Notes under the pieces: generated by a model | Told to the model about the DNA's origin: nothing | Seen by the model: the letters and a program-made list of their open reading frames with translations, nothing else | The model's database searches: none | From: a virus | Lineage: Duplodnaviria; Caudoviricetes | Virus record (IMG/VR): IMGVR_UViG_3300020047_009529 | Span: 2,948 to 66,947 of that record | DNA length: 64,000 bases | Reading direction: 5' to 3' (one strand) | Shown here: positions 1 to 64,000 of the stretch, piece after piece | How the letters are laid out: every line of letters begins with the position of its first letter | How positions within the stretch are numbered: the stretch's first letter is position 1 | Program-made: the position numbers and the translations under genes

Positions 1-16
1 GCTGCAAGACTAAGTC

Positions 17-53
17 TTAATCCCCACATGGCCTAGTGCTGTGTGGGGATTAA
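17..53. other. Perfect 12-bp inverted repeat (hairpin) at the left edge
   Basis: TTAATCCCCACA (17-28) pairs with TGTGGGGATTAA (42-53), 13-nt loop. Function not determinable. Confidence 0.6.
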
Positions 54-180
54 TTCCTTAGAGCTTTCCCTTAATGCCCTGCTTCGATAAGCACCTTCTA
101 ACTGTCCGTCTGTCTTCCGTCTCTTTGTCGCTACGCTCAGGGGGTGGCAATTTTGCCATAGTCATGTTTGGTGGTAAATC

Positions 181-459
181 GTGGCAACACAACGCAAAGG
201 CGGTTTTAACAACGCAACTAAACCTGCTGACGAATCAGCAATCCTTGGTTATCTCAACATTAGCCTGAAAACAACCCAGGGTGAAAAGCGTATCGGCAAA
301 TTTGGATTGGCTTTGAAAGAGGACGACCCCGTTAGCAAGGCAATCGCCACGAAACTGAAGTCAGGCGAGTGGAGCTTAGCGGACATTGAGTCACGTCTCA
401 TCCTAGCCTTTACTGAGCCGAGCGAAAAGCTTGATGCAGATAGCATCGAGTTGGGCTAA
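181..459 (+). CDS. Conserved early protein of N4-like phages (N4 gp1-like)
   Basis: GYLNISLKTTQGEKRIGKFGLALKEDDP resembles the remembered N4-like first-gene motif GFLNLYLP..DG.RRKLGAIPLK.S.P; acidic C-terminus. GTG start uncertain. Confidence 0.55.
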   Translation: MATQRKGGFNNATKPADESAILGYLNISLKTTQGEKRIGKFGLALKEDDPVSKAIATKLKSGEWSLADIESRLILAFTEPSEKLDADSIELG

Positions 460-600
460 AGCAAAAAGCCCACAGCATTACCGTAAGGTAGTGTTGTGGG
501 TAAGTCCTTACTGATAGGACACAGTAACTATTGGGCTTCTGCCCATTGTGTGCTTATAAGGATTACACAGTAAGTAATCCGCTACGCTTAGGAGTTGGGC

Positions 601-783
601 ATGTTGTTAATGGTTTGTCTGTTATTAGTGGTTGCTTCTGTACTAATTATTATTGTGGGTACTAATCCACAATTAGTTGGTAAACAGTTAGCAGTTTTAG
701 TCTTAGTAATCCTTGGTCTGTGTGGGGGTGCATTGCATTGCACATCCCAATTGAACCAAGAAGCAAAGGAGCAATACCAATGA
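601..783 (+). CDS. Small two-TM membrane protein
   Basis: GGAG RBS just upstream, ATG at 601, two hydrophobic stretches; stop overlaps the next ATG (ATGA coupling). Confidence 0.6.
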   Translation: MLLMVCLLLVVASVLIIIVGTNPQLVGKQLAVLVLVILGLCGGALHCTSQLNQEAKEQYQ

Positions 784-1583
784 TTGATTCATTTAAAGGG
801 CAGTATGCTTGGCTCAGTAATATGGCTTTGTTAGATGAACCTATCAATGATGGGATCACTACCTATGTGTCAGTAGAAAATTACTACCAAGCACATAAAG
901 CAAGTGAAAAGTATTGGCCTGACCAAGTTGATCTTACCCCACAAGAAAGTAAAAAGTGGGGTAAACACTTACCACTCAGGCATGACTGGAATCAAATAAA
1001 AAATGATGTAATGTGGGAAGCATTACAACATAAATTCGGTCAGAAGAAATTTCAAGCATTGTTATTGACTACTGATACTCAAGAATTAGTAGAAGGTAAT
1101 TGGTGGAATGATACCTATTGGGGTGTATGTAAAGGCGTTGGTAAAAATATACTTGGTAAAATGTTGATGCAAATCCGTGAAGGACTGCAAGAACATAAGG
1201 ACATTAATATAAATACTAAATTTAATAAAGATCAAAGTAAGGCAGACATTGCTGATGCATATATTGGTATTGGGGCAATTGGTAGCAGTACCGAAATGTA
1301 TGCACAATACTTTGATAAAGTAAATTCAAAAGAATATGTGCCTTATGAAATTGTATTTGTGAGCATTAATGGTAAACGACCTAATTCAGTAGGTATATCA
1401 CAGTATATAAAGTTATTAGATGCTGCTGTACAACAGCGAGTTGTATTCTGTAGTGATAACCCAAGTAATCGCAATCGTGATTACAACACAGGTGAACGTC
1501 ATTTAGCAGAGTACTACACCCATAATGGCTATACAGAGTATGTGTGTAAACACTACTCACTATGGCTACCACCAACCCATTGA
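780..1583 (+). CDS. NADAR-family (YbiA-like) ADP-ribosyl/N-glycosidase fused to an unnamed C-terminal domain
   Basis: F.G.Y.WLSN, SVENYYQAHK, DW..IK.DVM.EAL..KF, LVEGNWWNDTYWG, GKNILGKMLMQIRE are NADAR hallmarks. Likely start ATG 780 after AAAGGA. Extra ~130 aa C-terminal domain. Confidence 0.9.
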   Translation: MIDSFKGQYAWLSNMALLDEPINDGITTYVSVENYYQAHKASEKYWPDQVDLTPQESKKWGKHLPLRHDWNQIKNDVMWEALQHKFGQKKFQALLLTTDTQELVEGNWWNDTYWGVCKGVGKNILGKMLMQIREGLQEHKDININTKFNKDQSKADIADAYIGIGAIGSSTEMYAQYFDKVNSKEYVPYEIVFVSINGKRPNSVGISQYIKLLDAAVQQRVVFCSDNPSNRNRDYNTGERHLAEYYTHNGYTEYVCKHYSLWLPPTH

Positions 1584-1630
1584 ACCAAGAAAGGCAATGT
1601 AATAGTTGCCTTAATTTATTGGAGTAAACC

Positions 1631-1810
1631 ATGCAACAAGTAATCTGTTCTTTCTGTGGTTCAACTGATGTACAAGTTAAAGAAAGTGGTTTGTATATCC
1701 TACACTTTGAAAGTAAACAGTTAATCGCTGGTTATATTCAAATGTATGTATGTAATGTATGCCATCAGTACACATACAACGATGCAAATCATAAACCATT
1801 AACCGATTAA
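1631..1810 (+). CDS. 59-aa zinc-ribbon protein (CxxC...CxxC), below the ORF-track cutoff
   Basis: GGAG RBS at 1621. Translation MQQVICSFCGSTDVQVKESGLYILHFESKQLIAGYIQMYVCNVCHQYTYNDANHKPLTD. Confidence 0.7.
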   Translation: MQQVICSFCGSTDVQVKESGLYILHFESKQLIAGYIQMYVCNVCHQYTYNDANHKPLTD

Positions 1811-1872
1811 CACTTAGCCTAACATTCTAAGGGATGTTAGTTATAAGTGTTATTAACCCAAGGAGCAAGACA

Positions 1873-2352
1873 ATGTGTGTAGAAAGGTTTCATGAGTTGT
1901 TGAGTGATTTTACAGGTAAATCCACTACAAGATTTATTATCTTGAATAAAGTGAATTACATTGCCTGTAAATCTCAAACACCTAATCATAAAGCTATCCC
2001 AACTGATCCAAGGAGATTGATCATGAGTAAGGCAACCTATGCTGTTGGCTATGACAAAGGCCAATACCACGTATATAAGTATGTGGATGACAGCAAAGAG
2101 TCAATCTATGCGTCTTTCATGTATGAGGATCATTCCAAAGCGATAAAGCTGTGTAGTCAGATGAATAGTCTGAATACTATGGACGAGATTCATGCATATC
2201 TTAAACGCTATGGCTACACCTATGAAGGTGTGATCAATGACCTCACTAAACACGGTTTTACTGAGGATGCTCAGATGTTTAAGCATTGCTTAGACATTCC
2301 TGAGTTTATCAAACAAATCGACTTACATCTGTTAGCAGCATGGTGTAAGTAA
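1873..2352 (+). CDS. Hypothetical early protein
   Basis: Open frame with two AGGAG-preceded in-frame ATGs (1873 and 2023). Confidence 0.6.
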   Translation: MCVERFHELLSDFTGKSTTRFIILNKVNYIACKSQTPNHKAIPTDPRRLIMSKATYAVGYDKGQYHVYKYVDDSKESIYASFMYEDHSKAIKLCSQMNSLNTMDEIHAYLKRYGYTYEGVINDLTKHGFTEDAQMFKHCLDIPEFIKQIDLHLLAAWCK

Positions 2353-2400
2353 TTCGATAAGGGCAGTCAAGCTGCCCTTAATGATTTATAGGAGTTAGGT

Positions 2401-3348
2401 ATGAATACACAGACCTCGTATCAAGTATGGTTAGAGCATGAGTATTGCTCAAAACATCTTGAGAAAGTCATCATGGATGACGTTCGTAATAGTACAGCAT
2501 TTGATGAAATGTGCTTTAAAGCAGCATTTGCATTAGAGTCTTGGTGTAATGAGCCTAGTGCTTATGAATCCAAAGCTCTACGTAAACAGGCATTGCAAGA
2601 CGCATGGGTCATTGATGGTGAATCCATGTGGCATAAGCTTGTAGACCGTATTATTGCAAGTGTAGTACGTGAGCAATACACCACATTAACTAATTTAGTA
2701 ATGATGCACACAGGCATCTCTAAATTAGAGAAGCGTGAAGCAATTGTCCTAGCTGCTGAAGTGATTGCTATTGTCTGTATCAGTAGTGAGCTGTTCAGTA
2801 TCAGTAAGCCAAGGAAACAGTACATGATTGAATCGTGTATTGATCCAAGTAAAGAAGTAGCTGATAAGATTGCTCAGACATGCTACTTACCACCATTGGT
2901 AGCAGAGCCTAAGTTAATCAAAATTAACTTTGATACTGTGTATTACACCTATGAGGGTGAATCACAAATACTTGGTAATAAAGCTAACTACCATAATGAT
3001 TGCATCTCTTTAGATGTAATCAATAAACAAAATAGTGTAGCCCTACAACTTTGCCAAGACTTCATTGATGTTTATGAGGAGCAAGAGCCTGAATTTGAAA
3101 TTGAGTCTAAAGAAGACTTGCTTATGGCAAAGATTCAATGGGAACGGTATCAAGTACAGTGTGCTTACTTCTCTAATTTATTAGTGAATATGGGCAATAA
3201 AATCTATCTTGGTAACAAGGTAGATAAACGAGGTAGATTGTACTCAAGTGGTTATCACATTTCTCCTCAAGGAAACAGCTATCGCAAAGCGGTAGTTGAG
3301 TTCTATGAGGAAGTGATTGTGGAATGTCCACCTGAATACAAGTACTGA
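2401..3348 (+). CDS. RNA polymerase II subunit 1 (N4 gp15-like)
   Basis: YLPPLVAEP and KVDKRGRLYSSGYHISPQGNSYRKA (T7-type DxRGRxY motif); ~315 aa; AGGAG RBS. Confidence 0.92.
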   Translation: MNTQTSYQVWLEHEYCSKHLEKVIMDDVRNSTAFDEMCFKAAFALESWCNEPSAYESKALRKQALQDAWVIDGESMWHKLVDRIIASVVREQYTTLTNLVMMHTGISKLEKREAIVLAAEVIAIVCISSELFSISKPRKQYMIESCIDPSKEVADKIAQTCYLPPLVAEPKLIKINFDTVYYTYEGESQILGNKANYHNDCISLDVINKQNSVALQLCQDFIDVYEEQEPEFEIESKEDLLMAKIQWERYQVQCAYFSNLLVNMGNKIYLGNKVDKRGRLYSSGYHISPQGNSYRKAVVEFYEEVIVECPPEYKY

Positions 3349-3434
3349 GCAAGGACACACGGCACACAAGCGGTACGTTAGTACCGCGCAAGTGTGGGGA
3401 GTGTGTCCGTAGCGATTAATGGGGAGTACATAGA

Positions 3435-3779
3435 ATGATTAAGTATGTTTACATCACTGCTGATTCCTTGGATCAATTAATGCATATACCTATTCAAAAT
3501 AGAATGGTAGGTACATATAAATATTTACTAATTACGTGTAATAAATTTGGAAATAAAGATTGGGAAATAGGTGTTACTACCTCAACATTTACTCCTGATC
3601 AAAATGATCGTGTAATCACATTTGATCAATTACTTTATATTTTAGAACTAAGAGATTCTATTGGTACTAATGCAACTATGAATGTAGTGGAATCTTTAGG
3701 GATTCCATACAATCAAATTGATCCCCTTGTTCAAGTTATGAAGGATTTACAAGATGAAACTTGCTTTCGCCTTTTCTGA
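3435..3779 (+). CDS. Hypothetical protein, probable member of the small-paralog family
   Basis: GGGGAG RBS; C-terminal ITFDQLLYILELRDSIG resembles the array motif. Confidence 0.65.
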   Translation: MIKYVYITADSLDQLMHIPIQNRMVGTYKYLLITCNKFGNKDWEIGVTTSTFTPDQNDRVITFDQLLYILELRDSIGTNATMNVVESLGIPYNQIDPLVQVMKDLQDETCFRLF

Positions 3780-3930
3780 CATCAGTCAAGCACATATAGA
3801 TGAATTATGTATTTATCTATATGGGCATACCTTTTGGGAAGTATCTGCTGATGAATGTAGACATCTTTTACTATTTATTGCAGATATTCAATCATTGTAT
3901 ATTCAACATTGGATGGCACATCATGAATAG
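3754..3930 (+). CDS. 58-aa hypothetical protein (not in ORF track)
   Basis: AAGGA then ATG 3754; fills the gap between neighbours with short overlaps. Confidence 0.4.
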   Translation: MKLAFAFSDISQAHIDELCIYLYGHTFWEVSADECRHLLLFIADIQSLYIQHWMAHHE

Positions 3931-4213
3931 GCGCATAACAGCAATATGTACATTAGAACAATTTGATGATTTAGTAAATAAATTTAAATTACTGAATATG
4001 TTATCTATAAATATTAAAGAAGGTAATACTCAATTTGTTTTAAAAGAATTTGATAGTGGTTTTGCTATATATGGTTATTTTAAACCAACAGAAGGTGATT
4101 GCATAATTAGCTATGAAGAAATGGTATTTATTTTTGAAATGGCCTATGTCGTAGGCTTAGATATTGCCCTCAATGCCCACTTTCCACCAACGCAGAGTGA
4201 TCCCATTCTGTAA
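3923..4213 (+). CDS. Hypothetical protein, probable member of the small-paralog family
   Basis: Likely start ATG 3923 (MNRRI); C-terminal ISYEEMVFIFEMAYVVG. Confidence 0.6.
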   Translation: MNRRITAICTLEQFDDLVNKFKLLNMLSINIKEGNTQFVLKEFDSGFAIYGYFKPTEGDCIISYEEMVFIFEMAYVVGLDIALNAHFPPTQSDPIL

Positions 4214-4253
4214 AGGCTTATGCCGTCATTGAACCAAGCAAAGGAGCTTGATC

Positions 4254-5477
4254 ATGTTTAAACACTATACCCCTTTTGAGTATTTGCTGATTGATATAGC
4301 CAATGCATTTGGCTTAGACAAGCAGGTATTTGAAGATCGTATTGCTTGGGTCAAAAGCAATATTTATAACTTGGAAGCATTCCAAGTAAATGCTGATGAT
4401 CCTGCTTTGTTCTGTAAGGCTGTCTTAGCCTTGCGTAAAGTACAGGCAGGTAAGCCTACAGGTCATCCTATCAGACTTGATGCGGTTTGTTCGGGCATAT
4501 CCATTATGTCAGCAATGGCAGGCTGCATTGATGGTGCAAGAGCTACAGGGCTTATTGATCCTGATAAGCGTAGCGATTGCTACACAGAAGTTACTGATGC
4601 AATGAATCGACTCTTTAAAGAGGATGGTTTATCTGAAGTGACAGTAGCTCGCTCTGATGCTAAAGACGCAGTAATGAAAGGCGTATATGGATCAACAGCA
4701 GTACCTGAAGAGCTATTTGGGGATTTGGTAGATTACTTCTACCGAGCTGCCAATGAAGTAGCTCCTGCTGCTTTTGAGCTGATGCCTGTCTTAGTCGAGT
4801 CTTGGGATAAGCACGCTATGGCTCATGAATGGGTTATGCCTGATGGGCATAGAGTCTTTATTCCTTCATTAGTGAAGGGTGAGACAAGAGTACGCATTGA
4901 TGAGTTGGGAGGTGCAAGTATCACAGTACAATATCGTGAGAATGCACCACTCAATTATAGTCGTGCTAACTGCGCCAATCTTATTCACTCAGTAGATGCA
5001 TTGGTATTACGTAATATGATTCGTCGTTGTTCTTATGACGTTGATCGTGTGAAGTATGTCAGTGATTTATTGACTATGCACATCTTAGTGCCTACGTTCA
5101 GTGGTCAGCATGATGCTGAATTGGAAAAGCTGATTAAGCTGAGCCAAGAAGCAAAGTGGGTTGATCCTTGTATCATTGATTTGATCCATGAGGAGAATCT
5201 ACACATGATCCCTGTTTCTTTGGCTCAAAGCCTTAACAAGCTATTGAGTCAAATGATGGAACATGAAGCTTTTGACTTGATTACTGTACATGACGCATTT
5301 GGTTGCTTACCCACCAATGCAAATCAGATGCGGTACTGGTACAAAGAAATCATGGCTGAATTGGCTGAATCAGATATGATCAATTTCCTTACTAAACAAT
5401 TAGGCATTACTGCCCACTTTGAGAAGTATGGGGACATTGCTGATCTGATTCGTCAAAGCAATTATGGTCTTTGTTAA
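4254..5477 (+). CDS. RNA polymerase II subunit 2 (N4 gp16-like)
   Basis: LDAVCSGISIM (motif A), RSDAKDAVMKGVYGS (motif B), ANLIHSVDA, VHDAF (motif C). Confidence 0.93.
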   Translation: MFKHYTPFEYLLIDIANAFGLDKQVFEDRIAWVKSNIYNLEAFQVNADDPALFCKAVLALRKVQAGKPTGHPIRLDAVCSGISIMSAMAGCIDGARATGLIDPDKRSDCYTEVTDAMNRLFKEDGLSEVTVARSDAKDAVMKGVYGSTAVPEELFGDLVDYFYRAANEVAPAAFELMPVLVESWDKHAMAHEWVMPDGHRVFIPSLVKGETRVRIDELGGASITVQYRENAPLNYSRANCANLIHSVDALVLRNMIRRCSYDVDRVKYVSDLLTMHILVPTFSGQHDAELEKLIKLSQEAKWVDPCIIDLIHEENLHMIPVSLAQSLNKLLSQMMEHEAFDLITVHDAFGCLPTNANQMRYWYKEIMAELAESDMINFLTKQLGITAHFEKYGDIADLIRQSNYGLC

Positions 5478-5487
5478 TATCCACTTT

Positions 5488-5520
5488 GAGTATCCTTCGG
5501 GATACTCTTTTTTTTTTTTT
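5488..5520 (+). terminator. Rho-independent terminator
   Basis: GAGTATCC-TTCG-GGATACTC followed by a long T run. Confidence 0.9.
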
Positions 5521-5534
5521 ATAAGGAATTAATT

Positions 5535-5864
5535 ATGAGTGATTATAGAGTTATAATTAAAGAAGATGATGATGTGGTAAACATTTTAAAAGAATTGATT
5601 AGGATTAAATTAATAACTGGTACAGTTACAAAAGAAATAGGTGAAAACTATTTAATTGTTCGCAGAATAGTTCGACCACATTATCTTAATAGTTATTGGA
5701 TAGATGTTAGAGTTTACTATGCTACTAAAGAATTTACTGAAAAATACAATGACCACATTAGATGTATATTTATTAATAAAGATGATTTACTTTATGCTTT
5801 AAACATGTATTACTTAACACACAATTCAACAATGTTTGATGAGTTATTATCAAAGGAGTATTAA
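5535..5864 (+). CDS. Hypothetical protein, small-paralog array member 1 (divergent)
   Basis: AAGGA RBS; AT-rich; C-terminal INKDDLLYALNMYY. Confidence 0.7.
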   Translation: MSDYRVIIKEDDDVVNILKELIRIKLITGTVTKEIGENYLIVRRIVRPHYLNSYWIDVRVYYATKEFTEKYNDHIRCIFINKDDLLYALNMYYLTHNSTMFDELLSKEY

Positions 5865-5867
5865 ATA

Positions 5868-6164
5868 ATGAATACTTTTGTGATTACACCATACACAGTT
5901 GATATGCATGAATGGCTTATTGAAAATGGTATACCATTTCAAGACGATGAAGAATTTAACATGCCTTACAATAGTATAGGTATAAAATTTTATAGAAATG
6001 GTAAAGTAAGTTATTACTTTCCTAGTTTAGATTTAAATTACAGAATAGTAAAGTGTGTTTTATACAACGATGTTGTAAAGCATTTTATTGAGTTACACCT
6101 GCTAGGTGTATGCATGTATAATTTTGATTTTATGCCTTACCGCTTTAATCTTATCAGGAGTTAG
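5868..6164 (+). CDS. Small-paralog array member 2
   Basis: AAGGAG RBS; VKHFIELHLLGV motif. Confidence 0.75.
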   Translation: MNTFVITPYTVDMHEWLIENGIPFQDDEEFNMPYNSIGIKFYRNGKVSYYFPSLDLNYRIVKCVLYNDVVKHFIELHLLGVCMYNFDFMPYRFNLIRS

Positions 6165-6166
6165 TC

Positions 6167-6454
6167 ATGGCCTATTCACATGTCACAGTAAAGCTTAGTG
6201 ATTCACTAATGCAAAAGTTAGAAGAATTTAAAAATTTAATATACATACCAAGGGATAATAATGTTGAGTATGATTGTATCCTACTTAACTTAGAAACAAG
6301 TGCTTGGTACAAGTCAACAAAGTATAATTATACTATTACAGCATTGATTAGTGAATCTGCATTTTTGTATGTCTTAGACTTGTTAGCGGCAGGTATCCCA
6401 ATTGATCAAGGTTTTTTATTAGACGAAGTAATTAAAGGGGAAAGTAATGGCTAA
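6167..6454 (+). CDS. Small-paralog array member 3
   Basis: AGGAG RBS; AWYKS...FLYVLDLLAAGI. Confidence 0.8.
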   Translation: MAYSHVTVKLSDSLMQKLEEFKNLIYIPRDNNVEYDCILLNLETSAWYKSTKYNYTITALISESAFLYVLDLLAAGIPIDQGFLLDEVIKGESNG

Positions 6455-6737
6455 TAACTTAAAGCATGACGAAATTGCTGTAATTAAGTCAAATGATTTA
6501 ATAAGTAAATTAGAAACTGTACTGGGTAATAGCCCATTTAGAATAATCTTATTTGAAAAATATATTGTAATGAATTTAAAGAGTAACTTTTGGTTTACGT
6601 GTAATCCAAAAGTTACTCCAAACTTAGTAATGCTTGATACAAACCAATTTGAGTATATTCTTGATCTCTATCAAGCAGGTATCGCTTTAAATAGTGGTGT
6701 TATTCAAAATTTTTTGATCCAATGTAAAGGAGAATAA
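6447..6737 (+). CDS. Small-paralog array member 4
   Basis: NFWFT...FEYILDLYQAGI. Confidence 0.8.
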   Translation: MANNLKHDEIAVIKSNDLISKLETVLGNSPFRIILFEKYIVMNLKSNFWFTCNPKVTPNLVMLDTNQFEYILDLYQAGIALNSGVIQNFLIQCKGE

Positions 6738-6739
6738 TT

Positions 6740-7033
6740 ATGGCTATTAGAAGAATACACACAAAAACTACAGGAGATTTGATTACTTATTTACAAAACG
6801 TATTAGGTTATTCTTTTAATAAAGGAGCATCTATTTATGATAATTATATTACCTTTAATTTTATAGCCAATACATGGTTTACTTTAAATACGATAAATGA
6901 GAATATATCCGTAAACGTAAGTCCTGATGATTTTAAATACTTTATTGAATTGCATTCAATAGGCGTTAATGTAACCCGTGAGTTGATATTAGCAACTTTA
7001 GAAGAATTGACTAAGGAGAATAATAATGGGTGA
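6740..7033 (+). CDS. Small-paralog array member 5
   Basis: AAGGAG RBS; NTWFT...FKYFIELHSIGV. Confidence 0.8.
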   Translation: MAIRRIHTKTTGDLITYLQNVLGYSFNKGASIYDNYITFNFIANTWFTLNTINENISVNVSPDDFKYFIELHSIGVNVTRELILATLEELTKENNNG

Positions 7034-7301
7034 TTACATACAAACAGTTAGGACACCTGAATTATTTGACTTTATGATCACAGCTTTAGGTAAAAGCGCA
7101 TACCCACACTATAAAGATGAAAACCTAATCCTGTTTAATTGTATTACACATAATTGGTTTACAAATAAGACCGAGTATTCTACTAATAAGCTATCCCTAA
7201 CTAATGAACAATTTAAATATTTTATGGAACTAAAGACATTAGGAGTAGTCCTAACTGAATCCATAGTATTAACCTATTTGAACCAAGAAAAGAAGGAGTA
7301 A
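7026..7301 (+). CDS. Small-paralog array member 6
   Basis: AAGGAG RBS; HNWFT...FKYFMELKTLGV. Confidence 0.8.
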   Translation: MGDYIQTVRTPELFDFMITALGKSAYPHYKDENLILFNCITHNWFTNKTEYSTNKLSLTNEQFKYFMELKTLGVVLTESIVLTYLNQEKKE

Positions 7302-7305
7302 TGTT

Positions 7306-7599
7306 ATGATTATTAAACCAATCTATTTCATGAATAGTAAACGTATTCGTAAACTGTTAAACAGTAAAGGTTATGCCGTATCCACACATAAAGCAGGTAA
7401 GTCTGCAAGACGTATAAGATTGATTTATGGATTAGACAAAGACTTTACTAACCATAAAAATGATATCGGTTTTTATTATGACTTTAAATCGGATGTATGT
7501 ATCTATGATCCAAAGGATGTAGATTACTTAATAACTATGTGGAATTTTACCCATGATCGTGAATTTATACATAACTTAGCTCAGGGGTTAATGCGATGA
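7306..7599 (+). CDS. Hypothetical protein, possible divergent array member 7
   Basis: AAGGAG RBS; same size class; DVDYLITMWNF in the equivalent position. Confidence 0.65.
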   Translation: MIIKPIYFMNSKRIRKLLNSKGYAVSTHKAGKSARRIRLIYGLDKDFTNHKNDIGFYYDFKSDVCIYDPKDVDYLITMWNFTHDREFIHNLAQGLMR

Positions 7600-7901
7600 A
7601 TGAATCAATGACTATCATCTTTTTGAATACTCAAATTAATATTAGAGTATTATATGATGTATTTGGTTATTACATACATCCCAATACACGTAACTATACT
7701 CATTTTACTTTAACGCTTAGTTTTGGTGATGTTATTAAACTAGGTTTTATTAAGAATCAGCATGAGTTATTAGAATTTATGAAGTTTAACCCATCTGTTC
7801 ATTTTGACAATGCAAACTATTATTAGCAATTGATTGCATTAGGTTTAACTCCTCATGCAGCTTTTAAAGCTTATTTTATACAAGCTTCAAGCTTTGTCTA
7901 A
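7596..7901 (+). pseudogene. Last array member, interrupted by an in-frame TAG at 7824-7826
   Basis: Frame continues after TAG as QLIALGLTPHAAFKAYFIQASSFV*; NYY*QLIALGL aligns with the paralog motif KYFIELHSIGV. Confidence 0.55.
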
Positions 7902-8007
7902 CGCGGTCTTTCGACCGCTACTTGAGTCTTTGACTTCCTGTGTGAGTACATTCTCCCTTGGCTCACACAGGCTTCATTTAGGGGGATCATGATGTTGGAG
8001 AATGATC

Positions 8008-8337
8008 ATGGCAAAAGAGCCTGTTGTATTGCGTAGTATCTTGGCGGATGTAAAACGCTTGTGGGACACAGATGAAAAAGATCGCCCTACCATGGCTGAA
8101 TTGGCTACACATCTCGATGTGGGTGCTACTACGATTCGTCGTGCATTGACTGAATTGGGCTTTAAAAAGCCATGTACATTTCACAAGACTGAAGCTGAAA
8201 AGCGTGACCTCTCTCTTCTTGAGTCTTTTGATGTACACAGCGACGAACTGAAAGAAGCCCTCAAAATGTACAAGTACCTCAAGTCTCGTGGTGCTTCATC
8301 GCTTGGCTCAATTGAAGGCCGTATCAGCATTTTCTGA
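8008..8337 (+). CDS. Helix-turn-helix DNA-binding protein
   Basis: PTMAELATHLDVGATTIRRALTELG; GGAG RBS; first gene of the middle operon. Confidence 0.75.
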   Translation: MAKEPVVLRSILADVKRLWDTDEKDRPTMAELATHLDVGATTIRRALTELGFKKPCTFHKTEAEKRDLSLLESFDVHSDELKEALKMYKYLKSRGASSLGSIEGRISIF

Positions 8338-8415
8338 TGCATTAGATTGCCATTCTATATGGATGGCAACACTAAGGCATTTTGCCTGATCCACCCTAAT
8401 CATAGGAGAATTGAC

Positions 8416-9480
8416 ATGGGTATTGCAGTAGATTCACGTATTGAGTTGCCATACGGCCAAGTTGTACAAGCTGTCAAACTTGCATTGAAAGCTGACCTTG
8501 TTCCATTGGTTCGTAGCTCACCTGGCATTGGCAAAAGCTCAATGGGGCATATCATTGCTAATGATCTGAACCTCAAACATATTGATGTACGCTTGGCTGA
8601 CCATGAGCCTAGTGACCTGAATGGATTGCCTGATGTACGCGGTGAATACGCAGTATTCAAGACGTTTGAGCAATTTCCAACAGAAGAAATGCAATTACCT
8701 GAAGGCAAAGACGGTTGGTTGTTGTGTTTTGACGAATTGCCAAACGTAGACAAACAAATGCAGTCTGCTGCATACAAGATCATTCTTGAAAAGTTTGTTG
8801 GTCAAAAGCGTTTGCATCCCAAGTGCAAGATCATTGCATTTGGTAATCACACCACTGATAACGCAATTGCTGAAGTAATGAGTACTGCTTTGTGCAGTCG
8901 TCTGATTCATTTCAATCTGCGGTTTGATTTTGATGATTTCATGGAATATGCATTTAAGTCAGGAATGTCTTTAAACATCATTGGCTATCTGCAATACAAA
9001 AAGTCGTCAGCGTATCAATTTAATCCAAATGATGCTGATACCACTTACCCTTGTCCTCGTACATGGGAATTCTTGAGCAAAAGTGAAAAGTCAGGTTTGA
9101 ATTATTCACAGCCTTATTCTTTTGCTTATGTTGCAGGTACGATTGGTCAAGCAGTTGCACATGACTTTATCTTGTTTATTAACTACCGTAAAGAGTTGCA
9201 AACATTTGAAGAAATGATGCAAAACCCTGATACCTGTAAAGTGTATGCAAATGAGCCACACTTGCAGTATGCAATGGCAACATTGCTTGCAGAACGGTTT
9301 AACAGTAAAGACCTTGAAAATATCCTGAAAGTAGTCAGCCGTATGTCACCTGAGTTTGGGTCATTTGTCGGTACATTGGCATTAAGCCGACTGACACCTG
9401 CACAACATGCTGAATATGGTGCAAATCCTGTTTGGCGTAATTGGTTGAGTACTTTTGTTAAAAAGTATGCTACTGCCTAA
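8416..9480 (+). CDS. MoxR-like AAA+ ATPase (N4 gp24-like)
   Basis: Walker A SSPGIGKS, Walker B LLCFDEL, YPCPRTWE; likely start 8416 after AGGAG. Confidence 0.88.
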   Translation: MGIAVDSRIELPYGQVVQAVKLALKADLVPLVRSSPGIGKSSMGHIIANDLNLKHIDVRLADHEPSDLNGLPDVRGEYAVFKTFEQFPTEEMQLPEGKDGWLLCFDELPNVDKQMQSAAYKIILEKFVGQKRLHPKCKIIAFGNHTTDNAIAEVMSTALCSRLIHFNLRFDFDDFMEYAFKSGMSLNIIGYLQYKKSSAYQFNPNDADTTYPCPRTWEFLSKSEKSGLNYSQPYSFAYVAGTIGQAVAHDFILFINYRKELQTFEEMMQNPDTCKVYANEPHLQYAMATLLAERFNSKDLENILKVVSRMSPEFGSFVGTLALSRLTPAQHAEYGANPVWRNWLSTFVKKYATA

Positions 9481-9486
9481 CCAACT

Positions 9487-9516
9487 TAGCCCCTGCAATA
9501 TGGGGCTATTCTTTTT
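9487..9516 (+). terminator. Rho-independent terminator
   Basis: TAGCCCC...GGGGCTA followed by TTCTTTTT. Confidence 0.75.
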
Positions 9517-9541
9517 GAACCAAAGAAAGGGGAATTGAAAT

Positions 9542-10741
9542 ATGTATCCAATTCTGAAAGGTTTAACGCCTATTGACTTGGCTCAAGAGCCTACTTTAGA
9601 GAAGGCTGTATATCAATCTCGACGGGATTTGATGACCAATTCTAAAACCAAGTTTTATGGGATTGTCTTACTTCAGTTGCCTATGTTTGTCGTTAAAGAG
9701 AACATTACAGGTGCAACAGATGGTACAGGTATTATTCTAGGTCGTGATTATTTCATGGCTCAGAATACTTCACAGCGTAAAGAGCTTATTATTCATGAAG
9801 TCATTCATGTCTGTATGAAGCACTCTATGCGGCTTAAAGGGCGTAATCCTCGTGTGTGGAATGTAGCTTGTGACTATGCAATCAATCCCCACTCTGAACA
9901 GCTTGGCTTACAGCTCAGTGAAGGAGCAATCAAAGACCCTAAGTATGCTGATATGAGTGCTGAAGCTATCTATGATGACATCATGGCTAATGGTGGTGAA
10001 TCTATTTTACCTCCAATGGGTAATGGTGCTGATATGCATTTAATGCCATCACCTGATGCAGATAGTAAGCTATCCAATGGTCTTTTACCTGAACAGGCCA
10101 TTGATCAAGCTATGCAGACAGCAGTCATACAAATGGATATGAGTGGTCAAGGTAGCTCAGTCCCAGGCTATGTAAGGGAGTGGCTTAAAGAGTTGTTTGA
10201 ACCAAAGGTGTCATGGCAAGCTTTGTTGCGTAAGTACATGAATGCTAAGAGTCAGACTGAATATGATATGAGTCGTCCTAATCGCCGTATGCGGCATCTA
10301 GGGATTTATCTACCTACCCGTAAGGGTAAGAAGATGGGTAAAATGATTCAAGCATTTGATCTTTCTGGTTCGATCAGCAAGCATGAATTTCTGCACTTTG
10401 TCAGTGAGTCGTATGCAGGGTTCAAAATTCTCAATCCTGAATTGCTTGAGATCATTCAATTTGATACTGACATTATCAGTATTGATAAAGTCACTAAAGA
10501 ATCTGATTTCAACAAAATTCAATTCAAAGGCGGTGGTGGAACAGACCTAAGAACCTTGTTTGATCATTTTATTAAAACTAGAGCAAAACTTATGATTGTA
10601 CTCACTGATGGGTATTTTTATAACAACTTTGCTGTACCACCAAGAGGACAAGATGTTATTTGGTGTATCTACAATAATCCAAGTTGGAGACCGCCATTTG
10701 GTAAAGTAGTACATCTGTCATTTGATAAAGCCCAATCTTAG
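9542..10741 (+). CDS. Metallopeptidase-like + vWA domain protein (N4 gp25-like)
   Basis: IIHEVIHVCMKH (HExxH), WNVACDYAIN, MIDAS-like AFDLSGSIS, GGGGTD, IVLTDG. Confidence 0.88.
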   Translation: MYPILKGLTPIDLAQEPTLEKAVYQSRRDLMTNSKTKFYGIVLLQLPMFVVKENITGATDGTGIILGRDYFMAQNTSQRKELIIHEVIHVCMKHSMRLKGRNPRVWNVACDYAINPHSEQLGLQLSEGAIKDPKYADMSAEAIYDDIMANGGESILPPMGNGADMHLMPSPDADSKLSNGLLPEQAIDQAMQTAVIQMDMSGQGSSVPGYVREWLKELFEPKVSWQALLRKYMNAKSQTEYDMSRPNRRMRHLGIYLPTRKGKKMGKMIQAFDLSGSISKHEFLHFVSESYAGFKILNPELLEIIQFDTDIISIDKVTKESDFNKIQFKGGGGTDLRTLFDHFIKTRAKLMIVLTDGYFYNNFAVPPRGQDVIWCIYNNPSWRPPFGKVVHLSFDKAQS

Positions 10742-10756
10742 GATTGGGCATTTTTT
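10730..10756 (+). terminator. Rho-independent terminator
   Basis: GCCCAATC-TTAG-GATTGGGC then ATTTTTT. Confidence 0.8.
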
Positions 10757-10797
10757 ATTAGGCTTCTGCCTTATACACCCCTTATTGGAGATTTAAC

Positions 10798-12024
10798 ATG
10801 ATTCAGTTGACCCAAGAGCAGCAAATGATTGCTGATGCTATTAACGACTTCCTACTTGATACGACTAAAGATCATTTAGTGATCCAAGGTGTAGCAGGTA
10901 GCGGTAAGTCAGTTTTATTAGATAATGTGATTAGTTACTGGCGTGAAAATACAATCCCTACCTTAAACAGTATGGGTATTTCACATCTATACCCAAATGC
11001 AATTGAACTTACTGCAACTACCAATAAAGCGTTAAGTGCTTTTGATAATCATATTAGTGGGGTATATCCTATAACCATTCACAGGTTATTAAAACTGTTT
11101 GTAAATACAGACTATAAAACAGGGGAAACTAAATTAATGTGTAGAGAGCAAACTTTTCAATTAAACAATACAATTGTGATTGTCGATGAATACAGTCAAA
11201 TCAATATTGACTTATTCAATCATATTAAGAAACACATGAAGTTTTCATTAAATAACAAATTTATTTTTATTGGTGATAAAGCACAGTTATCACCTGTGAA
11301 TGAAATAACAAGTCCTGTAAATAATTTACCCAATCATGTATCAACAGAAATGACTAAATCATATCGACTTAAAGATATTCCTATAGTTGCAGCTTATGCT
11401 AATCAAGTACGGGAATTTATCTTAGGTCGTTCTAAAACAATTGCACCTATTCCCCAAAATGATCAAATTGTTCGTATGGGTAAAGAAGCTTTTTATGCAG
11501 ATTTACTTGATAAATTACGTTTAGGAAATGATGCTAAATATATTTCCTATACAAACCAAGATGTCAAAACAATTAATAAGTGGATTCGTCAACAAGTAAA
11601 AGGCACAAGTGACTATAGTGTAGGTGAGCGAGTAACGCTTACCAAAGTCGGTAACGGTATGCCTTATGGTACAGATGCTGTTGTAGAAATTGAAGCTATC
11701 AGTAATCCCACTACCTTTAAAATGGTAGATGGTCGGTGGTTTAAATTTAAAACCAGTACGCAGTCTTGGTTTGTTCCCACCCGCTATTCTGATATTAAGA
11801 AAGTGGTTGTAAATTTAACAAACCGAGAAGCTAAAGATTTAATGGATGTATCTTGTGATATTAATTATGAGTATGCCATTACATCTTATAAGTCCCAAGG
11901 TGCAACTTACGATTACGTCTATATTGATGTAAGTCAGTTAAAGATTGCACAAAAGTACTTTTGGCAACATTTCTATGTTGCTATCACACGAGCAACTAAA
12001 GGTGTAATACTGACGGGAGTATAG
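10798..12024 (+). CDS. SF1 (Dda/RecD-like) DNA helicase
   Basis: GVAGSGKS, VIVDEYS, GDKAQL, YAITSYKSQGATY, YVAITRA. Confidence 0.92.
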   Translation: MIQLTQEQQMIADAINDFLLDTTKDHLVIQGVAGSGKSVLLDNVISYWRENTIPTLNSMGISHLYPNAIELTATTNKALSAFDNHISGVYPITIHRLLKLFVNTDYKTGETKLMCREQTFQLNNTIVIVDEYSQINIDLFNHIKKHMKFSLNNKFIFIGDKAQLSPVNEITSPVNNLPNHVSTEMTKSYRLKDIPIVAAYANQVREFILGRSKTIAPIPQNDQIVRMGKEAFYADLLDKLRLGNDAKYISYTNQDVKTINKWIRQQVKGTSDYSVGERVTLTKVGNGMPYGTDAVVEIEAISNPTTFKMVDGRWFKFKTSTQSWFVPTRYSDIKKVVVNLTNREAKDLMDVSCDINYEYAITSYKSQGATYDYVYIDVSQLKIAQKYFWQHFYVAITRATKGVILTGV

Positions 12025-12026
12025 CC

Positions 12027-12539
12027 ATGAACCAATGGGCATTTAGTGTAATCTTACCTAAAGCTGAGTACGACTATAATCAATGTAAGTTGATGTATAA
12101 GTTGTATGAACCACAATATAAACCTGTCTATGAAGTACTTGTTGATATAGCAAAAGCTAATAATGCATTGCAAAATAGTCAGCTATATAATTTCCTTGTT
12201 GGTTCAAGAAGATTTGTATTTATAGACGATCCTAAATTTAATACACTACATAGGGATTTAAATGAAAGCTTTTATGGAATTAAATCACAGTTAGAAGCTA
12301 TCGAAAGATTAGCGCATATAACTAAATACTTGTATAACATGTTTAACTCACTTAGCTCCCAAGAGCTAATGCGAGTTAATATGCACACTAACTTTGTGCA
12401 AGCACTTTTAGATTTAGGTGTTGTCGAGCCTAAAGGTAAAAAGCGCAACTTAGAGTTGGATCAACGAATGGTTAATAGTGCTTCTTCTTATATTGAAGAA
12501 GTAAACTATGCTATTGCTTTTAACGATTTACTGAGGTAA
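12027..12539 (+). CDS. Hypothetical protein (position of N4 gp38)
   Basis: Intact ORF between helicase and polymerase. Confidence 0.7.
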   Translation: MNQWAFSVILPKAEYDYNQCKLMYKLYEPQYKPVYEVLVDIAKANNALQNSQLYNFLVGSRRFVFIDDPKFNTLHRDLNESFYGIKSQLEAIERLAHITKYLYNMFNSLSSQELMRVNMHTNFVQALLDLGVVEPKGKKRNLELDQRMVNSASSYIEEVNYAIAFNDLLR

Positions 12540-12545
12540 TCAATC

Positions 12546-15149
12546 ATGCAACATTTCTTTTTCTCTGATGGTAAACCAACATTTAAAATTGCTATTCTTA
12601 TTAAGGATAGCTCTTTTAATAAGAATCAAATGATTCAAGCCTATGGTGCTTATCTTACATCTAAAGGAATTGACCTGAATGATGTATTTGCTATCAGCTT
12701 ACCTTACAATAATAACAAAGCTAAAGCTGAGTTAGTAAAAGATACCTTTACTCTCTTGATTACTCAACTTGAAAAGTTAGGCACTGAATTTATTTATTGT
12801 GCAGATAGTACTTACTTCAAAGCACTCTGCAAAGAATCTAAAGCTGAACCACATCTAGGGATGCAATTACCTGTTAAGTTTAAAGATAGCCCATTAAAGG
12901 CTTTCTACGGTATCAATCATACTTCGGTTCTCTATGATCCAAAGAACGAAGCTAAGATGAAACTATCTTTGGATGGATTGATCCAAGCAGTGAAGGGAGG
13001 TGACTCTGTGATTGCTTCTGAAGTGATTAAGTCAGCTCACTATCCAATGATGTATACAGACATTCAAGCAGCTCTTAATGGCCTATTGACTTATCCTGAG
13101 CTTGTTGTAGACATTGAAGCATTTAGTCTACAGATCAAGTCTTGTGGCATTGGCTCAGTAGCCTTTGCAACAGATAAGCATACAGGTGTAGCTTTCCTTG
13201 TAGATTATAAGCCTATTGAGCAAGAAGGTGCTTATTTTGGTATTCAAGTCAACAATAAGCCTATTAAGCAATTACTACGTCAATTCTTTGATACATACCA
13301 AGGTAAGCTCATTGCTCACAATGGCTCATTTGATTTCCGTGTATTTGTATATGAGCTATACATGGATCACCCACTTGATTATGTTGGTATGCTGATAGGT
13401 ATTGAACGCTATACCAAACTGTTTGATGACACAAAACTGATTGCTTATCTTGCAACTAATAGCTGTGCAGGTAATGAATTAGGTCTTAAATTATTGGCTC
13501 ACTCTTTTGCAGGTAACTATGCTGTAGATGTAAAAGATATTCGTAAAGTCAAATGGGATGACCTACTTAAATATAACTTGATTGACTGTTGTGCAACTTG
13601 GTTTGTATATGAGCAATATAAACCTAAGATGATTGCAGATCAGCAAGAAGAAATTTATGAGGGTTTGTTTAAAGCTTCATTTAAAGTAATTATGCAAATG
13701 GAATTAGTGGGTATGCCCATGCATGATTCACTGATTCAAAAAGCTAAAAAAGAGTTAGCAGGTATTGCTAATAAACAGTATGTCATCTTGGCACAAAGTC
13801 AATTTGTAAAAGATACTGTAAACGTCATTAAACAAAATGAGGTAACTAAAGCTAATGCTAAATTAGTTAAGTTAGTTAAAACTGTAGATGACTTTAAATC
13901 AGTTAAGTTTAACCCAAACTCAACTCAACAACTTGCAATCTTGTTGCATGAAGTTATGCAATTACCAATATTGCAAACTACACCAACAAATCAACCTGCA
14001 ACAGGTATGGATGAATTAAAGGATTTAATTAACCATACAACTGATCCAAAGAAGCAAGAAGTCATTCAAGCATTGATTGACTTAGCTAAAGTTAGTAAGA
14101 TTCTTACTGATTTTATTCCATCATTTGAAAATGGTTTTCTCAAAGCAGATGGTATGCGTTATCTACATGGTAGTTTTAATTTAGGTGGTACTATTTCAGG
14201 ACGTCTAAGTAGTAGCTCACCGAACATGCAAAATTTGCCTTCAGGTAGTACTTACGGTAAATTAGTTAAATCTTGCTTTGTTGCACCAAAAGGATGGGTA
14301 ATTTGTTATGCAGACTTTAATTCCCTTGAAGATCGTATAGATGCTTTATTAACTAAAGACCCTAATAAGTTAAAGATTTATATCGAAGGATATGATTCAC
14401 ATGCTTTACGGGCATATAATTATTTCCCTGAAGCTTATATTGGTATTCCTGATACTGTAGAATCTATCAATGCTACAGTAGTTACTCATAAAACTTATCG
14501 TCAAGATAGTAAAGCACCAACCTTTGCTTTGACCTATGGAGGTACTTATTACACACTTATGGTTCAATGCGGCTTTACTATGCAAAGGGCTAAACAGATT
14601 GTTGCTAACTACGACAAGATGTATCAGGTATCTTTGCAGTATAAAGCCAAACGGGTTAAAGAAGAATGCGCAGCTTTAGGGTATGCAACAGTTGCATTTG
14701 GCTTACGGGTACGTACACCTGTTTTATCCAAAACAATTCTTAATACCAAACAGACACCTTATCAAGCTACCCAAGAATCCCGTTCTGTAGGTAATGCTAT
14801 GGGGCAATCTTACGGTATGTTAAACAGTAGGGCTTGTGCTGCATTCATGGAAAAGGTATGGCAGAGTGAATATCGTCATGACATTCTCTGTATCTCACAA
14901 ATCCATGATGCTTCTTACTTCTTGGTTCGATCTGATCTCAATGCAATTAAATTTGTTAATGATCATTTGATTGCTGAGATGCAGTGGCAAGAAGACCCTG
15001 CTATTCAACATGAATTAGTAGGCTTACATGGTGAGCTTGATGTTTGCTATACATCTTGGGCAACACCAATCACAATATCTAATAACTCAAGTATCTCACA
15101 AATTAAAGATGCTTTAGTGAAAGGTGCAGCAAAGTATAAAGCAGCTTAG
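12546..15149 (+). CDS. Family A DNA polymerase with 3'-5' exonuclease
   Basis: Exo motifs VVDIE, HNGSFD, YNLID; GRLSSSSPNMQN; motif A YADFNSLE; motif B RQDSKAPTFALTYGG; motif C QIHDA. Confidence 0.96.
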   Translation: MQHFFFSDGKPTFKIAILIKDSSFNKNQMIQAYGAYLTSKGIDLNDVFAISLPYNNNKAKAELVKDTFTLLITQLEKLGTEFIYCADSTYFKALCKESKAEPHLGMQLPVKFKDSPLKAFYGINHTSVLYDPKNEAKMKLSLDGLIQAVKGGDSVIASEVIKSAHYPMMYTDIQAALNGLLTYPELVVDIEAFSLQIKSCGIGSVAFATDKHTGVAFLVDYKPIEQEGAYFGIQVNNKPIKQLLRQFFDTYQGKLIAHNGSFDFRVFVYELYMDHPLDYVGMLIGIERYTKLFDDTKLIAYLATNSCAGNELGLKLLAHSFAGNYAVDVKDIRKVKWDDLLKYNLIDCCATWFVYEQYKPKMIADQQEEIYEGLFKASFKVIMQMELVGMPMHDSLIQKAKKELAGIANKQYVILAQSQFVKDTVNVIKQNEVTKANAKLVKLVKTVDDFKSVKFNPNSTQQLAILLHEVMQLPILQTTPTNQPATGMDELKDLINHTTDPKKQEVIQALIDLAKVSKILTDFIPSFENGFLKADGMRYLHGSFNLGGTISGRLSSSSPNMQNLPSGSTYGKLVKSCFVAPKGWVICYADFNSLEDRIDALLTKDPNKLKIYIEGYDSHALRAYNYFPEAYIGIPDTVESINATVVTHKTYRQDSKAPTFALTYGGTYYTLMVQCGFTMQRAKQIVANYDKMYQVSLQYKAKRVKEECAALGYATVAFGLRVRTPVLSKTILNTKQTPYQATQESRSVGNAMGQSYGMLNSRACAAFMEKVWQSEYRHDILCISQIHDASYFLVRSDLNAIKFVNDHLIAEMQWQEDPAIQHELVGLHGELDVCYTSWATPITISNNSSISQIKDALVKGAAKYKAA

Positions 15150-15163
15150 GCTGCTTTTCTTTT
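15138..15163 (+). terminator. Rho-independent terminator
   Basis: AAAGCAGC-TTAG-GCTGCTTT then TCTTTT. Confidence 0.7.
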
Positions 15164-15174
15164 GGGAGAGTGTT

Positions 15175-15516
15175 ATGAATATATTTAGGGTGCTTTTTAC
15201 TGAACCTGTATATGCTATAGCTCATTTTTGTAGAAGTGATAATAAACCATTTGGCATTACTGACCAATTAGATTGGGAAAGCGATGAACAAGTTATAACA
15301 GCGTATAATTGTGAAAATGGTGAAGAATGGTATATAGAGGAAGATACTATTACTTTTATTGAAGATAAATTTAAATTCAAAGTGTATAATATGGCGGATT
15401 ACTTTGTAGAAGAAGAATGGGAAGGTCAATTATTTATTGCTTCTAATTTGATTACAGAATATAAAGCAAACTTAATTATGCTTGGTGTTCCAATTACCAA
15501 TCTTCCAACACCCTGA
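15175..15516 (+). CDS. Hypothetical acidic protein
   Basis: GGGAG RBS, ATG 15175. Confidence 0.65.
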   Translation: MNIFRVLFTEPVYAIAHFCRSDNKPFGITDQLDWESDEQVITAYNCENGEEWYIEEDTITFIEDKFKFKVYNMADYFVEEEWEGQLFIASNLITEYKANLIMLGVPITNLPTP

Positions 15517-15525
15517 CGAAAAGTA

Positions 15526-15553
15526 TTTACATTCTTAAACTTACAATTAGAAT
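15526..15553 (+). promoter_or_regulatory. Candidate host sigma70 promoter for the holin-like gene
   Basis: TTTACA-N16-TAGAAT in an intergenic gap. Confidence 0.55.
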
Positions 15554-15577
15554 ACATTGAACCAAGGGGAGATGTCT

Positions 15578-15901
15578 ATGAATGATTTTACTGATTCTAA
15601 GCTATGGGAGCTAATCCTTACTTTCATGATCGGTATCCTAAGTGGCTTTGTGAGTGTTACACACCGTATGCTGTCTAAGCATGTTGTCTCTAAGTTATGG
15701 ATACTATCTGAAGCAGCAGGAGTCATCTTTATGACTGCTATTGCTATTGACCTGTATCCTGTAGCAAAACCATTACTCAACTCTTTGTACTTGTCATGGG
15801 TGACTCAATGGGTATTTGTAGGACTATTTGCCCATGCAGGTAGTCGTATGATGTACACCATTGAACGTAAATTTACCAAACGAGTTAAAGACGATCTTTA
15901 A
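15578..15901 (+). CDS. Putative holin (LydA-like, 2-3 TM)
   Basis: ~107 aa, hydrophobic segments and a basic C-terminus (RKFTKRVKDDL); in-frame ATGs at 15572 and 15578. Confidence 0.6.
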   Translation: MNDFTDSKLWELILTFMIGILSGFVSVTHRMLSKHVVSKLWILSEAAGVIFMTAIAIDLYPVAKPLLNSLYLSWVTQWVFVGLFAHAGSRMMYTIERKFTKRVKDDL

Positions 15902-15917
15902 TTCCTTGGTTCAACAC

Positions 15918-15940
15918 AGACCCGCTTATGCGGGTTTTTT
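15918..15940 (+). terminator. Rho-independent terminator after the holin-like gene
   Basis: ACCCGC-TTAT-GCGGGT followed by a T run. Confidence 0.85.
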
Positions 15941-15995
15941 CCATTATAGGAGTATTAACCATGATCCCCACCGTAACAGTATGGAGTAATGTATA

Positions 15996-16334
15996 ATGAC
16001 TATTCGCAATGAACAATCATGGGTAGTAGGTAAAAAGGTTGTTTTTATCTCACCAACAAGTGATACTTTTTTTAGTGAGTACACTATTTCATCTAAATCA
16101 AAAACAATGGTTAAACTTTTGAATGAACATGGCAATACAATACGTATTCGTTTTGAAGGCTATCGTGTAGGTAGTCCTTCATGGCAAACTTATTATTTTC
16201 CCGAAGATGCACCTGAAGTTGCTAGTCGTAAAGCAGCCCATTTGCGTCGGCAAGTGATTGTAAAGATTAATCAAGAATTACCTAAATTAAGTGATGAATT
16301 GCTTAAAGGCATTCTTAAACTGATTGAGGAGTAA
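15996..16334 (+). CDS. Hypothetical protein
   Basis: GGAG RBS, intact ORF. Confidence 0.7.
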   Translation: MTIRNEQSWVVGKKVVFISPTSDTFFSEYTISSKSKTMVKLLNEHGNTIRIRFEGYRVGSPSWQTYYFPEDAPEVASRKAAHLRRQVIVKINQELPKLSDELLKGILKLIEE

Positions 16335-16338
16335 AGCT

Positions 16339-16767
16339 ATGCCACATGTTGAATTTTTACTGATCCATAAAGATGCAGCTCTACCTGAACCAATGGACTC
16401 AGGGTGGGATATTGCAGTTTCCGAATCAGTTGTAGTACCTGCCCGACAAGTAGCTCGTGTACGTACAGGTTGTGCCATTGGTATCCCTGAAGGATATGTA
16501 GGTATGCTCTATGAGCGTATGCACCTAGTACTAAAGCAGCCCTATCAATTGCTATGCCCAGTCATTCATACAGGCTTTGATGCTGAGGTTAGTCTGATGG
16601 TCTATAACCTATCAGATAAGCCTTTAGAGCTGCGTAAATATGACAAGATTGCTCAACTCTTAGCAATTCCTGTACTTCCGTACAGTCAGCCCGTTATGAC
16701 TTTGACGAGTCGTAAACGTCAGCACATAGGTCACTCAGGATACCGCACCCATGAACCAAGTAAGTAA
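16339..16767 (+). CDS. Trimeric dUTPase-like protein with degenerate catalytic motifs
   Basis: SGWDI (motif 1), TGCAIGIPEGYVG, DKIAQL (motif 4); motifs 2, 3 and 5 are altered. Confidence 0.8.
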   Translation: MPHVEFLLIHKDAALPEPMDSGWDIAVSESVVVPARQVARVRTGCAIGIPEGYVGMLYERMHLVLKQPYQLLCPVIHTGFDAEVSLMVYNLSDKPLELRKYDKIAQLLAIPVLPYSQPVMTLTSRKRQHIGHSGYRTHEPSK

Positions 16768-16999
16768 AGCTCGTATTAAGGCTAAGCGGCAACATGCCAA
16801 GCAATCATCTACTGCTTGGCTTATACATCACAAAGTCCCATTCACGTCTTTCAATGAGGGGACTCATCTTATGATTCCTTTCAACACACTCATGATCCAC
16901 TACTACCCTTCTACAGGTTTGTTTATCTACAATGGTAAGCGTGATCGTGGTATTCGTAATCTACTTTGGCTATTAGGAATCAAACATGATCACCATTGA
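16751..16999 (+). CDS. Hypothetical basic protein
   Basis: Intact ORF overlapping neighbours; IHYYPSTG...RGIRNLL. Confidence 0.7.
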   Translation: MNQVSKARIKAKRQHAKQSSTAWLIHHKVPFTSFNEGTHLMIPFNTLMIHYYPSTGLFIYNGKRDRGIRNLLWLLGIKHDHH

Positions 17000-17444
17000 A
17001 AAATCTATCCTTGATGTTAAGAAGGGTATTGTACTCCAACAGGTAAACTGTAAAGGAGTGATGGGTGCAGGGTTAGCATTGCAATTTGCAAACATGTATC
17101 CAAAAGTATTACCCAATTACCTTAAATACCTTGAAGTGACTTCTAAACCATTAGGTACAGCTAAAGGTATAAAACTTACTGACGATTTACTCATGTTAAT
17201 GGTATTTGGTCAAAATGCTTATGGCACTGAGCAACGTCATACAAACTATGAAGCAGTTATTGCTGCTTTGGTTCAATTCCAGAAATACCTGAAAGACAAT
17301 CCCAATTCAGAAGTCTTTGTACCTTATGGTATGGGATGTGGATTAGGCGGCGGTAACTGGAAAGTCATGCAAGAACTCATCCGTGAGTATCTTGATCCTC
17401 ATTGCAAACTAACAATCTGTAAGGTGACTCAAAAATGTCAGTAA
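16986..17444 (+). CDS. Macro domain (ADP-ribose binding/hydrolysis; phage A1pp/Tk.4-type)
   Basis: QQVNCKGVMGAGLALQF and VPYGMGCGLGGGNW signatures. Confidence 0.9.
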   Translation: MITIEKSILDVKKGIVLQQVNCKGVMGAGLALQFANMYPKVLPNYLKYLEVTSKPLGTAKGIKLTDDLLMLMVFGQNAYGTEQRHTNYEAVIAALVQFQKYLKDNPNSEVFVPYGMGCGLGGGNWKVMQELIREYLDPHCKLTICKVTQKCQ

Positions 17445-18013
17445 TGCTTGTAGTAACAATGCCTGATAGCAACGAATGCATCATCACAGACATGAGCCAA
17501 GAACAATGGGATGTTATTGGTCTTATGTTATTCAAACCACTCTATGACGGAGATAGCCCAGTACAGGTATTTATCTTTTCTTCTTGGATCAATCAAGCTA
17601 TTGCAGGTCTGCAATTAGCAAAACAAATTTACTTCAACAACCATCAATATGCTGATGCACTCAATGTACAGCAGTTACTTGATTTCAAAGATCAACATGA
17701 TTGTTTAGAAAGGGGTTTGTATGTATCGGTTCAAACTGATAACTCAAATCCATCTTCAGACTTCTTAACTGCAACAGTAAAAACATCTTATTTGAACCAA
17801 GAAGTAGAGATGCCTGTTGATTGCAATAAATTAGAGCGGTTCTTTAAACAGACCATAACTGAAGGTGAGTACGTTATTTACATTGGTTCAGCTATTGTTA
17901 ATAATGATACTTTAGTTATTTCGTTACATCGTACATCAAATGATGCATGGTTAGAAGCATGTCTGAATGATGAGACAATTATCCCATTGGATGATTACCA
18001 CATTACTGTATAG
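17435..18013 (+). CDS. Hypothetical protein
   Basis: Intact 192-aa ORF. Confidence 0.7.
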   Translation: MSVMLVVTMPDSNECIITDMSQEQWDVIGLMLFKPLYDGDSPVQVFIFSSWINQAIAGLQLAKQIYFNNHQYADALNVQQLLDFKDQHDCLERGLYVSVQTDNSNPSSDFLTATVKTSYLNQEVEMPVDCNKLERFFKQTITEGEYVIYIGSAIVNNDTLVISLHRTSNDAWLEACLNDETIIPLDDYHITV

Positions 18014-18022
18014 GTGATTTAT

Positions 18023-18232
18023 ATGCACAACAAAGAAGTATTAATTAATTGGATTGAATCTGCACTACGTCAAGGCAACTTAGATCGTGCTGATGGTCTA
18101 ATTTCTGCTGCTCATTTGGGCAATCTACTTGGCGATGAGTGGGTAACATGGAACTACTATGTTTACCGCGCTAAGCGTACTGCTGTGCAGTATGAATCTT
18201 ACAAACGAATCCATTCCCCAACTAAACCATGA
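18023..18232 (+). CDS. Hypothetical protein
   Basis: AGGTGA RBS, ATG 18023. Confidence 0.65.
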   Translation: MHNKEVLINWIESALRQGNLDRADGLISAAHLGNLLGDEWVTWNYYVYRAKRTAVQYESYKRIHSPTKP

Positions 18233-18241
18233 GGTTTAACC

Positions 18242-18943
18242 ATGTTTCCAATCAATCAACTTGTACCAATGGGTAGTGTACTCGCACTACCTAACAAAGT
18301 AGTTACACGTCTGCGTTCTACTGGTTCAGGGGTAAGTGAATCAAACAAGTTTACTACCATTTTACGTGGTGTAAATTGCAGTTATACTGAATCCCTGTTT
18401 GCTGCTGAAATTAAAAATGAGTTGTGTTCAATTGATCGCAAATTTGCTGAAATTGATTACAACTATCGTCAATTGCTGCCTTACGTAGTTTTTGTTTGTA
18501 CAACTACTCGACGTGTATTGAATTACAAACGTGGTAAAGCAGGTAGTGAATCTCGCTTGCATGATCTACGTTCTGTTGGCTTTGGTGGGCATATTGATAG
18601 TCAATTAGACTATTACAGTGAAGCACATTACCGCTACCAATTTGATAAACTCATTTTTGACAATATCAAACGTGAAGTTCAAGAAGAATTGGGATGGGAT
18701 ACTATTGAACCAAGTATCAAACAATTTGAGGGCTTACTCATTAGCAACAACCCTGATCCAAAAGAGGTAGGTCACTATCATTTGGGTATGTTGTTTATCA
18801 TCCAAGTTGATAGCCGCTTTGCTATTCAACCTGAAGTAGGTAATGTTGAGTTGCCTGAATGGGTATCTATTGGTGAGTTGGATCAACTCAATCTTGAGCC
18901 TTGGTCACATGCAGTCAAACCTGTGCTTAACAAATACCTTTAA
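18242..18943 (+). CDS. Nudix (MutT-like) hydrolase, COG4112-type
   Basis: GFGGHID...KREVQEELG split Nudix box, HLG, LEPWS. Confidence 0.82.
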   Translation: MFPINQLVPMGSVLALPNKVVTRLRSTGSGVSESNKFTTILRGVNCSYTESLFAAEIKNELCSIDRKFAEIDYNYRQLLPYVVFVCTTTRRVLNYKRGKAGSESRLHDLRSVGFGGHIDSQLDYYSEAHYRYQFDKLIFDNIKREVQEELGWDTIEPSIKQFEGLLISNNPDPKEVGHYHLGMLFIIQVDSRFAIQPEVGNVELPEWVSIGELDQLNLEPWSHAVKPVLNKYL

Positions 18944-18951
18944 CCATTTAC

Positions 18952-18977
18952 AAGCCCCTTAAATGGGGCTTTCTTTT
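18952..18977 (+). terminator. Rho-independent terminator
   Basis: AAGCCCC...GGGGCTT then TCTTTT. Confidence 0.75.
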
Positions 18978-18988
18978 AGGAGTTTACC

Positions 18989-19201
18989 ATGCTTACTAAA
19001 ACATTCATTGTGTATACAGTCACAGGTACTATTCTCTTAGAAATACCGCAAAAATCAAAAAGTGAATTCCAGAATTTTATTAAAGGTATGCCAAAAGCAC
19101 CATTTCACTTAATAGATGTCTGTGAAGATGTTAATGATCCAAGTTATGCAAAAGCAGATGCATATCTTTTCAACCTTCATTTATTTGCTTTAGGAGAATA
19201 A
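18989..19201 (+). CDS. Hypothetical protein
   Basis: AGGAG RBS. Confidence 0.65.
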   Translation: MLTKTFIVYTVTGTILLEIPQKSKSEFQNFIKGMPKAPFHLIDVCEDVNDPSYAKADAYLFNLHLFALGE

Positions 19202-19203
19202 TC

Positions 19204-19956
19204 ATGGAAACTAAACGTATTAAAACTTTCTATCGTGTAGAATATGACGGAGTATTGAAACCATTGAATCGTTATCCTAATGGTACAATTACACCTTTAA
19301 CTATTCCACATGACCTCTTTCATCATTTTCCAAATGATACAGGTTTAGTTGAAGATGAATTAAGGGCTTTTGGTGCATTGATTTATATATCAGATAATAA
19401 CTTTTTATCTTTGAATTTAAGACAATACGATTACTTAAATATTGTAGAAGACATTACTAATTTATTTACTTATAAACATCCCCGTAATATTGCACATTGT
19501 AAAAAGTCTGCAAACATTACCCAATCTGAAGATAAACGAATTATCAATAACATAAAAGATAAACTTTTAAGTTTTGATAGTGATTATTACTTTGCTGAGT
19601 TTGGTGATGTAATGCCATCGCATTTACAAGTATTAAATGTTATTCGTTGGATATGTAAAGGATACAACGAAGCAAAAAGACGTTATATTGGTATTAACCA
19701 ATCAGACTTATCTAATTATTATTATTCAATATTACAAGAGCTTCAGAGCTTTAAAGTTAATTATGGTTATGTATATGTTGATGTAGACATCAGTATTGGT
19801 AAACTGCAAATAGAAAAATTAGGTTATTTAACTTTTGCTGAATATGATGGAGATAAATCTAAATATGTTATTGGTTTTGAAGAAGACCCGACATTCTATG
19901 TCGGTACTTGCAATGAACGCTTTAAGAAACTCTGTAAGCAATTGGAGATTTGGTAA
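19204..19956 (+). CDS. Hypothetical protein with HDxxH...E motif
   Basis: IPHDLFHHF...EDELRAFGA; AGGAG RBS. Confidence 0.7.
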   Translation: METKRIKTFYRVEYDGVLKPLNRYPNGTITPLTIPHDLFHHFPNDTGLVEDELRAFGALIYISDNNFLSLNLRQYDYLNIVEDITNLFTYKHPRNIAHCKKSANITQSEDKRIINNIKDKLLSFDSDYYFAEFGDVMPSHLQVLNVIRWICKGYNEAKRRYIGINQSDLSNYYYSILQELQSFKVNYGYVYVDVDISIGKLQIEKLGYLTFAEYDGDKSKYVIGFEEDPTFYVGTCNERFKKLCKQLEIW

Positions 19957-20183
19957 TGCCTGTATATGTCATTTATGCCCAAGACCTATTGGGTGTTCAG
20001 TACCAAGATGTTATTACAGCTCAGGATGACATCCATGCGCTTGAGTGCCTTGATAAAGCTTACACTCCTGAAGAATCTACAACTAAACGTGGGTTCTTTC
20101 TACTGTCTAAGTTTGATGAAGACCTCACAGAAGCTAATGTATGGATAGAGCGTCACTTGAACCAAGGAGATAGAGATGATTAA
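19956..20183 (+). CDS. Hypothetical protein
   Basis: GGAG RBS; start overlaps the previous stop. Confidence 0.65.
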   Translation: MPVYVIYAQDLLGVQYQDVITAQDDIHALECLDKAYTPEESTTKRGFFLLSKFDEDLTEANVWIERHLNQGDRDD

Positions 20184-20457
20184 GGTACTACGTCTAAATC
20201 TTGAAGATATGCGACAGCATGGGCTTCTTGTTGATCGGGGGTACAATCTAAAGCAGAACCAAGAAAGTAAGCGTACAGCTTGGTTATTGGCCTACAGTCA
20301 ACCCTTATTCAATCTACATAAGGCTATTGCCAATAGCCCTATGCAAGAAGCCACTGACAATACAGTCACTATCACTGCACCTGTAGACACTGTACTTCAG
20401 ATTGGTGCTTTGCTTGAGCAATACAAACTTTTCTTTGGAGATTTACCAAATGACTAA
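20176..20457 (+). CDS. Hypothetical protein
   Basis: AGGAG RBS. Confidence 0.65.
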   Translation: MIKVLRLNLEDMRQHGLLVDRGYNLKQNQESKRTAWLLAYSQPLFNLHKAIANSPMQEATDNTVTITAPVDTVLQIGALLEQYKLFFGDLPND

Positions 20458-20668
20458 CCCCATTGCAACATTGTGGAATATCACCCAAGAGCTGTCTTTT
20501 AAGAAACAGAGACAGCAACGTGAGTTAAAACGTCAACAAGAGATTCGAGAGATTGAGCAGTTTCTCGAACAGTCACCCAATGTAACACCTGATGATTATG
20601 CTTTGTGGATTCACAAAAATCGTCAACAGTTTATTGAATTGCTCAACAAACAAGTAGTGAGTGATTAA
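20450..20668 (+). CDS. Hypothetical coiled-coil protein
   Basis: GGAG RBS, ATG 20450. Confidence 0.65.
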   Translation: MTNPIATLWNITQELSFKKQRQQRELKRQQEIREIEQFLEQSPNVTPDDYALWIHKNRQQFIELLNKQVVSD

Positions 20669-20707
20669 CATGCGTCAAATGCCTTTCTCAAGTACGGAGT
20701 ACCGTTT

Positions 20708-21322
20708 ATGAATCCTAAGTTTGTTGTTGTTGAAGGTGTAGATTACTCAGGTAAGTCTACTTTTGTGGATAAGCTTAAACGTGCATTACAGGCTAAAGGA
20801 TATAAAGTAGCTATCTTTGCTGCACCATCTAAGTACGGTAATGAAGGGGTACTACGTCAATACATCATTGGTAATCCCGATTTATCGGATTACAGTTTGA
20901 TGTGTTTGATGGCTGCTTCTATGGCTCAAACTCAAGCACAAATTCAAGAGTGTTTAGACAATGGCTTCATTGTTATTTGTGATCGTTGGTATTACTCAAT
21001 GTGGGCATACCAAGTAGAGCCTAACGGGCATTTGTGGGAATTGTATTTCAAATTGATTGAGCAATTGCTACAACCTGATTTACTAATTACTTTGGATGTT
21101 GACTATGAGCAATACAAAGTACGTATGGAGAATCGTAAAGACCAAAATCACTTAGACACATTGGATCAAGCTGTATTTCATCAACGGCGTAATAGTTATT
21201 TGAATTATCTATGGCAAGGTAAATATGTTAATAAGGCACTTGCTTCTAAAGTTGCACCAATTTCAAGTGGATTTAAATCTGAAGAGATGTTTTTTCAATA
21301 TTGTTTAGATTACTTTGCATAA
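20708..21322 (+). CDS. tmk: Thymidylate (dTMP) kinase
   Basis: VVVEGVDYSGKST P-loop, ICDRWYYSMWAYQ, PDLLITLDV. Confidence 0.92.
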   Translation: MNPKFVVVEGVDYSGKSTFVDKLKRALQAKGYKVAIFAAPSKYGNEGVLRQYIIGNPDLSDYSLMCLMAASMAQTQAQIQECLDNGFIVICDRWYYSMWAYQVEPNGHLWELYFKLIEQLLQPDLLITLDVDYEQYKVRMENRKDQNHLDTLDQAVFHQRRNSYLNYLWQGKYVNKALASKVAPISSGFKSEEMFFQYCLDYFA

Positions 21323-21351
21323 AAAACTCCCCCGTAATGGGGGAGTAATTT
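21321..21351. terminator. Bidirectional terminator between converging units
   Basis: ACTCCCCC-GTAAT-GGGGGAGT preceded by an A run. Confidence 0.8.
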
Positions 21352-21352
21352 G

Positions 21353-22588
21353 TTAGGAAACCATTGAGTTAAATTCATCACTCAATGTACGCAGCAAAGG
21401 CTTGAAGGCTTCTGCAATTGCAATAGTACATGCTTCATTGAAATGCAAACCATCTGCTGTACAGTTAGGTTTCCAAAAATCAATTTGGTCTGGGTCACGA
21501 CATACAGAATCTATATCAACAATACCATGTACCTTTTTACTGGTATACAAATCCCACAGATAACGGTTGACTTGACCACGTAAACCTTGATCAGCATAAC
21601 CTGCTACTACTGTCTGATTTTCTACCGTTGTCCAACCATTAGTTGAAGTGGTATATGGTGCAATAGTACCAACCAGAATAATCAAGTTGTGAATATTGGC
21701 ATGTAAGATAGCTTCTTCAAAAGAAGCCTTGATCTGATCAAATGTACGACCACTACTAATGTCATTAGTCCCTAGAGACAATAATATACATTGAGCATAC
21801 GGGAATGTTGCATACCGTGAAAACGCTTCATCAACATCATAAGTCGTTGCTACATCACCTGACTTAGATAAGTTACTAAATGGAATAGCCCGACCATTAC
21901 CATCCACATTAAAGCAAGCACGTTCAAAATAACCAATACCCCCTGATGTATTAGCTGTACTATCACCACTACCTGCTGTACGACTATCACCCCAACCAAG
22001 AATACTAAACGTAGGCTTAGCAGGTGTGCCTACAATAGCTAAAGGAAATAGACCCAAGGTAGTAGCTGTACCACTGCTTACATCTGCTGTACTAAAGATA
22101 GCACTCAAGCCGTTAGTGCTACTCAGTTTAACATTCTTATATGAGCGGCTAATACTAGCTGCTACTGATGTACCTGCTGTGATCACTGCACCCGTCTTCA
22201 CTTTGATCTCAGTGTTGGCAGGGATATATACCCCAACAGGGTTACTACGTAAGATAGTGACCGCAGGATCAAAAGTAGTAGTGGTAGTGCCATTGAAAGA
22301 AACAGGGCAGAATTGGTTGTTATATACAAGTGAAGCTTGAAGCTGACACTGAGATACAGACAGACTTGAGTCTTCACCCTCACGGGAACGGAAGCTTGCA
22401 TAGAGTACTCGTAGATTAGTACAAGCTACATTAGGACTCATTACATACAAATGGTTTTCTAACCGTGTATGCGTACCTGTAGCACCTGATTGGATCAAGG
22501 TAGGAAAGCAACCATTGGTAGTCACCAACTGCTCTTTACGAGTATATGCACTACTATGCAATACAGATTTGAAGCCTTGGGTTTTCAT
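21353..22588 (-). CDS. SGNH/GDSL esterase, probable tailspike/receptor-binding deacetylase
   Basis: GWGDSRTAG (block I Ser), SKSG (II), LGTND (III), DGLHFN (V); beta-rich N-terminal half; last gene of the tail operon. Confidence 0.8.
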   Translation of the reverse strand: MKTQGFKSVLHSSAYTRKEQLVTTNGCFPTLIQSGATGTHTRLENHLYVMSPNVACTNLRVLYASFRSREGEDSSLSVSQCQLQASLVYNNQFCPVSFNGTTTTTFDPAVTILRSNPVGVYIPANTEIKVKTGAVITAGTSVAASISRSYKNVKLSSTNGLSAIFSTADVSSGTATTLGLFPLAIVGTPAKPTFSILGWGDSRTAGSGDSTANTSGGIGYFERACFNVDGNGRAIPFSNLSKSGDVATTYDVDEAFSRYATFPYAQCILLSLGTNDISSGRTFDQIKASFEEAILHANIHNLIILVGTIAPYTTSTNGWTTVENQTVVAGYADQGLRGQVNRYLWDLYTSKKVHGIVDIDSVCRDPDQIDFWKPNCTADGLHFNEACTIAIAEAFKPLLRTLSDEFNSMVS

Positions 22589-22599
22589 AGAAAAAATCC

Positions 22600-23166
22600 T
22601 TACATCACAAGAAATTGATAACGGTATTGCAGATTCATACCAATCTGCCTTAACCGCCGATTAGGTGGTAGAGTATCTAAGATATGCTCTACAAGAAAGC
22701 GTTCTCTCTGATACCGAACACACAACTGATCATTGCTAATGTACGCTAATACAATGTCATTTACAGCACTGCTTATTGCCCTTGGATCATCAAGATTGAC
22801 ACAAGGAGTTACTGCATTAGGAATGTGAGTAACGGTGAATGCACCTAACACACTGTCGAACCAATAAAGATAGGCATCATCCCCAAGTGAGTAGCAAACA
22901 CTAGGCCGCATGTTTTGATCAAAAGCAAATCCTATATAACGAGCATTCATTACGGAAGTAATGGTACTCTTTGCTTCTGGATCACTTACTTTAAATAGCT
23001 GAATTGCTCCTGTTAATTTGTCGTAGTAACAAGACCATAATTCAGTGAAGCCATTACTACTAGGTGTAGCAATGGCTGAAGTACCTAATTCATAGTCTAC
23101 ATAACCACTATTACGTATAGGTGTGATAAATCCCACTTGTAATATGTCAGTGATTTCGGGAATCAT
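22600..23166 (-). CDS. Tail-fibre component (phiKMV gp41-like)
   Basis: FAFDQNMRP, LDDPRA, GMNLQYRYQF resemble remembered phiKMV-type tail-tip motifs (FDQNM, LDD.R, GM..NWRFQ). Confidence 0.6.
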   Translation of the reverse strand: MIPEITDILQVGFITPIRNSGYVDYELGTSAIATPSSNGFTELWSCYYDKLTGAIQLFKVSDPEAKSTITSVMNARYIGFAFDQNMRPSVCYSLGDDAYLYWFDSVLGAFTVTHIPNAVTPCVNLDDPRAISSAVNDIVLAYISNDQLCVRYQRERFLVEHILDTLPPNRRLRQIGMNLQYRYQFLVM

Positions 23167-24104
23167 GGCGTGTAGTTACTCCAAGTCATGGTTACTGCAT
23201 AAGTCAACTCTTGGCTATTGTTTTTACTAATTGTGTTATCCAATTCCCATTGGATACCTACACAACCTATATGCAATATGCAATTGTGAAGCCACACATA
23301 AAAACTTTTATGTGCGATAGTATTTCCATAATCTAATTCAAATTTAAATACAGCTTTAACACTTTTAGTTGTTGGATAAGTATATGTGGTAGTATAGTCC
23401 CTTGTAAAATTTTGAGTGCCTGTTGGACTGTTTGTAATAGTAGCACCCATTGAACCAGAATAAACATATAACTGAGTCTGCGATCCACCGATTATAACAG
23501 CACCTGTATATAAGGTAGTGTTGCTAGGGGATGCAAAATAAGGCTTACCGCTTACAGTATGTGTACTGATAGTATTGCCTAGTTTATCTTTTAAGGCAAA
23601 ACTACCTGAAATAGTACTAGGTAGATACACACGTAATTCAACAATAACATCTAAGTACTCATCAGCGAGTTTAGTGATAGTGACTGGACTACCCCCTAAA
23701 TCTTTAACTAAGGCACGATTCCAAAGATTGGTGTTTGACCAACCTAACCCTACTTCAGAAATGTTGCCTGTACCTACGCCAGGGTCAAACCGCCATGTCT
23801 GACGTTGCCACGCATAGTAAGGGGCTGTTGTTGTTTGCACACCGCTTGCTCGACTAGCACTGACAGGGGAAGTCACAGACGCTAAAAAAGAATCTAAACT
23901 TGTCTGTGTGGCTACAGGTGTAGAGTTGCCTGTACCAATATTACATTGACTAATATATGCCCCTACAGACATACGATCTAAGCCTGTATTAAGTACAATA
24001 TTTTTAAACTCACCCGTATCTTGTACAGGTTGTGTTAAATCACCCTTGTGAGTGACCATTTTAAATATTGCACCGACTTGAGCATTCACATTGACAGAAA
24101 TCAT
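23163..24104 (-). CDS. Tail-fibre component (phiKMV gp40-like)
   Basis: N..LN.GL, IGTGNSTP..TQTSL, GNISEVGL, RALVKD..GSPVTITKLADEYLDV; start ATG 24104 after GAGG. Confidence 0.62.
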   Translation of the reverse strand: MISVNVNAQVGAIFKMVTHKGDLTQPVQDTGEFKNIVLNTGLDRMSVGAYISQCNIGTGNSTPVATQTSLDSFLASVTSPVSASRASGVQTTTAPYYAWQRQTWRFDPGVGTGNISEVGLGWSNTNLWNRALVKDLGGSPVTITKLADEYLDVIVELRVYLPSTISGSFALKDKLGNTISTHTVSGKPYFASPSNTTLYTGAVIIGGSQTQLYVYSGSMGATITNSPTGTQNFTRDYTTTYTYPTTKSVKAVFKFELDYGNTIAHKSFYVWLHNCILHIGCVGIQWELDNTISKNNSQELTYAVTMTWSNYTP

Positions 24105-24111
24105 CACTACC

Positions 24112-24558
24112 TCACACGGTAAACACAGCATCATTGAAAAAGAATCCAACATCAATTTGGCTATCTGAATAGCTATTGATTTTGGCATTAGACAGTACAC
24201 CATCCCCAAAACTAAACACTACATTAGTGTTTTCATCATTGTAACCTTTAAGCATCAACTCTTTTAAGACTGCATCTTCAAATCCTACACTAACAATTAT
24301 ATTATTTATTTCTAAATTATATGTAGTAGTAATACTTCTTAAATTTGAATCATCAAAACTAAACCCATTGATAAAAGATTCATTTAATGTTTGTTCATAT
24401 TTAGTATTACGCAATACAGCATCTTCAAAAGAAATACCTACATAAGTAGAGTCGGTATAAAAATAAGGAAACATACCAGTAACGTACCAATACTTTTTCC
24501 TTACATCAGAAGAAATGTTAATAATGTGTAGGGGTCTACGTAATGGATATGTTGCCAT
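24112..24558 (-). CDS. Putative tail-module structural protein
   Basis: Internally repetitive (VGISFEDAVL / VGFEDAVL / FSFGDGVL / FFFNDAVF); position in the tail operon. Confidence 0.55.
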   Translation of the reverse strand: MATYPLRRPLHIINISSDVRKKYWYVTGMFPYFYTDSTYVGISFEDAVLRNTKYEQTLNESFINGFSFDDSNLRSITTTYNLEINNIIVSVGFEDAVLKELMLKGYNDENTNVVFSFGDGVLSNAKINSYSDSQIDVGFFFNDAVFTV

Positions 24559-24561
24559 AAG

Positions 24562-25017
24562 TTACTCCGTAATATCTGAAAGGTTATACGGATAAAACTC
24601 ACCCATTAAAGTTACGGCAACTGCATAACAAGTAGTACTTAGTTCTTGTATTTTTAATTGCAATAAATCATTAAAATTAAATACTACTTCACTATCAATG
24701 TTAGGTATTGATACTTCCATTACACTACTATTAATTGTTAATGTACCAACAACATTTCCATTCTTTAAAATTTGAATTAAACAAGATGAATCATCACTAA
24801 CTACCCCACGGTGAAATAGATTAGATGATTTAATTACAAATTTACGTGCTGTTGCATATCCACCAATAATTAAATCCACAAAAGGATCATTAGTACTTGC
24901 AACAAGCTCTGTTACTCGTAAACGGTCTGAGTTATCAGGATGTCGAATCATACCCCCAAGCGGTACAAGAACACCTAACTCACCACGATCAAACAGTACA
25001 CCAATTGCCTCACTCAT
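24562..25017 (-). CDS. Putative tail-module structural protein
   Basis: ATG 25017 after GAGGGAG; beta-rich. Confidence 0.55.
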   Translation of the reverse strand: MSEAIGVLFDRGELGVLVPLGGMIRHPDNSDRLRVTELVASTNDPFVDLIIGGYATARKFVIKSSNLFHRGVVSDDSSCLIQILKNGNVVGTLTINSSVMEVSIPNIDSEVVFNFNDLLQLKIQELSTTCYAVAVTLMGEFYPYNLSDITE

Positions 25018-25378
25018 TTGGATTACTCCCTCGAATGATTTGAATCTTAACATGTGGTAATGTCATAACTGAATCATCAGCCTGTACTTGAAGAATAATA
25101 TAGGCTTCAGTAGTAGGCCACTCAACCATTGAACCAATAAGATCTAGAGTACACCATCCTGCATTCTCTACTTGGTTCAAATAGGGTGTACACGTCAGTT
25201 GACCAATAACATTACCTACAGCATCTTTAATAATACCTGTAATAGTAATATCTTGATCAATGAATACACCTCGCTCACTTTCAATTGTTTCAGGATTCAA
25301 GTCATACAATTGTATGCTTAAATCAAATGTACCTTCTGTGTAGAATGGTGGAATAATCCCATAAATATCTTTATACAT
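25010..25378 (-). CDS. Putative tail-module (BppU N-domain-like) protein
   Basis: ATG 25378 after AAGGAG; LTC......GW...W pattern recalled from Acinetobacter phage tail proteins. Confidence 0.5.
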   Translation of the reverse strand: MYKDIYGIIPPFYTEGTFDLSIQLYDLNPETIESERGVFIDQDITITGIIKDAVGNVIGQLTCTPYLNQVENAGWCTLDLIGSMVEWPTTEAYIILQVQADDSVMTLPHVKIQIIRGSNPNE

Positions 25379-25928
25379 GGTTATGCTCCTTGTAATAAGT
25401 TTCAATTAAAACTTTAGCAACCCGTTTAGCTACTAACCATTTACGCGCTTTCCATGTTGCTAATTCACGGGGATTACTAATAAAGAATAATTCAAGGATG
25501 ATTCCATTCCCATTACTAATAAATCCTAACCGTGAATGTTGTCCACTGTTTTCAGGTTTCCAACCAAGATCACCACGTAAAGAATTACCCATTTCAATTG
25601 CAACTGCTTGGCATAGCTGTTGTGAAATGCCTTTATGTTTAATAGCACTTAGTGCTTCTACACCAACAGCTTTTTCTGAAGCTGCCGCATTACAATGAAA
25701 CTCAACAGCAATACAACCTTTTTTAGCTAACTCAATAGCTTTACTTAAAGGTAAATTTTCAAGATCAGTACCATCACTCAAAAATGGTATATTTTCTTGA
25801 GTTAAGTAATGTGCCACCATGTTACGCATATCGCGTACTATGTCCGCTTCACGATCCTTTGTAACCGTATTTACAGCTCCTGAGTCAATTTCTGAATGAC
25901 CTGCTGTAATCACAATAGGCTTTGACAT
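25371..25928 (-). CDS. Endolysin, N-acetylmuramoyl-L-alanine amidase (Amidase_3)
   Basis: ITAGH, READ, VEFHCNA, GVE, ILELFFISN zinc-amidase motifs; start at MSKP. Confidence 0.92.
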   Translation of the reverse strand: MSKPIVITAGHSEIDSGAVNTVTKDREADIVRDMRNMVAHYLTQENIPFLSDGTDLENLPLSKAIELAKKGCIAVEFHCNAAASEKAVGVEALSAIKHKGISQQLCQAVAIEMGNSLRGDLGWKPENSGQHSRLGFISNGNGIILELFFISNPRELATWKARKWLVAKRVAKVLIETYYKEHNHV

Positions 25929-25952
25929 CTTGCAATCCTCAAACACTTTGAA

Positions 25953-25981
25953 AGATTGTATACCTCATTTTGCCTATTGAC
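25953..25981 (-). promoter_or_regulatory. Candidate sigma70 (late) promoter for the lysin/tail operon
   Basis: Minus strand ATGTCA-N17-TACAAT upstream of the amidase. Confidence 0.45.
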
Positions 25982-26011
25982 ATCCCCAACCTGAACCAAA
26001 GAGACAAGCTT

Positions 26012-26761
26012 ATGCAAATCATTACAGCTCCATCAGCCACCTATGTAGATCACATGGGTACTGATCAAGACATCGTTAAAGCAGCTCGTATGAGCTTTAG
26101 TGACTTTGATCAAGACCTGTCTGATCAAGGTGTTATGCGCTTATTGGCTTATCTTGCTCGTGGTATTCCTGCTAATGAATTTGAGTTATCCATTAAAAGC
26201 ATGATGGATGGTGTTCAAGATCGAGAAGCTGCTGTAAAGCTCTACAATGCTATTGCTAACCGCAAGAAGCATTGGACTCCCTTTGCACAGACTGCTATTA
26301 AGATTCGCTGTAAAGCACCTATTCCGCTTCGTACACAAGCGTTTAAACACAAGATTGGCTTTGTTGAGAATGAGGAATCTCGACGCTATATCACTACCGA
26401 ACCTGAAATTTATTTACCTGATTTCAAGGCCAAGCCTGAAGGCTCTATCAAGCAAGGGTCAGGTGCAGTACATCCATTTAATAAAGATATTCAATACGCG
26501 TATCAAAGTGTATGTGACACCGCTTTAAATGCGTATAACCGAATGCTTGAAATAGGGGTTTGTCCTGAACAAGCTCGCTTAGTACTTCCCCAAGGTGCAG
26601 TAGTCAATTGGGTATGGACAGGTAGTCTGTATGCTTACTTCAACTATGTGTCTACTCGTCTTGATGCCCATGCGCAGTCTGATGCTTACCCCATGGCTCA
26701 TGACATTGCTAAGATTTGCCAAGAACATTTTCCGATGGCTTGGGCTGCGTTGATCAACTAA
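26012..26761 (+). CDS. thyX: FAD-dependent thymidylate synthase
   Basis: MGTD..IVKAARMSF, HWTPF, FKHKIGFVENEESRRY, EQARLVLPQ. Confidence 0.92.
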   Translation: MQIITAPSATYVDHMGTDQDIVKAARMSFSDFDQDLSDQGVMRLLAYLARGIPANEFELSIKSMMDGVQDREAAVKLYNAIANRKKHWTPFAQTAIKIRCKAPIPLRTQAFKHKIGFVENEESRRYITTEPEIYLPDFKAKPEGSIKQGSGAVHPFNKDIQYAYQSVCDTALNAYNRMLEIGVCPEQARLVLPQGAVVNWVWTGSLYAYFNYVSTRLDAHAQSDAYPMAHDIAKICQEHFPMAWAALIN

Positions 26762-26823
26762 GCCGCTTGAGAAACACAAGGGCATGTGTCTATCATGCCC
26801 TTTCAACACAAGGGAGAGGGCGT

Positions 26824-27858
26824 ATGCCTTATTTATCGCAGATAGAGACACCTACAGACAGTCATGTCTACCAGTACCCAACGGCTGAATGGGTAGCTGA
26901 AGAGCAGATGGCTATCCAATGGGGAGCTAAAGAGTTAGGGGTTGAGAACGATGAGAACGATTTTCGTACTCGACTGAACCAAGGAGAAAAGTATGCAGTG
27001 CAGTACCTACAATCATTGCTTACTAAGTTTGAAACCTTCATTGGTGGTGAAGACTTGTGGGCATATCGTATTCCTAAGTTATTTCCTCGCCCTGAAATTC
27101 AACGTGCAGCATCTGTTATCAGTTGTATTGAAAATGATAGTCATGCCCCATTTTATATGCTTGCAAACCAAGTATTAAATTTGGACACTGATGAATTTTA
27201 TGCACAGTGGCGTAATGATCCTATCATTTCAAATGCAATTAATTATATTACTAAGGTATTAGAAGACACAGATGCCTTGGTAGTAACAGGGTTACTTGCA
27301 GGTCTTGAAGGTGTAAAACTATTTACTAATTTAGGATTCTTCAAATGCTTTAATACCCGTGGATTTAATTTAATTCCACACTTTGTATCAGGCATTGATG
27401 GATCAACCAAAGATGAAAACTTTCATAGTATGTTTTCTTCTTATTTATTTCGTCAATGTAAGTCTGAACGTGAACAGTTAAATAACCACGCTGAACCCCA
27501 AGAGATTGTACTCTCAGCTAAGATTACTGAGATATTTGAATCCTTGGTTCAATTTGAAAAGAATACAGCTAATCATATTTTTGATTACTCAGATTCATTA
27601 CCAGAAGATCAACGTATTCGTGTATGCACACGAAAAGAGTTGCATGACTTTACAGAAGATCGTGCCAACTTTGTTTTAGGTAACTTGGGCTATGAACCTA
27701 TGTTTGAACGTGAGAAAGGGGAAATTACTAATTTCCTTTATGCAAATCTTTCACGTTATAAGCATTCTGATTTTTTTGCTACTCAACAATTGCAGTATCG
27801 TCGCAATGTGAATGTTAGCAAATTAGCCTTTAACCCTAATGCGTTGGAATTACTATGA
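26824..27858 (+). CDS. nrdB: Ribonucleotide reductase class Ia beta subunit
   Basis: E...HAPFY, EGVKLF, KDENFH diiron ligands; adjacent to nrdA; start ATG 26824. Confidence 0.9.
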   Translation: MPYLSQIETPTDSHVYQYPTAEWVAEEQMAIQWGAKELGVENDENDFRTRLNQGEKYAVQYLQSLLTKFETFIGGEDLWAYRIPKLFPRPEIQRAASVISCIENDSHAPFYMLANQVLNLDTDEFYAQWRNDPIISNAINYITKVLEDTDALVVTGLLAGLEGVKLFTNLGFFKCFNTRGFNLIPHFVSGIDGSTKDENFHSMFSSYLFRQCKSEREQLNNHAEPQEIVLSAKITEIFESLVQFEKNTANHIFDYSDSLPEDQRIRVCTRKELHDFTEDRANFVLGNLGYEPMFEREKGEITNFLYANLSRYKHSDFFATQQLQYRRNVNVSKLAFNPNALELL

Positions 27859-29555
27859 GTGCAATGATTGACATTAATGCTTTGAACCAAGAGATGCAGG
27901 ACTTCAAATCTAAAGGTTGGGTTCCTGAATGGTATACATTAAGTGGTTGGCAAATCTTTCGTGCAGCTTATTGGGTCAAGGCTGAAGAAGCTGTCAGGGG
28001 TAGATTTGAAACTATTTCACGTGTGTTAGCTCGGCATCTACCATTTCCTTATAATGCCCACTATGAAAAGAAATTCTTTTATGAAATGTGGGAAGGACGA
28101 CTATCACCGTCATCACCTGTACTATCAAATACAGGTACTGCTCGTGGTGATCTTGTTAGTTGCTCAGGTCAATTCATTGGTGACTCAGTTAAGTCATTTT
28201 ATTTGAATTTGTTTGAGACAGCTATCTTGTCTAAACGTAACTACGGTACTTCTTGGTATGCAGGTGCTATTCGCCCTCGTGGTTCTAAGTTTGGTGAATC
28301 AGGTAAAGCTAATGGTCAATACGCAGTCATTGAGGATTTCTTTACTTGTACCGAGAAAATTAGCCAAGGTGGGTTACGTAAAGGTGCAGGTGCAGCAAAT
28401 ATTCACTTAGATAGTCCTGACTTTTATGAATGCTTATGGGCATTGAAAAAGAAACCAAAAGGTAAAAACTTTGCTTGGATTGTCACCGATAAAGTTACTG
28501 AATTACTCAAACAAGGTGATCCTGAAATGGGTCAACGATGGAAAGATGCTTTGCATGTTAAAATTCTAACAGGTAAAGGTTATCTATTCTTTGTTGATAA
28601 AGCTAATCGTCACCGTCCTCAAATGTATAAAGACCTAGGTCTTGATATTGTAGCAACAAATCTTTGTACGGAAGTAATGCTACATTCAAGTGAAGAATTA
28701 ACTTATTCCTGTGTATTAGCATCTATGAATGCTGTGCATTGGGATACCATTCAATCAACTGATTCTGTCCGTACAGCTACAGTCTTTTTAGACTGTGTTA
28801 TCAGTGAGTATCTTGAATCAAGTAAAGGTATCGAAGGGCTTGAAAAGATTCATGCCTTTACTAAAAAAGGACGTGCTATTGGTCTTGGTTGGCTTGGTGT
28901 ACACACCTACCTCCAGAAACAGATGATCCCTTATTCATCTTTGGATGCTCAACACGTCAACTATAAGATGTACAAGCATTTGCATGATGAATCCCTTAAA
29001 GCTTCTCAATGGCTTGCAGAGTTGCTTGGTGAACCTGAATGGTGCAAAGGCTATGGTGTTCGTAACACACACCGTACAGCTCAAGCTCCTAACAAGACCA
29101 CTGCAAGTCTTATGGGTGTATCTGAATCAAATGTACCTGAACCTGCCATGGTCTATGCATCTGCATCCATTGCAGGGGAAGTAGATCAGTTGCCTGTAGC
29201 CTTCAAAGACTTTTTGATTGCTAAAGGACAATACACACCTGAAGTCATTCAATCAATCATTGCTAACCTTGGTTCAGTACAGCACTTAGATTGGATGACA
29301 CCACATGAAAAAGCAGTCTTTCGTAATGCCTTTGAAGAAGATCAATGGATCATTCTTCGTCGAGCCAAGCAAAGGCAGAAGTGGTTGTGTCAAGGTCAGT
29401 CACTGAATTTCTTTATCTCAGAAGAAACTCGTGAACAATCTTTGACTGACCTGTTAAGTGCTTGTGTTTTGGAAGAAGATATTTTGTCTGTCTACTACGG
29501 CTATTTTAGGTCAGGTGTGGTAGTCTTAGACGAATGTATTAACTGCCAAGCATAA
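27855..29555 (+). CDS. nrdA: Ribonucleotide reductase class Ia alpha subunit (no ATP cone)
   Basis: SPSSPV..N, VSCSG, TNLCTE, APNKT, YYGY, C-terminal CINCQA. Confidence 0.93.
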   Translation: MSAMIDINALNQEMQDFKSKGWVPEWYTLSGWQIFRAAYWVKAEEAVRGRFETISRVLARHLPFPYNAHYEKKFFYEMWEGRLSPSSPVLSNTGTARGDLVSCSGQFIGDSVKSFYLNLFETAILSKRNYGTSWYAGAIRPRGSKFGESGKANGQYAVIEDFFTCTEKISQGGLRKGAGAANIHLDSPDFYECLWALKKKPKGKNFAWIVTDKVTELLKQGDPEMGQRWKDALHVKILTGKGYLFFVDKANRHRPQMYKDLGLDIVATNLCTEVMLHSSEELTYSCVLASMNAVHWDTIQSTDSVRTATVFLDCVISEYLESSKGIEGLEKIHAFTKKGRAIGLGWLGVHTYLQKQMIPYSSLDAQHVNYKMYKHLHDESLKASQWLAELLGEPEWCKGYGVRNTHRTAQAPNKTTASLMGVSESNVPEPAMVYASASIAGEVDQLPVAFKDFLIAKGQYTPEVIQSIIANLGSVQHLDWMTPHEKAVFRNAFEEDQWIILRRAKQRQKWLCQGQSLNFFISEETREQSLTDLLSACVLEEDILSVYYGYFRSGVVVLDECINCQA

Positions 29556-29571
29556 GGCACTGTCAACAAAG

Positions 29572-29602
29572 AAAGCCGTGTTTTTACACGGTTTTTCCTT
29601 TT
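29572..29602 (+). terminator. Rho-independent terminator
   Basis: AAAGCCGTGT-TTTT-ACACGGTTTT then TCCTTTT. Confidence 0.75.
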
Positions 29603-29621
29603 CTATTGGGTGATACACATC

Positions 29622-30599
29622 ATGGCTACTCGCTACACCAACCGCACTAAGATTCCTTTGTCTGTGGCTCTATGGCTTGCTACAGATTTCTATGATGGAA
29701 ACAGTAGTGATCCTAATACATTTAGTGTTACTACACTTTTGAAAACTACCCGTCAAATCATTCTTACACGGAGACTTGAGCATACAGTTATTGACGTAGC
29801 AGATTTAATTGCTGCATCTGTTGGTACAAGTTTTCATGATGCAATTGAAACAGCATGGCGTAATCACAAAATAAAAGATGTATTACTACAATTAGGTTTT
29901 AGTGCTGAATCAATCAATCTCATTAAGATTAATCCAACTGAACCAACAAAAGAAGGTGATATTGTTGTTTGGTTAGAGCAACGTATTTACCGTAAAATAG
30001 GTAAGTACACTATTTCAGGTAAGTTTGACTTTATTGGTGATGGTATACTTGAAGACCATAAATCCACATCTGTCTATAATTGGATGAATGGTAACATGGA
30101 TGAAAAATATCGTATGCAAGGTAGCATCTATCGTTGGATTGCACCTGATAAAATTACCAAGAATACAATGAAGATTAACTTTCTGTTTACTGATTGGAAA
30201 AGGGTAGAACGGTATAAACAAAATTACCCTAAGAATAAAATTGACAATAAATCTTATGAATTAATTCCTATGGTTGCTGTCGAAACATTTTTAACTAACA
30301 AGCTTCAAGAGATTGAAAATAACTTATTAAAACCTGAATCAGAGTTACCTGAGTGTACTGATGATGAATTATGGCGGGGTAAACCCGTCTATAAATATTA
30401 TACTAATCCAATGAAAATGGCTCGTAGTAACGGCAACTTTGATACTTATCAAGAAGCAATGCTACACCAAGCATCTAAAGGTGTTGGAATTGTTAAAGAG
30501 GTTAAAGGTAAGGCAAGGGCTTGTCTGTATTGTTCGGCTTTTGCCGTATGCACGCAGAAAGATCGTTTGATTCAACAAGGTATTCTTGAAGTAGAGTGA
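29622..30599 (+). CDS. PD-(D/E)XK / Cas4-like exonuclease (N4 gp42-like)
   Basis: ISGKFDFI...LEDHKST, C-terminal CLYC...C. Confidence 0.8.
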   Translation: MATRYTNRTKIPLSVALWLATDFYDGNSSDPNTFSVTTLLKTTRQIILTRRLEHTVIDVADLIAASVGTSFHDAIETAWRNHKIKDVLLQLGFSAESINLIKINPTEPTKEGDIVVWLEQRIYRKIGKYTISGKFDFIGDGILEDHKSTSVYNWMNGNMDEKYRMQGSIYRWIAPDKITKNTMKINFLFTDWKRVERYKQNYPKNKIDNKSYELIPMVAVETFLTNKLQEIENNLLKPESELPECTDDELWRGKPVYKYYTNPMKMARSNGNFDTYQEAMLHQASKGVGIVKEVKGKARACLYCSAFAVCTQKDRLIQQGILEVE

Positions 30600-30606
30600 G
30601 GTTAGT

Positions 30607-32769
30607 ATGGACAATCTGAAATTCCATCCCCTGTCAGAGAACATTGTCACTGCCTTAATGGCAAAAGCTCAAAACAATGAGCGGCAATTCTTTCGTATGC
30701 AAGTAGCATATTTTATTGGGACAGTGGCAGCTCAAATGCATGTACACATTCAAGGATGGGGTAGTGATAAAATCCCTGTCAATATGTACACCTTGAATCT
30801 TGCACCATCAGGTGCAGGTAAAGGCATGTCTACAGGTGTCTTGAAAGGTATGCTTAAACCTTTCTATGAGAACTTCTTTGACACTACAGTGCCTATCGTC
30901 TCGGATAAAACCTTGACAGCAGAAGCCGCTAAACGTAGCGGTAACAAAGGTACATCTGAAGAAGATGAACGAGCCAAGTTAGATAAAGAATATGCAGAGC
31001 TTGGTGCTATCCCTGTTGCATTTGACTCTGTTGGTTCAGCAGCAGCTATCAAACAGTTACGTCATAAAATCCAAATGACTTCGCTTGGTTCAATCAATTT
31101 ACAGATTGATGAAATTGGTGCAAACCTTGTAGGTCAAACAGAAGCACTCAATACTTTTATTGAGCTGTATGACTTAGGGATTGTATTAGATAAATTGATT
31201 AAGAGTAACAAAGAGAATTTGCGTACTCAAAAGATTGATCGTAATACACCTGCAAATATGCTTTTGTTTGGTGTTCCTCAAAAGCTGTTTGATGGTTCAA
31301 ATACCGAGAAAGAATTTTATTCTATGCTTAGTATGGGTTATGCACGCCGTTGCTTCTTTGGTTTGGTTGATAATGTAAACCAAACTACTGAACAGCTAAC
31401 AGCAGAGCAACTACTGGAACAGATGTTTAATGAAGATAACGATCTGTTGATTGCTAAAACTGCAAATGATTTTGCACGCTTAGCAGATGTTGCATGGGCT
31501 AATGCAATCATCAAAATTGAAAAGCCACAGTGCCTAAAACTCATTGAGTACAAGATGCATTGTAAGGTACGTGCTAATGCACTACCACCTCATAAAGATG
31601 TAGAAATTAGTGAAATGGAACATCGCTATTTCAAAGTACTTAAATTAGCAGGTGCTTATGCATTTACTGACTTTAGCCCGATCATTACCAATGACCACTT
31701 GGATTATGCCATTGCTTTAGCAGAAGACTCAGGTGAAGCTTTCTCCCGTATCATTAACCCTAAGCGGCCTTATGTGCGTTTAGCTGAGTACTTGATGCAT
31801 TCAGGCACAGAATCAACTATGTCTGACTTAGAAGAAGCTTTACCTTTTATGCGTGGTTCACAGAATCACCGTAATGAGTTAATCATGATGGCAGGTTCAT
31901 GGGGTATCAAGAATGGTATCTTATTGAGTAAGGCTTATGTAGACAACATTTTATTCTTGTCTGCTAAGTCTATTCCTGAAACTGACTTGGACAAGGTCAT
32001 CTGTTCATACAGTTTTAGTGAAACTCAAGGCTATAATTCAAAAGTAATGAAAGCAAAACATATTGCTCAATTACTCAAGATGCCTGAAAAGAAGGAAGGC
32101 ACTCCTGCTGCTTACATGCATTGGCTCAATCACCATGTCAGTGATGGTTATCGTAGTGACAGTAATATTGTACCTAATTTTAATATGTTGGTATTTGATA
32201 TTGATGGAACAGCATCTATTCAATTTGTACAACAAATCTTTAAAGATTATGAGTACATCATTGGTACTACAAAAAGCCATACTGAAACAGTGCATCGTTT
32301 CCGTTTGATCTTTTTTAGTAATTATATCCTCTCATTAAATACAGAGGATTACCGAAGTTTCATGAACAGCATTATGGAATCACTTCCTATTGTAGTTGAT
32401 GATGCATCGAACCAACGAGTCAAGAAATGGCTTACCAATCCCTTGGGTGATGTATATGTCAATCACGGTAAGTTATTTGACGTACTCCCATTCATCCCAA
32501 AGACTGCTAAAAACGATGAGCATAAATCTACCATGCTTGAACAAACCAATCTCGATAACCTTGAGCGTTGGGTATTGAACAATACTGGTGATGGTAATCG
32601 TAATAAACAGTTATTCAAATACGCAATGATCTTGCGTGATGCAGGTAAATCATTCGACGACATTCGGAATGCTGTTATTGTTCTGAATGATAAGTTGAAA
32701 GATAAATTACCTGAGAGTGAACTGTACACTACAGTTTTCTACAGCCTTAGCAAATCAATGGGTGTGTAA
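30607..32769 (+). CDS. DNA primase (N4 gp43-like)
   Basis: APSGAGKG, IDEIG, VFDIDG, TKSHTE...RFR, C-terminal PriCT-like GDGNRNKQLFKYA; 720 aa. Confidence 0.88.
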   Translation: MDNLKFHPLSENIVTALMAKAQNNERQFFRMQVAYFIGTVAAQMHVHIQGWGSDKIPVNMYTLNLAPSGAGKGMSTGVLKGMLKPFYENFFDTTVPIVSDKTLTAEAAKRSGNKGTSEEDERAKLDKEYAELGAIPVAFDSVGSAAAIKQLRHKIQMTSLGSINLQIDEIGANLVGQTEALNTFIELYDLGIVLDKLIKSNKENLRTQKIDRNTPANMLLFGVPQKLFDGSNTEKEFYSMLSMGYARRCFFGLVDNVNQTTEQLTAEQLLEQMFNEDNDLLIAKTANDFARLADVAWANAIIKIEKPQCLKLIEYKMHCKVRANALPPHKDVEISEMEHRYFKVLKLAGAYAFTDFSPIITNDHLDYAIALAEDSGEAFSRIINPKRPYVRLAEYLMHSGTESTMSDLEEALPFMRGSQNHRNELIMMAGSWGIKNGILLSKAYVDNILFLSAKSIPETDLDKVICSYSFSETQGYNSKVMKAKHIAQLLKMPEKKEGTPAAYMHWLNHHVSDGYRSDSNIVPNFNMLVFDIDGTASIQFVQQIFKDYEYIIGTTKSHTETVHRFRLIFFSNYILSLNTEDYRSFMNSIMESLPIVVDDASNQRVKKWLTNPLGDVYVNHGKLFDVLPFIPKTAKNDEHKSTMLEQTNLDNLERWVLNNTGDGNRNKQLFKYAMILRDAGKSFDDIRNAVIVLNDKLKDKLPESELYTTVFYSLSKSMGV

Positions 32770-32803
32770 TACACCCTTCTGTTGAACCAAAGAGGAAAGG
32801 ATT

Positions 32804-33559
32804 ATGAGTGATCAACAAGCTCAACAAACACAGGGAGATTTTAATGATCTGCTTGTAATGATTGTTGGTGAATCTGCTACAGGTAAATCTGCTTCACTAC
32901 AGAAGCTGAAAGACCCTAAGACAGTGTTGTATCTCAACTGCGAGAACAACAAGCGATTACCATTTCCATCACAGTTTCATCAACGCAGCATTACTGATCC
33001 AATGAGTGTATATCAGTTTTTTACTGCATTTGATGCAGCATCAAATTTGAATACCCTTGTCATTGATACATTGACTTTTCTCATGAATCTTTATGAGTCT
33101 GTCTATGTAGCTAATGCAGCAGATGGGCGTTCAGCATGGGCAAACTACGGTAACTTTTTCCGTACCCTTATGTCTCAGTATGTAGCTAAATCGAAGAAGG
33201 TTGTTGTCTTCTTGGCTCACACACGTAACGACAAAGATAGTTATGGACGTATCACAGCCAAAGTACCTGTTAAAGGCTCATTGCAAAATGAAGGTATCGA
33301 AGCATTTTTTAGCTGCATCATTGCTGCTAAGAAAGTCCCATTGATTGATCTTCTTAAATACAAGAACCCACTGCTGACTATCACACCTGATGACGAAGTA
33401 GTTGGATATAAGCATGTGTTTCAAACACGGCTTACCAAAGAAACTACAGGTGAGTCTATTCGTTACCCTATGGGCATGTGGTCTGTAGAAGAAACCTTCA
33501 TTGACAACAATCTTCAATTTGTCATTGATCGTCTGAAGCAGTACTATAACATTCCTTGA
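32804..33559 (+). CDS. AAA ATPase (N4 gp44/Sak4-like)
   Basis: GESATGKS, LVIDTLTFLM, KGSLQNEGIEAFF. Confidence 0.85.
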   Translation: MSDQQAQQTQGDFNDLLVMIVGESATGKSASLQKLKDPKTVLYLNCENNKRLPFPSQFHQRSITDPMSVYQFFTAFDAASNLNTLVIDTLTFLMNLYESVYVANAADGRSAWANYGNFFRTLMSQYVAKSKKVVVFLAHTRNDKDSYGRITAKVPVKGSLQNEGIEAFFSCIIAAKKVPLIDLLKYKNPLLTITPDDEVVGYKHVFQTRLTKETTGESIRYPMGMWSVEETFIDNNLQFVIDRLKQYYNIP

Positions 33560-33642
33560 TGACAGGGGCTTTCAGCCCTTGTTTGCTTTATCCCTTTAAT
33601 CACAACAGCAGTATGCTGACTTTTCACACTGAGGACACATCC

Positions 33643-34380
33643 ATGAATCCATTTGGTTCACTTCCAACTGCAAATGCAAACAAACCTGAAGATCGTCTTC
33701 CTGGTTTTGAGCTGCCACCAACTGACATCTATGCATTCATCATCAAAGCTGCATACATGCAATCAACAGCCAAAGGTGGCAAGTCTATTACTTATCTGTT
33801 GAAAGATGCACAAGGTAAAGACTTTAGTCACACGGTCTATCCAACATCTGCCAAATCAGGTACTGAAAAACCAACTTACACTGACAAAGACGGTAACGAG
33901 CAATATCTTGCAGGTTACATCATTGCAGATGATATTGCAGTGATCTGTACAGGCAATCCTTTGGGTGCATTGGCAACTACTGAAACTGTCTTTGACATCA
34001 TGGACACTAAACAGAAAAAGAAAGTACCTACCAAAGTGCTTTCATTTCCTGAGTTGAATGATCGCAAAATCTGCTTGGCAATTGAGCGGTCTATTGAAAA
34101 CCGTCAACGCATGAATGAGTCAACTAAGCAATACGAAACTATTGCTGAAACTCGCCAAGTGCAAGAACTGATCAAAGCCCTCAATGCTGATCAATACACT
34201 GTCAATGAAGTTGCTGCACAAGCTGAATCCCCTGCATGGGCTACTGCATGGCTCAAGTCATTCAAAGGTAAAGACCGTAACAAAACAAAAGCCGTTGCTG
34301 CTTCTGGCCTAGTTTCTGGTTTACCTACGAGTGAAACCACACCTACTACCCCCAATGTTGACATTAGTTTTGTTGACTAA
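33643..34380 (+). CDS. Single-stranded DNA-binding protein (N4 gp45-like)
   Basis: Syntenic with N4 gp45; YTDKDGNEQYLAGY; acidic C-terminus; start ATG 33643. Confidence 0.8.
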   Translation: MNPFGSLPTANANKPEDRLPGFELPPTDIYAFIIKAAYMQSTAKGGKSITYLLKDAQGKDFSHTVYPTSAKSGTEKPTYTDKDGNEQYLAGYIIADDIAVICTGNPLGALATTETVFDIMDTKQKKKVPTKVLSFPELNDRKICLAIERSIENRQRMNESTKQYETIAETRQVQELIKALNADQYTVNEVAAQAESPAWATAWLKSFKGKDRNKTKAVAASGLVSGLPTSETTPTTPNVDISFVD

Positions 34381-34396
34381 GTAGTAAACCTTTCTT

Positions 34397-34422
34397 AGGG
34401 GCTTAACTGCCCCTTTCTTTTT
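34397..34422 (+). terminator. Rho-independent terminator
   Basis: AGGGGC-TTAACT-GCCCCT then TTCTTTTT. Confidence 0.8.
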
Positions 34423-34442
34423 GAACCAAGGAACAAAGCACC

Positions 34443-34775
34443 ATGACTACTGAACAAGTTACCGATCAATCCCCTGATCACAGCATCGTACATACTGAAG
34501 TCCCTGAAGGGTATCAGGAGATTACCGATGCACAGGTCATTGGGCAGATGGTTGTTGCATGGCATACCCAAGCGGTAAACCGTGTACGTACAATGGCAAA
34601 TATTCCCGATCATGTGGCTATTGAAGAAACTGATCCACAAACAGGAATTGTCACTATCTACACCCCCGAACAAGTTCGTGCTTATCGACAGGGTATGCTG
34701 TATGCCCTTGAAGGCTTTGAGCAACTCCCCTTCTTAGTGACTACCACACCTGAACCAGAAGAATCAGCTCCATGA
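34443..34775 (+). CDS. Conserved N4-like hypothetical protein (gp46-like)
   Basis: WH......R.M..IP...G...AL..F..LPF pattern; synteny. Confidence 0.65.
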   Translation: MTTEQVTDQSPDHSIVHTEVPEGYQEITDAQVIGQMVVAWHTQAVNRVRTMANIPDHVAIEETDPQTGIVTIYTPEQVRAYRQGMLYALEGFEQLPFLVTTTPEPEESAP

Positions 34776-35293
34776 TTGTTATTGGGTTTGATCCTTCTAT
34801 GTGTAATTGGGGATATGCTGTAGCTCAAGTTACAGATAAAGTAACTCCAATTGCACTAGGGGTTATCACTGTAACAGGTGAAGGACGATCCACAACTGAA
34901 CAGTACATTAATCATTCTGCTAAACTATTTGCAGGTGTGATTGATGTACTTAGTAAGTATTCCATTAAGACAATCATTGCTGAAACCCCAACAGGTTCAC
35001 AATCATTTGCTTCTGCAAAGTCGTATGCCCTTGTCAATGGGTTACTTGGTGTTTTGACTACTCAAGGTTTTAATGTCATATTGGTAAAGCCTAATGACTT
35101 AAAAAATACAGTAGGTAATCGTACTGCTACAAAAGTGGATATGATTAATTGGGTAATTCAAAAATACCCAAACATTGCACTTCCCAAACACAATGGTAAA
35201 GTAGTACTATCCAAGTCTGAACACATGTGTGATGCATTAATAGCAATTCACACTGCAATAAACCTTAATCTTTTTGGGAAACCTCAATCATGA
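34772..35293 (+). CDS. RuvC-like Holliday junction resolvase
   Basis: IGFDPS, IIAETP, ATKVDMI.W, EHMCDA. Confidence 0.85.
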   Translation: MIVIGFDPSMCNWGYAVAQVTDKVTPIALGVITVTGEGRSTTEQYINHSAKLFAGVIDVLSKYSIKTIIAETPTGSQSFASAKSYALVNGLLGVLTTQGFNVILVKPNDLKNTVGNRTATKVDMINWVIQKYPNIALPKHNGKVVLSKSEHMCDALIAIHTAINLNLFGKPQS

Positions 35294-35679
35294 ATCTGAT
35301 CTCGACTATCCAACTGTCTGCTGAAGATGTTGCAACTGCATTGGCAAATCACATCAAAGCTGCATATCCACAAGTACAACCTGAAGTGTTGGTCACAACT
35401 GTTGAAGGTACAACTGGTCAATACAGTATTACGGCATCTATCAGTCAAGCACCTGCTGCACCTGCCAAAGCCAAAGGTAAACGTGGTGGTCGTCCACGTA
35501 AGAATGCAGTCACTGAAGTTGCTCAATCAGTAGATACTACTGCTGTACTGACTGATCCTGACTCACCTGTTTCTTCACCTTACTTGGATCAAGTAGCGGA
35601 TGAAGCTCCTGTTGAAGTTGAAGTTGAAACTGCATCGGTATTTGCTGATGCACCTGCTGACGTTTCGTTCATTGATTAA
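35290..35679 (+). CDS. Hypothetical protein with AT-hook-like basic patch
   Basis: KAKGKRGGRPRK and an acidic tail. Confidence 0.7.
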   Translation: MNLISTIQLSAEDVATALANHIKAAYPQVQPEVLVTTVEGTTGQYSITASISQAPAAPAKAKGKRGGRPRKNAVTEVAQSVDTTAVLTDPDSPVSSPYLDQVADEAPVEVEVETASVFADAPADVSFID

Positions 35680-35858
35680 TGATGCAACTCTTTTGGTACT
35701 TGTTAGGACTATTCATCTTAGCAAGTACCTTGGTTGTGGTAATTTATCACATTGCTGTATTCATTGCTAAAGTGTTAATGGTTATTATAAGTGTTTCTGG
35801 ACTTGTATTAATCTACATTGTTACACATTGGATTATATCCAAACAAAAACCCCCCTAA
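35679..35858 (+). CDS. 59-aa two-TM membrane protein (not in ORF track)
   Basis: TAATG coupling; MMQLFWYLLGLFILASTLVVVIYHIAVFIAKVLMVIISVSGLVLIYIVTHWIISKQKPP. Confidence 0.6.
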   Translation: MMQLFWYLLGLFILASTLVVVIYHIAVFIAKVLMVIISVSGLVLIYIVTHWIISKQKPP

Positions 35859-35876
35859 CTAAGGGGGGTTTCTTTA
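35845..35876. terminator. Bidirectional terminator between middle and late units
   Basis: AAACCCCCCT-AACTA-AGGGGGGTTT. Confidence 0.85.
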
Positions 35877-38800
35877 TTAGAAGCCTAACAACATTTTAAT
35901 TGGGAAAGGCTCTATAGCTGCTGAAGGTACACCAAGAATTGATGGAGTAAATGGATTACCAATACCACCCAACATACTTGCATCAAGAGCACCTACATAA
36001 TTACCTGAAGCTGCAAGGAATGTTTGAGCCAAAGAAGTAGTAGGATAATTCTTCAATAGATAGAACATAGCTCGTTGAATACGGATGTAGTACTTAGTAA
36101 ACATCACTAAACCCATATCATTGAGATACTGTAATTGCGGTGACGTAGGTACATCATACGCAATAAACAGTTTATCTGCTAAACGAATACCCTCCTCATG
36201 AGTCCCTCCTTCACGTAAGGTTACTTGCTTATACGCAACATACTTAGCCATAAAGTCACTAAATTGTGTGGCATTGGATAAGAATTCGTATGCAGGTGTA
36301 CCTGGTGCCACTACAGCCCATTTAGCGGCTGTCTTAACTCCTTTAGGAATAAAGGCTGTCTTTTGGTCTATTGCATCTGCAAACTTAGTTGTGTATGCAT
36401 ACTCATCTTGACCACTATCCAAATCCTCAACAATCGTAGGCAACATCCCTGCTGCAATAAACTCTTTCAATGGATTACGATTCAGCGAATCATTTACCCG
36501 ATTAAGCTCATTACGAATTTCAGTTGGATTACCAACACCTACAAGTAAGTTCTGTTCAAGACTGACTTTACGGCTCATATCTTTACGGTATTGAGTACCT
36601 GCACGTAAAGCTTCAATACTATCTTCAACAATACTCTTAGGATTAATACCACGAGCCATGAGAATAGACATATTGTTTGTTTGGTTTCCTAACAATGTAC
36701 TGATGTTACGAATAACAATTACGTTTTTAACCACAGCCATAATGTCTTGAATAGCTTGTTCAGCTTTCATGGCTTTAGCTTTAGGATTATTACGCAATAA
36801 TACATTCACCATTTGTACAGTAAAGTTTTCAACTGTATTCCGCAAATCAGGGTCTTTATCAAACATGTTACCAATAGTCAGTTTCTGAAAACCAAACACA
36901 GGACGTAACAAATCAGTACGGATCATCAATGGTGTCTCACCATACAAACCATTTACGTATGCCTTAGTTTTATCAGGTAACAACTTATACAATTCAGCAA
37001 CTCTTGGATCATCTGAATTAGGACTTACTTCAGTAAACTTATGACGTTGTCTATCCCCATAAGCTGCCCAATCTTTATGAATCATATCAAACACAGCTTT
37101 ATTGTGTGTTGGTGTATGACTCTTATCGAAGATACCCCCTTTGTATGTACCTAAGAGAGTAGCAAAGTCATTGTTACGCTCAAGCACACTTGAATCACGT
37201 ACAGCATGGGACATCTCATAGCGATAGTCCATAATAGAACCATCATTGCGATATACAGGAATCACACTTGATGTTTCCATCCTTGGATCATAGCTGTCTG
37301 CTTTAGCGGCCTTAGCTGCTAAGCCTTTACGCATACGAGAAGCAGCTAATTGGTGAGCTACAGCCAAGCCTTTAGGGGTAAGATCATCTTTATTACCTTT
37401 AAAGATTGAAGTACCTTTACGGGCTGTATTCGTGATACTGACTGCTGCTGTAACGAACCGTTGACGTACACTTACATCAGTGGCATACATTGCACGCACA
37501 TCACCTGTAAATGGATCATTCTTGTCCATCTTCAAATCAGCTACTTTCTTAAACCCTAAGCGAATCAAATCAGCTTCTTCTTCTTTAGAAGTAGCAATTG
37601 AAATCTCTTTATGTCGGTTAGTAATTTCAGGTAAATAACCATCAATCATGTTTGTAGTGCTTGATTGGAATAAGGTATCTTTCGATTCCTTAATCATTGA
37701 GCCATGATACTGAAGTACAGTACTCATAGCACTTTGGTTACTCTCAAGTAGTTTTACGATTAATTGACGTTGAGATTGATCCATGTACCTAATTGCATGA
37801 AATGCTGCATACTGATCAATCAAATTCACAACATCTTTAGCTGCAACATCATAGTAGTTCTCCAAACCTACATTACGTGCAATAGCATCACTGTTTTTAG
37901 CAAGAGCTGTACGGCCTTCACCTTTAATTTGATATATTGCTAAGTCTTTAGCACGTACTTTATACACCTCACTATCTTCATATTGATTTAACTCTTTAGT
38001 TAATTCAGCAATAGCTTTGTCAACAACAGCATTAGATTTGAAAGCTTCAGTAATACCTTTAATACCAATATGCTTTAACATGACTTGCATGTTAGTACGC
38101 AACATACCTGCACTAATTGCATTACGTTCCTCTTTAGTCAACTTGTTATCAAACAAACTTAACAAGTCAGATTTAGTAACGTCAATTAAACGCTTACGAT
38201 GTTGCTGCAATACGTTGTGCTTACGAATTAAATCGTACACAGCTTCACGCATTGTACTTGGTTCAGCAAACTCAGAGAGTAATTCAGCAGCCATACCATA
38301 AGGTTTACCAGAATGCCAAAAGTCTCTCCAATCCTGCATAACTCGCATGTCTTCCATGAAGTTACCACGGAGAATACTTTGAACTACTTTAGTACTTCCA
38401 CGTACACTACCGCGCTTAGACTTAGCCATCCCATTAAGTAAGTCTGCACCTTTCTTACCAAACAATTGACCATAAGCATTACTTACTGCTTGTGCAGAGC
38501 TGATCCGATCAAGCACCTGATTAATTAAACCATCTTTACGTTGGTTCTTAATCTCAATAAGCTGCTTAGCAAGAATAGGTAATTTACCACTTGCAGTATC
38601 AGTACGAAGTGTACGGGTCAAATAACCATTAACCCAATTCATAATTGAGTTGATAAATGATGTCAGCTTTTCATAGTAAGATTTTTTAGTACTGCTACGC
38701 TCCCGTGTACTTACTACAGTATCCATAAGCTCACGCACTTCTTTTGAACCAAGCGAAGCAGCAATGAACTTAGACATGTAGTCACTACGACCGTTAGATG

Positions 38801-41800
38801 CATTACCTTCAAACAGTGCATTGTACTTGGCATTAGCTAGGGACTTATCGTCTTCAGTAGCTGTAGACCAATCACCTTTATAGAAGTCTTCAGGCTTGAG
38901 AGTCTTACGAGCATCCTCATAGACTTTGAGCATCTCACGATATACAGGAGTGTTAAAGCCACCATCTAAAGCTGCCTTGATACTGACCTCAAGGGACTCA
39001 ATCACAAATCGCTCTTGAGCTGTCAGGTTAAATCCTACACGACCAAGGCTACTGCTATAAGGTGCTTTACCCTCAGTGACTAAGCTTTCCCATACTTGGA
39101 ATGGTGTGTACTGATTAGTGTCATATCCTTGGATCAGGCTGTATGCCCCTTGTACTGCACTATTAAACACTTCTTTCAAATGACTGTTGAAATCATTATC
39201 AGATGTTGTGTTCAGGCTATCAAAGATGTCAGAAACACTATAGCTATCTACCTCATCCACTGCTGAGAACAATAAATCCTGCTGTCTAGGTTTAGCAGTA
39301 ATATTCTGATTCACTGCCATCAGAGAGGTACCATTGTAAATCAAAGAAGCCAATGCTGTGTTATCACTTGGCTTAATACCTAAGTAATTCACAATACTAT
39401 CAATAAGCATTTGGAATATTGACTTAGCTTCAAAACGTCGATTAGTAACCTTGGTAACAGGCACTTGCATCAACACTTCTTGGAATACTTTGGAGCTAAA
39501 TCCTACCGCTACGAACTCCTCTAAATTAGTCAAAGCGTATTCAATGATAGCTTTTTGCTTATCATTAAATGTGTTCTTGTTTTTTTCATAGAAGTCTCTA
39601 GTAGCTTCCATAGTTTGAGTTAATTCTTTAATTAAGGCTTTAGCTTTAGCATCTTTAGACTTAATGGCAAGAACCGTCAATGCATGTACGTACTCATGCA
39701 AGATTAAACCACTATTGGCTCTATCAGCTCTAACTACAATTACATCTTCGCCATTACTGTTGTAAGTATGAAGACCACTGTATTTACCATTTTGCAATTG
39801 ACTAATATCTACATCAAGATCGTTACTTGCAGTATTAGCATCTACCACATATACCTTAATATTTTTGCCCAATCCTTTATTGATTAGGGCAACTAAGCTT
39901 AGTTGTATAGAAACACCATTTGTTGCTTTAACTTGCTTAGCTAACTCAGGCAACAAATCACCAAGAGTAATAAAACTACCAAGTGCATCAGTCAACTTTT
40001 TAGTAAAACTGTTCTGTAGTATTACAGGCTTTGTAGTAGGTTCAGCTTGTACTACAGGTTTAGTAGGTTCAGCTTGTACTACAGGTTTAGTAGGTTCAGC
40101 TTGTACTACAGGTTTAGTAGGTTCAGCTTGTACTACAGACTCATTTACTTTAATTTCCTCAGTAGGTTTAGTAGATGTATCCTGTTTTACAGGTTTATCA
40201 CTAAATTTATTTTTATTGTATTTAGCATCTTTTAGTTCCTCTTTTAAGTACTGTGGAATAATGGAATCTACTAAGTCTAAATACTTTTGACGTTTGATTT
40301 CTAATTTATCAATTTCTTTAAGCAACAGGCTACGGTCTGCATTAGTCAAAGCATACTGACCCCCTTCAGTACCGTACTGATTGACGTGCTTAACCTTAGT
40401 AAGATTACGAAGCTTAGCAATATCATCATTAAAAGCATTATTGACAACTATCTTCAAAGCTTCAGCAGTTGAGTAAGATTCTAATTCCAATGACGGAAAG
40501 AACCCCTTTTCTGTTTTAGTAAGTGTATAAAGTGCGTTATACAGAATAGTATTGCGATCTTTTTCACTAAACAGGTTACTTTCAAACATACCTTTCAATG
40601 GTGCAAAGAACGCATTCAAGGATTCACTTGCTAAGTGATAACGAGATTGCACTGTAGTGAATGCCTGATTCTGGATAGTAGCCATCTTCACTACTCCAGT
40701 AACAGATGAACCATTAGCATCATGGTGGTTGGTTGCAGCTACACTACTCGAAGTAGTAGCAGTCACAAAAGCATCCATTGATTGAATTAAAATAGCACTA
40801 ATACCAACACCTTTTGACTCAATCACACGCTTAGTCACAGGTGTATTGTACGTCTTACGAGTACCCAACATAGGTGCTTTAGCAAACACATGATTAGATG
40901 AATACTCGTAATATTTGTCACGCTTAAAGTTGTAAGTACGGTGTGATGCTTCTGTAGCATTCTTACCATTAAACACACTGTTAGCACTACGAATCGTAGA
41001 GTCATAAGGTAATAGCCGACTAACAACTTCAGCTTCCATTGCATCGCTCATTGGTTCAAGCTGTACATAAGACATCTCACCATCTTGCTTCATATAACGT
41101 GTTGGAATATTCAACTCATTTTCTGCTTCAACTACTTTATACATTGCTTCATACAATGCACCAAATAATTCAGCACCTACATTCGCTAAGGTAGTGACTT
41201 GCTTACGGCTATCAATCAAGTCACCTGCTACTCTTTGCAAAGCAAACATAGTAGCTTTACCACGTAACTTACCATCTAATTTAGCAACACCTTTTACAAC
41301 GGCTTTTGGAAACTCACTATCTAACAATTCTTCTTTAGTTGCATTAACTAAATTAAATCTAGCAAGTTGTGTACGATTTGCAATATTAATGAGGTCTACT
41401 AATATATTTAGATTATCCTCAATAGTTTTCATACCTTCAGGATTGTTGATGTTGTCTTCAACAGCCTTATAAATCATATTAATCAAGTTATATGAAATAG
41501 CCCGATTAATTGAACCAAAAGAAGAACCATAGACGAAAGGTGTAGTTGCTACTTTAGCTCCTTTACGACTACCAAAATTCTTATCAAAATAGTTTGTAAT
41601 TGCAGCAAACTGTTCAACAACAACCCTTAGGTAATTATCTTTATCTGCTGCAATACTAGAGATTAGATCACTCCATATTTCTTTTTGAGCTTCACCAATC
41701 TGCTGATAAACATCTTTACCGCCTTTGGCTCGATAGCCTACGTTAGTGACTGTATCAGTATCAAAACCATATAAGCCACCTGCTTCAAGTAGATTGGTGC

Positions 41801-44800
41801 TATACGCTCCATAAGCTACAACAGAAATGATAAGGCCATTGGTCACACCGTCAGACTCATAGGCTAATGAGGTAGTGAGCTGTGTTCCTGCTGCTTTAGC
41901 ATCAAAGTAATCTACAAGGCTATCCAAGGCCATGACACTTAGCCCTGCCATACCAAACTCACTTACTGCTTCTTGGATTGCATTCAGGTCTGCTAAGCCA
42001 CCATTACGCATCTCACGCATGGCTTCTACACCTTTAGCCACTACAGGACTTGTATTGATGTATTCCAAGAATGATGGGATATACAAACCTGCTGTAGTCT
42101 TATCATGTGTGGTGTTAATAGTGAGTGGTGCTTCCTCCATGTTTGCCCCTAGAGCAAGTAAGTAGTAGCCAAAGGGTGTAATAGTGCCATCTGCATTGAA
42201 TGGGGAATCTATGTCAATAGTGACCGTATGCTCTTTAAGACCAATCATAGAGCGACTAATCTTATCAGCCTGTTCATTTAAAACAGTGGCATCAATACCA
42301 ATACGGTTTACTTCCCATACCTTCATAGGCATGTACATATCAGGGTAGGTATCCCCTTCAATTGAGCCAAGGAAATCAAGGTTATTGTTGATACTGCGGA
42401 TGATCCCCTCATTGATAGCCTGTTGCTCTAAACGGGTACTAATGTGCTTATTTGCAAGCTCCTCAATAGGCACATACCCTAAAAGTCTTAGCAATGCATC
42501 GTGGTTCAAAGCACTCATAGTCTGATAGAAGTTGACCATATTAGTATTAACTGAGTATGGCTTGGCTTGCATACGCTTAACTTTTTGAGCCAAATCAAGA
42601 GGAATCTCAGTACCAGTACTGCTAATGGTCTTTTGACTCAACCCTTTGATTGGTTCAAATGAAGGATACCGTAACTCATTCTCAGTACCAAATAATGAGT
42701 TCATCAAACCTTGAGTGCCACGAGTAACATCCATTACACGTTTTACAAATTTATTTGGTTCATTATTTTCCCAAATAGGTCTTGCAAGGTAAACACGGTA
42801 AGCTGAGTTATTAGCAATTAGGGGGTCTTTCTCTGCTTCCTGCTCTGATGCATCAGAGATCATATTAGCAAATTCTCTAAATTCATCTAATGCATAAGAA
42901 GTCTCCTCAAGTAAATTACCGTCAAGCATAAGTACGTAAGCAATAGTACCTAACGCACTTTGCAATTTATCTTTACGAGTTGAGCTTAAACCTTTATCAA
43001 GTTTAAACCCTAAAGACTTGTATGCACGCTCACCTAAACTTTGAATAATTTGGTTAGTGAATTGACCTGCATCAGTAAACTCTTTGAATACTTCAAGCGG
43101 AACAATAGCAGTTTCTTTAAAACCAAATAGTGCTGCTACTTGTTCCATGTTGCGATAACGCTTACCACCATTCTCAGCTACCCAACTAAACATAGAAGCT
43201 GTAATAGCAGTCTTGATGTTTTCATCAATAGTACCATCAGGATTAATCAAGTATTGAATCCAATCCTGATATTTGAATTTACTATCAGCACCTTTATTAC
43301 GAATAAAAGATGCAATCTTTTTACTATGTAGTTCATTAAACTTACTGAATGCAACCAAAGCATCTTCCTGTTTAGGCGTTAATGCACCTAAAATACTTGC
43401 AGCATTTGTCAACAAGTCTTCTTTGAGCCAAGACATGAAGTCTTTATTAGCTGCAAGAAAAGTAGACTTAACTTGTTTGAAGCTTGCAACTAACAAGTTT
43501 GCTTTTTGATAACCCGTCGATTCAGTACGATTATCTTCTTCAGATAAAGCACGTTCAAACTCTTTATCACCCTGCATGGCAGTAAGGCCATCAACTACAT
43601 CTTCAATTACTGGATCAACCGATTCAGAAGTAGATTCTACAATAGTTGTACTCTCACTATCTGTTGCAATAGTCTCAGGATCAGTATTCAGGTTTGCAGT
43701 ACCTACATCTTGATCATTTACATCCTCTTCTACAGGAATTTCTACAGTACCTGTAGAAGGATCATTAACTACGTATGTCCATTCAGCATGTAGACCACTA
43801 GGATTTTTTACGTAACCCTTAGAGTATAGATACTCTGCTAAATCTTTCTCACCTGTATTAAACGATGTAATAAGAAAGTCAGTAATAAATACTGCTTTTG
43901 CTGCAATAGCTTTATCTAACTCAGGTTTAATCGCTTCAAGTTTAACAGCATCTTTTCGATTACCATTAATGGATACGAATACTTTCTCCCCTTCAGTATA
44001 TGTACCTTTATTAGCTAAATCACCATACTGATCTTCATAGTAAGCAGTACTGCTATTAGGAGCACCTTTACCAATAAAAGAGTCTGCTGCATTAATTTTA
44101 GATAATTCTTTTCTCCGTGTATCACTGCTAATATTTCCTTTTGTAATAATAATTGGCTTATCGTTCCCTACTTCAGTTTTATCTGTTACAGGGGTAGTCA
44201 CTTCATTACTTAATTCAATATCTTCTGCCTTTGGTTCAGCTTTAGTATCAAGTGAGCTTAGTGTTTTAGCATAAACATCTTTGATAGCTTGTTTAGCTGC
44301 ATTAGCAATCTCATCACCAACGTATTGTTTTCTTGGTTCAAACTTACCTGTTAGTTGGTTTTTAGTATTGTAATTTTCAATATCTCTAGTACCAATACCA
44401 GCAAATTCTTTAGTTAAAGTAGGTGTAGTAGTAGCTTGGAATACACCCTTAGCTCTATTAAATTCGTACCATCTTTGAGTATTAGTATCCCAAACATAAA
44501 CAGGACGAACCTTGTCAGTTAGTTTGATAGCTAATTGGATAGCAGTATTAGTACCACCAGTAACACCTTTTTTATTGGGCGTTAGTGAACCAATAGCAAA
44601 TACACCATCAGAATTAGCTACTTGATAATAATTACGTGCTTGTAAGTTACCAGCAATATCATCCTTATGGTTAGTACCAAGTAGACTATTAACGGTATCT
44701 CTAGCTTTATTTAATGCAGCAGCAGTAAGGATAACTGCTTTAACACCAGCATCTTTAAGCTTTTTAGATAGGTTACTATTATTCTCATCTCGATAGTGAT

Positions 44801-47800
44801 TATGGTTAGTAACACCAAATTCACGACCAACAGTATCCCACATGGTATCTGCACCATAAGCACCGCCAGAATGGTTGGTATAACCCTGTAATGCTAATTC
44901 AGCTTTAGTTTCTGTAGCTGCTTCTGGCTTTACATCAGCTTTAGTTTCTTCTTTACTTGGTTCAACTTGCGATAGATAAGCTTCATTCAGTGCTAGGATA
45001 AACCAGTTCTCACCTCCAGTTTCCCATACAGTGTTCTTTGAAGTTGGTTGGTGTGTAGCTGCCAATATCCACTTAGAACCACCCTGCTTAGTAATTCCAA
45101 CTACTAATGCAGGGTACTGTTTTAATTTAGCTTTAAGAATAGCAACCATGAGTCTGTAATTATTACTAACCTCTCTAGCAGGTTTAGTTCTACTTTCTGT
45201 AGGATGTTTAATTGCTTGAAAAACTGCTTCAGCATCTTTATAAGTTTTACCACCAAATTCTATTGGATAAGACTCTGTAATATTACCCTTTGATTTAGCC
45301 AATTCAGTAGGATTAGTAAGAGCAGCAGCCAAACCTTTTGCATTAGAACTGATTTCTGTAGTAGCTAACTCAATATCTTCTGCTTTTGGTTCAGCCGCTT
45401 TAGCTGCGCGTTCAGCTTCTTTCTTAGCTTTATCTGCTTGGTATTGATTACGGATAATACGATCTAAGTTGTTGTAGTCATCAAGGGCAGATTGAAAGTC
45501 TTCAGTAACTGTTACTTCTTCAGGTTTAACTGAATTAAAATAATCAACAGTTTTACCAATAGATTCAACTTCAGTACCTATACGCTGAATAAGATTACCA
45601 CTGCCTTTATGAATTAACATACCACCATTTTCAACTAGGCCGTTTACATCAGCACTTGTTTGGTAGTTACCCGCTTCTGCAAGTACCCACTCATTACCTG
45701 ATTTCCAAACAGGAATAGCCAAACCTGTTGGTACTTTTGCAAATGCTTCTTTAGCTGCTTTATGTTTTTTGATATGTGAATCTTGAAATGAAGTAAGTTG
45801 AGTATACAAACGATTTAATACATTTGTATTACCTGAGTTCTGAGCAGTGTTCCACTCTTTCACATATTCTTTCAAACCTCGAAAGTTTTTTACATCAGAC
45901 TTAGAGCCAGTAGTAATATCACCTGTTACTAAATCCAAATCTTTAGATGAATTCAAAGCAACAATAGCTTCTGAAAACTTACGTAGATTATTACGTTGAT
46001 CATCAGTTAATCCATTAGTCAAATCATCAACTACTGAATTAATCTTAGATACGTTTTCTGGCAATGGCTCTAACTCAATAGTAGCATCATAAGTTGAATA
46101 ATTTGCTTTATTATGCACCTTATTCAATCGACTAAATTGACTCTGCAAATCTTCTTGAGTTGCCTTAGCTTTATCTAAAGAAGCTAAATAAACTTCAGGT
46201 GTAGCTTCTTTAACAATATTATAAGAAGCTGTCATTGCTGCATTAGCTTTAGTAATTAAATCTGTGTAAAGCTCTTTGGATTCATCACTCAATTCAGGGT
46301 TAGCAAGAATTTCTTCAAGCTTTGCTTCATTACGTGTTACTGCCCCATTAACCACTTTTTCATATTGAGCATAGGTTGCTGTTTGAGCATCAAGTAAGTC
46401 CTGTGCATCATTTACAGTCTGACGTGCATCATTGAAGACTTGATCTTTATCTTCTTGGTTCTCAGCTTGTGAGTAAGCAAAGACATATCGTTTAACCGCT
46501 TCAGATGGGTTATACGACTTAGATTGAGGATTAACTAAGTCTGCTACATCAGTAGTAGTGTCTGTAGGTGCTTCAGGGTTAATAGCAGGTTTACCTGTAA
46601 ATTCATTAGCAATAGCCCCAGGTGTACCAACTACCCCACCTGACAATCCCCCAAGAGCTGCACCAATACCAACATCAACAGGGTTATCAAAGCCACCCAA
46701 CGAACCTAGACCACCCTCAATTGCTGACTGCCAGCCTTCCGCAAATGTTTCAGCTCCTGTAGGTGCAGCAATACGCCCTGTTGAGCCAAGGATAGAAGTA
46801 GCCATCTGTAGGGGTGTTTTAGCTACTGCTTCTGTAGATTTAGTAGCTATTCCCAGTGGGGTAGTTACAAGTTTATCACCTACAAAGTTTAACCCTGCGT
46901 ATGCCAAGTCATACAAAGCCATATCTGCTTTTTCTTGCTGTGTAGGTAAACGTCCTTCACGAGCTGTAAACTGAGCCGTAGACTTGGCTGCTTGATCAGT
47001 CAATGAAGATACTGCACCTATAAAGGGTGCTAAAAAGTAAGGTAAAGACTCAGCAATAGTTGTAGGCACAGTAGTCAAATTATTAGTAGCGTTATCAAAC
47101 GCACTCATAAATGCATTGCCTAATTTTGCTGTATCTGATTTTGCATTGATAACATTAGGATCACCTGCAACATTCTCTTGCAAGTTTTGCATATTTCGTT
47201 GGTTATACCATTCTTTAGTATTTAAAGCATTTGGTGTTTTACCATCAGCTTCATACCCCCGTTCTTTTAATACTGCTTCACGGATAGCTTGAGCATTATC
47301 TAAATCTTCACGAAATGTATTTCCTGTTTTTGGATTACGAGTATTTACCAATGATATCTCCCAATTATCAATTTGGGCATAAGATGTCCAAATTTCAAAC
47401 ATCGTCTGTTCACGTAATAATTCTTCGTCATTAGGTTTTTTTGCTAATTCAATTTTAAATTTTTCATAATCACGTGCTAGTGAAAGTCTCGATTGATTTT
47501 TATGTAAAATGTTTGAATACGCTTCTTTAACCCGATCAGGTACAGTGGATTCAATCATAGCTGCATCTACTGTATCTGGAATTGTTTTAATATTCCGATA
47601 AATGTTGTTTGCAGTAGCAGCTACAGCTAATGACATGTTTGCTAAGTTAGCTGGAACACTAATCAAAGGATTAGTACTTTCTAATTGAGCTGTATTAACA
47701 ATTGGATGATCTTTATCTAAGTTATCGTACTTTTTATTTGCTTCAAGATTAGCTACTTCTTGGCGTGCTACTTCGGCAATAGTACGTGGATCAGTACCAC

Positions 47801-48023
47801 CACCATTCTTGACATGTTCTGCTACACTACGGCCTTTGACAGCTTGTTGTTCTTGTGGTGCATAGCTCACCAAAGGACTTGCAGCTTCTTGTGTTGGTTC
47901 AGGTGTTAGTACTTGTCGTTGTGGTGCTTGGGCAATAGTCGATAGCAATGCTTGAGCCATATCATTAGGATTCAAGACTGTACCATCAGGGAGGGTGTAA
48001 GATTGAAGGATCGTATTGGACAT
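35877..48023 (-). CDS. Virion-encapsidated RNA polymerase (N4 gp50-like), 4048 aa, with inserted NADAR-like, SLOG-like and unnamed domains
   Basis: Giant ORF with no Cys seen in the translation; motifs YESDGVTNG (A), RKGAKVATTPFVYGS (B), QSMDA...HHDA (C); position between the RuvC-like gene and the ejection genes. Confidence 0.95.
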   Translation of the reverse strand: MSNTILQSYTLPDGTVLNPNDMAQALLSTIAQAPQRQVLTPEPTQEAASPLVSYAPQEQQAVKGRSVAEHVKNGGGTDPRTIAEVARQEVANLEANKKYDNLDKDHPIVNTAQLESTNPLISVPANLANMSLAVAATANNIYRNIKTIPDTVDAAMIESTVPDRVKEAYSNILHKNQSRLSLARDYEKFKIELAKKPNDEELLREQTMFEIWTSYAQIDNWEISLVNTRNPKTGNTFREDLDNAQAIREAVLKERGYEADGKTPNALNTKEWYNQRNMQNLQENVAGDPNVINAKSDTAKLGNAFMSAFDNATNNLTTVPTTIAESLPYFLAPFIGAVSSLTDQAAKSTAQFTAREGRLPTQQEKADMALYDLAYAGLNFVGDKLVTTPLGIATKSTEAVAKTPLQMATSILGSTGRIAAPTGAETFAEGWQSAIEGGLGSLGGFDNPVDVGIGAALGGLSGGVVGTPGAIANEFTGKPAINPEAPTDTTTDVADLVNPQSKSYNPSEAVKRYVFAYSQAENQEDKDQVFNDARQTVNDAQDLLDAQTATYAQYEKVVNGAVTRNEAKLEEILANPELSDESKELYTDLITKANAAMTASYNIVKEATPEVYLASLDKAKATQEDLQSQFSRLNKVHNKANYSTYDATIELEPLPENVSKINSVVDDLTNGLTDDQRNNLRKFSEAIVALNSSKDLDLVTGDITTGSKSDVKNFRGLKEYVKEWNTAQNSGNTNVLNRLYTQLTSFQDSHIKKHKAAKEAFAKVPTGLAIPVWKSGNEWVLAEAGNYQTSADVNGLVENGGMLIHKGSGNLIQRIGTEVESIGKTVDYFNSVKPEEVTVTEDFQSALDDYNNLDRIIRNQYQADKAKKEAERAAKAAEPKAEDIELATTEISSNAKGLAAALTNPTELAKSKGNITESYPIEFGGKTYKDAEAVFQAIKHPTESRTKPAREVSNNYRLMVAILKAKLKQYPALVVGITKQGGSKWILAATHQPTSKNTVWETGGENWFILALNEAYLSQVEPSKEETKADVKPEAATETKAELALQGYTNHSGGAYGADTMWDTVGREFGVTNHNHYRDENNSNLSKKLKDAGVKAVILTAAALNKARDTVNSLLGTNHKDDIAGNLQARNYYQVANSDGVFAIGSLTPNKKGVTGGTNTAIQLAIKLTDKVRPVYVWDTNTQRWYEFNRAKGVFQATTTPTLTKEFAGIGTRDIENYNTKNQLTGKFEPRKQYVGDEIANAAKQAIKDVYAKTLSSLDTKAEPKAEDIELSNEVTTPVTDKTEVGNDKPIIITKGNISSDTRRKELSKINAADSFIGKGAPNSSTAYYEDQYGDLANKGTYTEGEKVFVSINGNRKDAVKLEAIKPELDKAIAAKAVFITDFLITSFNTGEKDLAEYLYSKGYVKNPSGLHAEWTYVVNDPSTGTVEIPVEEDVNDQDVGTANLNTDPETIATDSESTTIVESTSESVDPVIEDVVDGLTAMQGDKEFERALSEEDNRTESTGYQKANLLVASFKQVKSTFLAANKDFMSWLKEDLLTNAASILGALTPKQEDALVAFSKFNELHSKKIASFIRNKGADSKFKYQDWIQYLINPDGTIDENIKTAITASMFSWVAENGGKRYRNMEQVAALFGFKETAIVPLEVFKEFTDAGQFTNQIIQSLGERAYKSLGFKLDKGLSSTRKDKLQSALGTIAYVLMLDGNLLEETSYALDEFREFANMISDASEQEAEKDPLIANNSAYRVYLARPIWENNEPNKFVKRVMDVTRGTQGLMNSLFGTENELRYPSFEPIKGLSQKTISSTGTEIPLDLAQKVKRMQAKPYSVNTNMVNFYQTMSALNHDALLRLLGYVPIEELANKHISTRLEQQAINEGIIRSINNNLDFLGSIEGDTYPDMYMPMKVWEVNRIGIDATVLNEQADKISRSMIGLKEHTVTIDIDSPFNADGTITPFGYYLLALGANMEEAPLTINTTHDKTTAGLYIPSFLEYINTSPVVAKGVEAMREMRNGGLADLNAIQEAVSEFGMAGLSVMALDSLVDYFDAKAAGTQLTTSLAYESDGVTNGLIISVVAYGAYSTNLLEAGGLYGFDTDTVTNVGYRAKGGKDVYQQIGEAQKEIWSDLISSIAADKDNYLRVVVEQFAAITNYFDKNFGSRKGAKVATTPFVYGSSFGSINRAISYNLINMIYKAVEDNINNPEGMKTIEDNLNILVDLINIANRTQLARFNLVNATKEELLDSEFPKAVVKGVAKLDGKLRGKATMFALQRVAGDLIDSRKQVTTLANVGAELFGALYEAMYKVVEAENELNIPTRYMKQDGEMSYVQLEPMSDAMEAEVVSRLLPYDSTIRSANSVFNGKNATEASHRTYNFKRDKYYEYSSNHVFAKAPMLGTRKTYNTPVTKRVIESKGVGISAILIQSMDAFVTATTSSSVAATNHHDANGSSVTGVVKMATIQNQAFTTVQSRYHLASESLNAFFAPLKGMFESNLFSEKDRNTILYNALYTLTKTEKGFFPSLELESYSTAEALKIVVNNAFNDDIAKLRNLTKVKHVNQYGTEGGQYALTNADRSLLLKEIDKLEIKRQKYLDLVDSIIPQYLKEELKDAKYNKNKFSDKPVKQDTSTKPTEEIKVNESVVQAEPTKPVVQAEPTKPVVQAEPTKPVVQAEPTTKPVILQNSFTKKLTDALGSFITLGDLLPELAKQVKATNGVSIQLSLVALINKGLGKNIKVYVVDANTASNDLDVDISQLQNGKYSGLHTYNSNGEDVIVVRADRANSGLILHEYVHALTVLAIKSKDAKAKALIKELTQTMEATRDFYEKNKNTFNDKQKAIIEYALTNLEEFVAVGFSSKVFQEVLMQVPVTKVTNRRFEAKSIFQMLIDSIVNYLGIKPSDNTALASLIYNGTSLMAVNQNITAKPRQQDLLFSAVDEVDSYSVSDIFDSLNTTSDNDFNSHLKEVFNSAVQGAYSLIQGYDTNQYTPFQVWESLVTEGKAPYSSSLGRVGFNLTAQERFVIESLEVSIKAALDGGFNTPVYREMLKVYEDARKTLKPEDFYKGDWSTATEDDKSLANAKYNALFEGNASNGRSDYMSKFIAASLGSKEVRELMDTVVSTRERSSTKKSYYEKLTSFINSIMNWVNGYLTRTLRTDTASGKLPILAKQLIEIKNQRKDGLINQVLDRISSAQAVSNAYGQLFGKKGADLLNGMAKSKRGSVRGSTKVVQSILRGNFMEDMRVMQDWRDFWHSGKPYGMAAELLSEFAEPSTMREAVYDLIRKHNVLQQHRKRLIDVTKSDLLSLFDNKLTKEERNAISAGMLRTNMQVMLKHIGIKGITEAFKSNAVVDKAIAELTKELNQYEDSEVYKVRAKDLAIYQIKGEGRTALAKNSDAIARNVGLENYYDVAAKDVVNLIDQYAAFHAIRYMDQSQRQLIVKLLESNQSAMSTVLQYHGSMIKESKDTLFQSSTTNMIDGYLPEITNRHKEISIATSKEEEADLIRLGFKKVADLKMDKNDPFTGDVRAMYATDVSVRQRFVTAAVSITNTARKGTSIFKGNKDDLTPKGLAVAHQLAASRMRKGLAAKAAKADSYDPRMETSSVIPVYRNDGSIMDYRYEMSHAVRDSSVLERNNDFATLLGTYKGGIFDKSHTPTHNKAVFDMIHKDWAAYGDRQRHKFTEVSPNSDDPRVAELYKLLPDKTKAYVNGLYGETPLMIRTDLLRPVFGFQKLTIGNMFDKDPDLRNTVENFTVQMVNVLLRNNPKAKAMKAEQAIQDIMAVVKNVIVIRNISTLLGNQTNNMSILMARGINPKSIVEDSIEALRAGTQYRKDMSRKVSLEQNLLVGVGNPTEIRNELNRVNDSLNRNPLKEFIAAGMLPTIVEDLDSGQDEYAYTTKFADAIDQKTAFIPKGVKTAAKWAVVAPGTPAYEFLSNATQFSDFMAKYVAYKQVTLREGGTHEEGIRLADKLFIAYDVPTSPQLQYLNDMGLVMFTKYYIRIQRAMFYLLKNYPTTSLAQTFLAASGNYVGALDASMLGGIGNPFTPSILGVPSAAIEPFPIKMLLGF
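40037..40137 (-). repeat. 27-bp coding tandem repeat (VVQAEPTKP x~4) in the vRNAP hinge
   Basis: Unit GTACTACAGGTTTAGTAGGTTCAGCTT repeated near-identically. Confidence 0.9.
44211..45395 (-). repeat. Pair of 30-bp direct repeats (AEPKAEDIEL) at 44211-44240 and 45366-45395
   Basis: 28 of 30 bases identical by eye. Confidence 0.9.
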
Positions 48024-48042
48024 GATGCACTACCTATGATGC

Positions 48043-48070
48043 AAAAAGAAAAGGCATGTAAAACATGCCT
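48043..48070 (-). terminator. Terminator immediately upstream of the vRNAP gene
   Basis: Minus strand AGGCATGT-TTT-ACATGCCT then TTTCTTTTT. Confidence 0.75.
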
Positions 48071-48102
48071 ATTTAACGCCTTATTGAACCAAGAAACAAG
48101 GC

Positions 48103-48495
48103 TTACTTGATTCCCTTTATCCCTAACTGTTTGAGTACTTCAGTTTCAGCAATTTGCTGTCTAAAGGTAGGCATATCATAAGTGATTGTAGGTGTAGGCA
48201 TTGGTATTGGCCTTAACCGATTAGGGTCTGTAGCTTTAGCAACCTCTGCATCCTTGCTTACCACTATTCCAAGAAATTTAAGCAACTCACTTTGAGCAGC
48301 CTGTTCTCGAATTGATGGTTTATCATAAGTGATTGTAGGTGTAGGCATTGGTATTGGCCTTAACCGATTAGGGTCTGTAGCTTTCTTGGTTCTCACTATT
48401 CCAAGAAATTTAAGCAACTCACTTTGAGCAGCCTGTTCTCGAATTGAGGGCTTATCATAGTTGATTGTAGGTGTAGGCTTAGCAACCTCTGCATC
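48103..48495 (-). repeat. Three tandem ~44-50 aa repeats (PTPTIxYDKPSIREQAAQSELLKFLGI...)
   Basis: DNA blocks of about 50-60 bp are essentially identical between copies (e.g. ~48175-48237 vs ~48322-48384). Confidence 0.9.
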
Positions 48496-50451
48496 AGTTT
48501 TTGCATACAAGGCTGCTTTACCTTTGGCTAATTGTGCAATAGTGTCTGATACAGGTGAGCTACTACTTCCCGTACCAAATGGGTTATTTGCATCAGTAGT
48601 TTGTGATTTACCTTCACCTTTCATTAAATCAACATAATGCTCTTTGTCTTTCTTACTTGCTTCAGGCATAAGCAAGTTTACTACATCAGAATCACTCCAT
48701 GAAGTAACACCATAGTTACGGGTAGTAGTCGCTAACTTAATTTTATACTCAAGTAGTTTACTAACTAACTGAGTATCCAATTTGTTAATACGACCTTTAT
48801 TCATAGCTGTGATTGTTTCAAGGGCTACTTTCTTTAATGTAGTTTCACCTACATCAACAAAGCCTAATCCCTCATTGTTCTTGTTATAAGACTCAAGACG
48901 CTGAAGAACAGTTGCCTTCTCAGAATCACCAAGCTCATTAAATCCTGATACCCCTTGAGCCAAGGCAAGTAATTGCTTACTTCCATTTGTCCAAGGAATA
49001 CCAAAACTACTATCACTGCCTTTATCTAAAAAATCAGCAAGCTTTTGTTGAGCTTCAAAGTTAGGTGTTCTACGGGCAAGCTCACTTGCTGCATAGTCAG
49101 ACCGAATACTTTGCTCACTTAACGCAAAATCACCTCGAATACCTTCAATGACTTCAGCAGGGATATTACGATCAATAGCTGACTTAGTAGTTAAACCAAG
49201 ACGCTCTGATTCAATCATACCAAACAAATCACCTACAGTTTTAACTAAAGGTTTCTTCTGCTTGGATCGACGCTCATCTGTTAAATAGTTAGGTTTAAGT
49301 ATTTCTTCAGACAATACACTACTCAAAGGTGTATTTGGATTGTTTTGGTTAATATTCCAAAGTTGTTTAAATGTAGGTTCACCAAACCAATGCATACCAT
49401 CAAGTGTTGTAGGTGTTACAGGAATACCTGCTTTAGTCAATGCTGCTGCGTTGTCTGCTGTATGTAGCTCAAACATTTGAGTTGCAATAGTAGGATCATT
49501 CTTTAAAGCAACTACTTGATCAGGTGTACGGCCTACCATTAACTCAGGTCGGTGTGCAGCAACAGTGTTTATAAAAGTTTTATCAAGTAATTGACCTACA
49601 CCATTAGCAGTAGATTCAGGATTTTGACCTGTACCTTCAGGTGACTTTGTACCTTTAATACGGTCAACATAATAGCTGTATGCATCAGCAGGTGTATTAC
49701 CCCAATTAGCTACTTTTAAAACTGTTGGGGTAGTTTCCATCTTACCACCATTAACTTTATATGAGTTAATTGCAGTTTGATCTTGTGATGGTTTCTGACC
49801 TACTTTTAGACTGCCATCGTTTGCATTGAACTCAATATCACCTACCTTGTATGTACCACTACCACCACCAGTACCCCCTGTAGGCTTAGCAGCAGCTTCA
49901 TCTGCTTTTTGAGTCAATGTAGCTAAGGCTACTGCATTAGCATTTGCATCACGAGTAGCTGTCTGCGTATTGGTTGTATTGGTATTGACTTGTGCTAAGG
50001 TCTTAACCGCTAAATCTACAGCAGTTGTAGGGTTTAACACACTACTTACCGAGCTTTGAGCTGCTGTAGGATCATTAGCAGCTAGGGCAGTAGCAATTCT
50101 ACGTACTGCATCTTGATCTTTAAAGTTTTGATCCAAGGTTAATAGATTAGCAACTTCAGTTGGTCGGGTGTTCTGTAATGTACGAATAGCTCCTTGATCA
50201 TATCGACCATTCATACCTTGAGCTGCTTGTTGCATTTGAATCATTGCTGACTCTAACTCTACAGGATTACGCGCTTGGCTCAAAATGTTTGCCAAGGTAT
50301 CAGTGTTACGCTTGATACCCTCTTGGTTCACTGTGTTAGCAATACCTGCTAATGAGCTAATGCCTTTGACAATAGCATCATTGCCCGTATTCAGAGCTTC
50401 AAGTGAAGTAGCCCCCGTAGGGGCTTCCATGTAGTTCCATTGAATAGCCAT
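48103..50451 (-). CDS. Internal virion/ejection protein (N4 gp51 position) with a lysozyme/SLT-like domain and C-terminal repeats
   Basis: NPESTANGVGQLL..TF, DP.IA..M.......NAAAL..AGIPVTPTTL...H transglycosylase-like block; three C-terminal repeats. Confidence 0.78.
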   Translation of the reverse strand: MAIQWNYMEAPTGATSLEALNTGNDAIVKGISSLAGIANTVNQEGIKRNTDTLANILSQARNPVELESAMIQMQQAAQGMNGRYDQGAIRTLQNTRPTEVANLLTLDQNFKDQDAVRRIATALAANDPTAAQSSVSSVLNPTTAVDLAVKTLAQVNTNTTNTQTATRDANANAVALATLTQKADEAAAKPTGGTGGGSGTYKVGDIEFNANDGSLKVGQKPSQDQTAINSYKVNGGKMETTPTVLKVANWGNTPADAYSYYVDRIKGTKSPEGTGQNPESTANGVGQLLDKTFINTVAAHRPELMVGRTPDQVVALKNDPTIATQMFELHTADNAAALTKAGIPVTPTTLDGMHWFGEPTFKQLWNINQNNPNTPLSSVLSEEILKPNYLTDERRSKQKKPLVKTVGDLFGMIESERLGLTTKSAIDRNIPAEVIEGIRGDFALSEQSIRSDYAASELARRTPNFEAQQKLADFLDKGSDSSFGIPWTNGSKQLLALAQGVSGFNELGDSEKATVLQRLESYNKNNEGLGFVDVGETTLKKVALETITAMNKGRINKLDTQLVSKLLEYKIKLATTTRNYGVTSWSDSDVVNLLMPEASKKDKEHYVDLMKGEGKSQTTDANNPFGTGSSSSPVSDTIAQLAKGKAALYAKTDAEVAKPTPTINYDKPSIREQAAQSELLKFLGIVRTKKATDPNRLRPIPMPTPTITYDKPSIREQAAQSELLKFLGIVVSKDAEVAKATDPNRLRPIPMPTPTITYDMPTFRQQIAETEVLKQLGIKGIK

Positions 50452-50452
50452 A

Positions 50453-50824
50453 TTACTTCACTCCGTATTGAGCCATGAAGTCTGCTGTACTACGTGTAGT
50501 TAAACCTTCACGCAGACGGCGATTGTTACGGTCTTCAAGCTGATTGTTCACTATATTCTTTTGAGCATTGAACTGTTGAGTCCATGCATCACGTCGAAAA
50601 TTCAAGTCTTGCTTTGCCAACTTGACTTGCTTCCTACCATTGTATGCACTGATGATACTTGCCAAGGCTTCAAGACCTTTACTCATATCACCCATGTCCA
50701 TGTTTTTAAAAAAGCCTGAAGTATCTGCACTACTTGTAGGCATAGTGCTACGTTGTAAGCCGCCTGTTTGATCCATAAAGCCGTTGTAAATGCCGAGATC
50801 GTCAAGGTTTAAATCTGCCATCAT
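50453..50824 (-). CDS. Small virion/ejection protein (N4 gp52-like)
   Basis: Gly-rich hydrophobic helix then KLAKQDLNF; synteny. Confidence 0.75.
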   Translation of the reverse strand: MMADLNLDDLGIYNGFMDQTGGLQRSTMPTSSADTSGFFKNMDMGDMSKGLEALASIISAYNGRKQVKLAKQDLNFRRDAWTQQFNAQKNIVNNQLEDRNNRRLREGLTTRSTADFMAQYGVK

Positions 50825-50886
50825 CTTACTCCTAAAAAGTCACTCACAGCAGTATAGAGTGACACGGTTACGTTGTACACGCCTTA

Positions 50887-53328
50887 TCACACTTTACCAC
50901 TATTAAGCAATGCTTCAGTGTAAATACTTGGCATTCCGACAGTAAGCTCAGTAATGCCAACAATTCCTAACATTTTATTCAAAAAAGTTTCAACTTTTTC
51001 ACCATATATAATTTCACCCCTAGTTTCTGAATAAAGTGGATCATATACGTATTGGGTTTGTTTTAATAAAGCATAAGCTTCATCAAGCATTTTTGTACCT
51101 TCATCAATATTATTAGATAACTTTTCCATTTCTTTCATGACTTTTTCAAATTCAAGTTTTAACACTTCAGCATAAGTTATCATTAATTTACTAAAATAAT
51201 TTAATAACCGTTTAGTGTCAAAATCAACAACTACAATAGCCAATACGTTAGCTAAAATAATAGCATCTCCCTCATCCATACCAAAGTAATTAACTAATAA
51301 ATCAATTGTTAATTTTACAGCTACATTAATTAAAACTACTGTAGCTACTGCATAGACAACAGCCCATAACGTCAAAGATTGACCTTCTGAAGGTAAAGCA
51401 AGGATAACAGCAATAACAAAAGTAAATACTTTAAACCAAGTACGGGCATACCAAGGTGATTTAATAACTTGGGATGTATTAATAATAATCATTTGACAAT
51501 GTCCGTATAGCTGCTCTCTTTTACGTGGAGGTAATTTATTAGCAATACTTTTCTCAAAAGGTACAAGTAAATTATCTGATCCCCGATTTGCCCAAGTAGC
51601 GTAACCTGATTGAACCAACTCAGAAGAAGCTAATTCATAGGCAACGATTTCTACATACTCTGTAGTGTTAATTTGTTTACGGTAAATATGGGCATGAGTA
51701 GTTGATTTATCAAATGGAGCAGCAGACATGATTAATACTTTAGAATAGTTAAAACTATTAACCGCACCAATTGATCCTGTAATAACTTTTTTACCTACAG
51801 CATCAAAGTGAAATCTTTGCTGATATACATTGTCACTGTATAACTGATACATACCATTCTTTAAATTATAAGTAGCGTAATTCAACCTAAAAGTTTCATC
51901 AGCTTTATTTTTAGGTACAGTGTCTAAGGTTGGTAATAAATTATAGAAATGATCAAAATACTCATACAAGTATTCATTCTGTTCTTTGGTTTTAGGATTT
52001 GCAGGGCAATGCAAAGCAATAGCAATTTGTTTAACATGCTCCAATGAACCAATGCTATTATGTATCTCATCACATAAGTAGTCATAATCCATACCCATAC
52101 GCTTACACAACTTCTTAGAAGATTTATACTCAAATGTAGTATGTAATGATTCATGGTTAAGTTTACGACCATTAAACCGTATATAAATTCTAGGGAAGTA
52201 AGTACCTAAAGAAGTACCCATACTAAAAATATTATCAAGTAAACTGTTAGTACCACTCCCGTACTTATAGGTAAAGTAGTCTGTGTAAGTATGACCCCCT
52301 GATACGTAATCAAAACTCATCATAAAATAATCAGGATTACCTACATCTACTACTACACTATTATCTTCTGCATTTGGATCAATGTTCTCCATGTCATCAT
52401 CATCAAGTGCATTAGTCTCATCAATAGCACCTGAAAATTCATAAGATAAAAAATCTTCTACTACTTCACAAATATAATCATAAGTTTTATTAATTACACG
52501 AATCTCTATTAAACCAACAATAGATATAATATCACTGACTGTAGTAGTAACTAAACTTACGTAACTACTTGGGGGAGTACCTACTGTAGTTGTAGTATCA
52601 CTGATTATTGTAGATGTAATGGTATCTTTTACAATTGTTTGCTCACTTGACTGTTGCATACTAAAAGTAAATGTAAATATATCATTTGGAATAGCTGCAT
52701 CACTATATGGTTTGATAACTCTATTACGATCTTCAGTACGGGTTAAAGTTGCCCCATAGTTATAAGCTAAACCAACGGTATCTAATTTAGATTCATCAAT
52801 AGTGGTATCTATTGTATTTTGACAATAAGTAATCTCACCATCCTCTAAATAACAATCTACACCGTAGAAAGCATTTAATACTTCTAATTTATTATTAGTT
52901 ACGTTATACCCATAAAGTGTTTTTAACAGTTGCCAACTAATATGGGAGTTATTAGTTTCTTCAAACTTTAAATAATTAATTGTAGCAGTTACCCCATAAT
53001 TGGTAAGTAACCAATCTAGAAAATAATCATTCATTGCTACTGTATCATTTGTCAATTCAGTAGTGGTTACTGCACCATAAGCATAATTGCTAATGTTTGC
53101 TTCTACCCATCTACCTGCTTTACGAATCTTATTAGGTAATGCATTCATAACTGCATCACTAATAGCATTACCAATAGTTTTACTATTTGGATTAATGTTA
53201 ATCTTGGAATGAGTCATGATATAACTAAATACAGCTTGTTTTGCACTATCAGGAAATTCATTATCACCAATAAGTGGAACTACTGCTGTACTTACAACAG
53301 TCTTTTTCTTACCACCAAAAATACTCAT
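50887..53328 (-). CDS. Large structural protein (N4 gp53-like)
   Basis: MSIFGGKKKTVVS start, WYARTWFK followed by hydrophobic segments; synteny. Confidence 0.8.
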   Translation of the reverse strand: MSIFGGKKKTVVSTAVVPLIGDNEFPDSAKQAVFSYIMTHSKININPNSKTIGNAISDAVMNALPNKIRKAGRWVEANISNYAYGAVTTTELTNDTVAMNDYFLDWLLTNYGVTATINYLKFEETNNSHISWQLLKTLYGYNVTNNKLEVLNAFYGVDCYLEDGEITYCQNTIDTTIDESKLDTVGLAYNYGATLTRTEDRNRVIKPYSDAAIPNDIFTFTFSMQQSSEQTIVKDTITSTIISDTTTTVGTPPSSYVSLVTTTVSDIISIVGLIEIRVINKTYDYICEVVEDFLSYEFSGAIDETNALDDDDMENIDPNAEDNSVVVDVGNPDYFMMSFDYVSGGHTYTDYFTYKYGSGTNSLLDNIFSMGTSLGTYFPRIYIRFNGRKLNHESLHTTFEYKSSKKLCKRMGMDYDYLCDEIHNSIGSLEHVKQIAIALHCPANPKTKEQNEYLYEYFDHFYNLLPTLDTVPKNKADETFRLNYATYNLKNGMYQLYSDNVYQQRFHFDAVGKKVITGSIGAVNSFNYSKVLIMSAAPFDKSTTHAHIYRKQINTTEYVEIVAYELASSELVQSGYATWANRGSDNLLVPFEKSIANKLPPRKREQLYGHCQMIIINTSQVIKSPWYARTWFKVFTFVIAVILALPSEGQSLTLWAVVYAVATVVLINVAVKLTIDLLVNYFGMDEGDAIILANVLAIVVVDFDTKRLLNYFSKLMITYAEVLKLEFEKVMKEMEKLSNNIDEGTKMLDEAYALLKQTQYVYDPLYSETRGEIIYGEKVETFLNKMLGIVGITELTVGMPSIYTEALLNSGKV

Positions 53329-53340
53329 AACATTCACCAA

Positions 53341-53365
53341 TAAATAAAGGGGCATAAAGCCCCTT
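53341..53365 (-). terminator. Terminator
   Basis: AAGGGGC...GCCCCTT with a T-rich tail on the minus strand. Confidence 0.65.
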
Positions 53366-53381
53366 ATGTTTGAACCAAGGA

Positions 53382-54380
53382 TTAAGGGGCTGGTACTGAA
53401 TAGTCAGTAGCGTCAGGTGTAATACCTAATGGTGACATGGCAGCTTCAATCACATTACCCATATTATGATCATTCAGGTAATTGATATGATCAGCAGCCG
53501 TCAGGTCATCAGCGTTACGTCGAACATTCCAAGTATCAGCATACACTTTTACAAGCTTGAGTCGAGCATCATGATCAAGGGCTTCTTTCTGTTTGATCAA
53601 GACTTGATTCTGGTAGTAGATCACTGATCCTGTCAGTACACCTGTAGGATCGACTTGGGCTTTCTCTGTAGCAGTCTTTTGAGTATAGAGGGTTGTTTGT
53701 GCTTCCTGTGACTCTTTCTGAGCTTGGCTCAAAGCAATCTCTTTGTCCTTCAATGAGGACTCTTTATCAAGGATAGTCCCTTGCTTACCAATATTGATTG
53801 TCTGAGCATCTGCCTGTGCTTTCTGACTGTTGACTAAAGCTGTCTGTGCTGTCATTTGAGTCACCTCAGCAGGAAGTCGAGTGGTCAGTGTATATGTTGC
53901 AATATTGGTATTAGCTTCGATACTTGCTACTTCGGCAGGTAATCTACTGTTCAAGGTATATGTTGCAATATTTGTATTCGCTTCAATACTTGCCACTTCA
54001 GCAGGTAGCTTGGTAGACAAGGTGTATTCAGCAATATCAATCTGACTTTGAGCCAATAAGGCTTGCTTGGTCTGTACTTCAGTCTCTTGAACCAAGAGAG
54101 TATATTGTTGCTCTAACAAGGCAATCTCGTAACCTTGCTTCTCTTTAGCTAATGCATAAGCACTTGCTTGCTGAAGTACAGCAGGAATTGATTGCATAAC
54201 CATATTGGACAATTCATTTTTATTGATATGCCCTTTATTGAGTAGTATCTCTAATTGAGATACCACTCCGCGCATCAAAACATCAAATACCCCTACACCT
54301 GTTGCAATACCTTGAGTAAGGTTACTCAAGTCAATTGTTGGTGCATTAGGTACTGCAATATCAATAGTAGGGGTAGTCAT
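53382..54380 (-). CDS. Tail structural protein (N4 gp54-like) with 21-aa repeats
   Basis: LT.G.ATG.GVFDVLM, Q..LY.QK..TE.AQ; synteny. Confidence 0.8.
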   Translation of the reverse strand: MTTPTIDIAVPNAPTIDLSNLTQGIATGVGVFDVLMRGVVSQLEILLNKGHINKNELSNMVMQSIPAVLQQASAYALAKEKQGYEIALLEQQYTLLVQETEVQTKQALLAQSQIDIAEYTLSTKLPAEVASIEANTNIATYTLNSRLPAEVASIEANTNIATYTLTTRLPAEVTQMTAQTALVNSQKAQADAQTINIGKQGTILDKESSLKDKEIALSQAQKESQEAQTTLYTQKTATEKAQVDPTGVLTGSVIYYQNQVLIKQKEALDHDARLKLVKVYADTWNVRRNADDLTAADHINYLNDHNMGNVIEAAMSPLGITPDATDYSVPAP

Positions 54381-54384
54381 TGGA

Positions 54385-54966
54385 TTAATCCTCTTGATCT
54401 ACAAAAGTACTTTTCATTTCTTTCAGTTCTTCAACTGAAAGGGCAGGTAACTCGGTAACACTGTATGCAGGTAGTTGCATAACCTTTTTACGGTTATTAC
54501 CTTGACTATCACGAAATGAACGATAACCTTGGTATTTCTTTTCACGCAGCATTTCTACCAAGATACGGGGAATATGCCAACCTGATTCACGACCAAAAGG
54601 TACATACTTACTTTCTGTCGGTACAAGTGAATTACCGTAGGTGAATAGCTCACCTTCAATATCACTCTTAGCAGGATTCAGGCATACAACAATAACCCGT
54701 ACAAGCTGCATTGCAGACTCATAAGCTGCTGTACGTTTAGCACGCTCCAATTCTTCTTCACTTGGCTCAATCAGTGCAATAGGGGCAGATACCTTAGTTG
54801 CTGCTTCATTTACACGAGCTGCAACCAACTCCTGCAACTTACTTGTTGCAGTATTTGCTTGGTATGGAATACCTAACAAATCACATTGATCCAACAAGGC
54901 TTGACGGACAGGGTTTGTCTGACTTACGCCTTTATCCAAATCGGTATTGCTGTTCTCAGTACTCAT
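54385..54966 (-). CDS. N4 gp55-like protein
   Basis: LVRVIVVCLNP.K..IEGE.FT.GNS, WHIP. Confidence 0.8.
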   Translation of the reverse strand: MSTENSNTDLDKGVSQTNPVRQALLDQCDLLGIPYQANTATSKLQELVAARVNEAATKVSAPIALIEPSEEELERAKRTAAYESAMQLVRVIVVCLNPAKSDIEGELFTYGNSLVPTESKYVPFGRESGWHIPRILVEMLREKKYQGYRSFRDSQGNNRKKVMQLPAYSVTELPALSVEELKEMKSTFVDQED

Positions 54967-54989
54967 TTCATTTCACCATATTGATTGAA

Positions 54990-55018
54990 GAAAAAAGGGA
55001 GTTTAATAACTCCCTTTT
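54990..55018 (-). terminator. Terminator after the major capsid gene
   Basis: GGGAGTT-TAAT-AACTCCC; T run on the minus strand. Confidence 0.85.
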
Positions 55019-55033
55019 ATCGTAGCAAGATTA

Positions 55034-56428
55034 TTACATCTTACCAAGTGTTTTGATCAACGCAATACGTTCCATACGTTGAGTCAAGAAGCCGTAATAC
55101 CACTCGATTGAGCTAAAACCCAATTTACCGTATGGATCATTGCGATCTGCGGTATCTTCAGATGGTTTCTTGGTGATGGTCTTAAACTTCAGATTTTTAC
55201 CATCAGTTTGGAAACCAATAGTAGTGAAAGATTCACTACCAATCACCAACATTGGATAGACGTTGTAACGACCACCTGTTGCATAGTAGGTGCTATCCGA
55301 AGCAGTTGCACCCGCATTGTCCCAATGCAGCATCTTAGGCACTTGAATAATGCGGAAAGAAGCCACACTACCAATTTCGCCACGTAGAGGAGTAGAACCT
55401 GCTGCATAATGCTTCACATCAATGAATGCAGGTTGCTCATGGAAGTCTTTCATACGCATGAGGGTAGGCACAAGCTCACTGCCCACATACATGATACGAC
55501 CACCACCAACAACTTTGGTATCAGTCATCTGACTACCTGTGATCACTTTGGTCTGCTTAGGACAACGGTTGTTATCCAAGTCAATACCAAGTTGGATCAA
55601 GTCAGCATAGCTAACAACATCACCTGCTGCCATCAAGTAAGTAGCGGTTTTACCCCCTGCCAACTTAACAACACCTGCCGCATTGATAAGATCAATCTGC
55701 AACATGTCTTCATTCATTTCATTTGCACCATTGATCAGCTCACGCTGCAAGTGCATTTGAAGGTCTGCATCTGTATCAAACTGAAGGCTGTCTTTTGACC
55801 ACTCATAGAAGAAGCCAAAGTTTTCAAACGTACCGCTCAACTCTTTACGAGTGAAGCCTACACGGTTGACACGACCACCAGTCTCATCCAATACAGGCAG
55901 CTTACCTACGATAGTACCGATGTCTTTCGACGAACCGTAGAAGTTACCCGAACCTTGACGCTTAGTCGCACCACGAGAAGCAGCAACAGCAGCATTTGCC
56001 AAGCTATTGGTAGTACCAATCAGTTCAATGGTACTGACAGTGACTGTCCAAGGAGTTGACGAACCCGACTTAACAGCAACACCTGCTTGAATGGCATTGA
56101 TAGCATTTGTTGCGGCAGTTGCATCAGCTTCGACAGCATATTGCTGAGTGGTTTGACCCAAGGAGATGTAGTACTTGGTAGTGTCAATAGTGACACCCGA
56201 TGGATCAATCCCTTGAGTGTTGATGTTTGCATCATGCAGCAATGGCACATACACGTAAGACTTAATGGTTTTACCCATGTTCTTAGGCATAGTGGTGGTA
56301 TCAGCGAGCATCGAGAAATACTGCTCTTGTGCAGCTTCGATCAATGCTTTGCGCTGATAGTAATGCAAATTGATTTGTGAACCAATGGTGGAAGGGATGC
56401 TTGGTGGAGCATTATATTGCATAGCCAT
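55034..56428 (-). CDS. Major capsid protein (N4 gp56-like) with an ~70-aa insertion
   Basis: MPKNMGKTIK, YGSSKDIG, GGRVNRVGFTR, DPYGKLGFSSIEWYYG. Confidence 0.95.
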   Translation of the reverse strand: MAMQYNAPPSIPSTIGSQINLHYYQRKALIEAAQEQYFSMLADTTTMPKNMGKTIKSYVYVPLLHDANINTQGIDPSGVTIDTTKYYISLGQTTQQYAVEADATAATNAINAIQAGVAVKSGSSTPWTVTVSTIELIGTTNSLANAAVAASRGATKRQGSGNFYGSSKDIGTIVGKLPVLDETGGRVNRVGFTRKELSGTFENFGFFYEWSKDSLQFDTDADLQMHLQRELINGANEMNEDMLQIDLINAAGVVKLAGGKTATYLMAAGDVVSYADLIQLGIDLDNNRCPKQTKVITGSQMTDTKVVGGGRIMYVGSELVPTLMRMKDFHEQPAFIDVKHYAAGSTPLRGEIGSVASFRIIQVPKMLHWDNAGATASDSTYYATGGRYNVYPMLVIGSESFTTIGFQTDGKNLKFKTITKKPSEDTADRNDPYGKLGFSSIEWYYGFLTQRMERIALIKTLGKM

Positions 56429-56460
56429 TTTCAAAATCCTCGTGGATATTCCTAAGTGCG

Positions 56461-57501
56461 TTATACACTAGGAGGAGCTAATTTTGCAAATTCCTCATCA
56501 CTCATTCCTAAGTAATTTGGAACTGTTGCAGTAACTTTACCTTTTCCTGATCCAGTAGGTGCAGCAGCATTGCGACGTTGTTCAATAACTGATGGATCAG
56601 TACTTGGTTTTTTAACAGGTGTTGTAATCTTCGGTTTACTTGGTGCTGTTACGGTTTGGGGCAAATTACCTTGATTCATCATCAAAGTCCCCATTTCCAT
56701 ATAGGCTTCCAAGTCAGACATTCCTACAAAATTACCCTTTGCACGTTCAACAGCCATTGCACTATAGACCGTATCGTAAATGCCTGTAGCCATTTGATTA
56801 TGGAGTTGATTAATCATATTTGGTTGATTAGCCAACAGTTGCTTACTACCCTCATCTAAACTAGTGATGGTGTTACACAACTTTCCATAATGTTCACTGT
56901 TACTCAGGCTTTCAAACGTATCCCGTACAACAATTGCCAACTCATTAGGGTTTGCAGGAGTGGGCTTATAACTTGCAAGATTATCTTCTTGACTATACAC
57001 ATCAATATTGTGGTCTTTAACCAACTTAGCAATAGCCGTTGGATTACCTTTACTGACTTCAATCAAGAATCCCAATTTAACGGGATCAAGCAAATCATGT
57101 TCTTTCAGCAATTCAGTGGCTGCTCGAACAGGAACTAATTCCTGCATCTTACGAGTAAACCCACAACCTTTCTGCATCAGGCTAACAACTTCGTTAGCAT
57201 CATTTACCTTTACCGTTGCACCGTTGGCAGTAAAGCCACCCGTAATACGCTCATAAAAAGCCTTGTAATCTATTTCAGATTCCTTTGGCTCAGTTGGCTC
57301 TACAGGTTCGGTTGGTTCAACTACCTCAGTTGGCTCAGTAGGCTCATCGGTAGGTTCTGTAACTGGTTCAGGTGTGATTACTTCAGGTGTGATTTCACTG
57401 TCAGTTGGTGCATCAACCAATTCTGGTTCAGGGAGCTTCAGAAAATCCGCATCACTCATTTCCAAGAAATTGGTATCGCTACTCTGTACATTGGTACTCA
57501 T
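56461..57501 (-). CDS. Scaffold-like protein (N4 gp57-like)
   Basis: MSD.DFL N-terminus, P/E-rich linker, F.ANG......A.E...LMQKG, MSDEEF C-terminus. Confidence 0.85.
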   Translation of the reverse strand: MSTNVQSSDTNFLEMSDADFLKLPEPELVDAPTDSEITPEVITPEPVTEPTDEPTEPTEVVEPTEPVEPTEPKESEIDYKAFYERITGGFTANGATVKVNDANEVVSLMQKGCGFTRKMQELVPVRAATELLKEHDLLDPVKLGFLIEVSKGNPTAIAKLVKDHNIDVYSQEDNLASYKPTPANPNELAIVVRDTFESLSNSEHYGKLCNTITSLDEGSKQLLANQPNMINQLHNQMATGIYDTVYSAMAVERAKGNFVGMSDLEAYMEMGTLMMNQGNLPQTVTAPSKPKITTPVKKPSTDPSVIEQRRNAAAPTGSGKGKVTATVPNYLGMSDEEFAKLAPPSV

Positions 57502-57512
57502 AATGGTATGCC

Positions 57513-57809
57513 TTACTGATTAATGCTTTCAATATTGGAGATTTCAATTACAGCTTTTTCACCTGCATCCTTAATATCCCGTAAATGCTTTTTCACATAA
57601 CTAATGCATAACAGACTTTCTTCAATAACCTTTCTACGTTCCGCATCTACATCACTCAGATTTTCCACTAATTGAAGTGGAAGTTGATCAAAGAAATGCT
57701 TAGTGAATACCGCAGTAAAGTCAGGGTGAAGTTGAAGACGTGTCAATGCATCATTTAGTGCTTTTGCTTGTTTAAGGGAAACTAATTCATCAAGTAATTC
57801 AGCTTTCAT
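57513..57809 (-). CDS. N4 gp58-like protein
   Basis: AL.RL..HPDF..VF; GGAGG RBS. Confidence 0.75.
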   Translation of the reverse strand: MKAELLDELVSLKQAKALNDALTRLQLHPDFTAVFTKHFFDQLPLQLVENLSDVDAERRKVIEESLLCISYVKKHLRDIKDAGEKAVIEISNIESINQ

Positions 57810-57868
57810 TGTCTTTTCCTCCAAGTGGGATAGCCCATCCATCCCACCTTGAGTAAACTATAAATTAA

Positions 57869-60055
57869 TTATTGATCACTTACCATTGCTTTTTGTGGAA
57901 AAGATTGATCCGCAGCTTTCATTAAAGCTTGTGAATTATGATCAAACTTTTTCATCTCAAGATTGGTATCTCGATCAATAGCCTTTTCAGCAATCTTTTC
58001 AAGATGATCAACACCATTAGACTTACGCTCTGCATCAATTTCTTTATTGATTGCATCTGCTTCTGCCTTACGTGTTTTACTTTCAGTCTCAATAACCTTA
58101 GTACCATTGAGCACTGCCTTAGCACGGGCTTCCTCAGCTTGAGCCAAGAGCAATTCAGTCTGAGCTTTCTTATAGGCAATCTCTGCTTCTTGTGCAGCTA
58201 TTGCCATTGGATCAGGTTCAGGTTTAAATGACTCAATAGCATGAGCTAAGTCAGGCATCTTACGTAGTTTAGCAATCTTACTCAGGATCATATTGACCAT
58301 ACTTGAATCAATACTATTACCCATTGTCTGCAACATAAAGCTAAGCTCTTGAGCTTTAGCTTCATCTGCTTCAGGTGTACTGATAGCAATACTTAAATCA
58401 AATTCCCCTGCTAAATCATCTCGACGTACAGTCAGATACTGACTATTTGTCACACGAATAACTTCACTCTCATCGAGAAAAAGACTATTCATTGCAACAA
58501 TCTTTCTACCCACCTCAATTAAACCATCAGCTAATCGACGTAGAATACTCATCTCACGTTTAGTAGCAGCATCCAATACACCGCGTACAGCAGCACTTGT
58601 TGCAGTACTTCCACCCAATGCACTACCCGTTAAACCCGAAGATGAAAACGCTTTAGTACCTGTCAAAGACTCTGCATCATTATTACAATGATTAATCATG
58701 TACATTGCAGCCTGAGGAATATCAGGATACTTATGTTGGTAAAATAAACTAGGATTAGCTGTCGGGTTATATTCGTAATCATTACCTTCTTTAAACTTAC
58801 GAAGGTTAGTGGCATCTAATGCCCCTTTAGGCATACCAGTCTGACCATGTGCAGACTTAGCCATCAAATCAATTACACCCCGTGTAACAGCTCCCAATAT
58901 CTTCTGATCATCTTCAAGTAGTACAGCATCAGGCTCACCGTATACACCTTCAACATCGGGCAAATACTGTACTACTACGAAAGGCAATTGACCATCAGGA
59001 TAAGGGTTCAATTCCATACGAATCAGTACATTGTCTACCCAAGTAGCGACAATAGGCTGAGTAATCCCAGAACCATCAATATCCCAATATCCCCAATATT
59101 CGTAAGCGATAATTTTCTTACGCGCATCGTCGTTGAAGTTAAGACCAGAGGATACCGTGTTTGAGCTGTACTCGCTCGCTTGAACTGCTGTTGATTGTGA
59201 GACATTGATCTGCTCCAAGTTGGTGTAACGACTACCTGCCTTACGTAAGTCAGATAGGCTTGTATCAAAAGCATAGATTACAAAATTAGCTTTAGACATG
59301 TCACCATTACAAGTAGGATCAATGTACAAATTAGACAGGTTGCATACATCAATGACAGGATGATTACGAATAGTCTTAGTGGTTTTTACTGTTTCATACC
59401 CTACAATAGTTGCATAAGTAGGTGAATTACTTCGGATAGTTACTCGTACAGACTCTTGTATTTCTTCATCCAACTGCAAAAACTCAGTCACATTTTCTGT
59501 GCTTAAATTAATATATTCTTGCAATTGATCAATGCTTGCTTGATCCATCAAAGGGGTGTACTCAAATACTGGTACATCCTTATCCACTTTCATTTTTTGG
59601 TTCAACCAACCTACCCGTAGAACAGCAGTCCCCTCATTGACTAACTTGCGTACATACTTATCAATAAACTTAGTACGATTCATCTTGGTACGGAATTGAT
59701 AGTTAAGCAATAAAGCATTCTGCTCAGCTCGTTCTGTATCCTCCCAAGTTGTACCTGATACCTCAAACATATCATCATTACTTAGGAATGGTTCAGTCAG
59801 GGCAGGATACCGCCACTCAGCTTGCTTACGAATCAAAGGTGGACTGATCTGACTACGCTTAGCATTTGGGTCTTTAGGCTTGTTATTGATCTGTAGTGCT
59901 GCCAACCACTCACTTACTTTACTACTGATAAACGTAGTAGCTGATTGAGCAATCTGTAAGTCATGCTTCAAATCGTTAATTACAGGTTCTTTTGTCCAAT
60001 CCGTCAAAGCTTTAGTGTCAATGCTGTCATGCACTAAGTTAGTGAAGTTTTCCAT
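57869..60055 (-). CDS. Portal protein (N4 gp59-like)
   Basis: LTDWTKEP...DLK, RKQAEWRYPALTEPFL, YEYWGYWDIDG, STPE.D.AKAQELSFMLQT. Confidence 0.93.
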   Translation of the reverse strand: MENFTNLVHDSIDTKALTDWTKEPVINDLKHDLQIAQSATTFISSKVSEWLAALQINNKPKDPNAKRSQISPPLIRKQAEWRYPALTEPFLSNDDMFEVSGTTWEDTERAEQNALLLNYQFRTKMNRTKFIDKYVRKLVNEGTAVLRVGWLNQKMKVDKDVPVFEYTPLMDQASIDQLQEYINLSTENVTEFLQLDEEIQESVRVTIRSNSPTYATIVGYETVKTTKTIRNHPVIDVCNLSNLYIDPTCNGDMSKANFVIYAFDTSLSDLRKAGSRYTNLEQINVSQSTAVQASEYSSNTVSSGLNFNDDARKKIIAYEYWGYWDIDGSGITQPIVATWVDNVLIRMELNPYPDGQLPFVVVQYLPDVEGVYGEPDAVLLEDDQKILGAVTRGVIDLMAKSAHGQTGMPKGALDATNLRKFKEGNDYEYNPTANPSLFYQHKYPDIPQAAMYMINHCNNDAESLTGTKAFSSSGLTGSALGGSTATSAAVRGVLDAATKREMSILRRLADGLIEVGRKIVAMNSLFLDESEVIRVTNSQYLTVRRDDLAGEFDLSIAISTPEADEAKAQELSFMLQTMGNSIDSSMVNMILSKIAKLRKMPDLAHAIESFKPEPDPMAIAAQEAEIAYKKAQTELLLAQAEEARAKAVLNGTKVIETESKTRKAEADAINKEIDAERKSNGVDHLEKIAEKAIDRDTNLEMKKFDHNSQALMKAADQSFPQKAMVSDQ

Positions 60056-60102
60056 AAAAGGCACTCTACTCAAATAAAAAGTAGAGTACCCTACAAGACC
60101 TT

Positions 60103-60732
60103 TTAGATAAAGCCGTTATTGATGAATTTGTTATGGTCAAGGCTTACATCTGCTTCATAGCCTTTCAACTTCAAACGACTTACTTCTTTATCCAATAACT
60201 GTTCAAAGTTATTACCCACATGAAAAGGTGACTTTACACCTGCACCTGTATCAAAACTAATAGTCCATTGTTGAGCAATGTAATAATACAAAGCTTTTAA
60301 ATACATAACAGGTAAATCTATATCTACACTGCTTGGATCAAGTGCATCCAATTAATTTGGACTATACAACTCTAAATCTACAGGCTTATAGGTAGCTTCT
60401 ACCTCAATTGAACCAATAAGATTAGCAGGTACTTGTATAGTTTCATTATCAAGGGCTACAAACTCTAAGGAGCTACCTTCATAAAATACATTTAAAACTT
60501 CAATCAAGTTACCTGTTGAATTAAGTGAATACTCCAAAACATCTTCTACTAAATTAATAGTAGTCTTACGTTTATTCAAGAGAAATTCACTATACAACCA
60601 ATTAACACCACTATTAATTAAAACAATGATGTTATTAACAGAATCTTTCTTAATTGTCCCATTAACAGAACAATTATAAGAACCAAGTACACCAGTACCT
60701 AGATTATTCAAAACTGTTTCAAGACTGACCAT
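60103..60732 (-). CDS. Head-tail adaptor (N4 gp67-like), split by an in-frame TAA at 60352-60354
   Basis: N-part (60732-60352) and C-part (60351-60103) are in the same frame and together match the remembered gp67 outline (IN.G...LY..F.L ... LP..YL.AL.Y..A ... GNN ... F...G.I). Confidence 0.7.
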
Positions 60733-60740
60733 TTTACACC

Positions 60741-62369
60741 TCAAACAATGTAATTGCGAATACTGTAGTCATCATCATCACCTTTATGACTGATGTGATT
60801 AGACCAAACACCCCTACCATCACTACGCATATTAGCATTTGCTGATGGATAAAACACATTCAACAAAGCAATCTGACTTGTACCATCAATAAAGTCATCC
60901 TTCTTAGCTTTGATTCCCCCACTACTGATCATCATCAACTGATTATTGATCCCCTCTTTCAAGATAGGATGAGTCTTCCATTCAACAGGGAAGTAAATCT
61001 TACCCCCCTTGAACCAAGGAACAATGACATTAAACCGTTGAAGCTTATCGACTGTTGGTCTAATTCCAGGCTTACTTGAATTGTTACTACTGGTCAATGC
61101 AAAGAAGGTATTCCTAGTCAGCATCTCTTGCTGAATCCAAGGAATAAAACCCCCTTGTTGACCTGACACTTCAATACCTACTTCATAAGGCTTATACTGA
61201 GATACAAGTCTAAAAAGATCATCAATGTTTTTATCCATTGTCTGCCTTTCAAGAACACCGTCTACCCAAAACCAATCTCTATTATTATTGACTGCCCACA
61301 CATTCAAGCTACTAAAGTCAGCACTCTGCTTATCACTCGTAGCAAAGTCAGTAGTAATATAAAAATTATAATTGTCTTTATTGCGAATTAACTCACTACG
61401 CTTATACCAACGTATGTCACTTTCAACAATTAAGCGTTCATCATTATTCATTACCCGTAGCATCATCTCTTGGTAAAAAGCAGATACTCGACCTTGCTTT
61501 AATAACTTATCATATACGCCATTCACATATTCATAAGTAAAACGATCAGGCCAACTCCCTTTAAATTCAGCTTCAGTACATGGAAACTTCTCACATACAG
61601 GAAATACGTTTACTTTCCATGCACCGCTCTCAACAGCACAATATAAAGGGTCATTTGCATTAAATGGTGTACCACACCAAATAATCATATTCTTTCTAGG
61701 GTGTAATGCAAACTCAATAGCGTTACTCACGGTAGTCTTAATAGTCTCCATGACTGTCAAACTACGTGCATCTTCATCAGACACCAAGTCATCAAGCACA
61801 GCTAATTGAGGACGTACATTTAATTCTTGAGTACCCCGTACACCAGTAGAAGCCCCATAAGCTTTTACCAAAAACGATTGACCATCATGGTTAGTAAACT
61901 CCCATCGAATATCAGTAAACCGTATACTAGGAATAAGCATCTTTAAGAAAGGACTATTATCCCAAGTATACTCTAAGTTTTTACGCATATTTTTAACTCC
62001 ATTATCTACAGAGTCAGAAACGTATAGCATCAAAGTAATTTGACCAAAACTATCAATATGTCTGAAAGCAGCTAAATAAAGAATTAAGTACCTCATAAGG
62101 GTAGTCTTAGCAGCTCCTCGATGAATCATGTTTGCAATACGTACTTGTATCTCATTAGGCTTAATTTTCCCTAATTGATCCAAGACATGATAGTGCAATA
62201 CTGGTGATTTGTTTTCTTCACCCTTCTCACCATTAACTTGCTTAATAAACTCAATAAGTTTTAAAGCAAATAAAGAAGGTTGATAGTTATAGTCAATACT
62301 ATAATCTACACCATCTAACCATTCATCAACACTTTTAGATGTCAAGTCTTCATTATTAAACATCTTCAT
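60741..62369 (-). CDS. Terminase large subunit (N4 gp68-like)
   Basis: HRGAAKTT, RPQLAVLDDL, GTPF, TTDFATSDKQSADFS, KDDFID. Confidence 0.95.
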   Translation of the reverse strand: MKMFNNEDLTSKSVDEWLDGVDYSIDYNYQPSLFALKLIEFIKQVNGEKGEENKSPVLHYHVLDQLGKIKPNEIQVRIANMIHRGAAKTTLMRYLILYLAAFRHIDSFGQITLMLYVSDSVDNGVKNMRKNLEYTWDNSPFLKMLIPSIRFTDIRWEFTNHDGQSFLVKAYGASTGVRGTQELNVRPQLAVLDDLVSDEDARSLTVMETIKTTVSNAIEFALHPRKNMIIWCGTPFNANDPLYCAVESGAWKVNVFPVCEKFPCTEAEFKGSWPDRFTYEYVNGVYDKLLKQGRVSAFYQEMMLRVMNNDERLIVESDIRWYKRSELIRNKDNYNFYITTDFATSDKQSADFSSLNVWAVNNNRDWFWVDGVLERQTMDKNIDDLFRLVSQYKPYEVGIEVSGQQGGFIPWIQQEMLTRNTFFALTSSNNSSKPGIRPTVDKLQRFNVIVPWFKGGKIYFPVEWKTHPILKEGINNQLMMISSGGIKAKKDDFIDGTSQIALLNVFYPSANANMRSDGRGVWSNHISHKGDDDDYSIRNYIV

Positions 62370-62517
62370 CCCCTAGATACTGTTCCCACTTAACTGCACC
62401 GCAGTTATGGCATTTCCAACAACTCCTTGCACCAAAACGATTAATAGAATCACCATAAATGTTAAAAGCCAATTCCCATTTATGCTTGCAGGTAAACCAA
62501 TGTTTAATCCATTTCAT
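62356..62517 (-). CDS. 53-aa Cys/His-rich protein (not in ORF track)
   Basis: GAGG RBS; MKWIKHWFTCKHKW...WKCHNCG. Confidence 0.55.
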   Translation of the reverse strand: MKWIKHWFTCKHKWELAFNIYGDSINRFGARSCWKCHNCGAVKWEQYLGDEDV

Positions 62518-63217
62518 GTTCAATCACCTCACCTTTAACTGTACGCATCTCTGCTACATCCTTAGCAGACATCCCTTGTTCAATCAATCCTAATTGAGCT
62601 TTAGCAATAGCAGCTAATGATTGCTCTACTTGGCTCAATGGTGAATTTTCACTAATACCTAAACTCAATTCTACTTTCTTAACTTCAGGTGGACGAAGAA
62701 TATCAGTCAATTTAGCAGCAGCATTGTACTTAACCATTTCCGATTTAGAGTTATGCATTAAATCATTAAGCTTACTCAAAGCATCATGATACAGCCCTTG
62801 ATTCAAAATCCAAGTAGGAATAATGGTCTGTGCCATAATTGCACTAACCAACTTACTCTTATTATAAGAAGATATGTAAGATTGAATAGTACTACTCGTA
62901 GAACCATTATTAATATGTTGCTTATACCGATCAGGAAAAGCCTTCATATAAGCTTCAGTGTTACTCATACCCATTTGCTTATAAGATACGTAACGTACTG
63001 CATTAACATACTCATGCAGCTTGTACTTACCTTCACGAAATACTGTATTGAAGTTAAGAATATTCTGTTTGAATATCTCTGCATAGTTAGGATCACCTAA
63101 TGCAGAATTAACCTCAGTCAACAATTCATCATTGACTGATTTACGTAAATGACTTGGCATTGCTTCTCGCAATTCCTCAATAGTCATTAGTGTGCTTGGT
63201 TCAAGAAGTGCAGTCAT
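62504..63217 (-). CDS. N4 gp69-like protein (terminase small-subunit candidate)
   Basis: GKYKL..YVNAV.YV.YK.MG..N.EAY...FPDRY; synteny. Confidence 0.85.
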   Translation of the reverse strand: MTALLEPSTLMTIEELREAMPSHLRKSVNDELLTEVNSALGDPNYAEIFKQNILNFNTVFREGKYKLHEYVNAVRYVSYKQMGMSNTEAYMKAFPDRYKQHINNGSTSSTIQSYISSYNKSKLVSAIMAQTIIPTWILNQGLYHDALSKLNDLMHNSKSEMVKYNAAAKLTDILRPPEVKKVELSLGISENSPLSQVEQSLAAIAKAQLGLIEQGMSAKDVAEMRTVKGEVIEHEMD

Positions 63218-63246
63218 GTTTGCTATCCTATAACTTAGATACAGTT

Positions 63247-63297
63247 AGCCTATAGTTTTAAATTTAATTTGACAAGTAAAAAACATTGAGTTAATTT
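63247..63297. promoter_or_regulatory. Overlapping divergent sigma70-like promoters
   Basis: Plus: TTGACA(63269)-N17-TAATTT. Minus: TTGTCA-N17-TAGGCT. Confidence 0.5.
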
Positions 63298-63468
63298 GCA
63301 CCTACACTTTCGCTTTAAGGTAACGACTTGTTAGGTGTTCTCGCTATACAAGTTGATTGACCTACCCCCAACACTCTAATGAAGTTTGCCCAAGCTTTGT
63401 TAGAGTGTTTTTTTTTTATCAAGCAGCACTTTCGTGCTGTATGCCCTTTGAACCAAAGAGTAAAGACC

Positions 63469-64000
63469 ATGTCACAGCTTCCTACAAAGCTCACTCAAGA
63501 TTATCTTGAAAGCCTTGTTGTCCATCATGAATACAACTTTATCCCTAACACAAGCATTACTGTTTGTACTTTGTTCCTTCAAAATGGGGCAAAGATTATG
63601 GGCAAAAACTACGGCTCTATTGATTCAAACAACCAAGATTGGGAATTGGCTAAACAGTATGCCTACAAGGATGCATTTGATCAGTTGTGGGAGCTCGAAG
63701 GCTACCTCCTACGTCAACGCATGTTTGAGCAATACAAAAACCATGAGCCTGTTCTTGTATCACCTGAGCTGAAGTCTTATGTTGGTGTAAAGTTGGTACA
63801 CGCCAAGCCAATGACAGGTGATGACTATAAAGCCCTAAAGGGACTTCAAACTACCCCTGAAATCAAAGCAAATGATCAAGGCTACTGGGTTCAATACCAA
63901 GATGGCTATACCTCATGGTGTCCCAAAGAAGTCTTTGAACAGGCCAATACCTGCATTGAAGGTCAGTTTGACTTTTCCATTGCAATGCTTTGCCATAAAG
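63469..64000 (+). CDS. Truncated multi-domain protein: gp49/Sf6-gp66-like domain + YVGVK...GY.V.Y.DGY.SW.PK domain + probable start of DUF2829 (Tad2-like)
   Basis: ATG 63469, frame open to the window end. ITVCTLFLQNG...YAYKDAFDQLWELEGYLL; KSYVGVKLVHAKPM...GYWVQYQDGYTSWCPKEVFEQA; then FDFSIAM. Confidence 0.7.
   Translation, partial: MSQLPTKLTQDYLESLVVHHEYNFIPNTSITVCTLFLQNGAKIMGKNYGSIDSNNQDWELAKQYAYKDAFDQLWELEGYLLRQRMFEQYKNHEPVLVSPELKSYVGVKLVHAKPMTGDDYKALKGLQTTPEIKANDQGYWVQYQDGYTSWCPKEVFEQANTCIEGQFDFSIAMLCHK

Follow-up and report, generated by a model that had tools for sequence, protein, structure and literature searches.

A conserved domain without a library entry occurs twice in an N4-like phage, behind NADAR and within the virion RNA polymerase

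An unnamed domain of about 120 residues, given here the working label DOM, was found twice in the window, that is, the whole stretch of 64,000 nucleotides of phage DNA that was analysed: once in a 267-aa protein that begins with a NADAR domain (P0001, the early protein; ORF at 780-1583, plus strand), and once as an internal module of the virion RNA polymerase (vRNAP, P0002). DOM is a distinct domain family of phages and other mobile elements. We give an even chance to the reading that it is an enzyme, or a specific binder, of a phosphate-bearing nucleotide-type substrate, which would act beside NADAR on ADP-ribose (ADPr) or on ADP-ribosylated nucleic acid; any particular chemistry would be considerably less probable.

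The two copies and their surroundings

In a preliminary description, the early protein's C-terminal portion and the third module of the vRNAP had been aligned by eye and taken for one domain present twice. The match was significant, with 45/114 identities (39%) and 4 gaps between residues 150-262 of P0001 and 1305-1415 of the vRNAP (BLASTP, E = 8e-17), and all remaining segments of the two proteins gave E values of at least 0.027. The complete copies comprise residues 145-267 of P0001 plus the stop codon, directly behind NADAR (1212-1583, plus strand), and residues 1297-1420 of the vRNAP (43764-44135, minus strand), the aligned core of the latter (43779-44111, minus strand) lying inside the interval first indicated, 43770-44160. 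A family profile made from 39 sequences recovered both copies, far beyond chance, as the only two places in the whole 66,947-bp virus record (E = 3.3e-47 for the early copy and 7.5e-39 for the vRNAP copy), and both were stop-free. The motifs IGxG..SST, VFVSING.R, the Asp that closes the third strand, NTGE..LAEY and GY were all present as originally quoted. Among 29 positions conserved in at least 90% of 288 members, 26 were kept in the early copy and 25 in the vRNAP copy; the latter has lost the 95%-conserved Arg231 through a three-residue deletion, and carries the substitutions D151E, D190E and Y235F (position 190 is Glu in the early copy too). Judged by these positions, both copies look intact. 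In a 288-leaf tree they fell within one 9-leaf clade (support 0.87), consistent with a duplication or an exchange inside this phage lineage.

The N-terminal half of P0001 (residues 1-144; 780-1211, plus strand) matched PF08719 over residues 9-136 (E = 3.8e-21; 76.5 bits against a curated cut-off of 35.1) and phrog_1017 (E = 1.1e-34), so that the early copy does share its polypeptide with a bona fide NADAR. The pair Glu33-x6-Lys40 is present in the peptide VENYYQAHK; a Glu and a Lys seven residues apart are catalytic across the NADAR superfamily (E88/K95 of the E. coli C7 NADAR; PMC11543638). A predicted complex of NADAR (residues 1-143) with DOM scored 0.00 and 0.11, values below the mark that are evidence for neither side. 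A GTG at 720 was considered as the start codon and rejected, since the ATG at 780 has a canonical Shine-Dalgarno sequence (AAGGAG) 8 nt upstream.

The gene order is the N4 early/middle layout: the RNAPII gene (PF00940, 4248-5477) lies 2.7 kb downstream of the NADAR-DOM gene on the same strand, and the helicase and DNA polymerase A genes likewise follow downstream on that strand. Regarding the earlier statement that one copy is early-expressed and the other injected, we infer the timing of expression from gene position and the injection from homology to N4. The first 6 kb of the window had no match among the GenBank phages (megablast), and neither 16986-17444 nor 18242-18943 matched a Pfam family at E <= 1e-3. 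A gene at 9542-10741, with the RNAPII genes on one side and those for the SF1 helicase and DNA polymerase A on the other, encodes a 399-aa protein with matches to the putative metallopeptidase DUF2201_N (E = 2.9e-26) and to the VWA-like DUF2201 (E = 2.3e-20).

Two 16-nt direct repeats (747-762 and 1576-1591) flank the NADAR-DOM gene; their interpretation as scars of a cassette was rejected, because the genome has 22 occurrences of their core 10-mer, many of them in front of genes. This 10-mer, TTGAACCAAG, is found on both strands, against 0.2 occurrences expected, and its sites include 751-760, 1580-1589, 4229-4238 and 15557-15566, as well as 44332-44341 and 44956-44965 on the minus strand. 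Many of the copies are placed 19-51 nt ahead of a same-strand start codon, those of the NADAR-DOM and RNAPII genes included, and two copies lie within the vRNAP gene, on its coding strand; the 10-mer is probably a phage promoter or regulatory word. In the intergenic DNA upstream of the NADAR-DOM gene, ACACAGTAA(C/G)TA occurs twice (519-537 and 565-583), each time as part of a short inverted repeat, such as GGATTAC...GTAATCC at 560-580, and these inverted repeats are candidates for N4-type hairpin early promoters.

The ORF at 35877-48023 (minus strand, 4048 aa; weak match to PF21867, vRNAP_dom_2) encodes an N4-like phage's virion RNA polymerase, a polyvalent protein, with three modules N-terminal of the polymerase core in the order NADAR-like, SLOG and DOM. 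The claim that each DOM copy has a NADAR-type partner, which held for the early protein, was borne out in part for the vRNAP. Its first module (residues ~905-1010; 44994-45311, minus strand) had no Pfam match even at E <= 10 and reached E = 0.25 with an in-house NADAR HMM (hmmsearch), whereas hhalign gave a probability of 90% with a 20-sequence NADAR alignment (E = 1.5e-6, over just 64 columns) and of 88.6% with a smaller one, and the catalytic Glu-x6-Lys spacing is retained (E932/K939 in DAEAVFQAIK). From these comparisons the module is a probable divergent NADAR. The second module (residues ~1030-1246; 44286-44936, minus strand), just upstream of DOM, matched phrog_768, 'DprA-like' (E = 2e-14), and shows the glycine-rich motif GGAYGAD; Pfam gave no match for it. 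Homologous modules adjoin DOM in three other members (P0033, P0150 and P0067).

The peptide AEPKAEDIEL is present twice in the vRNAP, at residues 877 (45366-45395) and 1262 (44211-44240). The two copies flank the NADAR-like and SLOG modules, and DOM starts about 35 residues past the second copy, an arrangement that suggests separate insertion histories for the NADAR-like/SLOG pair and for DOM. A zincin motif, HEYVH, at residue 2776 agrees with PMC5512222, according to which a metallopeptidase is fused to N4-type vRNAPs without exception and may divide polyvalent proteins into functional units by cleavage; the units of this vRNAP could be released by such a peptidase.

Predicted fold and conserved residues

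The AlphaFold2 model of the early DOM copy, obtained with the 39-sequence alignment (pLDDT 94, pTM 0.88), has five strands in the order a-b-a-b-a-b-a-b-b, the third strand being followed by a short helix, a helix and a beta hairpin. By this model DOM is a compact Rossmann-like alpha/beta fold, and an ordinary one. The conserved positions are mostly Gly, Ser, Thr, Asp, Asn, Glu, Lys, Arg and Tyr at strand ends and helix starts; in early-copy numbering they include K150, D151, K154, I162, G163, G165, S169, S170, T171, Y174, N182, Y186, S195, G198, R200, D226, R231, N236, G238, E239, Y251 and W262. Mapped onto the model, they occupy the N-terminal helix and, following strands 1, 2 and 3, loops and the beginnings of helices. 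Loops after strands are the ligand-binding place in Rossmann-like proteins, and those after strands 1-3 of DOM form a conserved, pocket-like region in the model, where the motifs are IGxG...SST, VFVS-x-G-x-R, the strand-end Asp, R-x-R-x-Y-N-x-G-E and, in the N-terminal helix, K-D-x-x-K.

That IGxG..SST is a phosphate-binding loop, as had been suggested, is plausible, in that the motif would correspond to the glycine-rich loop that follows strand 1 in Rossmann-like folds. A P-loop NTPase was rejected because the loop reads I-G-x-G-x-x-x-S-S-T, without Lys, and Walker A (GxxxxGK[ST]) is absent; the model makes a generic Rossmann-type phosphate loop possible. A Foldseek search of the model against PDB and BFVD gave nothing at E <= 1e-3, the best BFVD match being an 'MptE-like' phage protein (E = 5e-3, TM 0.45), and no PDB sequence scored below E = 0.19 with the profile of 4 or of 39 sequences. 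Since the matches were generic Rossmann-like ones only, the structure gives no functional support.

Class I SAM methyltransferases, NagD-type HAD caps and flavodoxin-like folds all scored in the range of unrelated matches, and their defining motifs were absent from DOM. Subfamily IIA (NagD) of the HAD superfamily was discarded for lack of a DxD (strand 1 ends in F-I-G-x-G), with sequence matches at E = 0.07-1.6. NrdI, the flavodoxin-like partner of ribonucleotide reductase (RNR), was raised by the adjacency to nrdA and nrdB described below, and was discarded because no member had a Pfam NrdI or flavodoxin match. It is also highly improbable that DOM is a cut-down relative of the class I SAM-dependent methyltransferases that would bind or consume S-adenosylmethionine and so disarm SAM-dependent host defences: DOM has five strands against seven, strand 2 ends in the invariant Ser195 and not in a ribose-binding acid, and none of the 39 aligned members had a methyltransferase match in Pfam.

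Family size, genomic contexts and fusion partners

An exhaustive HMMER search of 1.84 billion cluster representatives with a four-sequence profile yielded 718 DOM matches at E <= 1e-3 (473 at E <= 1e-10), each representing a cluster of metagenomic sequences at 50% identity. A search of this kind was needed, since a word-based homologue search with a single domain query gave only 3 close relatives and a pattern scan of viral contigs gave none; the ESM Atlas gave no usable match. Stand-alone DOM proteins formed 320 clusters at 90% identity in a second search (64-259 aa, E <= 1e-5). Among 287 sampled members, 149 had at most 160 aa, 57 had 161-1000 aa and 81 exceeded 1000 aa; thus about half were stand-alone proteins of ~125 aa, and in the others DOM was part of larger proteins, including giant polyvalent or virion proteins. 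The domain is indeed unnamed: no DOM model was found in Pfam, NCBIfam or PHROGs, either with single sequences at E <= 10 or with all 39 aligned members one by one at E <= 5, and the source annotations of members read 'hypothetical protein' only. A tblastn search of 50,697 GenBank phage records with three different members detected DOM in only three cultured phages, the Vibrio phages Kuja, SUMAE and VPALA, a rarity that explains why the family escaped PHROGs.

Stand-alone DOM genes opened rightward runs of small genes, beside packaging or structural genes, and on an N4-like contig of 71.5 kb the gene lay upstream of that for RNAPII. In Kuja (L004, 3959-4369) and SUMAE (L010, 4992-5396) it directly preceded nrdA-nrdB, which may be a single inherited arrangement; the adjacency hints at nucleotide metabolism. 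In one bacterial island (L014, 6001-6399) the gene was found between a Dcm-type DNA methylase and an antirestriction gene (ArdC-N/MPTase-PolyVal); this contig is bacterial, as it is also recorded at up to 2.2 Mb, and its context indicates that conjugative or integrative elements carry DOM too. An ADPr-type neighbour was present in one of nine stand-alone contexts (DUF4326, three genes away), and this, together with the solo members that make up about half of those sampled, makes the link to NADAR facultative.

Tad1, Tad2 and Acb2 are sponges of immune signalling nucleotides. The commonest form of DOM, a stand-alone early protein of ~125 aa, has the typical size and position of such sponges, the pocket-like conservation would fit, and sensor roles have been proposed for phage SLOG domains, which occur in the same architectures (PMC9503650). 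We nevertheless regard it as improbable that DOM is a non-catalytic sponge or sensor by which an immune signalling nucleotide, such as a cyclic ADPr isomer, is sequestered, with occasional fusions to enzymes degrading related molecules: a single copy in injected proteins of 2000-5000 aa amounts to few molecules per cell, poor for stoichiometric sequestration, the conserved Asp, Glu and Lys pair look catalytic, and DOM has no similarity to known sponge families in Pfam.

NADAR, detected with an HMM built from Pfam-validated members, was the commonest recognisable partner of DOM (20/139 multidomain members). The two domains were separated by fewer than 50 residues in 16 of the 20, usually by 0-16, and the order in these 16 was NADAR-DOM in 13 and DOM-NADAR in 3. 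In a FastTree phylogeny of DOM, the NADAR-fused members were interleaved with solo and giant ones at about ten places. With a domain of 120 residues the tree is weakly resolved, and we read the pattern only as a sign that NADAR and DOM were fused more than once. Pfam matches in 39 mid-size members were to NADAR (n = 2), NADAR-DarT1 (n = 1), DUF4326 (n = 2), cpYpsA SLOG (n = 1) and Macro (n = 1), the sole other one being a weak prenyltransferase; 14 giant members matched N4 vRNAP domains (n = 3), LPD3, PBECR1, SprT-like, VanY and, weakly, NADAR (n = 2). These giant members correspond to the polyvalent effector proteins described in PMC5512222. DOM-carrying relatives matched the N4 vRNAP Pfam domains at E values down to 5e-53. 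Composite architectures were also found, namely DOM-SLOG-DUF4326-NADAR (P0033), SLOG-NADAR-DOM (P0067), SLOG-DOM (P0150) and DOM-AlkB-NADAR (P0169), and DOM shares a polypeptide with DUF4326 in P0008, P0009, P0033, P0155 and P0265. The expected association with NADAR, SLOG and Macro in other genomes was thus encountered as fusions, often directly adjacent, and these sequences support a link that is real and not exclusive. As to the idea that DOM works with NADAR, the fusions speak for a link, but not for an obligatory one, given that about half of the sampled members stand alone.

A length-shifted search added further NADAR fusions, together with an AlkB-type dioxygenase directly beside DOM in three members (P0175, P0169 and P0162), a PIF1 helicase fused to DOM (P0172), and the N-terminal part of a T7-like, RNAPII-type RNA polymerase fused to DOM (P0155 and P0156). 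These fusions bear on the main rival explanation, which we consider unlikely: DOM would be a module that binds nucleic acid (probably ssDNA or RNA) or recognises lesions and brings its partner enzymes to the polymer, ADP-ribose not being its ligand, and it would possibly be a repair enzyme itself. The direct AlkB, PIF1 and RNAPII-type fusions speak for such a module, as do the proven substrate of NADAR, ADP-ribosylated DNA (PMC11543638), and the many conserved basic and aromatic residues (K150, K154, R200, R231, R233, Y174, Y186, Y251 and W262). On the other hand, the strand ends carry invariant Ser, Asp, Asn and Glu, which resemble a catalytic or small-ligand site more than a polymer-binding surface, the SLOG, DUF4326 and Macro fusions, read with PMC9503650, suggest soluble ADPr derivatives, and the fold search matched no known nucleic-acid-binding fold.

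Proposed role and relation to known systems

NADAR hydrolyses ADP-ribose off guanine in DNA (PMC11543638), the phage NADAR AdfN overcomes DarTG1 (PMC11257639), and the Macro, NADAR, SLOG, Nudix and DUF4326 domains of phages co-occur, with a proposed division of labour on ADPr derivatives (PMC9503650, PMC7824862). The homology, family size, fold class, conservation pattern and fusion statistics were obtained here, and the substrate and any catalysis are what we infer. As an enzyme or binder acting beside NADAR, DOM would have the IGxG..SST loop, S195/R200 and R231 as its contacts for a phosphate-bearing nucleotide-type substrate, which would be processed by D226/E239, perhaps with K150/K154. 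It would act during the opening minutes of infection, alongside enzymes that remove adducts from nucleic-acid bases or break down ADPr derivatives, NADAR above all. Most likely its task would be to hold the ADP-ribose moiety or to process it, or to do so with the ADP-ribosylated nucleic acid, as a step that precedes or follows the cleavage of the ribose-base bond by NADAR. Delivery would be twofold, as cargo of the injected vRNAP, in its NADAR-like/SLOG/DOM cassette, and as the newly made early NADAR-DOM protein. Several observations were counted against this reading: a nucleic-acid-directed role would account for the AlkB, PIF1 and RNA polymerase fusions no less well than one on small-molecule ADPr, the vRNAP copy has no Arg231, and in Kuja and SUMAE the gene adjoins nrdA/nrdB.

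A stronger version, possible although on the doubtful side, is that DOM is a new enzyme family supplying a missing step, either the reversal of nucleic-acid ADP-ribosylation or the destruction of ADPr-derived immune molecules; as one example, it could trim or cleave a phosphoribosyl or ADPr moiety beyond the reach of NADAR, Macro and SLOG. If so, an anti-defence activity represented by more than 700 sequence clusters would be widespread, and its delivery would take two routes, injection and early expression. How phages counter NAD/ADP-ribose immunity (DarTG, Thoeris and related systems) is being actively studied, and the list of enzymes they use for it has gaps. DOM is numerous, strongly conserved, enzyme-like, without a library entry, nearly invisible in cultured phages and repeatedly placed beside NADAR. 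A new activity could come to light with a soluble DOM of 125 aa or with the 267-aa NADAR-DOM protein, and DOM could explain the differing in vivo specificity of some NADARs, a question left open in PMC11125620. Its double deployment, as injected cargo and as an early gene, would illustrate how N4-type virion polymerases carry anti-defence modules.

DUF4326 (PF14216), a rhodanese-phosphatase-like domain of phage NAD/ADPr networks (PMC9503650, PMC7824862), resembles DOM in being small, with putative chemistry only, and repeatedly fused to NADAR, SLOG or Macro and to replication and DNA enzymes. Unlike DOM, it is already in Pfam; the two are unrelated in sequence (hhalign 0.2%), and DUF4326 co-occurs with DOM rather than replacing it. 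Alignment of DOM with SLOG likewise gave an hhalign probability of 0.2%.

A second comparison is with the large polyvalent-protein-associated domains LPD1-40 (Iyer et al. 2017), seven of which are 'potentially enzymatic' (PMC5512222). Their pattern is also that of DOM, which is found both in solo early genes and, accompanied by LPD3, PBECR1, SprT-like/zincin, VanY and N4 vRNAP domains, in giant polyvalent proteins of virions or of conjugation; with 81 of 287 sampled members above 1000 aa, DOM falls within the definition of the LPD class. None of the LPD models deposited in Pfam matched DOM, and DOM may already be catalogued under an LPD number among the alignments outside Pfam. LPD19 and LPD21, for example, are not known to have entered Pfam. 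The text of PMC5512222 contains no mention of NADAR or SLOG, and PMC9503650 and the NADAR papers contain none of a NADAR-fused domain of the DOM kind.

The third comparison is with the phage NADAR counter-defence proteins, T4 gp30.3 (AdfN) and the DarG1-type antitoxins. P0001 likewise has a NADAR domain, with the Glu-x6-Lys pair kept, and its early position is the one proposed for phage NADARs (PMC9503650, PMC11257639). Unlike in those proteins, the NADAR here has DOM as its fusion partner, and the virion polymerase contains another NADAR-like module, a divergent one. We would rate DOM among the early or injected counter-defence domains of phages that belong to the NAD/ADPr network.

Follow-up and report, generated by a model that had tools for sequence, protein, structure and literature searches.

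The N4-like phages are a large family that serves as a model system and is used in phage therapy. To our knowledge, the middle promoters read by RNAP II have so far resisted identification in most of them. In yeast mitochondria, a nonanucleotide promoter (9 nt) is used by a T7-like RNA polymerase and serves both transcription and replication priming. Cluster K mycobacteriophages carry the SAS, a conserved word of 10–13 nt that lies a few bases 5' of some start codons and overlaps the ribosome-binding site; as far as we know, it has been described only at gene starts and in the sense orientation. Primase recognition sequences include the T7 gp4 template sites (primers ACCC, ACCA and ACAC), the GTG of pRN1 ORF904 and the hairpin sites ssiA and ssiB of RepB'. 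For coliphage N4, one report describes the RNAP II minimal promoter as 9 bp long (−7 to +2), read on the template strand and reportedly numerous, and the middle promoters as highly AT-rich (PMC4496689). A report on LUZ7 places GC hairpins about 15 bp upstream of a G start at the middle promoters and lists 46 start sites overall from cappable-seq, 4 of them middle (PMC9163698).

The DNA analysed here (the window) is a stretch of 64,000 nt from a 66.9-kb contig of the N4-like (Schitoviridae) type. The phage was detected in wastewater, sludge and freshwater sequencing runs of 14 studies. Contigs from four of these runs, one of them a true metatranscriptome, carried neither transcript ends nor strand information. 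Its genome contains TTGA-N-CCAAG followed by about ten purine-rich bases, which is this phage's version of an oriented family word, R-A-N-CCA-R, present in many N4-like phages on both strands and independently of genes. Like USS/DUS, Chi and KOPS, the word has many copies on both strands, lies within genes in any frame, and keeps its density while its positions turn over. Unlike them, it follows a phage family through many hosts, is missing from other phages that infect the same host and shows no polarity along the genome. The copies before start codons are placed similarly to the SAS, but they make up about one-tenth of a genome-wide set on two strands. The yeast mitochondrial promoter may be taken as a model for one word with two uses, although its sequence is unrelated and its copy number is lower.

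Shape, abundance and conservation of the word

The 10-letter repeat is genuine, and selection maintains it on both DNA strands. The form TTGAACCAAG occurred 22 times in the window compared to 0.20 expected, and none of 100 shuffles reached 22. The whole contig contained 16 forward and 7 reverse copies, and the backwards-read control gave 0. The true pattern was TTGA-N-CCAAG, with 47 copies in the 66.9-kb contig compared to about 1.3 expected. The word is enriched about 30-fold and not avoided. Position 5 was free (A 23, G 11, T 10, C 3), position 10 was G (23) or A (8), and the remaining eight letters were strict. The strict core TGA-N-CCAA was found 119 times (about 16.5 expected), 61 times on the + strand and 58 times on the − strand, or about once per 1.1 kb per strand. 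Core copies were spaced more evenly than random (CV 0.70–0.80 vs 0.98) and showed no strand switch along the genome. The earlier note had counted GAACCAA by eye at roughly 25–30 per strand, which agrees with 36 copies on + and 28 on − in the window (64 compared to 8.7 expected in total).

The word is asymmetric, with no palindrome, and carries a downstream purine tract. The 10 nt after the core contained 7.2 purines vs 5.2 for sense copies and 6.6 vs 4.8 for antisense copies; the non-coding copies were purine-rich there too.

Most core copies were intragenic (105 of 119, about 90%), 56 in sense and 49 in antisense orientation. Sense copies used both possible reading frames and antisense copies all three, and therefore no single peptide accounts for them. 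Within CDS, TTGA.CCAAG occurred 19 times in sense and 19 times in antisense, compared to about 1.5–1.6 and 1.3 after synonymous-codon shuffling and 0.4 and 0.5 after codon-order shuffling. The enrichment thus persisted under the codon-aware null that the earlier note had named as the test able to refute it. The equal abundance of the two orientations points to a DNA-level word and not to a peptide or mRNA signal.

Conservation was compared among 11 strain-variant contigs that are 93–99% identical. The seven fixed core letters varied at 1 of 448 positions, whereas the flanks varied at 113 of 2816 (4%; Fisher 1e-6). The N letter varied at 6 of 64 positions, and antisense copies were conserved as well as sense copies. 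The word is a DNA-level signal under purifying selection.

The best form of the word lay 9–41 nt before the start codon of 12 of the 56 + strand (early/middle) genes, 11 of these within 9–19 nt, compared to 1 of 23 minus-strand genes. Copies in spacers were strand-biased as well (11 on + vs 3 on −), and half of the non-coding copies (9 of 18) lay 2–13 nt downstream of a GC hairpin. All sites listed in the earlier note exist (Table 1): TTGAACCAAG on the + strand at 751, 1580, 4229, 7278, 15557, 20157 and 34421, TTGAACCAAA at 9515, 32782 and 63448, and CTGAACCAAA at 25991. The antisense copies at late gene ends (48084 and 53370 on +, between minus-strand late genes) were also present, as were the direct pair around the NADAR gene (780–1583) and the inverted pair around the holin gene (15578–15901). 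The inverted copy assigned to 15904 exists, but its position is 15905–15914. Of the wider interpretation, which was partly supported, the placement at gene starts and boundaries held for 12 early/middle genes, but the copies lie mostly inside genes. The succession of terminator and word was seen at the 9487 hairpin, but of the eight strong terminator-like hairpins in 1–20 kb no other is followed by the word, and five adjoin no copy at all.

Several candidates were rejected. An upstream hairpin is not part of every copy, as the coding copies had no excess structure. The copies at 17792 and 26974 are not gene starts, since both are internal to genes (26974 in nrdB). The word is not a sigma-70 −35 box: the gap to the start codons is too short for a −10 box, and sigma-70-like sites were under-represented in 1–20 kb (47 vs 85). 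Separate early-promoter candidates, CGCTACGCT, occurred at the left end only. Most likely, the word is a site where a phage enzyme begins copying DNA or RNA rather than a plain mark of gene starts.

Table 1. Copies of the word in the window and genes of its candidate readers
Feature	Coordinates	Strand	Context
Exact word	751..760	+	19 nt 5' of ATG, NADAR-type early gene 780-1583; GC hairpin ends 2 nt upstream
Exact word	1580..1589	+	TGA of the word doubles as stop codon of 780-1583; followed by hairpin 1591-1612; 41 nt before ATG 1631
Exact word	4229..4238	+	15 nt before ATG, RNAP II large subunit gene
Exact word	7278..7287	+	18 nt before ATG 7306; within 3' end of 7026-7301
A-ending variant TTGAACCAAA	9515..9524	+	17 nt before ATG, vWA gene 9542-10741; after terminator-like hairpin 9487-9508
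Exact word	15557..15566	+	11 nt before ATG 15578, small holin-like gene
Exact word	15905..15914	-	Between stop 15901 and hairpin 15918-15937; on its own strand, hairpin 5 nt upstream
Exact word	17792..17801	+	Sense, inside CDS 17435-18013
Exact word	18705..18714	+	Sense, inside CDS; among strains the N letter alone varies
Exact word	20157..20166	+	9 nt before ATG 20176
Exact word	25171..25180	-	Sense in minus-strand CDS; faces + strand near-copy at 25129
C-starting, A-ending variant CTGAACCAAA	25991..26000	+	11 nt before ATG of thyX (26012)
Exact word	27543..27552	-	Antisense in nrdB
Exact word	27882..27891	+	Sense, RNR large subunit gene
Exact word	31084..31093	-	Antisense, primase gene
A-ending variant TTGAACCAAA	32782..32791	+	12 nt before ATG, Sak4-like gene; hairpin ends 5 nt upstream
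Exact word	34421..34430	+	12 nt before ATG 34443; GC hairpin and T-run end 7 nt upstream
Exact word	38744..38753	+	Antisense, vRNAP gene
Exact word	44332..44341	-	Sense, vRNAP gene
Exact word	44956..44965	-	Sense, vRNAP gene
Exact word	48084..48093	+	Antisense, in the gap separating two minus-strand late genes; + strand hairpin 13 nt upstream
Exact word	53370..53379	+	Antisense, in the gap separating two minus-strand late genes; + strand hairpin 4 nt upstream
Exact word	54087..54096	+	Antisense, late gene
Exact word	61009..61018	+	Antisense, late gene
Exact word	63195..63204	-	Sense, near start of minus-strand gene 62504-63217
A-ending variant TTGAACCAAA	63448..63457	+	11 nt before ATG 63469; hairpin ends 8 nt upstream
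gp43-type primase gene	30607..32769	+	MCM-like AAA+ N-terminal module and AEP (PrimPol-like) C-terminal domain, both predicted; favoured putative reader
RNAP II small subunit gene	2401..3348	+	Rival candidate reader
RNAP II large subunit gene	4254..5477	+	Rival candidate reader

Distribution among Schitoviridae and other phages

The word is a property of the phage family and not of a host. In coliphage N4, GA.CCAG occurred 171 times compared to 55 expected. GAACCAG was found 53 times in sense and 55 times in antisense within N4 CDS, compared to 13 and 18, and only 3 of 110 N4 copies were intergenic. The N4 version was not enriched in T7 and lambda, which infect the same host. Among 76 other Schitoviridae loci, the best z for xxA.CCAx was at least 6 in 30 (about 40%), whereas reversed or other cores reached this in 1–3 of 76.

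Lineage versions of R-A-N-CCA-R varied only at the two purine positions. The downstream purine tract was also present, in weaker form, in N4 (p 7e-5) and most relatives; it was not seen after the core in T7 and lambda. The even spacing of the core was not seen in N4. Relatives conserved the density of copies and not their positions. Some Schitoviridae (loci L082–L085 and L092) had the gp43-type gene and no such word.

The nearest relatives of this phage shared 53–54% DNA polymerase identity. No close relative emerged when 20 kb were compared with phage records by megablast or when only the DNA polymerase was used to query IMG/VR. A literature search for GAACCAG/CTGGTTC together with N4 returned nothing relevant. 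The word can serve as a simple sequence marker for the family and its lineages in metagenomes.

Helicase-primase and RNAP II as candidate readers

Our preferred but tentative reading, to which we give a probability of about 40%, is that the word is the start site of the conserved gp43-type helicase-primase. The word would be read on a single-stranded template as a start site by this phage enzyme, which would begin a purine-rich primer at or right after the word. Many copies on both strands are what lagging-strand priming would need. The roughly 12 copies before early/middle genes would then be the optimal form (N = A). Their downstream tract may be supplied free by the purine-rich ribosome-binding stretch, and these copies may additionally serve RNAP II.

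Searches of the primase sequence against PDB and NCBIfam gave no match, and only the fold search was informative. It assigned the C-terminal domain to AEP PrimPol (best match 6zp9, E 2e-4) and the N-terminal part to an MCM-like AAA+ module. The number of phage records with the gp43-type gene was close to that for the N4-type capsid gene (475 vs 487; similar by organism name). The gp43-type matches listed came from phages of about 70–78 kb, and none was seen without the rest of the N4 core. RNAP II and other core genes are distributed in the same way. Therefore, gene presence or absence among the matches listed does not separate the primase from RNAP II.

The core resembles a primase site in being a short oriented word, readable on a single-stranded template, that occurs on both strands at about the spacing of Okazaki fragments, within the sub-kb to kb range of primase sites. 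Known T7 primase sites were likewise enriched on both strands compared to a synonymous shuffle (142 vs 104 and 144 vs 113), and this phage encodes a predicted AEP-type primase. The T7 primers ACCA and ACCC with their cryptic preceding base, in product sense G-A-CC(A/C), resemble G-A-N-CCA. Eukaryote-type primases favour pyrimidine-rich templates. However, known primase sites comprise 3–5 nt, and a strict word of 8–10 letters with a purine tract would be unusually long, far beyond lagging-strand sites. A presumed primer whose second letter is free would also be odd for a primase. Furthermore, a pure priming signal does not predict the bias of non-coding copies toward the + strand and early/middle genes. 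The hairpins before nine of the 18 non-coding copies recall the hairpin-type middle promoters of LUZ7 (PMC9163698) and count against priming. The even spacing of the core also fits a primase site here, and its absence in N4 speaks against one, as do the Schitoviridae that have a gp43-type gene and no such word.

The main rival, which is possible but doubtful, is that the heterodimeric phage RNAP II uses the word as its promoter, starting at the purine of position 10 and making a purine-rich initial transcript. Units of hairpin and word would then correspond in function to LUZ7 middle promoters, and rightward copies of the late region would help to pull the genome in. Intragenic copies would be internal or antisense promoters or would prime replication, a role that T7 and mitochondrial RNA polymerases have. 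The contrast between + strand and minus-strand genes in carrying the optimal form before ATG argues for this reading. Twelve early/middle genes carry the word shortly before their start, the nine hairpin-associated copies fit the LUZ7 arrangement, and position 10 followed by a purine tract resembles T7-type initially transcribed regions. The early-promoter candidates CGCTACGCT, which are separate from the word, stay at the left end. The N4 RNAP II promoters are similar in their very short element (−7 to +2) and template-strand reading, as reported for N4 (PMC4496689).

However, about 90% of the core copies are intragenic, half of them antisense and equally conserved, and in relatives L009–L012 the word is mostly antisense to middle genes. 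The N4 form GA-N-CCAG is not AT-rich, in contrast to the reported nature of the mapped N4 promoters (PMC4496689), and N4 copies are rarely intergenic. The start sites reported for LUZ7 number 46, 4 of them middle, and not a hundred (PMC9163698). The scarcity of the word at strong terminator-like hairpins in 1–20 kb also argues against this reading. The promoter or operator proposed in the earlier note is possible for the roughly 12 copies before early/middle genes, but it leaves the intragenic and antisense majority and the N4 homologue unexplained.

A combination of the two is unlikely. One word would then be the common start signal of single-strand-dependent synthesis in the N4 family, acting in RNAP II (middle) promoters and, where the fork exposes it, seeding lagging-strand or replication-coupled synthesis on both strands. 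If this were true, middle transcription, genome entry and replication would be tied to one signal.

A family-wide selected word of 7–10 letters offers a concrete handle that predicts chain starts, and coliphage N4 is suited to a direct test. Whichever enzyme proves to be the reader, the outcome would be informative: either an AEP helicase-primase that recognises an unusually long sequence, or a defined RNAP II promoter.

Other candidate readings: protein binding, recombination and RNA or host signals

It is also rather improbable that the word serves to bind a different conserved phage protein, for example one that would organise, protect or recombine the genome, with no chain starting there. 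Candidates are the gp24/gp25 ATPase-vWA pair, the Sak4-type annealing protein and the helicase, and several conserved proteins of the replication module are without known function. A word that is strict and asymmetric, leaves one central letter free, is selected in many copies on both strands and occurs family-wide with lineage-specific letters is consistent with such a site. However, the conserved purine tract gives direction and a length of about 20 nt, which simple binding would not need, and the palindromic symmetry expected of dimeric duplex binders is absent. The small HTH protein at 8008–8337 had no PHROG family and only sub-threshold Pfam matches; therefore, it is not a family-wide candidate.

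A role as a hotspot or microhomology for cassette exchange among related phages, another proposal of the earlier note, is very unlikely. The direct and inverted pairs around the NADAR and holin genes would fit it. Four of 24 contig joints or loose ends lay at most 10 nt from a core, compared to about 1.7 expected within 15 nt. Two of these four represent a single 150-bp strain indel (1857–2008) between two CCAAGGAG stretches before gene starts, one of which carries a core. However, none of eight indel or alignment boundaries among the 11 strain contigs fell within 15 nt of a core, and intein gain or loss at about 28667 was not at a copy. The copies lie mainly inside conserved genes, where exchange would be harmful, and relatives keep their density without their positions.

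A role in mRNA, as a translation enhancer or processing site (both raised in the earlier note) or as the target of a regulator, is equally improbable, and so is a host-derived word (uptake sequence, Chi or restriction/modification target). In favour, copies before starts lie just 5' of the ribosome-binding site or overlap it, and the genome clearly avoids other words in the restriction manner. However, intragenic copies are split evenly between sense and antisense with equal enrichment and conservation, instead of lying in sense just before start codons, and Rfam models gave zero matches to the whole window at the gathering threshold. The core is unchanged across hosts that span Proteobacteria, and the word is not shared with other phages of the same host as judged on N4's host (T7 and lambda). 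Strand polarity of the Chi or KOPS kind is lacking, and the word is asymmetric and enriched where a restriction or modification target would be palindromic or avoided.

The avoided words in the same genome were CCGG (2 vs 169), GGACC (0 vs 53) and CCAG (79 vs 279). Avoidance of CCAG was ruled out as the cause of the CCAAG form, since the CCAAG form also occurs in relatives L009 and L012, where CCAG is not depleted.

Letter pattern and selection on the word

Every site that the earlier note had listed for the word TTGA-N-CCAAG was present in the window, and its impression of over-representation was borne out by 22 copies of the exact 10-mer against 0.2 expected and 64 copies of GAACCAA against 8.7 expected. 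Across the contig, TTGA-N-CCAAG was found 47 times and its core TGA-N-CCAA 119 times (61 on the + strand and 58 on the minus strand), compared to 16.5 core copies expected; core spacing was somewhat more even than random. When each letter was substituted in turn, eight letters of the 10-mer were strict. Letter 5 was free (A 23, G 11, T 10, C 3), and G, then A, was preferred at letter 10.

Within genes, 19 sense and 19 antisense copies of the 10-mer pattern were counted, compared to 1.6 and 1.3 after a synonymous-codon shuffle and 0.4 and 0.5 after a codon-order shuffle. The enrichment thus survived the codon-aware null by which the earlier note had proposed to judge it. Sense copies occurred in both frames where TGA is not a stop codon and antisense copies in all three, and peptide or codon bias does not account for the word. 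Because antisense enrichment equalled sense enrichment, an mRNA-level signal was ruled out as the main cause.

Selection was followed in 11 contigs of strain variants (93-99% identical), which span 34.5 kb of the window and cover 64 core copies. Only 1 of 448 positions in the seven fixed core letters was variable, an alignment shift beside an inserted G, compared to 113 of 2816 flanking positions (Fisher 1e-6) and to about 25 variable positions predicted by codon-position-matched rates. The free letter N varied at 6 of 64 positions. With the fixed letters almost invariant and N variable, purifying selection follows the word at the level of single letters.

The 10 bases 3' of the core held 7.2 purines in sense copies and 6.6 in antisense copies, compared to 5.2 and 4.8 in the respective controls, and were also purine-rich in non-coding copies. 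This gives an element of about 20 nt whose orientation is independent of that of the genes.

Gene layout, gene starts and hairpins

Genes in the window, which covers bases 2948-66947 of a 66,947-bp IMG/VR contig, are ordered as in an N4-like podophage (Schitoviridae), according to an ORF heuristic cross-checked with the called genes of strain contigs. Its capsid protein was at most 57% identical to those of cultured N4-like phages. The phage or near-identical strains were found in wastewater, activated-sludge and freshwater runs from 14 studies.

Gene layout of the window
Feature	Position	Strand	Remark
RNAP II small subunit	2401-3348		
RNAP II large subunit	4254-5477		
ATPase, vWA protein, helicase, DNA polymerase	8416-15149		
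thyX and ribonucleotide reductase (RNR)	26012-29555		
RNR large subunit	27855-29555		
Exonuclease, gp43-type gene, Sak4-type protein			one group in gene order
gp43-type gene (putative primase)	30607-32769		
Virion RNA polymerase (vRNAP)	35877-48023	minus	4048 aa
First late gene after the vRNAP gene	48103-50451	minus	
Late genes including capsid protein		minus	

At about 28667, the RNR large subunit gene of three strain contigs (L099, L100 and L103) carried a 331-codon insertion with intein-splicing and LAGLIDADG domains, absent from this genome and others. In the first of the late genes that follow vRNAP, a stretch of >60 nt occurs twice in direct orientation, 147 nt apart, at 48174-48390, duplicating about 49 codons in frame.

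The core lay in sense within 60 nt upstream of 12 of 56 + strand genes but only 1 of 23 minus-strand genes. Eleven of the 12 copies ended 9-19 nt before the ATG and the twelfth 41 nt before it, and their N was nearly always A. The genes so preceded included those for the RNAP II large subunit, the vWA protein, thyX and the Sak4-type protein, and the right-end gene. Spacer copies numbered 11 on the + strand and 3 on the minus strand; two of the former have minus-strand late genes on either side and are antisense to them.

A GC hairpin stood 2-13 nt ahead of the word in 9 of 18 non-coding copies, and none was found upstream of coding copies. At 15905, 48084 and 53370, the gene strand reads stop codon, reverse word, hairpin and T-run, so on the word's own strand the hairpin comes first, irrespective of gene direction. 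Terminators are not generally paired with the word: among the eight strong terminator-like hairpins of the first 20 kb, five had no adjoining word, and only the one at 9487 had the word after it. Over window 1-20000, terminator-like hairpins were over-represented (25 vs 10.7) and sigma-70-like promoter matches under-represented (47 vs 85 +/- 9 in shuffles).

Separately, CGCTACGCT occurred in seven + strand copies, all within the left 3.5 kb of the contig: two in the window (129-137 and 580-588) and five upstream of it (about 166-2580 of the whole contig, G000:C1). Each was followed at a distance of about 40-60 nt by a small early gene, and most by a GGCA-N4-TGCC hairpin. The virion RNA polymerase may use these copies as early promoters. 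One further copy, the eighth, is inverted (the + strand reads AGCGTAGCG) and was located at 4567 within the RNAP II large subunit gene.

Distribution across the family

In relatives with 53% DNA polymerase identity, (T)GAACCAAG was over-represented; its copies lay at non-homologous positions and were mostly antisense to genes. GAACCAG was the most over-represented 7-mer of coliphage N4 (110 vs 26), where GA-N-CCAG reached 171 copies vs 55; N4 genes held 53 sense and 55 antisense copies of GAACCAG, compared to 13 and 18 after the synonymous shuffle. Among 76 IMG/VR Schitoviridae loci (20 kb around the DNA polymerase gene), the best xxA-N-CCAx word reached a z of 6 or more in 30, compared to only 1-3 for reversed or other cores. 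Lineage variation was confined to the purine at letters 1 and 7 (GA..CCAG, GA..CCAA, AA..CCAG or AA..CCAA). The purine tract was weaker but present in N4 and most relatives. Within the literature collection searched, no paper on this word was found.

Candidate readers of the word

We propose that the word may be where a template-directed enzyme, working on single-stranded DNA, begins a chain rich in purines. Four features fit such a site: the word is strict and asymmetric, with purines downstream of it; about a hundred copies, spread over both strands, are under selection; copy positions change between relatives but copy density does not; and the core is shared across the family, with purines that differ by lineage. 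Among conserved phage enzymes, two would start chains in this manner, the gp43-type primase and RNAP II.

The gp43-type primase is our tentative choice of reader, with a probability of roughly 40%, because only priming needs many copies inside genes on both strands. In addition, N4's word is neither AT-rich nor intergenic, unlike the mapped N4 middle promoters, which are said to be both (AT-rich: PMC4496689). The primase assignment comes from PHROG names and predicted folds. The protein model (pLDDT 86 overall, 91 for the C-terminal domain) predicts that residues about 1-435 form an MCM-like AAA+ module and residues about 436-720 an AEP PrimPol-like domain. The best fold match of the AEP domain was cyanophage S-2L PrimPol; next came LigD polymerase, poxvirus D5/E5, human PrimPol and RepB'; no sequence match of the gp43-type primase to a solved structure was found. 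The poxvirus D5 primase-helicase has the reverse of this predicted domain order. As a control, known T7 primase sites, like the word, outnumbered those of a synonymous shuffle on both strands, but only 1.3-fold.

RNAP II, which in N4 recognises a promoter of 9 bp on the template strand (PMC4496689), is the main rival and the less probable reader. It explains the gene-start subset better than the primase does, through the + strand bias, the hairpins and G at letter 10; the word may also serve both enzymes. Without RNAP II, the pre-start position could arise because, within a spacer, only the ribosome-binding stretch provides a purine tract, but this would leave the scarcity before late genes unexplained (a weak difference, p about 0.09).

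The recombination hotspot also proposed earlier was not convincing, with 0 of 8 strain boundaries near a word copy. One 150-bp strain indel is flanked by two CCAAGGAG pre-start stretches, at about 1857 and about 2008; at 1802-2010 a deletion of 150-195 bp, present in some strains only, takes out a small ORF.

Other readings were rejected: an RNA family (no Rfam match at gathering threshold anywhere in the window), a Chi- or KOPS-like word (no polarity along the genome), a host word (T7 and lambda, which share N4's host, showed no enrichment of N4's version, and the core is family-wide) and a restriction target, the word being enriched whereas CCGG, GGACC, CCAG and CTAG are avoided.

Contig-wide, CCGG occurred 2 times vs 169 expected, GGACC 0 vs 53, GCCTC 1 vs 53, CCAG/CTGG 79 vs 279 and CTAG 114 vs 461. 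This depletion of short words looks like restriction avoidance. Avoidance of CCGG and GGACC, but not of CCAG, was common to two relatives (L009 and L012). GATC occurred only twice in the 70 kb of coliphage N4 (L093 and L094), compared to about 515 copies expected from base composition.

Follow-up and report, generated by a model that had tools for sequence, protein, structure and literature searches.

Virion RNA polymerase gene and its insertion

The minus strand of the window (the whole 64,000-nucleotide stretch of phage DNA analysed here) carries, as a single open reading frame, the gene of an N4-like virion RNA polymerase (vRNAP) of 4048 amino acids (Table 1). Relatives were retrieved by tblastn from 211 phage records, mostly as Schitoviridae vRNAPs with about 26–30% identity. 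The polymerase and C-terminal domains are collinear with the vRNAPs of Schitoviridae and contain the hallmark ExDGxxxG at residue 2056 (motif as defined in PMC10654107), which places the protein among them; the Pfam model vRNAP_dom_2 gives a weak match (E 0.0057). The vRNAP is probably packaged and delivered together with the DNA, judging by its homology to the N4 and Presley vRNAPs and by the synteny with an upstream gene of the gp53 type.

The vRNAP of Acinetobacter phage Presley (3492 aa), the closest one among cultured relatives, was used for comparison. According to blastp, residues 33–879 match Presley residues 29–891, and residues 1414–4045 match Presley residues 920–3488 (31% identity). 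The alignment breaks between residues 879 and 1414; therefore, residues 880–1413 represent an insertion relative to Presley, with 534 extra amino acids here versus a counterpart of only about 28. A preceding reading of the DNA from sequence alone (the sequence-only reading) had placed extra material at residues ~877–1419, before the polymerase core, and had attributed to it the excess of the protein over the N4 vRNAP of ~3500 aa. The alignment confirms the former point, and the latter also holds, since the size excess over N4 (3500 aa) and Presley agrees with the insertion length. All peptide strings quoted in that reading were found where it had put them. In the N4 vRNAP, a low-complexity linker of about 100 aa occupies residues 907–1006 (PMC13434306); by sequence comparison, the insertion occupies the place of this linker, which joins the N-terminal and polymerase domains.

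Table 1. Features of the vRNAP gene and related genes in the window.
Feature	Position	Strand	Residues	Basis or remark
NADAR gene outside the vRNAP	720..1583	+	29-156; 165-285	canonical NADAR (PF08719) followed by a module-3-family domain
vRNAP gene, N4-like	35877..48023	-	4048 aa	single ORF
Polymerase and C-terminal domain	35877..43589	-	1479-4048	Presley alignment
Acidic T/S-rich low-complexity linker	43590..43760	-	1422-1478	leads into the polymerase domain
Module 3, unnamed small Rossmannoid (predicted), NADAR-associated	43761..44165	-	1287-1421	family search, AF2
Linker 2	44166-44252	-	1258-1286	carries repeat copy 2
30-nt direct repeat, copy 2	44211..44240	-		in linker 2
Module 2, putative circularly permuted SLOG-class (DprA/cpYpsA-like) Rossmannoid	44253..44897	-	1043-1257	phrog_768, hhalign
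Linker 1, E/A/K/T-rich	44898..44972	-	1018-1042	holds TGAACCAA at 44957
Module 1, predicted compact NADAR, His at the E/D site	44973..45356	-	890-1017	AF2, VIA, Foldseek, profiles
30-nt direct repeat, copy 1	45366..45395	-		just before module 1; includes TGAACCAA
N-terminal domain, carrier part upstream of the cargo	45387..48023	-	1-879	aligns to Presley 29-891
Upstream ORF, like Presley gp82 / N4 gp53	50887-53355

The limits of the three autonomous modules were set by HMMs built from homologues, and the linkers between them are rich in E, K, T, A and D, in line with the earlier description of three modules with low-complexity linkers. The linker that follows module 3 corresponds to the one in N4. 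Two copies of a 30-nt direct repeat, identical at 28 of 30 positions and coding for AEPKAEDIEL, flank modules 1 and 2; copy 2 is also the left edge of the module-3 swap described below (run X3). The word TGAACCAA is 15-fold over-represented and, together with the 30-nt repeats, sits at the module borders.

Three modules of the insertion

Module 1 was modelled by AF2 with a pLDDT of 96.8. In a VIA search of 48,161 chains, the top three ranks are taken by all three solved NADARs: 8bau_A (Z 9.6, rmsd 2.7, 113 aligned), 2b3w (Z 9.2, rmsd 2.5, 107 aligned) and 8bat_A (Z 5.8); rank four drops to Z 4.2. The best Foldseek match is 2b3w (probability 0.98), and NADARs rank first in a profile-to-PDB search (E 0.006–0.02). 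The structure comparison proposed in the sequence-only reading thus puts NADAR structures at the top, and its NADAR call agrees with both the fold and the conserved Glu, Lys and His described below. Neither module 1 nor 10 of its homologues matched the Pfam NADAR models (PF08719, PF22397) at E≤10; the other NADAR of this phage is scored by the Pfam NADAR model at 76 bits. These data support membership of module 1 in the NADAR superfamily, but not in the Pfam NADAR family.

In the HMM alignment, Glu43 and Lys50 of module 1 pair with SSEQYF..K of 8bau, i.e., with E43 and K50 of the Phytophthora NADAR. All homologues have Glu43 and His102, nearly all have Lys50 and Trp111, and the window copy keeps all residues conserved at ≥85%. 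In phage NADARs, His stands in for the catalytic Glu/Asp (PMC11543638). His102 probably occupies the position of Phytophthora E125, judging by spacing only: Trp111 lies nine residues past His102, and W133 of the Phytophthora enzyme lies eight residues past E125.

The NADAR hydrolases described by Schuller et al. 2023 (PMC11543638) include the DarT1-associated antitoxin, the Phytophthora NADAR (8BAU) and E. coli YbiA (2B3W). Module 1 matches the latter two in fold and keeps the ADPr-site Glu and Lys, but it is only ~130 aa long, has His instead of Glu/Asp, misses ~30 residues of YbiA and is silent in Pfam. Pyrophosphate contacts in the Phytophthora NADAR are made by R79, W89 and R93 (PMC11543638); if the gap of ~30 residues falls in this region, substrate binding by module 1 may differ. 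DarT1-type NADARs have a DNA-binding N-terminal extension, which module 1 presumably lacks, as 130 aa leave no room for it; no DarT adjoins module 1. Module 1 is a predicted NADAR-type ribosyl N-glycosidase.

Module 2 matches phrog_768, 'DprA-like DNA recombination-mediator protein' (E 1e-14, residues 3–130). Its phage homologues bear the same DprA-like label in RefSeq, which is an annotation and not an experiment. The window copy matched neither DprA (PF02481) nor cpYpsA (PF12694) of Pfam. Among 26 members of the family, cpYpsA was matched by four (best E 0.0065), DprA by three (0.0089) and Nuc_deoxyrib_tr by two (best E 0.0041), all below the cut-off, and these matches appear to converge on one fold class.

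Circular permutation of module 2 was tested by hhalign against 79 DprA Rossmann domains. The unpermuted sequence aligned over 17 columns (E 0.085), with its C-terminal FAGIGTR paired with the DprA N-terminal IVGSR. Permutation at residues 150–165 extended the alignment to 137 columns (E 0.0039) with all four motifs paired, and the controls, modules 1 and 3 versus DprA, gave E 0.08–0.22. A circular permutation that places the strand-1 'GxR' element at the C-terminus is moderately supported, its significance being modest. The SLOG assignment, based on the PHROG annotation, weak Pfam matches and a modest hhalign P-value, is likewise probable rather than firm, and the circularly permuted SLOG call of the earlier reading is moderately borne out by the permuted DprA alignment and the weak cpYpsA matches. 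All residues conserved at ≥85% in this family are kept in the window.

Module 3, which the sequence-only reading had left as an unnamed domain, proved to be a real domain family of 475 representative clusters (E≤1e-3); it was modelled by AF2 with a pLDDT of 87. Searches of Pfam, PHROG, NCBIfam and PDB gave no match, and a name for it was not found in PMC9503650. The best structural matches are class-I methyltransferases (Z 5.9, rmsd 4.4–5). HAD-IIA (NagD-type) proteins reach Z 4.8–5.7 with an rmsd of ~3 over chain residues ~70–200 and appear in the sequence search at E 0.4–1.4. Taken together, the model and the searches support a generic Rossmannoid fold only.

Elsewhere, module 3 is fused to NADAR (P0028, P0044), DUF4326 (P0013, P0027), cpYpsA (P0074) and SF1 helicase. 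The assignment of module 3 to the DUF4326/rhodanese-phosphatase clade was rejected: PF14216 was matched by none of 30 members, and P0013 and P0027 have DUF4326 as a domain of its own adjoining module 3. The vRNAP copy deviates from the family at four conserved positions (D27E, D67E, Y109F and the loss of an Arg) and may lack activity.

Mobility of the modules and genome context

Modules 1 and 2 are all that the 64-kb window has in common with locus L040 at the nucleotide level (94.6% and 94.7% identity, respectively); in L040, an SF1 helicase lies between the near-identical modules, upstream of N4-type polymerase domains. Both are under purifying selection (dN/dS versus L040 of 0.16 for module 1 and 0.18 for module 2). 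In a sludge contig that is otherwise near-identical (run X3), 564 other letters take the place of module 3. Breakpoints of contigs are found repeatedly at the borders of modules.

Other giant proteins combine the modules in varying orders. The same three modules also sit on crAss-like DFDxD virion polymerases, and modules 1 and 3 are fused elsewhere to SF1 helicases. Module 2 occurs alone, at a similar pre-core position, in the vRNAPs of Pylas and PT15-A5 and is also present in crAss cr130_1 gp79. The same families exist as free-standing genes as well, modules 2 and 3 being common as small stand-alone proteins. The three modules are horizontally and independently mobile and are swapped like cassettes among related phages. 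As to whether the slot is variable or a part of the conserved core, a question posed by the sequence-only reading, it is variable: Presley and N4 have no module in it, and the metagenomic variant has other sequence in place of module 3.

The phage also possesses its own early canonical NADAR gene, in which Pfam PF08719 is recognized with E 4e-21 and the module-3 profile with 99.8% probability (E 3e-29, hhalign). This gene and the independent fusions point to a link between module 3 and NADAR. Macro-like and Nudix-like genes, both sub-threshold, are present as well and, with the canonical NADAR, fit the co-occurrence pattern described in PMC9503650. The genome further carries nucleotide genes of the ribonucleotide-reductase type.

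Possible function of the cassette and comparison with known systems

The N-terminal domain of the N4 vRNAP is membrane-associated. In the ejection model for N4, the few packaged vRNAP copies traverse the tail like 'beads on a string' (PMC13434306). By the same model, the vRNAP described here would refold in the cytoplasm, tethered at the DNA entry site; with packaging and ejection as in N4, the cargo would therefore be present before any phage gene expression. In the favoured reading, to which a probability of about 0.58 is given, this vRNAP is a polyvalent ejected protein, and the three mobile domains in its tether are a predicted counter-defence cargo. Recombination would have placed three small autonomously folding domains in the flexible tether joining the N-terminal and polymerase domains; module 2 is predicted to bind nucleotides or ssDNA, and module 3 would be a Rossmannoid partner of NADARs. 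By analogy with their families, they could remove or degrade ADP-ribose-type modifications or NAD-derived signals of host immunity. Candidate substrates are DarT-type ADP-ribosylation of single-stranded early promoter DNA and ADPr-derived messengers of the TIR/SLOG type. The cassette would thus point to a counter-defence kit for the first minute of infection.

A bolder extension of this reading is tentative and rather doubtful. The tether of N4-type vRNAPs and the C-terminal side of crAss-type ones could form a general 'cargo bay', where co-infecting phages trade domain-sized genes by recombination at short shared sequences. Module 3 would then be a catalytic partner of NADAR defining a new step of ADP-ribose processing, and the cargo on its tether would erase, in cis, DarT-type ADP-ribosylation of the single-stranded DNA that enters first.

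Alternatively, the cassette could assist the polymerase in capturing, unwinding or protecting hairpin promoters and in pulling in the first DNA, with the permuted DprA-like domain and the helicases of relatives performing this work and with NADAR and module 3 secondary. DprA-type domains bind ssDNA. The alignment of permuted module 2 to DprA, the SF1 helicase of L040, the fusions of modules 1 and 3 to such helicases and the solitary module 2 of Pylas and PT15-A5 would suit this explanation. It is nevertheless unlikely: N4 and Presley function without any such module, modules 2 and 3 occur widely as stand-alone small proteins, and the recurrent partners NADAR, DUF4326 and cpYpsA belong to a published ADPr-processing network, in which SLOG–helicase fusions are interpreted as sensor-regulated repair (PMC9503650). 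Less probable still is nucleotide or RNA housekeeping directed at NAD-caps, ADPr-1''-phosphate from tRNA repair or reactive ribosylamine metabolites (a YbiA-type role). The only long-known NADAR activity is that of an N-glycosidase serving damage control in riboflavin synthesis, NADARs are tied to RNA repair (PMC9503650, PMC11543638), and the nucleotide genes of this phage are compatible with such a role. However, a housekeeping enzyme has no need to be packaged in advance at a few copies per virion, neither RNA ligase nor KptA context was found around the cassette, and frequent swaps and near-identical transfer between otherwise dissimilar contigs typify conflict genes. That the domains are an inert spacer or decaying passengers, which only lengthen the tether, is highly improbable. 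The N4 site is a low-complexity linker and therefore tolerates insertions, and the deviations in module 3 agree with decay, but the dN/dS values, the intact conserved residues of modules 1 and 2 and the maintenance of the same families as free-standing genes argue against it.

The predicted counter-defence cargo can be compared with several known systems. T4 Alt, a conceptual parallel, is a packaged anti-defence or host-takeover protein (PMC5512222). Proteins of this type are delivered with the DNA and act before phage gene expression, as is proposed for the cargo, but they are separate small head proteins, whereas the modules would be beads on a polymerase tether. Polyvalent proteins related to the N4 vRNAP were published by Iyer, Burroughs, Anand, de Souza and Aravind 2017 (PMC5512222) and are giant, packaged and injected RNA polymerases with extra effector domains shuffled between relatives. 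The protein described here belongs to the same kind, combining a polymerase with three modules whose orders and partners are shuffled elsewhere. The published cargo consists of an ADP-ribosyltransferase and a Zn-peptidase, and NADAR, SLOG and YpsA are absent from the main text of that paper; here, the predicted NADAR, permuted SLOG and module 3 lie in the linker between the N-terminal and polymerase domains. Iyer et al. 2022 (PMC9503650) described a viral ADPr-processing network with YpsA-like SLOG fused with Macro, NADAR and DUF4326. It shares with the cassette the NADAR–SLOG partnership, the DUF4326 and SF1 helicase partners and the predicted early deployment. Such proteins are called 'typically standalone proteins' there, whereas here they are embedded in a vRNAP, and module 3 is distinct from DUF4326.

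Since polyvalent vRNAPs and NADAR/SLOG fusions have already been published, the cassette varies a known theme. The novelty claimed by the sequence-only reading is retained for this cargo set in the linker of an N4-type vRNAP, of which no description was found in the literature searched, and does not extend to the architecture in general. It was also overstated in view of the crAss-like virion RNA polymerases (phi14:2 gp66 type, DFDxD; bioRxiv 10.1101/2020.03.07.982082), which are packaged giants and carry the same modules 1–3. Their polymerase has a fold without homology to the N4 type (two-barrel instead of T7-like), and their modules are found on the C-terminal side of the catalytic motif, whereas in the vRNAP described here they precede the polymerase.

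The insertion in the vRNAP tether

The N4-like virion RNA polymerase (vRNAP) matches 211 phage records by tblastn, mostly Schitoviridae vRNAPs with ~26-30% identity, and carries at residue 2056 ExDGxxxG, the hallmark defining N4-like vRNAPs (PMC10654107). A DNA-level search with the window (bases 2948-66947 of the 66,947-bp IMG/VR virus record) revealed no close cultured phage. The protein is collinear with the vRNAP of its closest cultured relative, Acinetobacter phage Presley (3492 aa), over residues 33-879 and 1414-4045; residues 880-1413 stand opposite just ~28 Presley residues. The extra segment that the sequence-only reading had described at residues 877-1419 is thus recovered by alignment as an insertion at 880-1413, which explains the excess of length over N4 vRNAP (3500 aa).

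In N4, the equivalent site (residues 907-1006) is occupied by a low-complexity linker of 100 residues, which joins the membrane-associating N-terminal domain to the polymerase domain. The authors liken the whole N4 vRNAP to flexibly joined "beads on a string" that cross the tail unfolded, after which its polymerase and C-terminal domains refold in the cytoplasm, still tethered at the entry site (PMC13434306). The tether of the window's vRNAP contains three globular modules with E/K/T/A-rich linkers between them, and a 57-residue acidic T/S-rich stretch separates module 3 from the polymerase domain. A Kyte-Doolittle scan of the N-terminal domain detected no strongly hydrophobic segment; therefore, the membrane topology is taken from the N4 model alone. 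Pfam searches of the whole vRNAP and of each module returned nothing relevant.

A second low-complexity linker, composed of VQAEPTKP tandem repeats (starting at residues 2631, 2640 and 2649, with a fourth, slightly longer unit next), follows the polymerase domain (window ~40020-40135, minus strand). Downstream of it, an HExxH motif (HEYVH) is located at residue 2776 (39678-39698, minus strand). A Zn-peptidase-like element has been noted in N4-type polyvalent proteins, and HEYVH may represent it.

Coordinates of the vRNAP, its modules and other genes discussed
Feature	Position	Strand	Description
vRNAP ORF	35877-48023	minus	4048 aa, N4-like virion RNA polymerase
Module 1	vRNAP residues 890-1017		predicted compact His-type NADAR
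Module 2	vRNAP residues 1043-1257		circularly permuted SLOG-like signature
Module 3	vRNAP residues 1287-1421		unnamed small Rossmannoid (model)
ORF 5' of vRNAP	50887-53355		homologue of Presley gp82 / N4 gp53
Early-region NADAR-module-3 fusion gene	720-1583	plus	Pfam NADAR, E 4e-21, residues 29-156
Macro-like gene	16986-17444	plus	Pfam E 0.0019, 18.6 bits, just below cut-off 22
Nudix-like gene	18242-18943	plus	Pfam E 0.0015, 19, just below cut-off 21.1
ORF with N4 gp49 / Sf6 gp66-family domain	63379-63999, open at window end	plus	PF13876, E 9e-18; N4 gp49 carries DUF2829 protein annotation

Identity of the three modules

Judged by its modelled fold and conserved residues, module 1 is a compact His-type NADAR, because profile ranks, fold, a paired Glu43 and Lys50 and an invariant His102 all point to this family. 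Against 177,635 PDB sequences, the family profile places NADARs first (8bau, E 0.01; YbiA, E 0.006-0.02). In a structural search of 48,161 chains, the AlphaFold model (pLDDT 96.8, pTM 0.90) has the three solved NADARs at ranks 1-3 (8bau_A, Z 9.6, rmsd 2.7 Å, 113 aligned; 2b3w, Z 9.2, rmsd 2.5 Å, 107 aligned; 8bat_A, Z 5.8), the following chain reaching Z 4.2; YbiA is the sole credible Foldseek match. In the HMM alignment, Glu43 falls on E43 and Lys50 on K50, residues that bind ribose and pyrophosphate in the Phytophthora NADAR (PMC11543638). His102 is invariant across the family and is followed nine residues later by a nearly invariant Trp, whereas E125 and W133 of the Phytophthora enzyme are eight residues apart. 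According to Schuller et al., DarT1-associated NADARs have Asp, and those of phages His, in place of the Glu at the E125 position (PMC11543638). YbiA possesses ~30 residues without counterpart in module 1, and the substrate of the latter may differ if the missing segment is the region with some of the pyrophosphate contacts in the Phytophthora enzyme.

Module 1 is recognised neither by Pfam nor by PHROGs, and NCBIfam gives nothing significant, its best match being a faint one to "NADAR family anti-phage protein" (E 0.075). Stand-alone homologues of ~130 aa exist. There are 35 module 1 loci in IMG/VR and no tblastn match in the 50,697 GenBank phage records; in the literature searched, a compact His-type NADAR family was not found. 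A recent duplication of the phage's canonical NADAR was rejected as the origin of module 1 (22 matching columns only, E 0.097).

Module 2 matches phrog_768, "DprA-like DNA recombination-mediator protein" (E 1e-14), and has numerous stand-alone homologues, ~215 aa long, that lack any Pfam domain. Neither the DprA nor the cpYpsA model of Pfam matches the window's copy; in 26 relatives, sub-threshold matches recur only for cpYpsA (4), DprA (3) and nucleoside 2-deoxyribosyltransferase (2). We take the first two to belong to SLOG and the third to DrHyd. SLOG and DrHyd are classified as sister superfamilies (PMC9503650).

The permutation was tested by local hhalign against 79 aligned Rossmann domains of bacterial DprA. 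Unpermuted module 2 aligns over 17 columns (E 0.085), its C-terminal FAGIGTR pairing with the N-terminal IVGSR strand. When the last 60-70 residues are placed first, the alignment grows to 137 columns (E 0.0039) and pairs all four signature motifs (AGIGTR/VGSR, SGGAYGAD/SGLAxGID, RNYYQV/RNRII and GGTxxA/SGSxxTA); modules 1 and 3, used as controls, give E 0.08-0.22. The circularly permuted SLOG-class domain proposed in the sequence-only reading is therefore supported, with modest significance, at the level of sequence profiles. Alignments of module 2 with single sequences (E. coli Smf and the cpYpsA-containing protein P0074) were not significant, and its profile found nothing credible in the PDB. 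In ESM Atlas, a module 2 homologue falls into unnamed clusters dominated by viruses, with DprA making up 11% of one.

Module 3 forms a family of 475 cluster representatives at E<=1e-3 and 106 at E<=1e-10 (exhaustive HMMER search). Among the best 150 of the 475 matches, some are stand-alone proteins (~130 aa) and many lie inside proteins of 2000-4800 aa. The family has no match in Pfam or the PDB sequence set, the window's copy has none in PHROGs or NCBIfam, and module 3 was not found as a family in the literature searched. The model (pLDDT 87) predicts a small Rossmannoid of three parallel strands and a hairpin, with a Gly-rich loop and then Ser-Ser-Thr after strand 1. Foldseek (PDB, BFVD) and VIA returned generic Rossmann folds only; class-I methyltransferases reach Z <=5.9 (rmsd 4.4-5) and HAD-IIA (NagD-type) proteins Z 4.8-5.7 (rmsd ~3), and no receiver-like chain is among the best 50 structural matches listed, a result still compatible with a cRec-type fold. 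The ESM Atlas score is 0.84, in a cluster with an ADP-ribosyl-cyclase family in 45%, which is a lead only. Identity with DUF4326 was rejected, DUF4326 being a separate domain in fusions (P0013, P0027) and module 3 having no PF14216 match.

In homologous proteins, module 3 is fused to NADAR (P0028, P0044), to DUF4326 (P0013 and P0027, the latter additionally holding a DarT1-type NADAR fragment), to cpYpsA (P0074) and to SF1 helicases. Most tellingly, a NADAR-module-3 fusion is encoded in the early region of the same phage, where residues 165-285 align to module 3 by hhalign (99.8%, E 3e-29). The phage therefore possesses two NADAR-type and two module-3 domains. The early-gene copy is the better conserved; in the vRNAP copy, four conserved positions are changed and one conserved Arg is lost, a deletion common to the vRNAP copy in P0037. 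A tblastn search of the 50,697 GenBank phage records with module 3 matched one only, Vibrio phage Kuja. Pfam, PHROGs and NCBIfam leave both families unlabelled, the 130-aa His-type NADAR as well as module 3; nearly absent from these records, the two are common in metagenomes.

Possible role of the cargo

The cargo on the ejected vRNAP probably acts against ribosyl N-glycosidic bonds or ADPr-derived molecules (probability about 0.58), a target suggested by the module families. By analogy with N4, the vRNAP would be packaged and ejected with the DNA, and the modules would refold in the cytoplasm, tethered at the DNA entry point. They could remove ADP-ribose put on single-stranded DNA by DarT-type toxins or, alternatively, act on soluble NAD-derived immune signals; viral NADAR/SLOG/Macro sets have been proposed to act on such targets (PMC9503650). 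The genome context includes the Macro-like and Nudix-like genes, both just under their Pfam cut-offs. The main rival, DNA handling by the DprA-like module 2, is favoured by helicases in relatives and is considered rather unlikely. A housekeeping role of the modules is more doubtful still, and it is very improbable that they serve as an inert spacer.

Published N4-vRNAP-like polyvalent proteins carry ADP-ribosyltransferase and peptidase domains as cargo (PMC5512222). NADAR/SLOG/DUF4326 fusions are described as typically standalone proteins (PMC9503650), whereas the window's modules are embedded in a vRNAP tether. The literature searched contains no report of NADAR, permuted SLOG and module 3 as cargo in an N4-type vRNAP tether. 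Cargo acting against ADPr-type targets would provide a concrete testable case of podovirus counter-defence delivered at time zero by domains strung like beads along the ejected polymerase's tether, instead of by free head proteins, and at the spot where single-stranded DNA first appears. The vRNAP linker looks like a permissive insertion site and, provided that packaging holds true, could serve to load N4-like virions with proteins of choice in laboratory delivery experiments.

Exchange of modules between polymerases

Pairs of the modules recur in further giant proteins, and every possible order occurs (M3-M1, M2-M1, M1-M2, M1-M3, M2-M3 and M3-M2, by module number). At least 26 of the 65 large proteins with module 3 are N4-like vRNAPs, in which it is placed before the polymerase (~21) or between the polymerase and the C-terminal domain (3). 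Klebsiella phage Pylas and Alteromonas phage PT15-A5 have vRNAPs with module 2 ahead of the polymerase, and this module also lies within giant CDSs (5801 aa and 4328 aa) of two crAss-like phages.

Among giant IMG/VR ORFs with module 1, the motif DFD[IVG]D occurs exactly once in 23, and 17 resemble gp79 of crAss-like phage cr130_1. Fourteen of these 17 match around the gp79 DFDID; at loci L013, L020 and L024, the match is confined to the module-2 region. The packaged RNA polymerase of crAss-like phages has DFDxD as its catalytic motif (bioRxiv 10.1101/2020.03.07.982082), and the same cargo is therefore carried on two non-homologous injected polymerases, a sharing not found in the literature searched. 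An N4-type polymerase core was sought in five IMG/VR records with module 1 and not found, their ORFs being crAss-like. In the 5801-aa CDS of gp79 (locus L048), the only internal stops are 74 in-frame TAG codons, several of them at Gln-conserved columns of module 2, which fits a reading of TAG as Gln in cr130_1.

Direct evidence of cassette exchange comes from two sources, nucleotide-level evidence for these modules not having been found in the literature searched. L040, a 48-kb metagenomic contig with N4-type polymerase Pfam domains, shares just two nucleotide-similar blocks with the whole 64-kb window over the 17.6 kb compared: module 1 (44940-45361, 94.6% identity) and module 2 (44259-44879, 94.7%). 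They are 2.2 kb apart in L040, with an SF1 helicase in between, and dN/dS against the window is 0.16 and 0.18, respectively, which indicates purifying selection. From module 1 to the polymerase domains (L040:6489-17652), gene calling gives a row of nine or more genes on one strand with changes of frame, owing either to indels in the assembly or to a vRNAP that is truly split.

The second source is public sequencing runs. Parts of the window were found in 20 runs from 12 studies (wastewater, activated sludge and fresh water), and the whole cassette, with ~1% differences, in contigs of two of the four runs examined; uncovered parts in runs X3 and X5 mean no contig cover, not absence. In a sludge contig of run X3, 43766 is joined to 44211 via 564 other nt, the rest of the gene being near-identical; therefore, module 3 (residues 1272-1419) has been swapped for other sequence. 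Contigs in several runs break away at 45359, 44873-44879, 44940, 44263 and 44211, which are module borders.

The whole window has 55 copies of the 8-mer TGAACCAA, where 3.5 are expected and 100 shuffles gave at most 10; they often sit immediately before ribosome-binding sites. The cassette holds five of them (44231, 44333, 44586, 44957 and 45386), including those in linker 1 and in both 30-nt direct repeats that bracket modules 1 and 2. L040 has 20 copies per 17.6 kb, and N4, Presley, Pylas and PT15-A5 approximately the chance number. The element could be a promoter/UTR element or a recombination hotspot.
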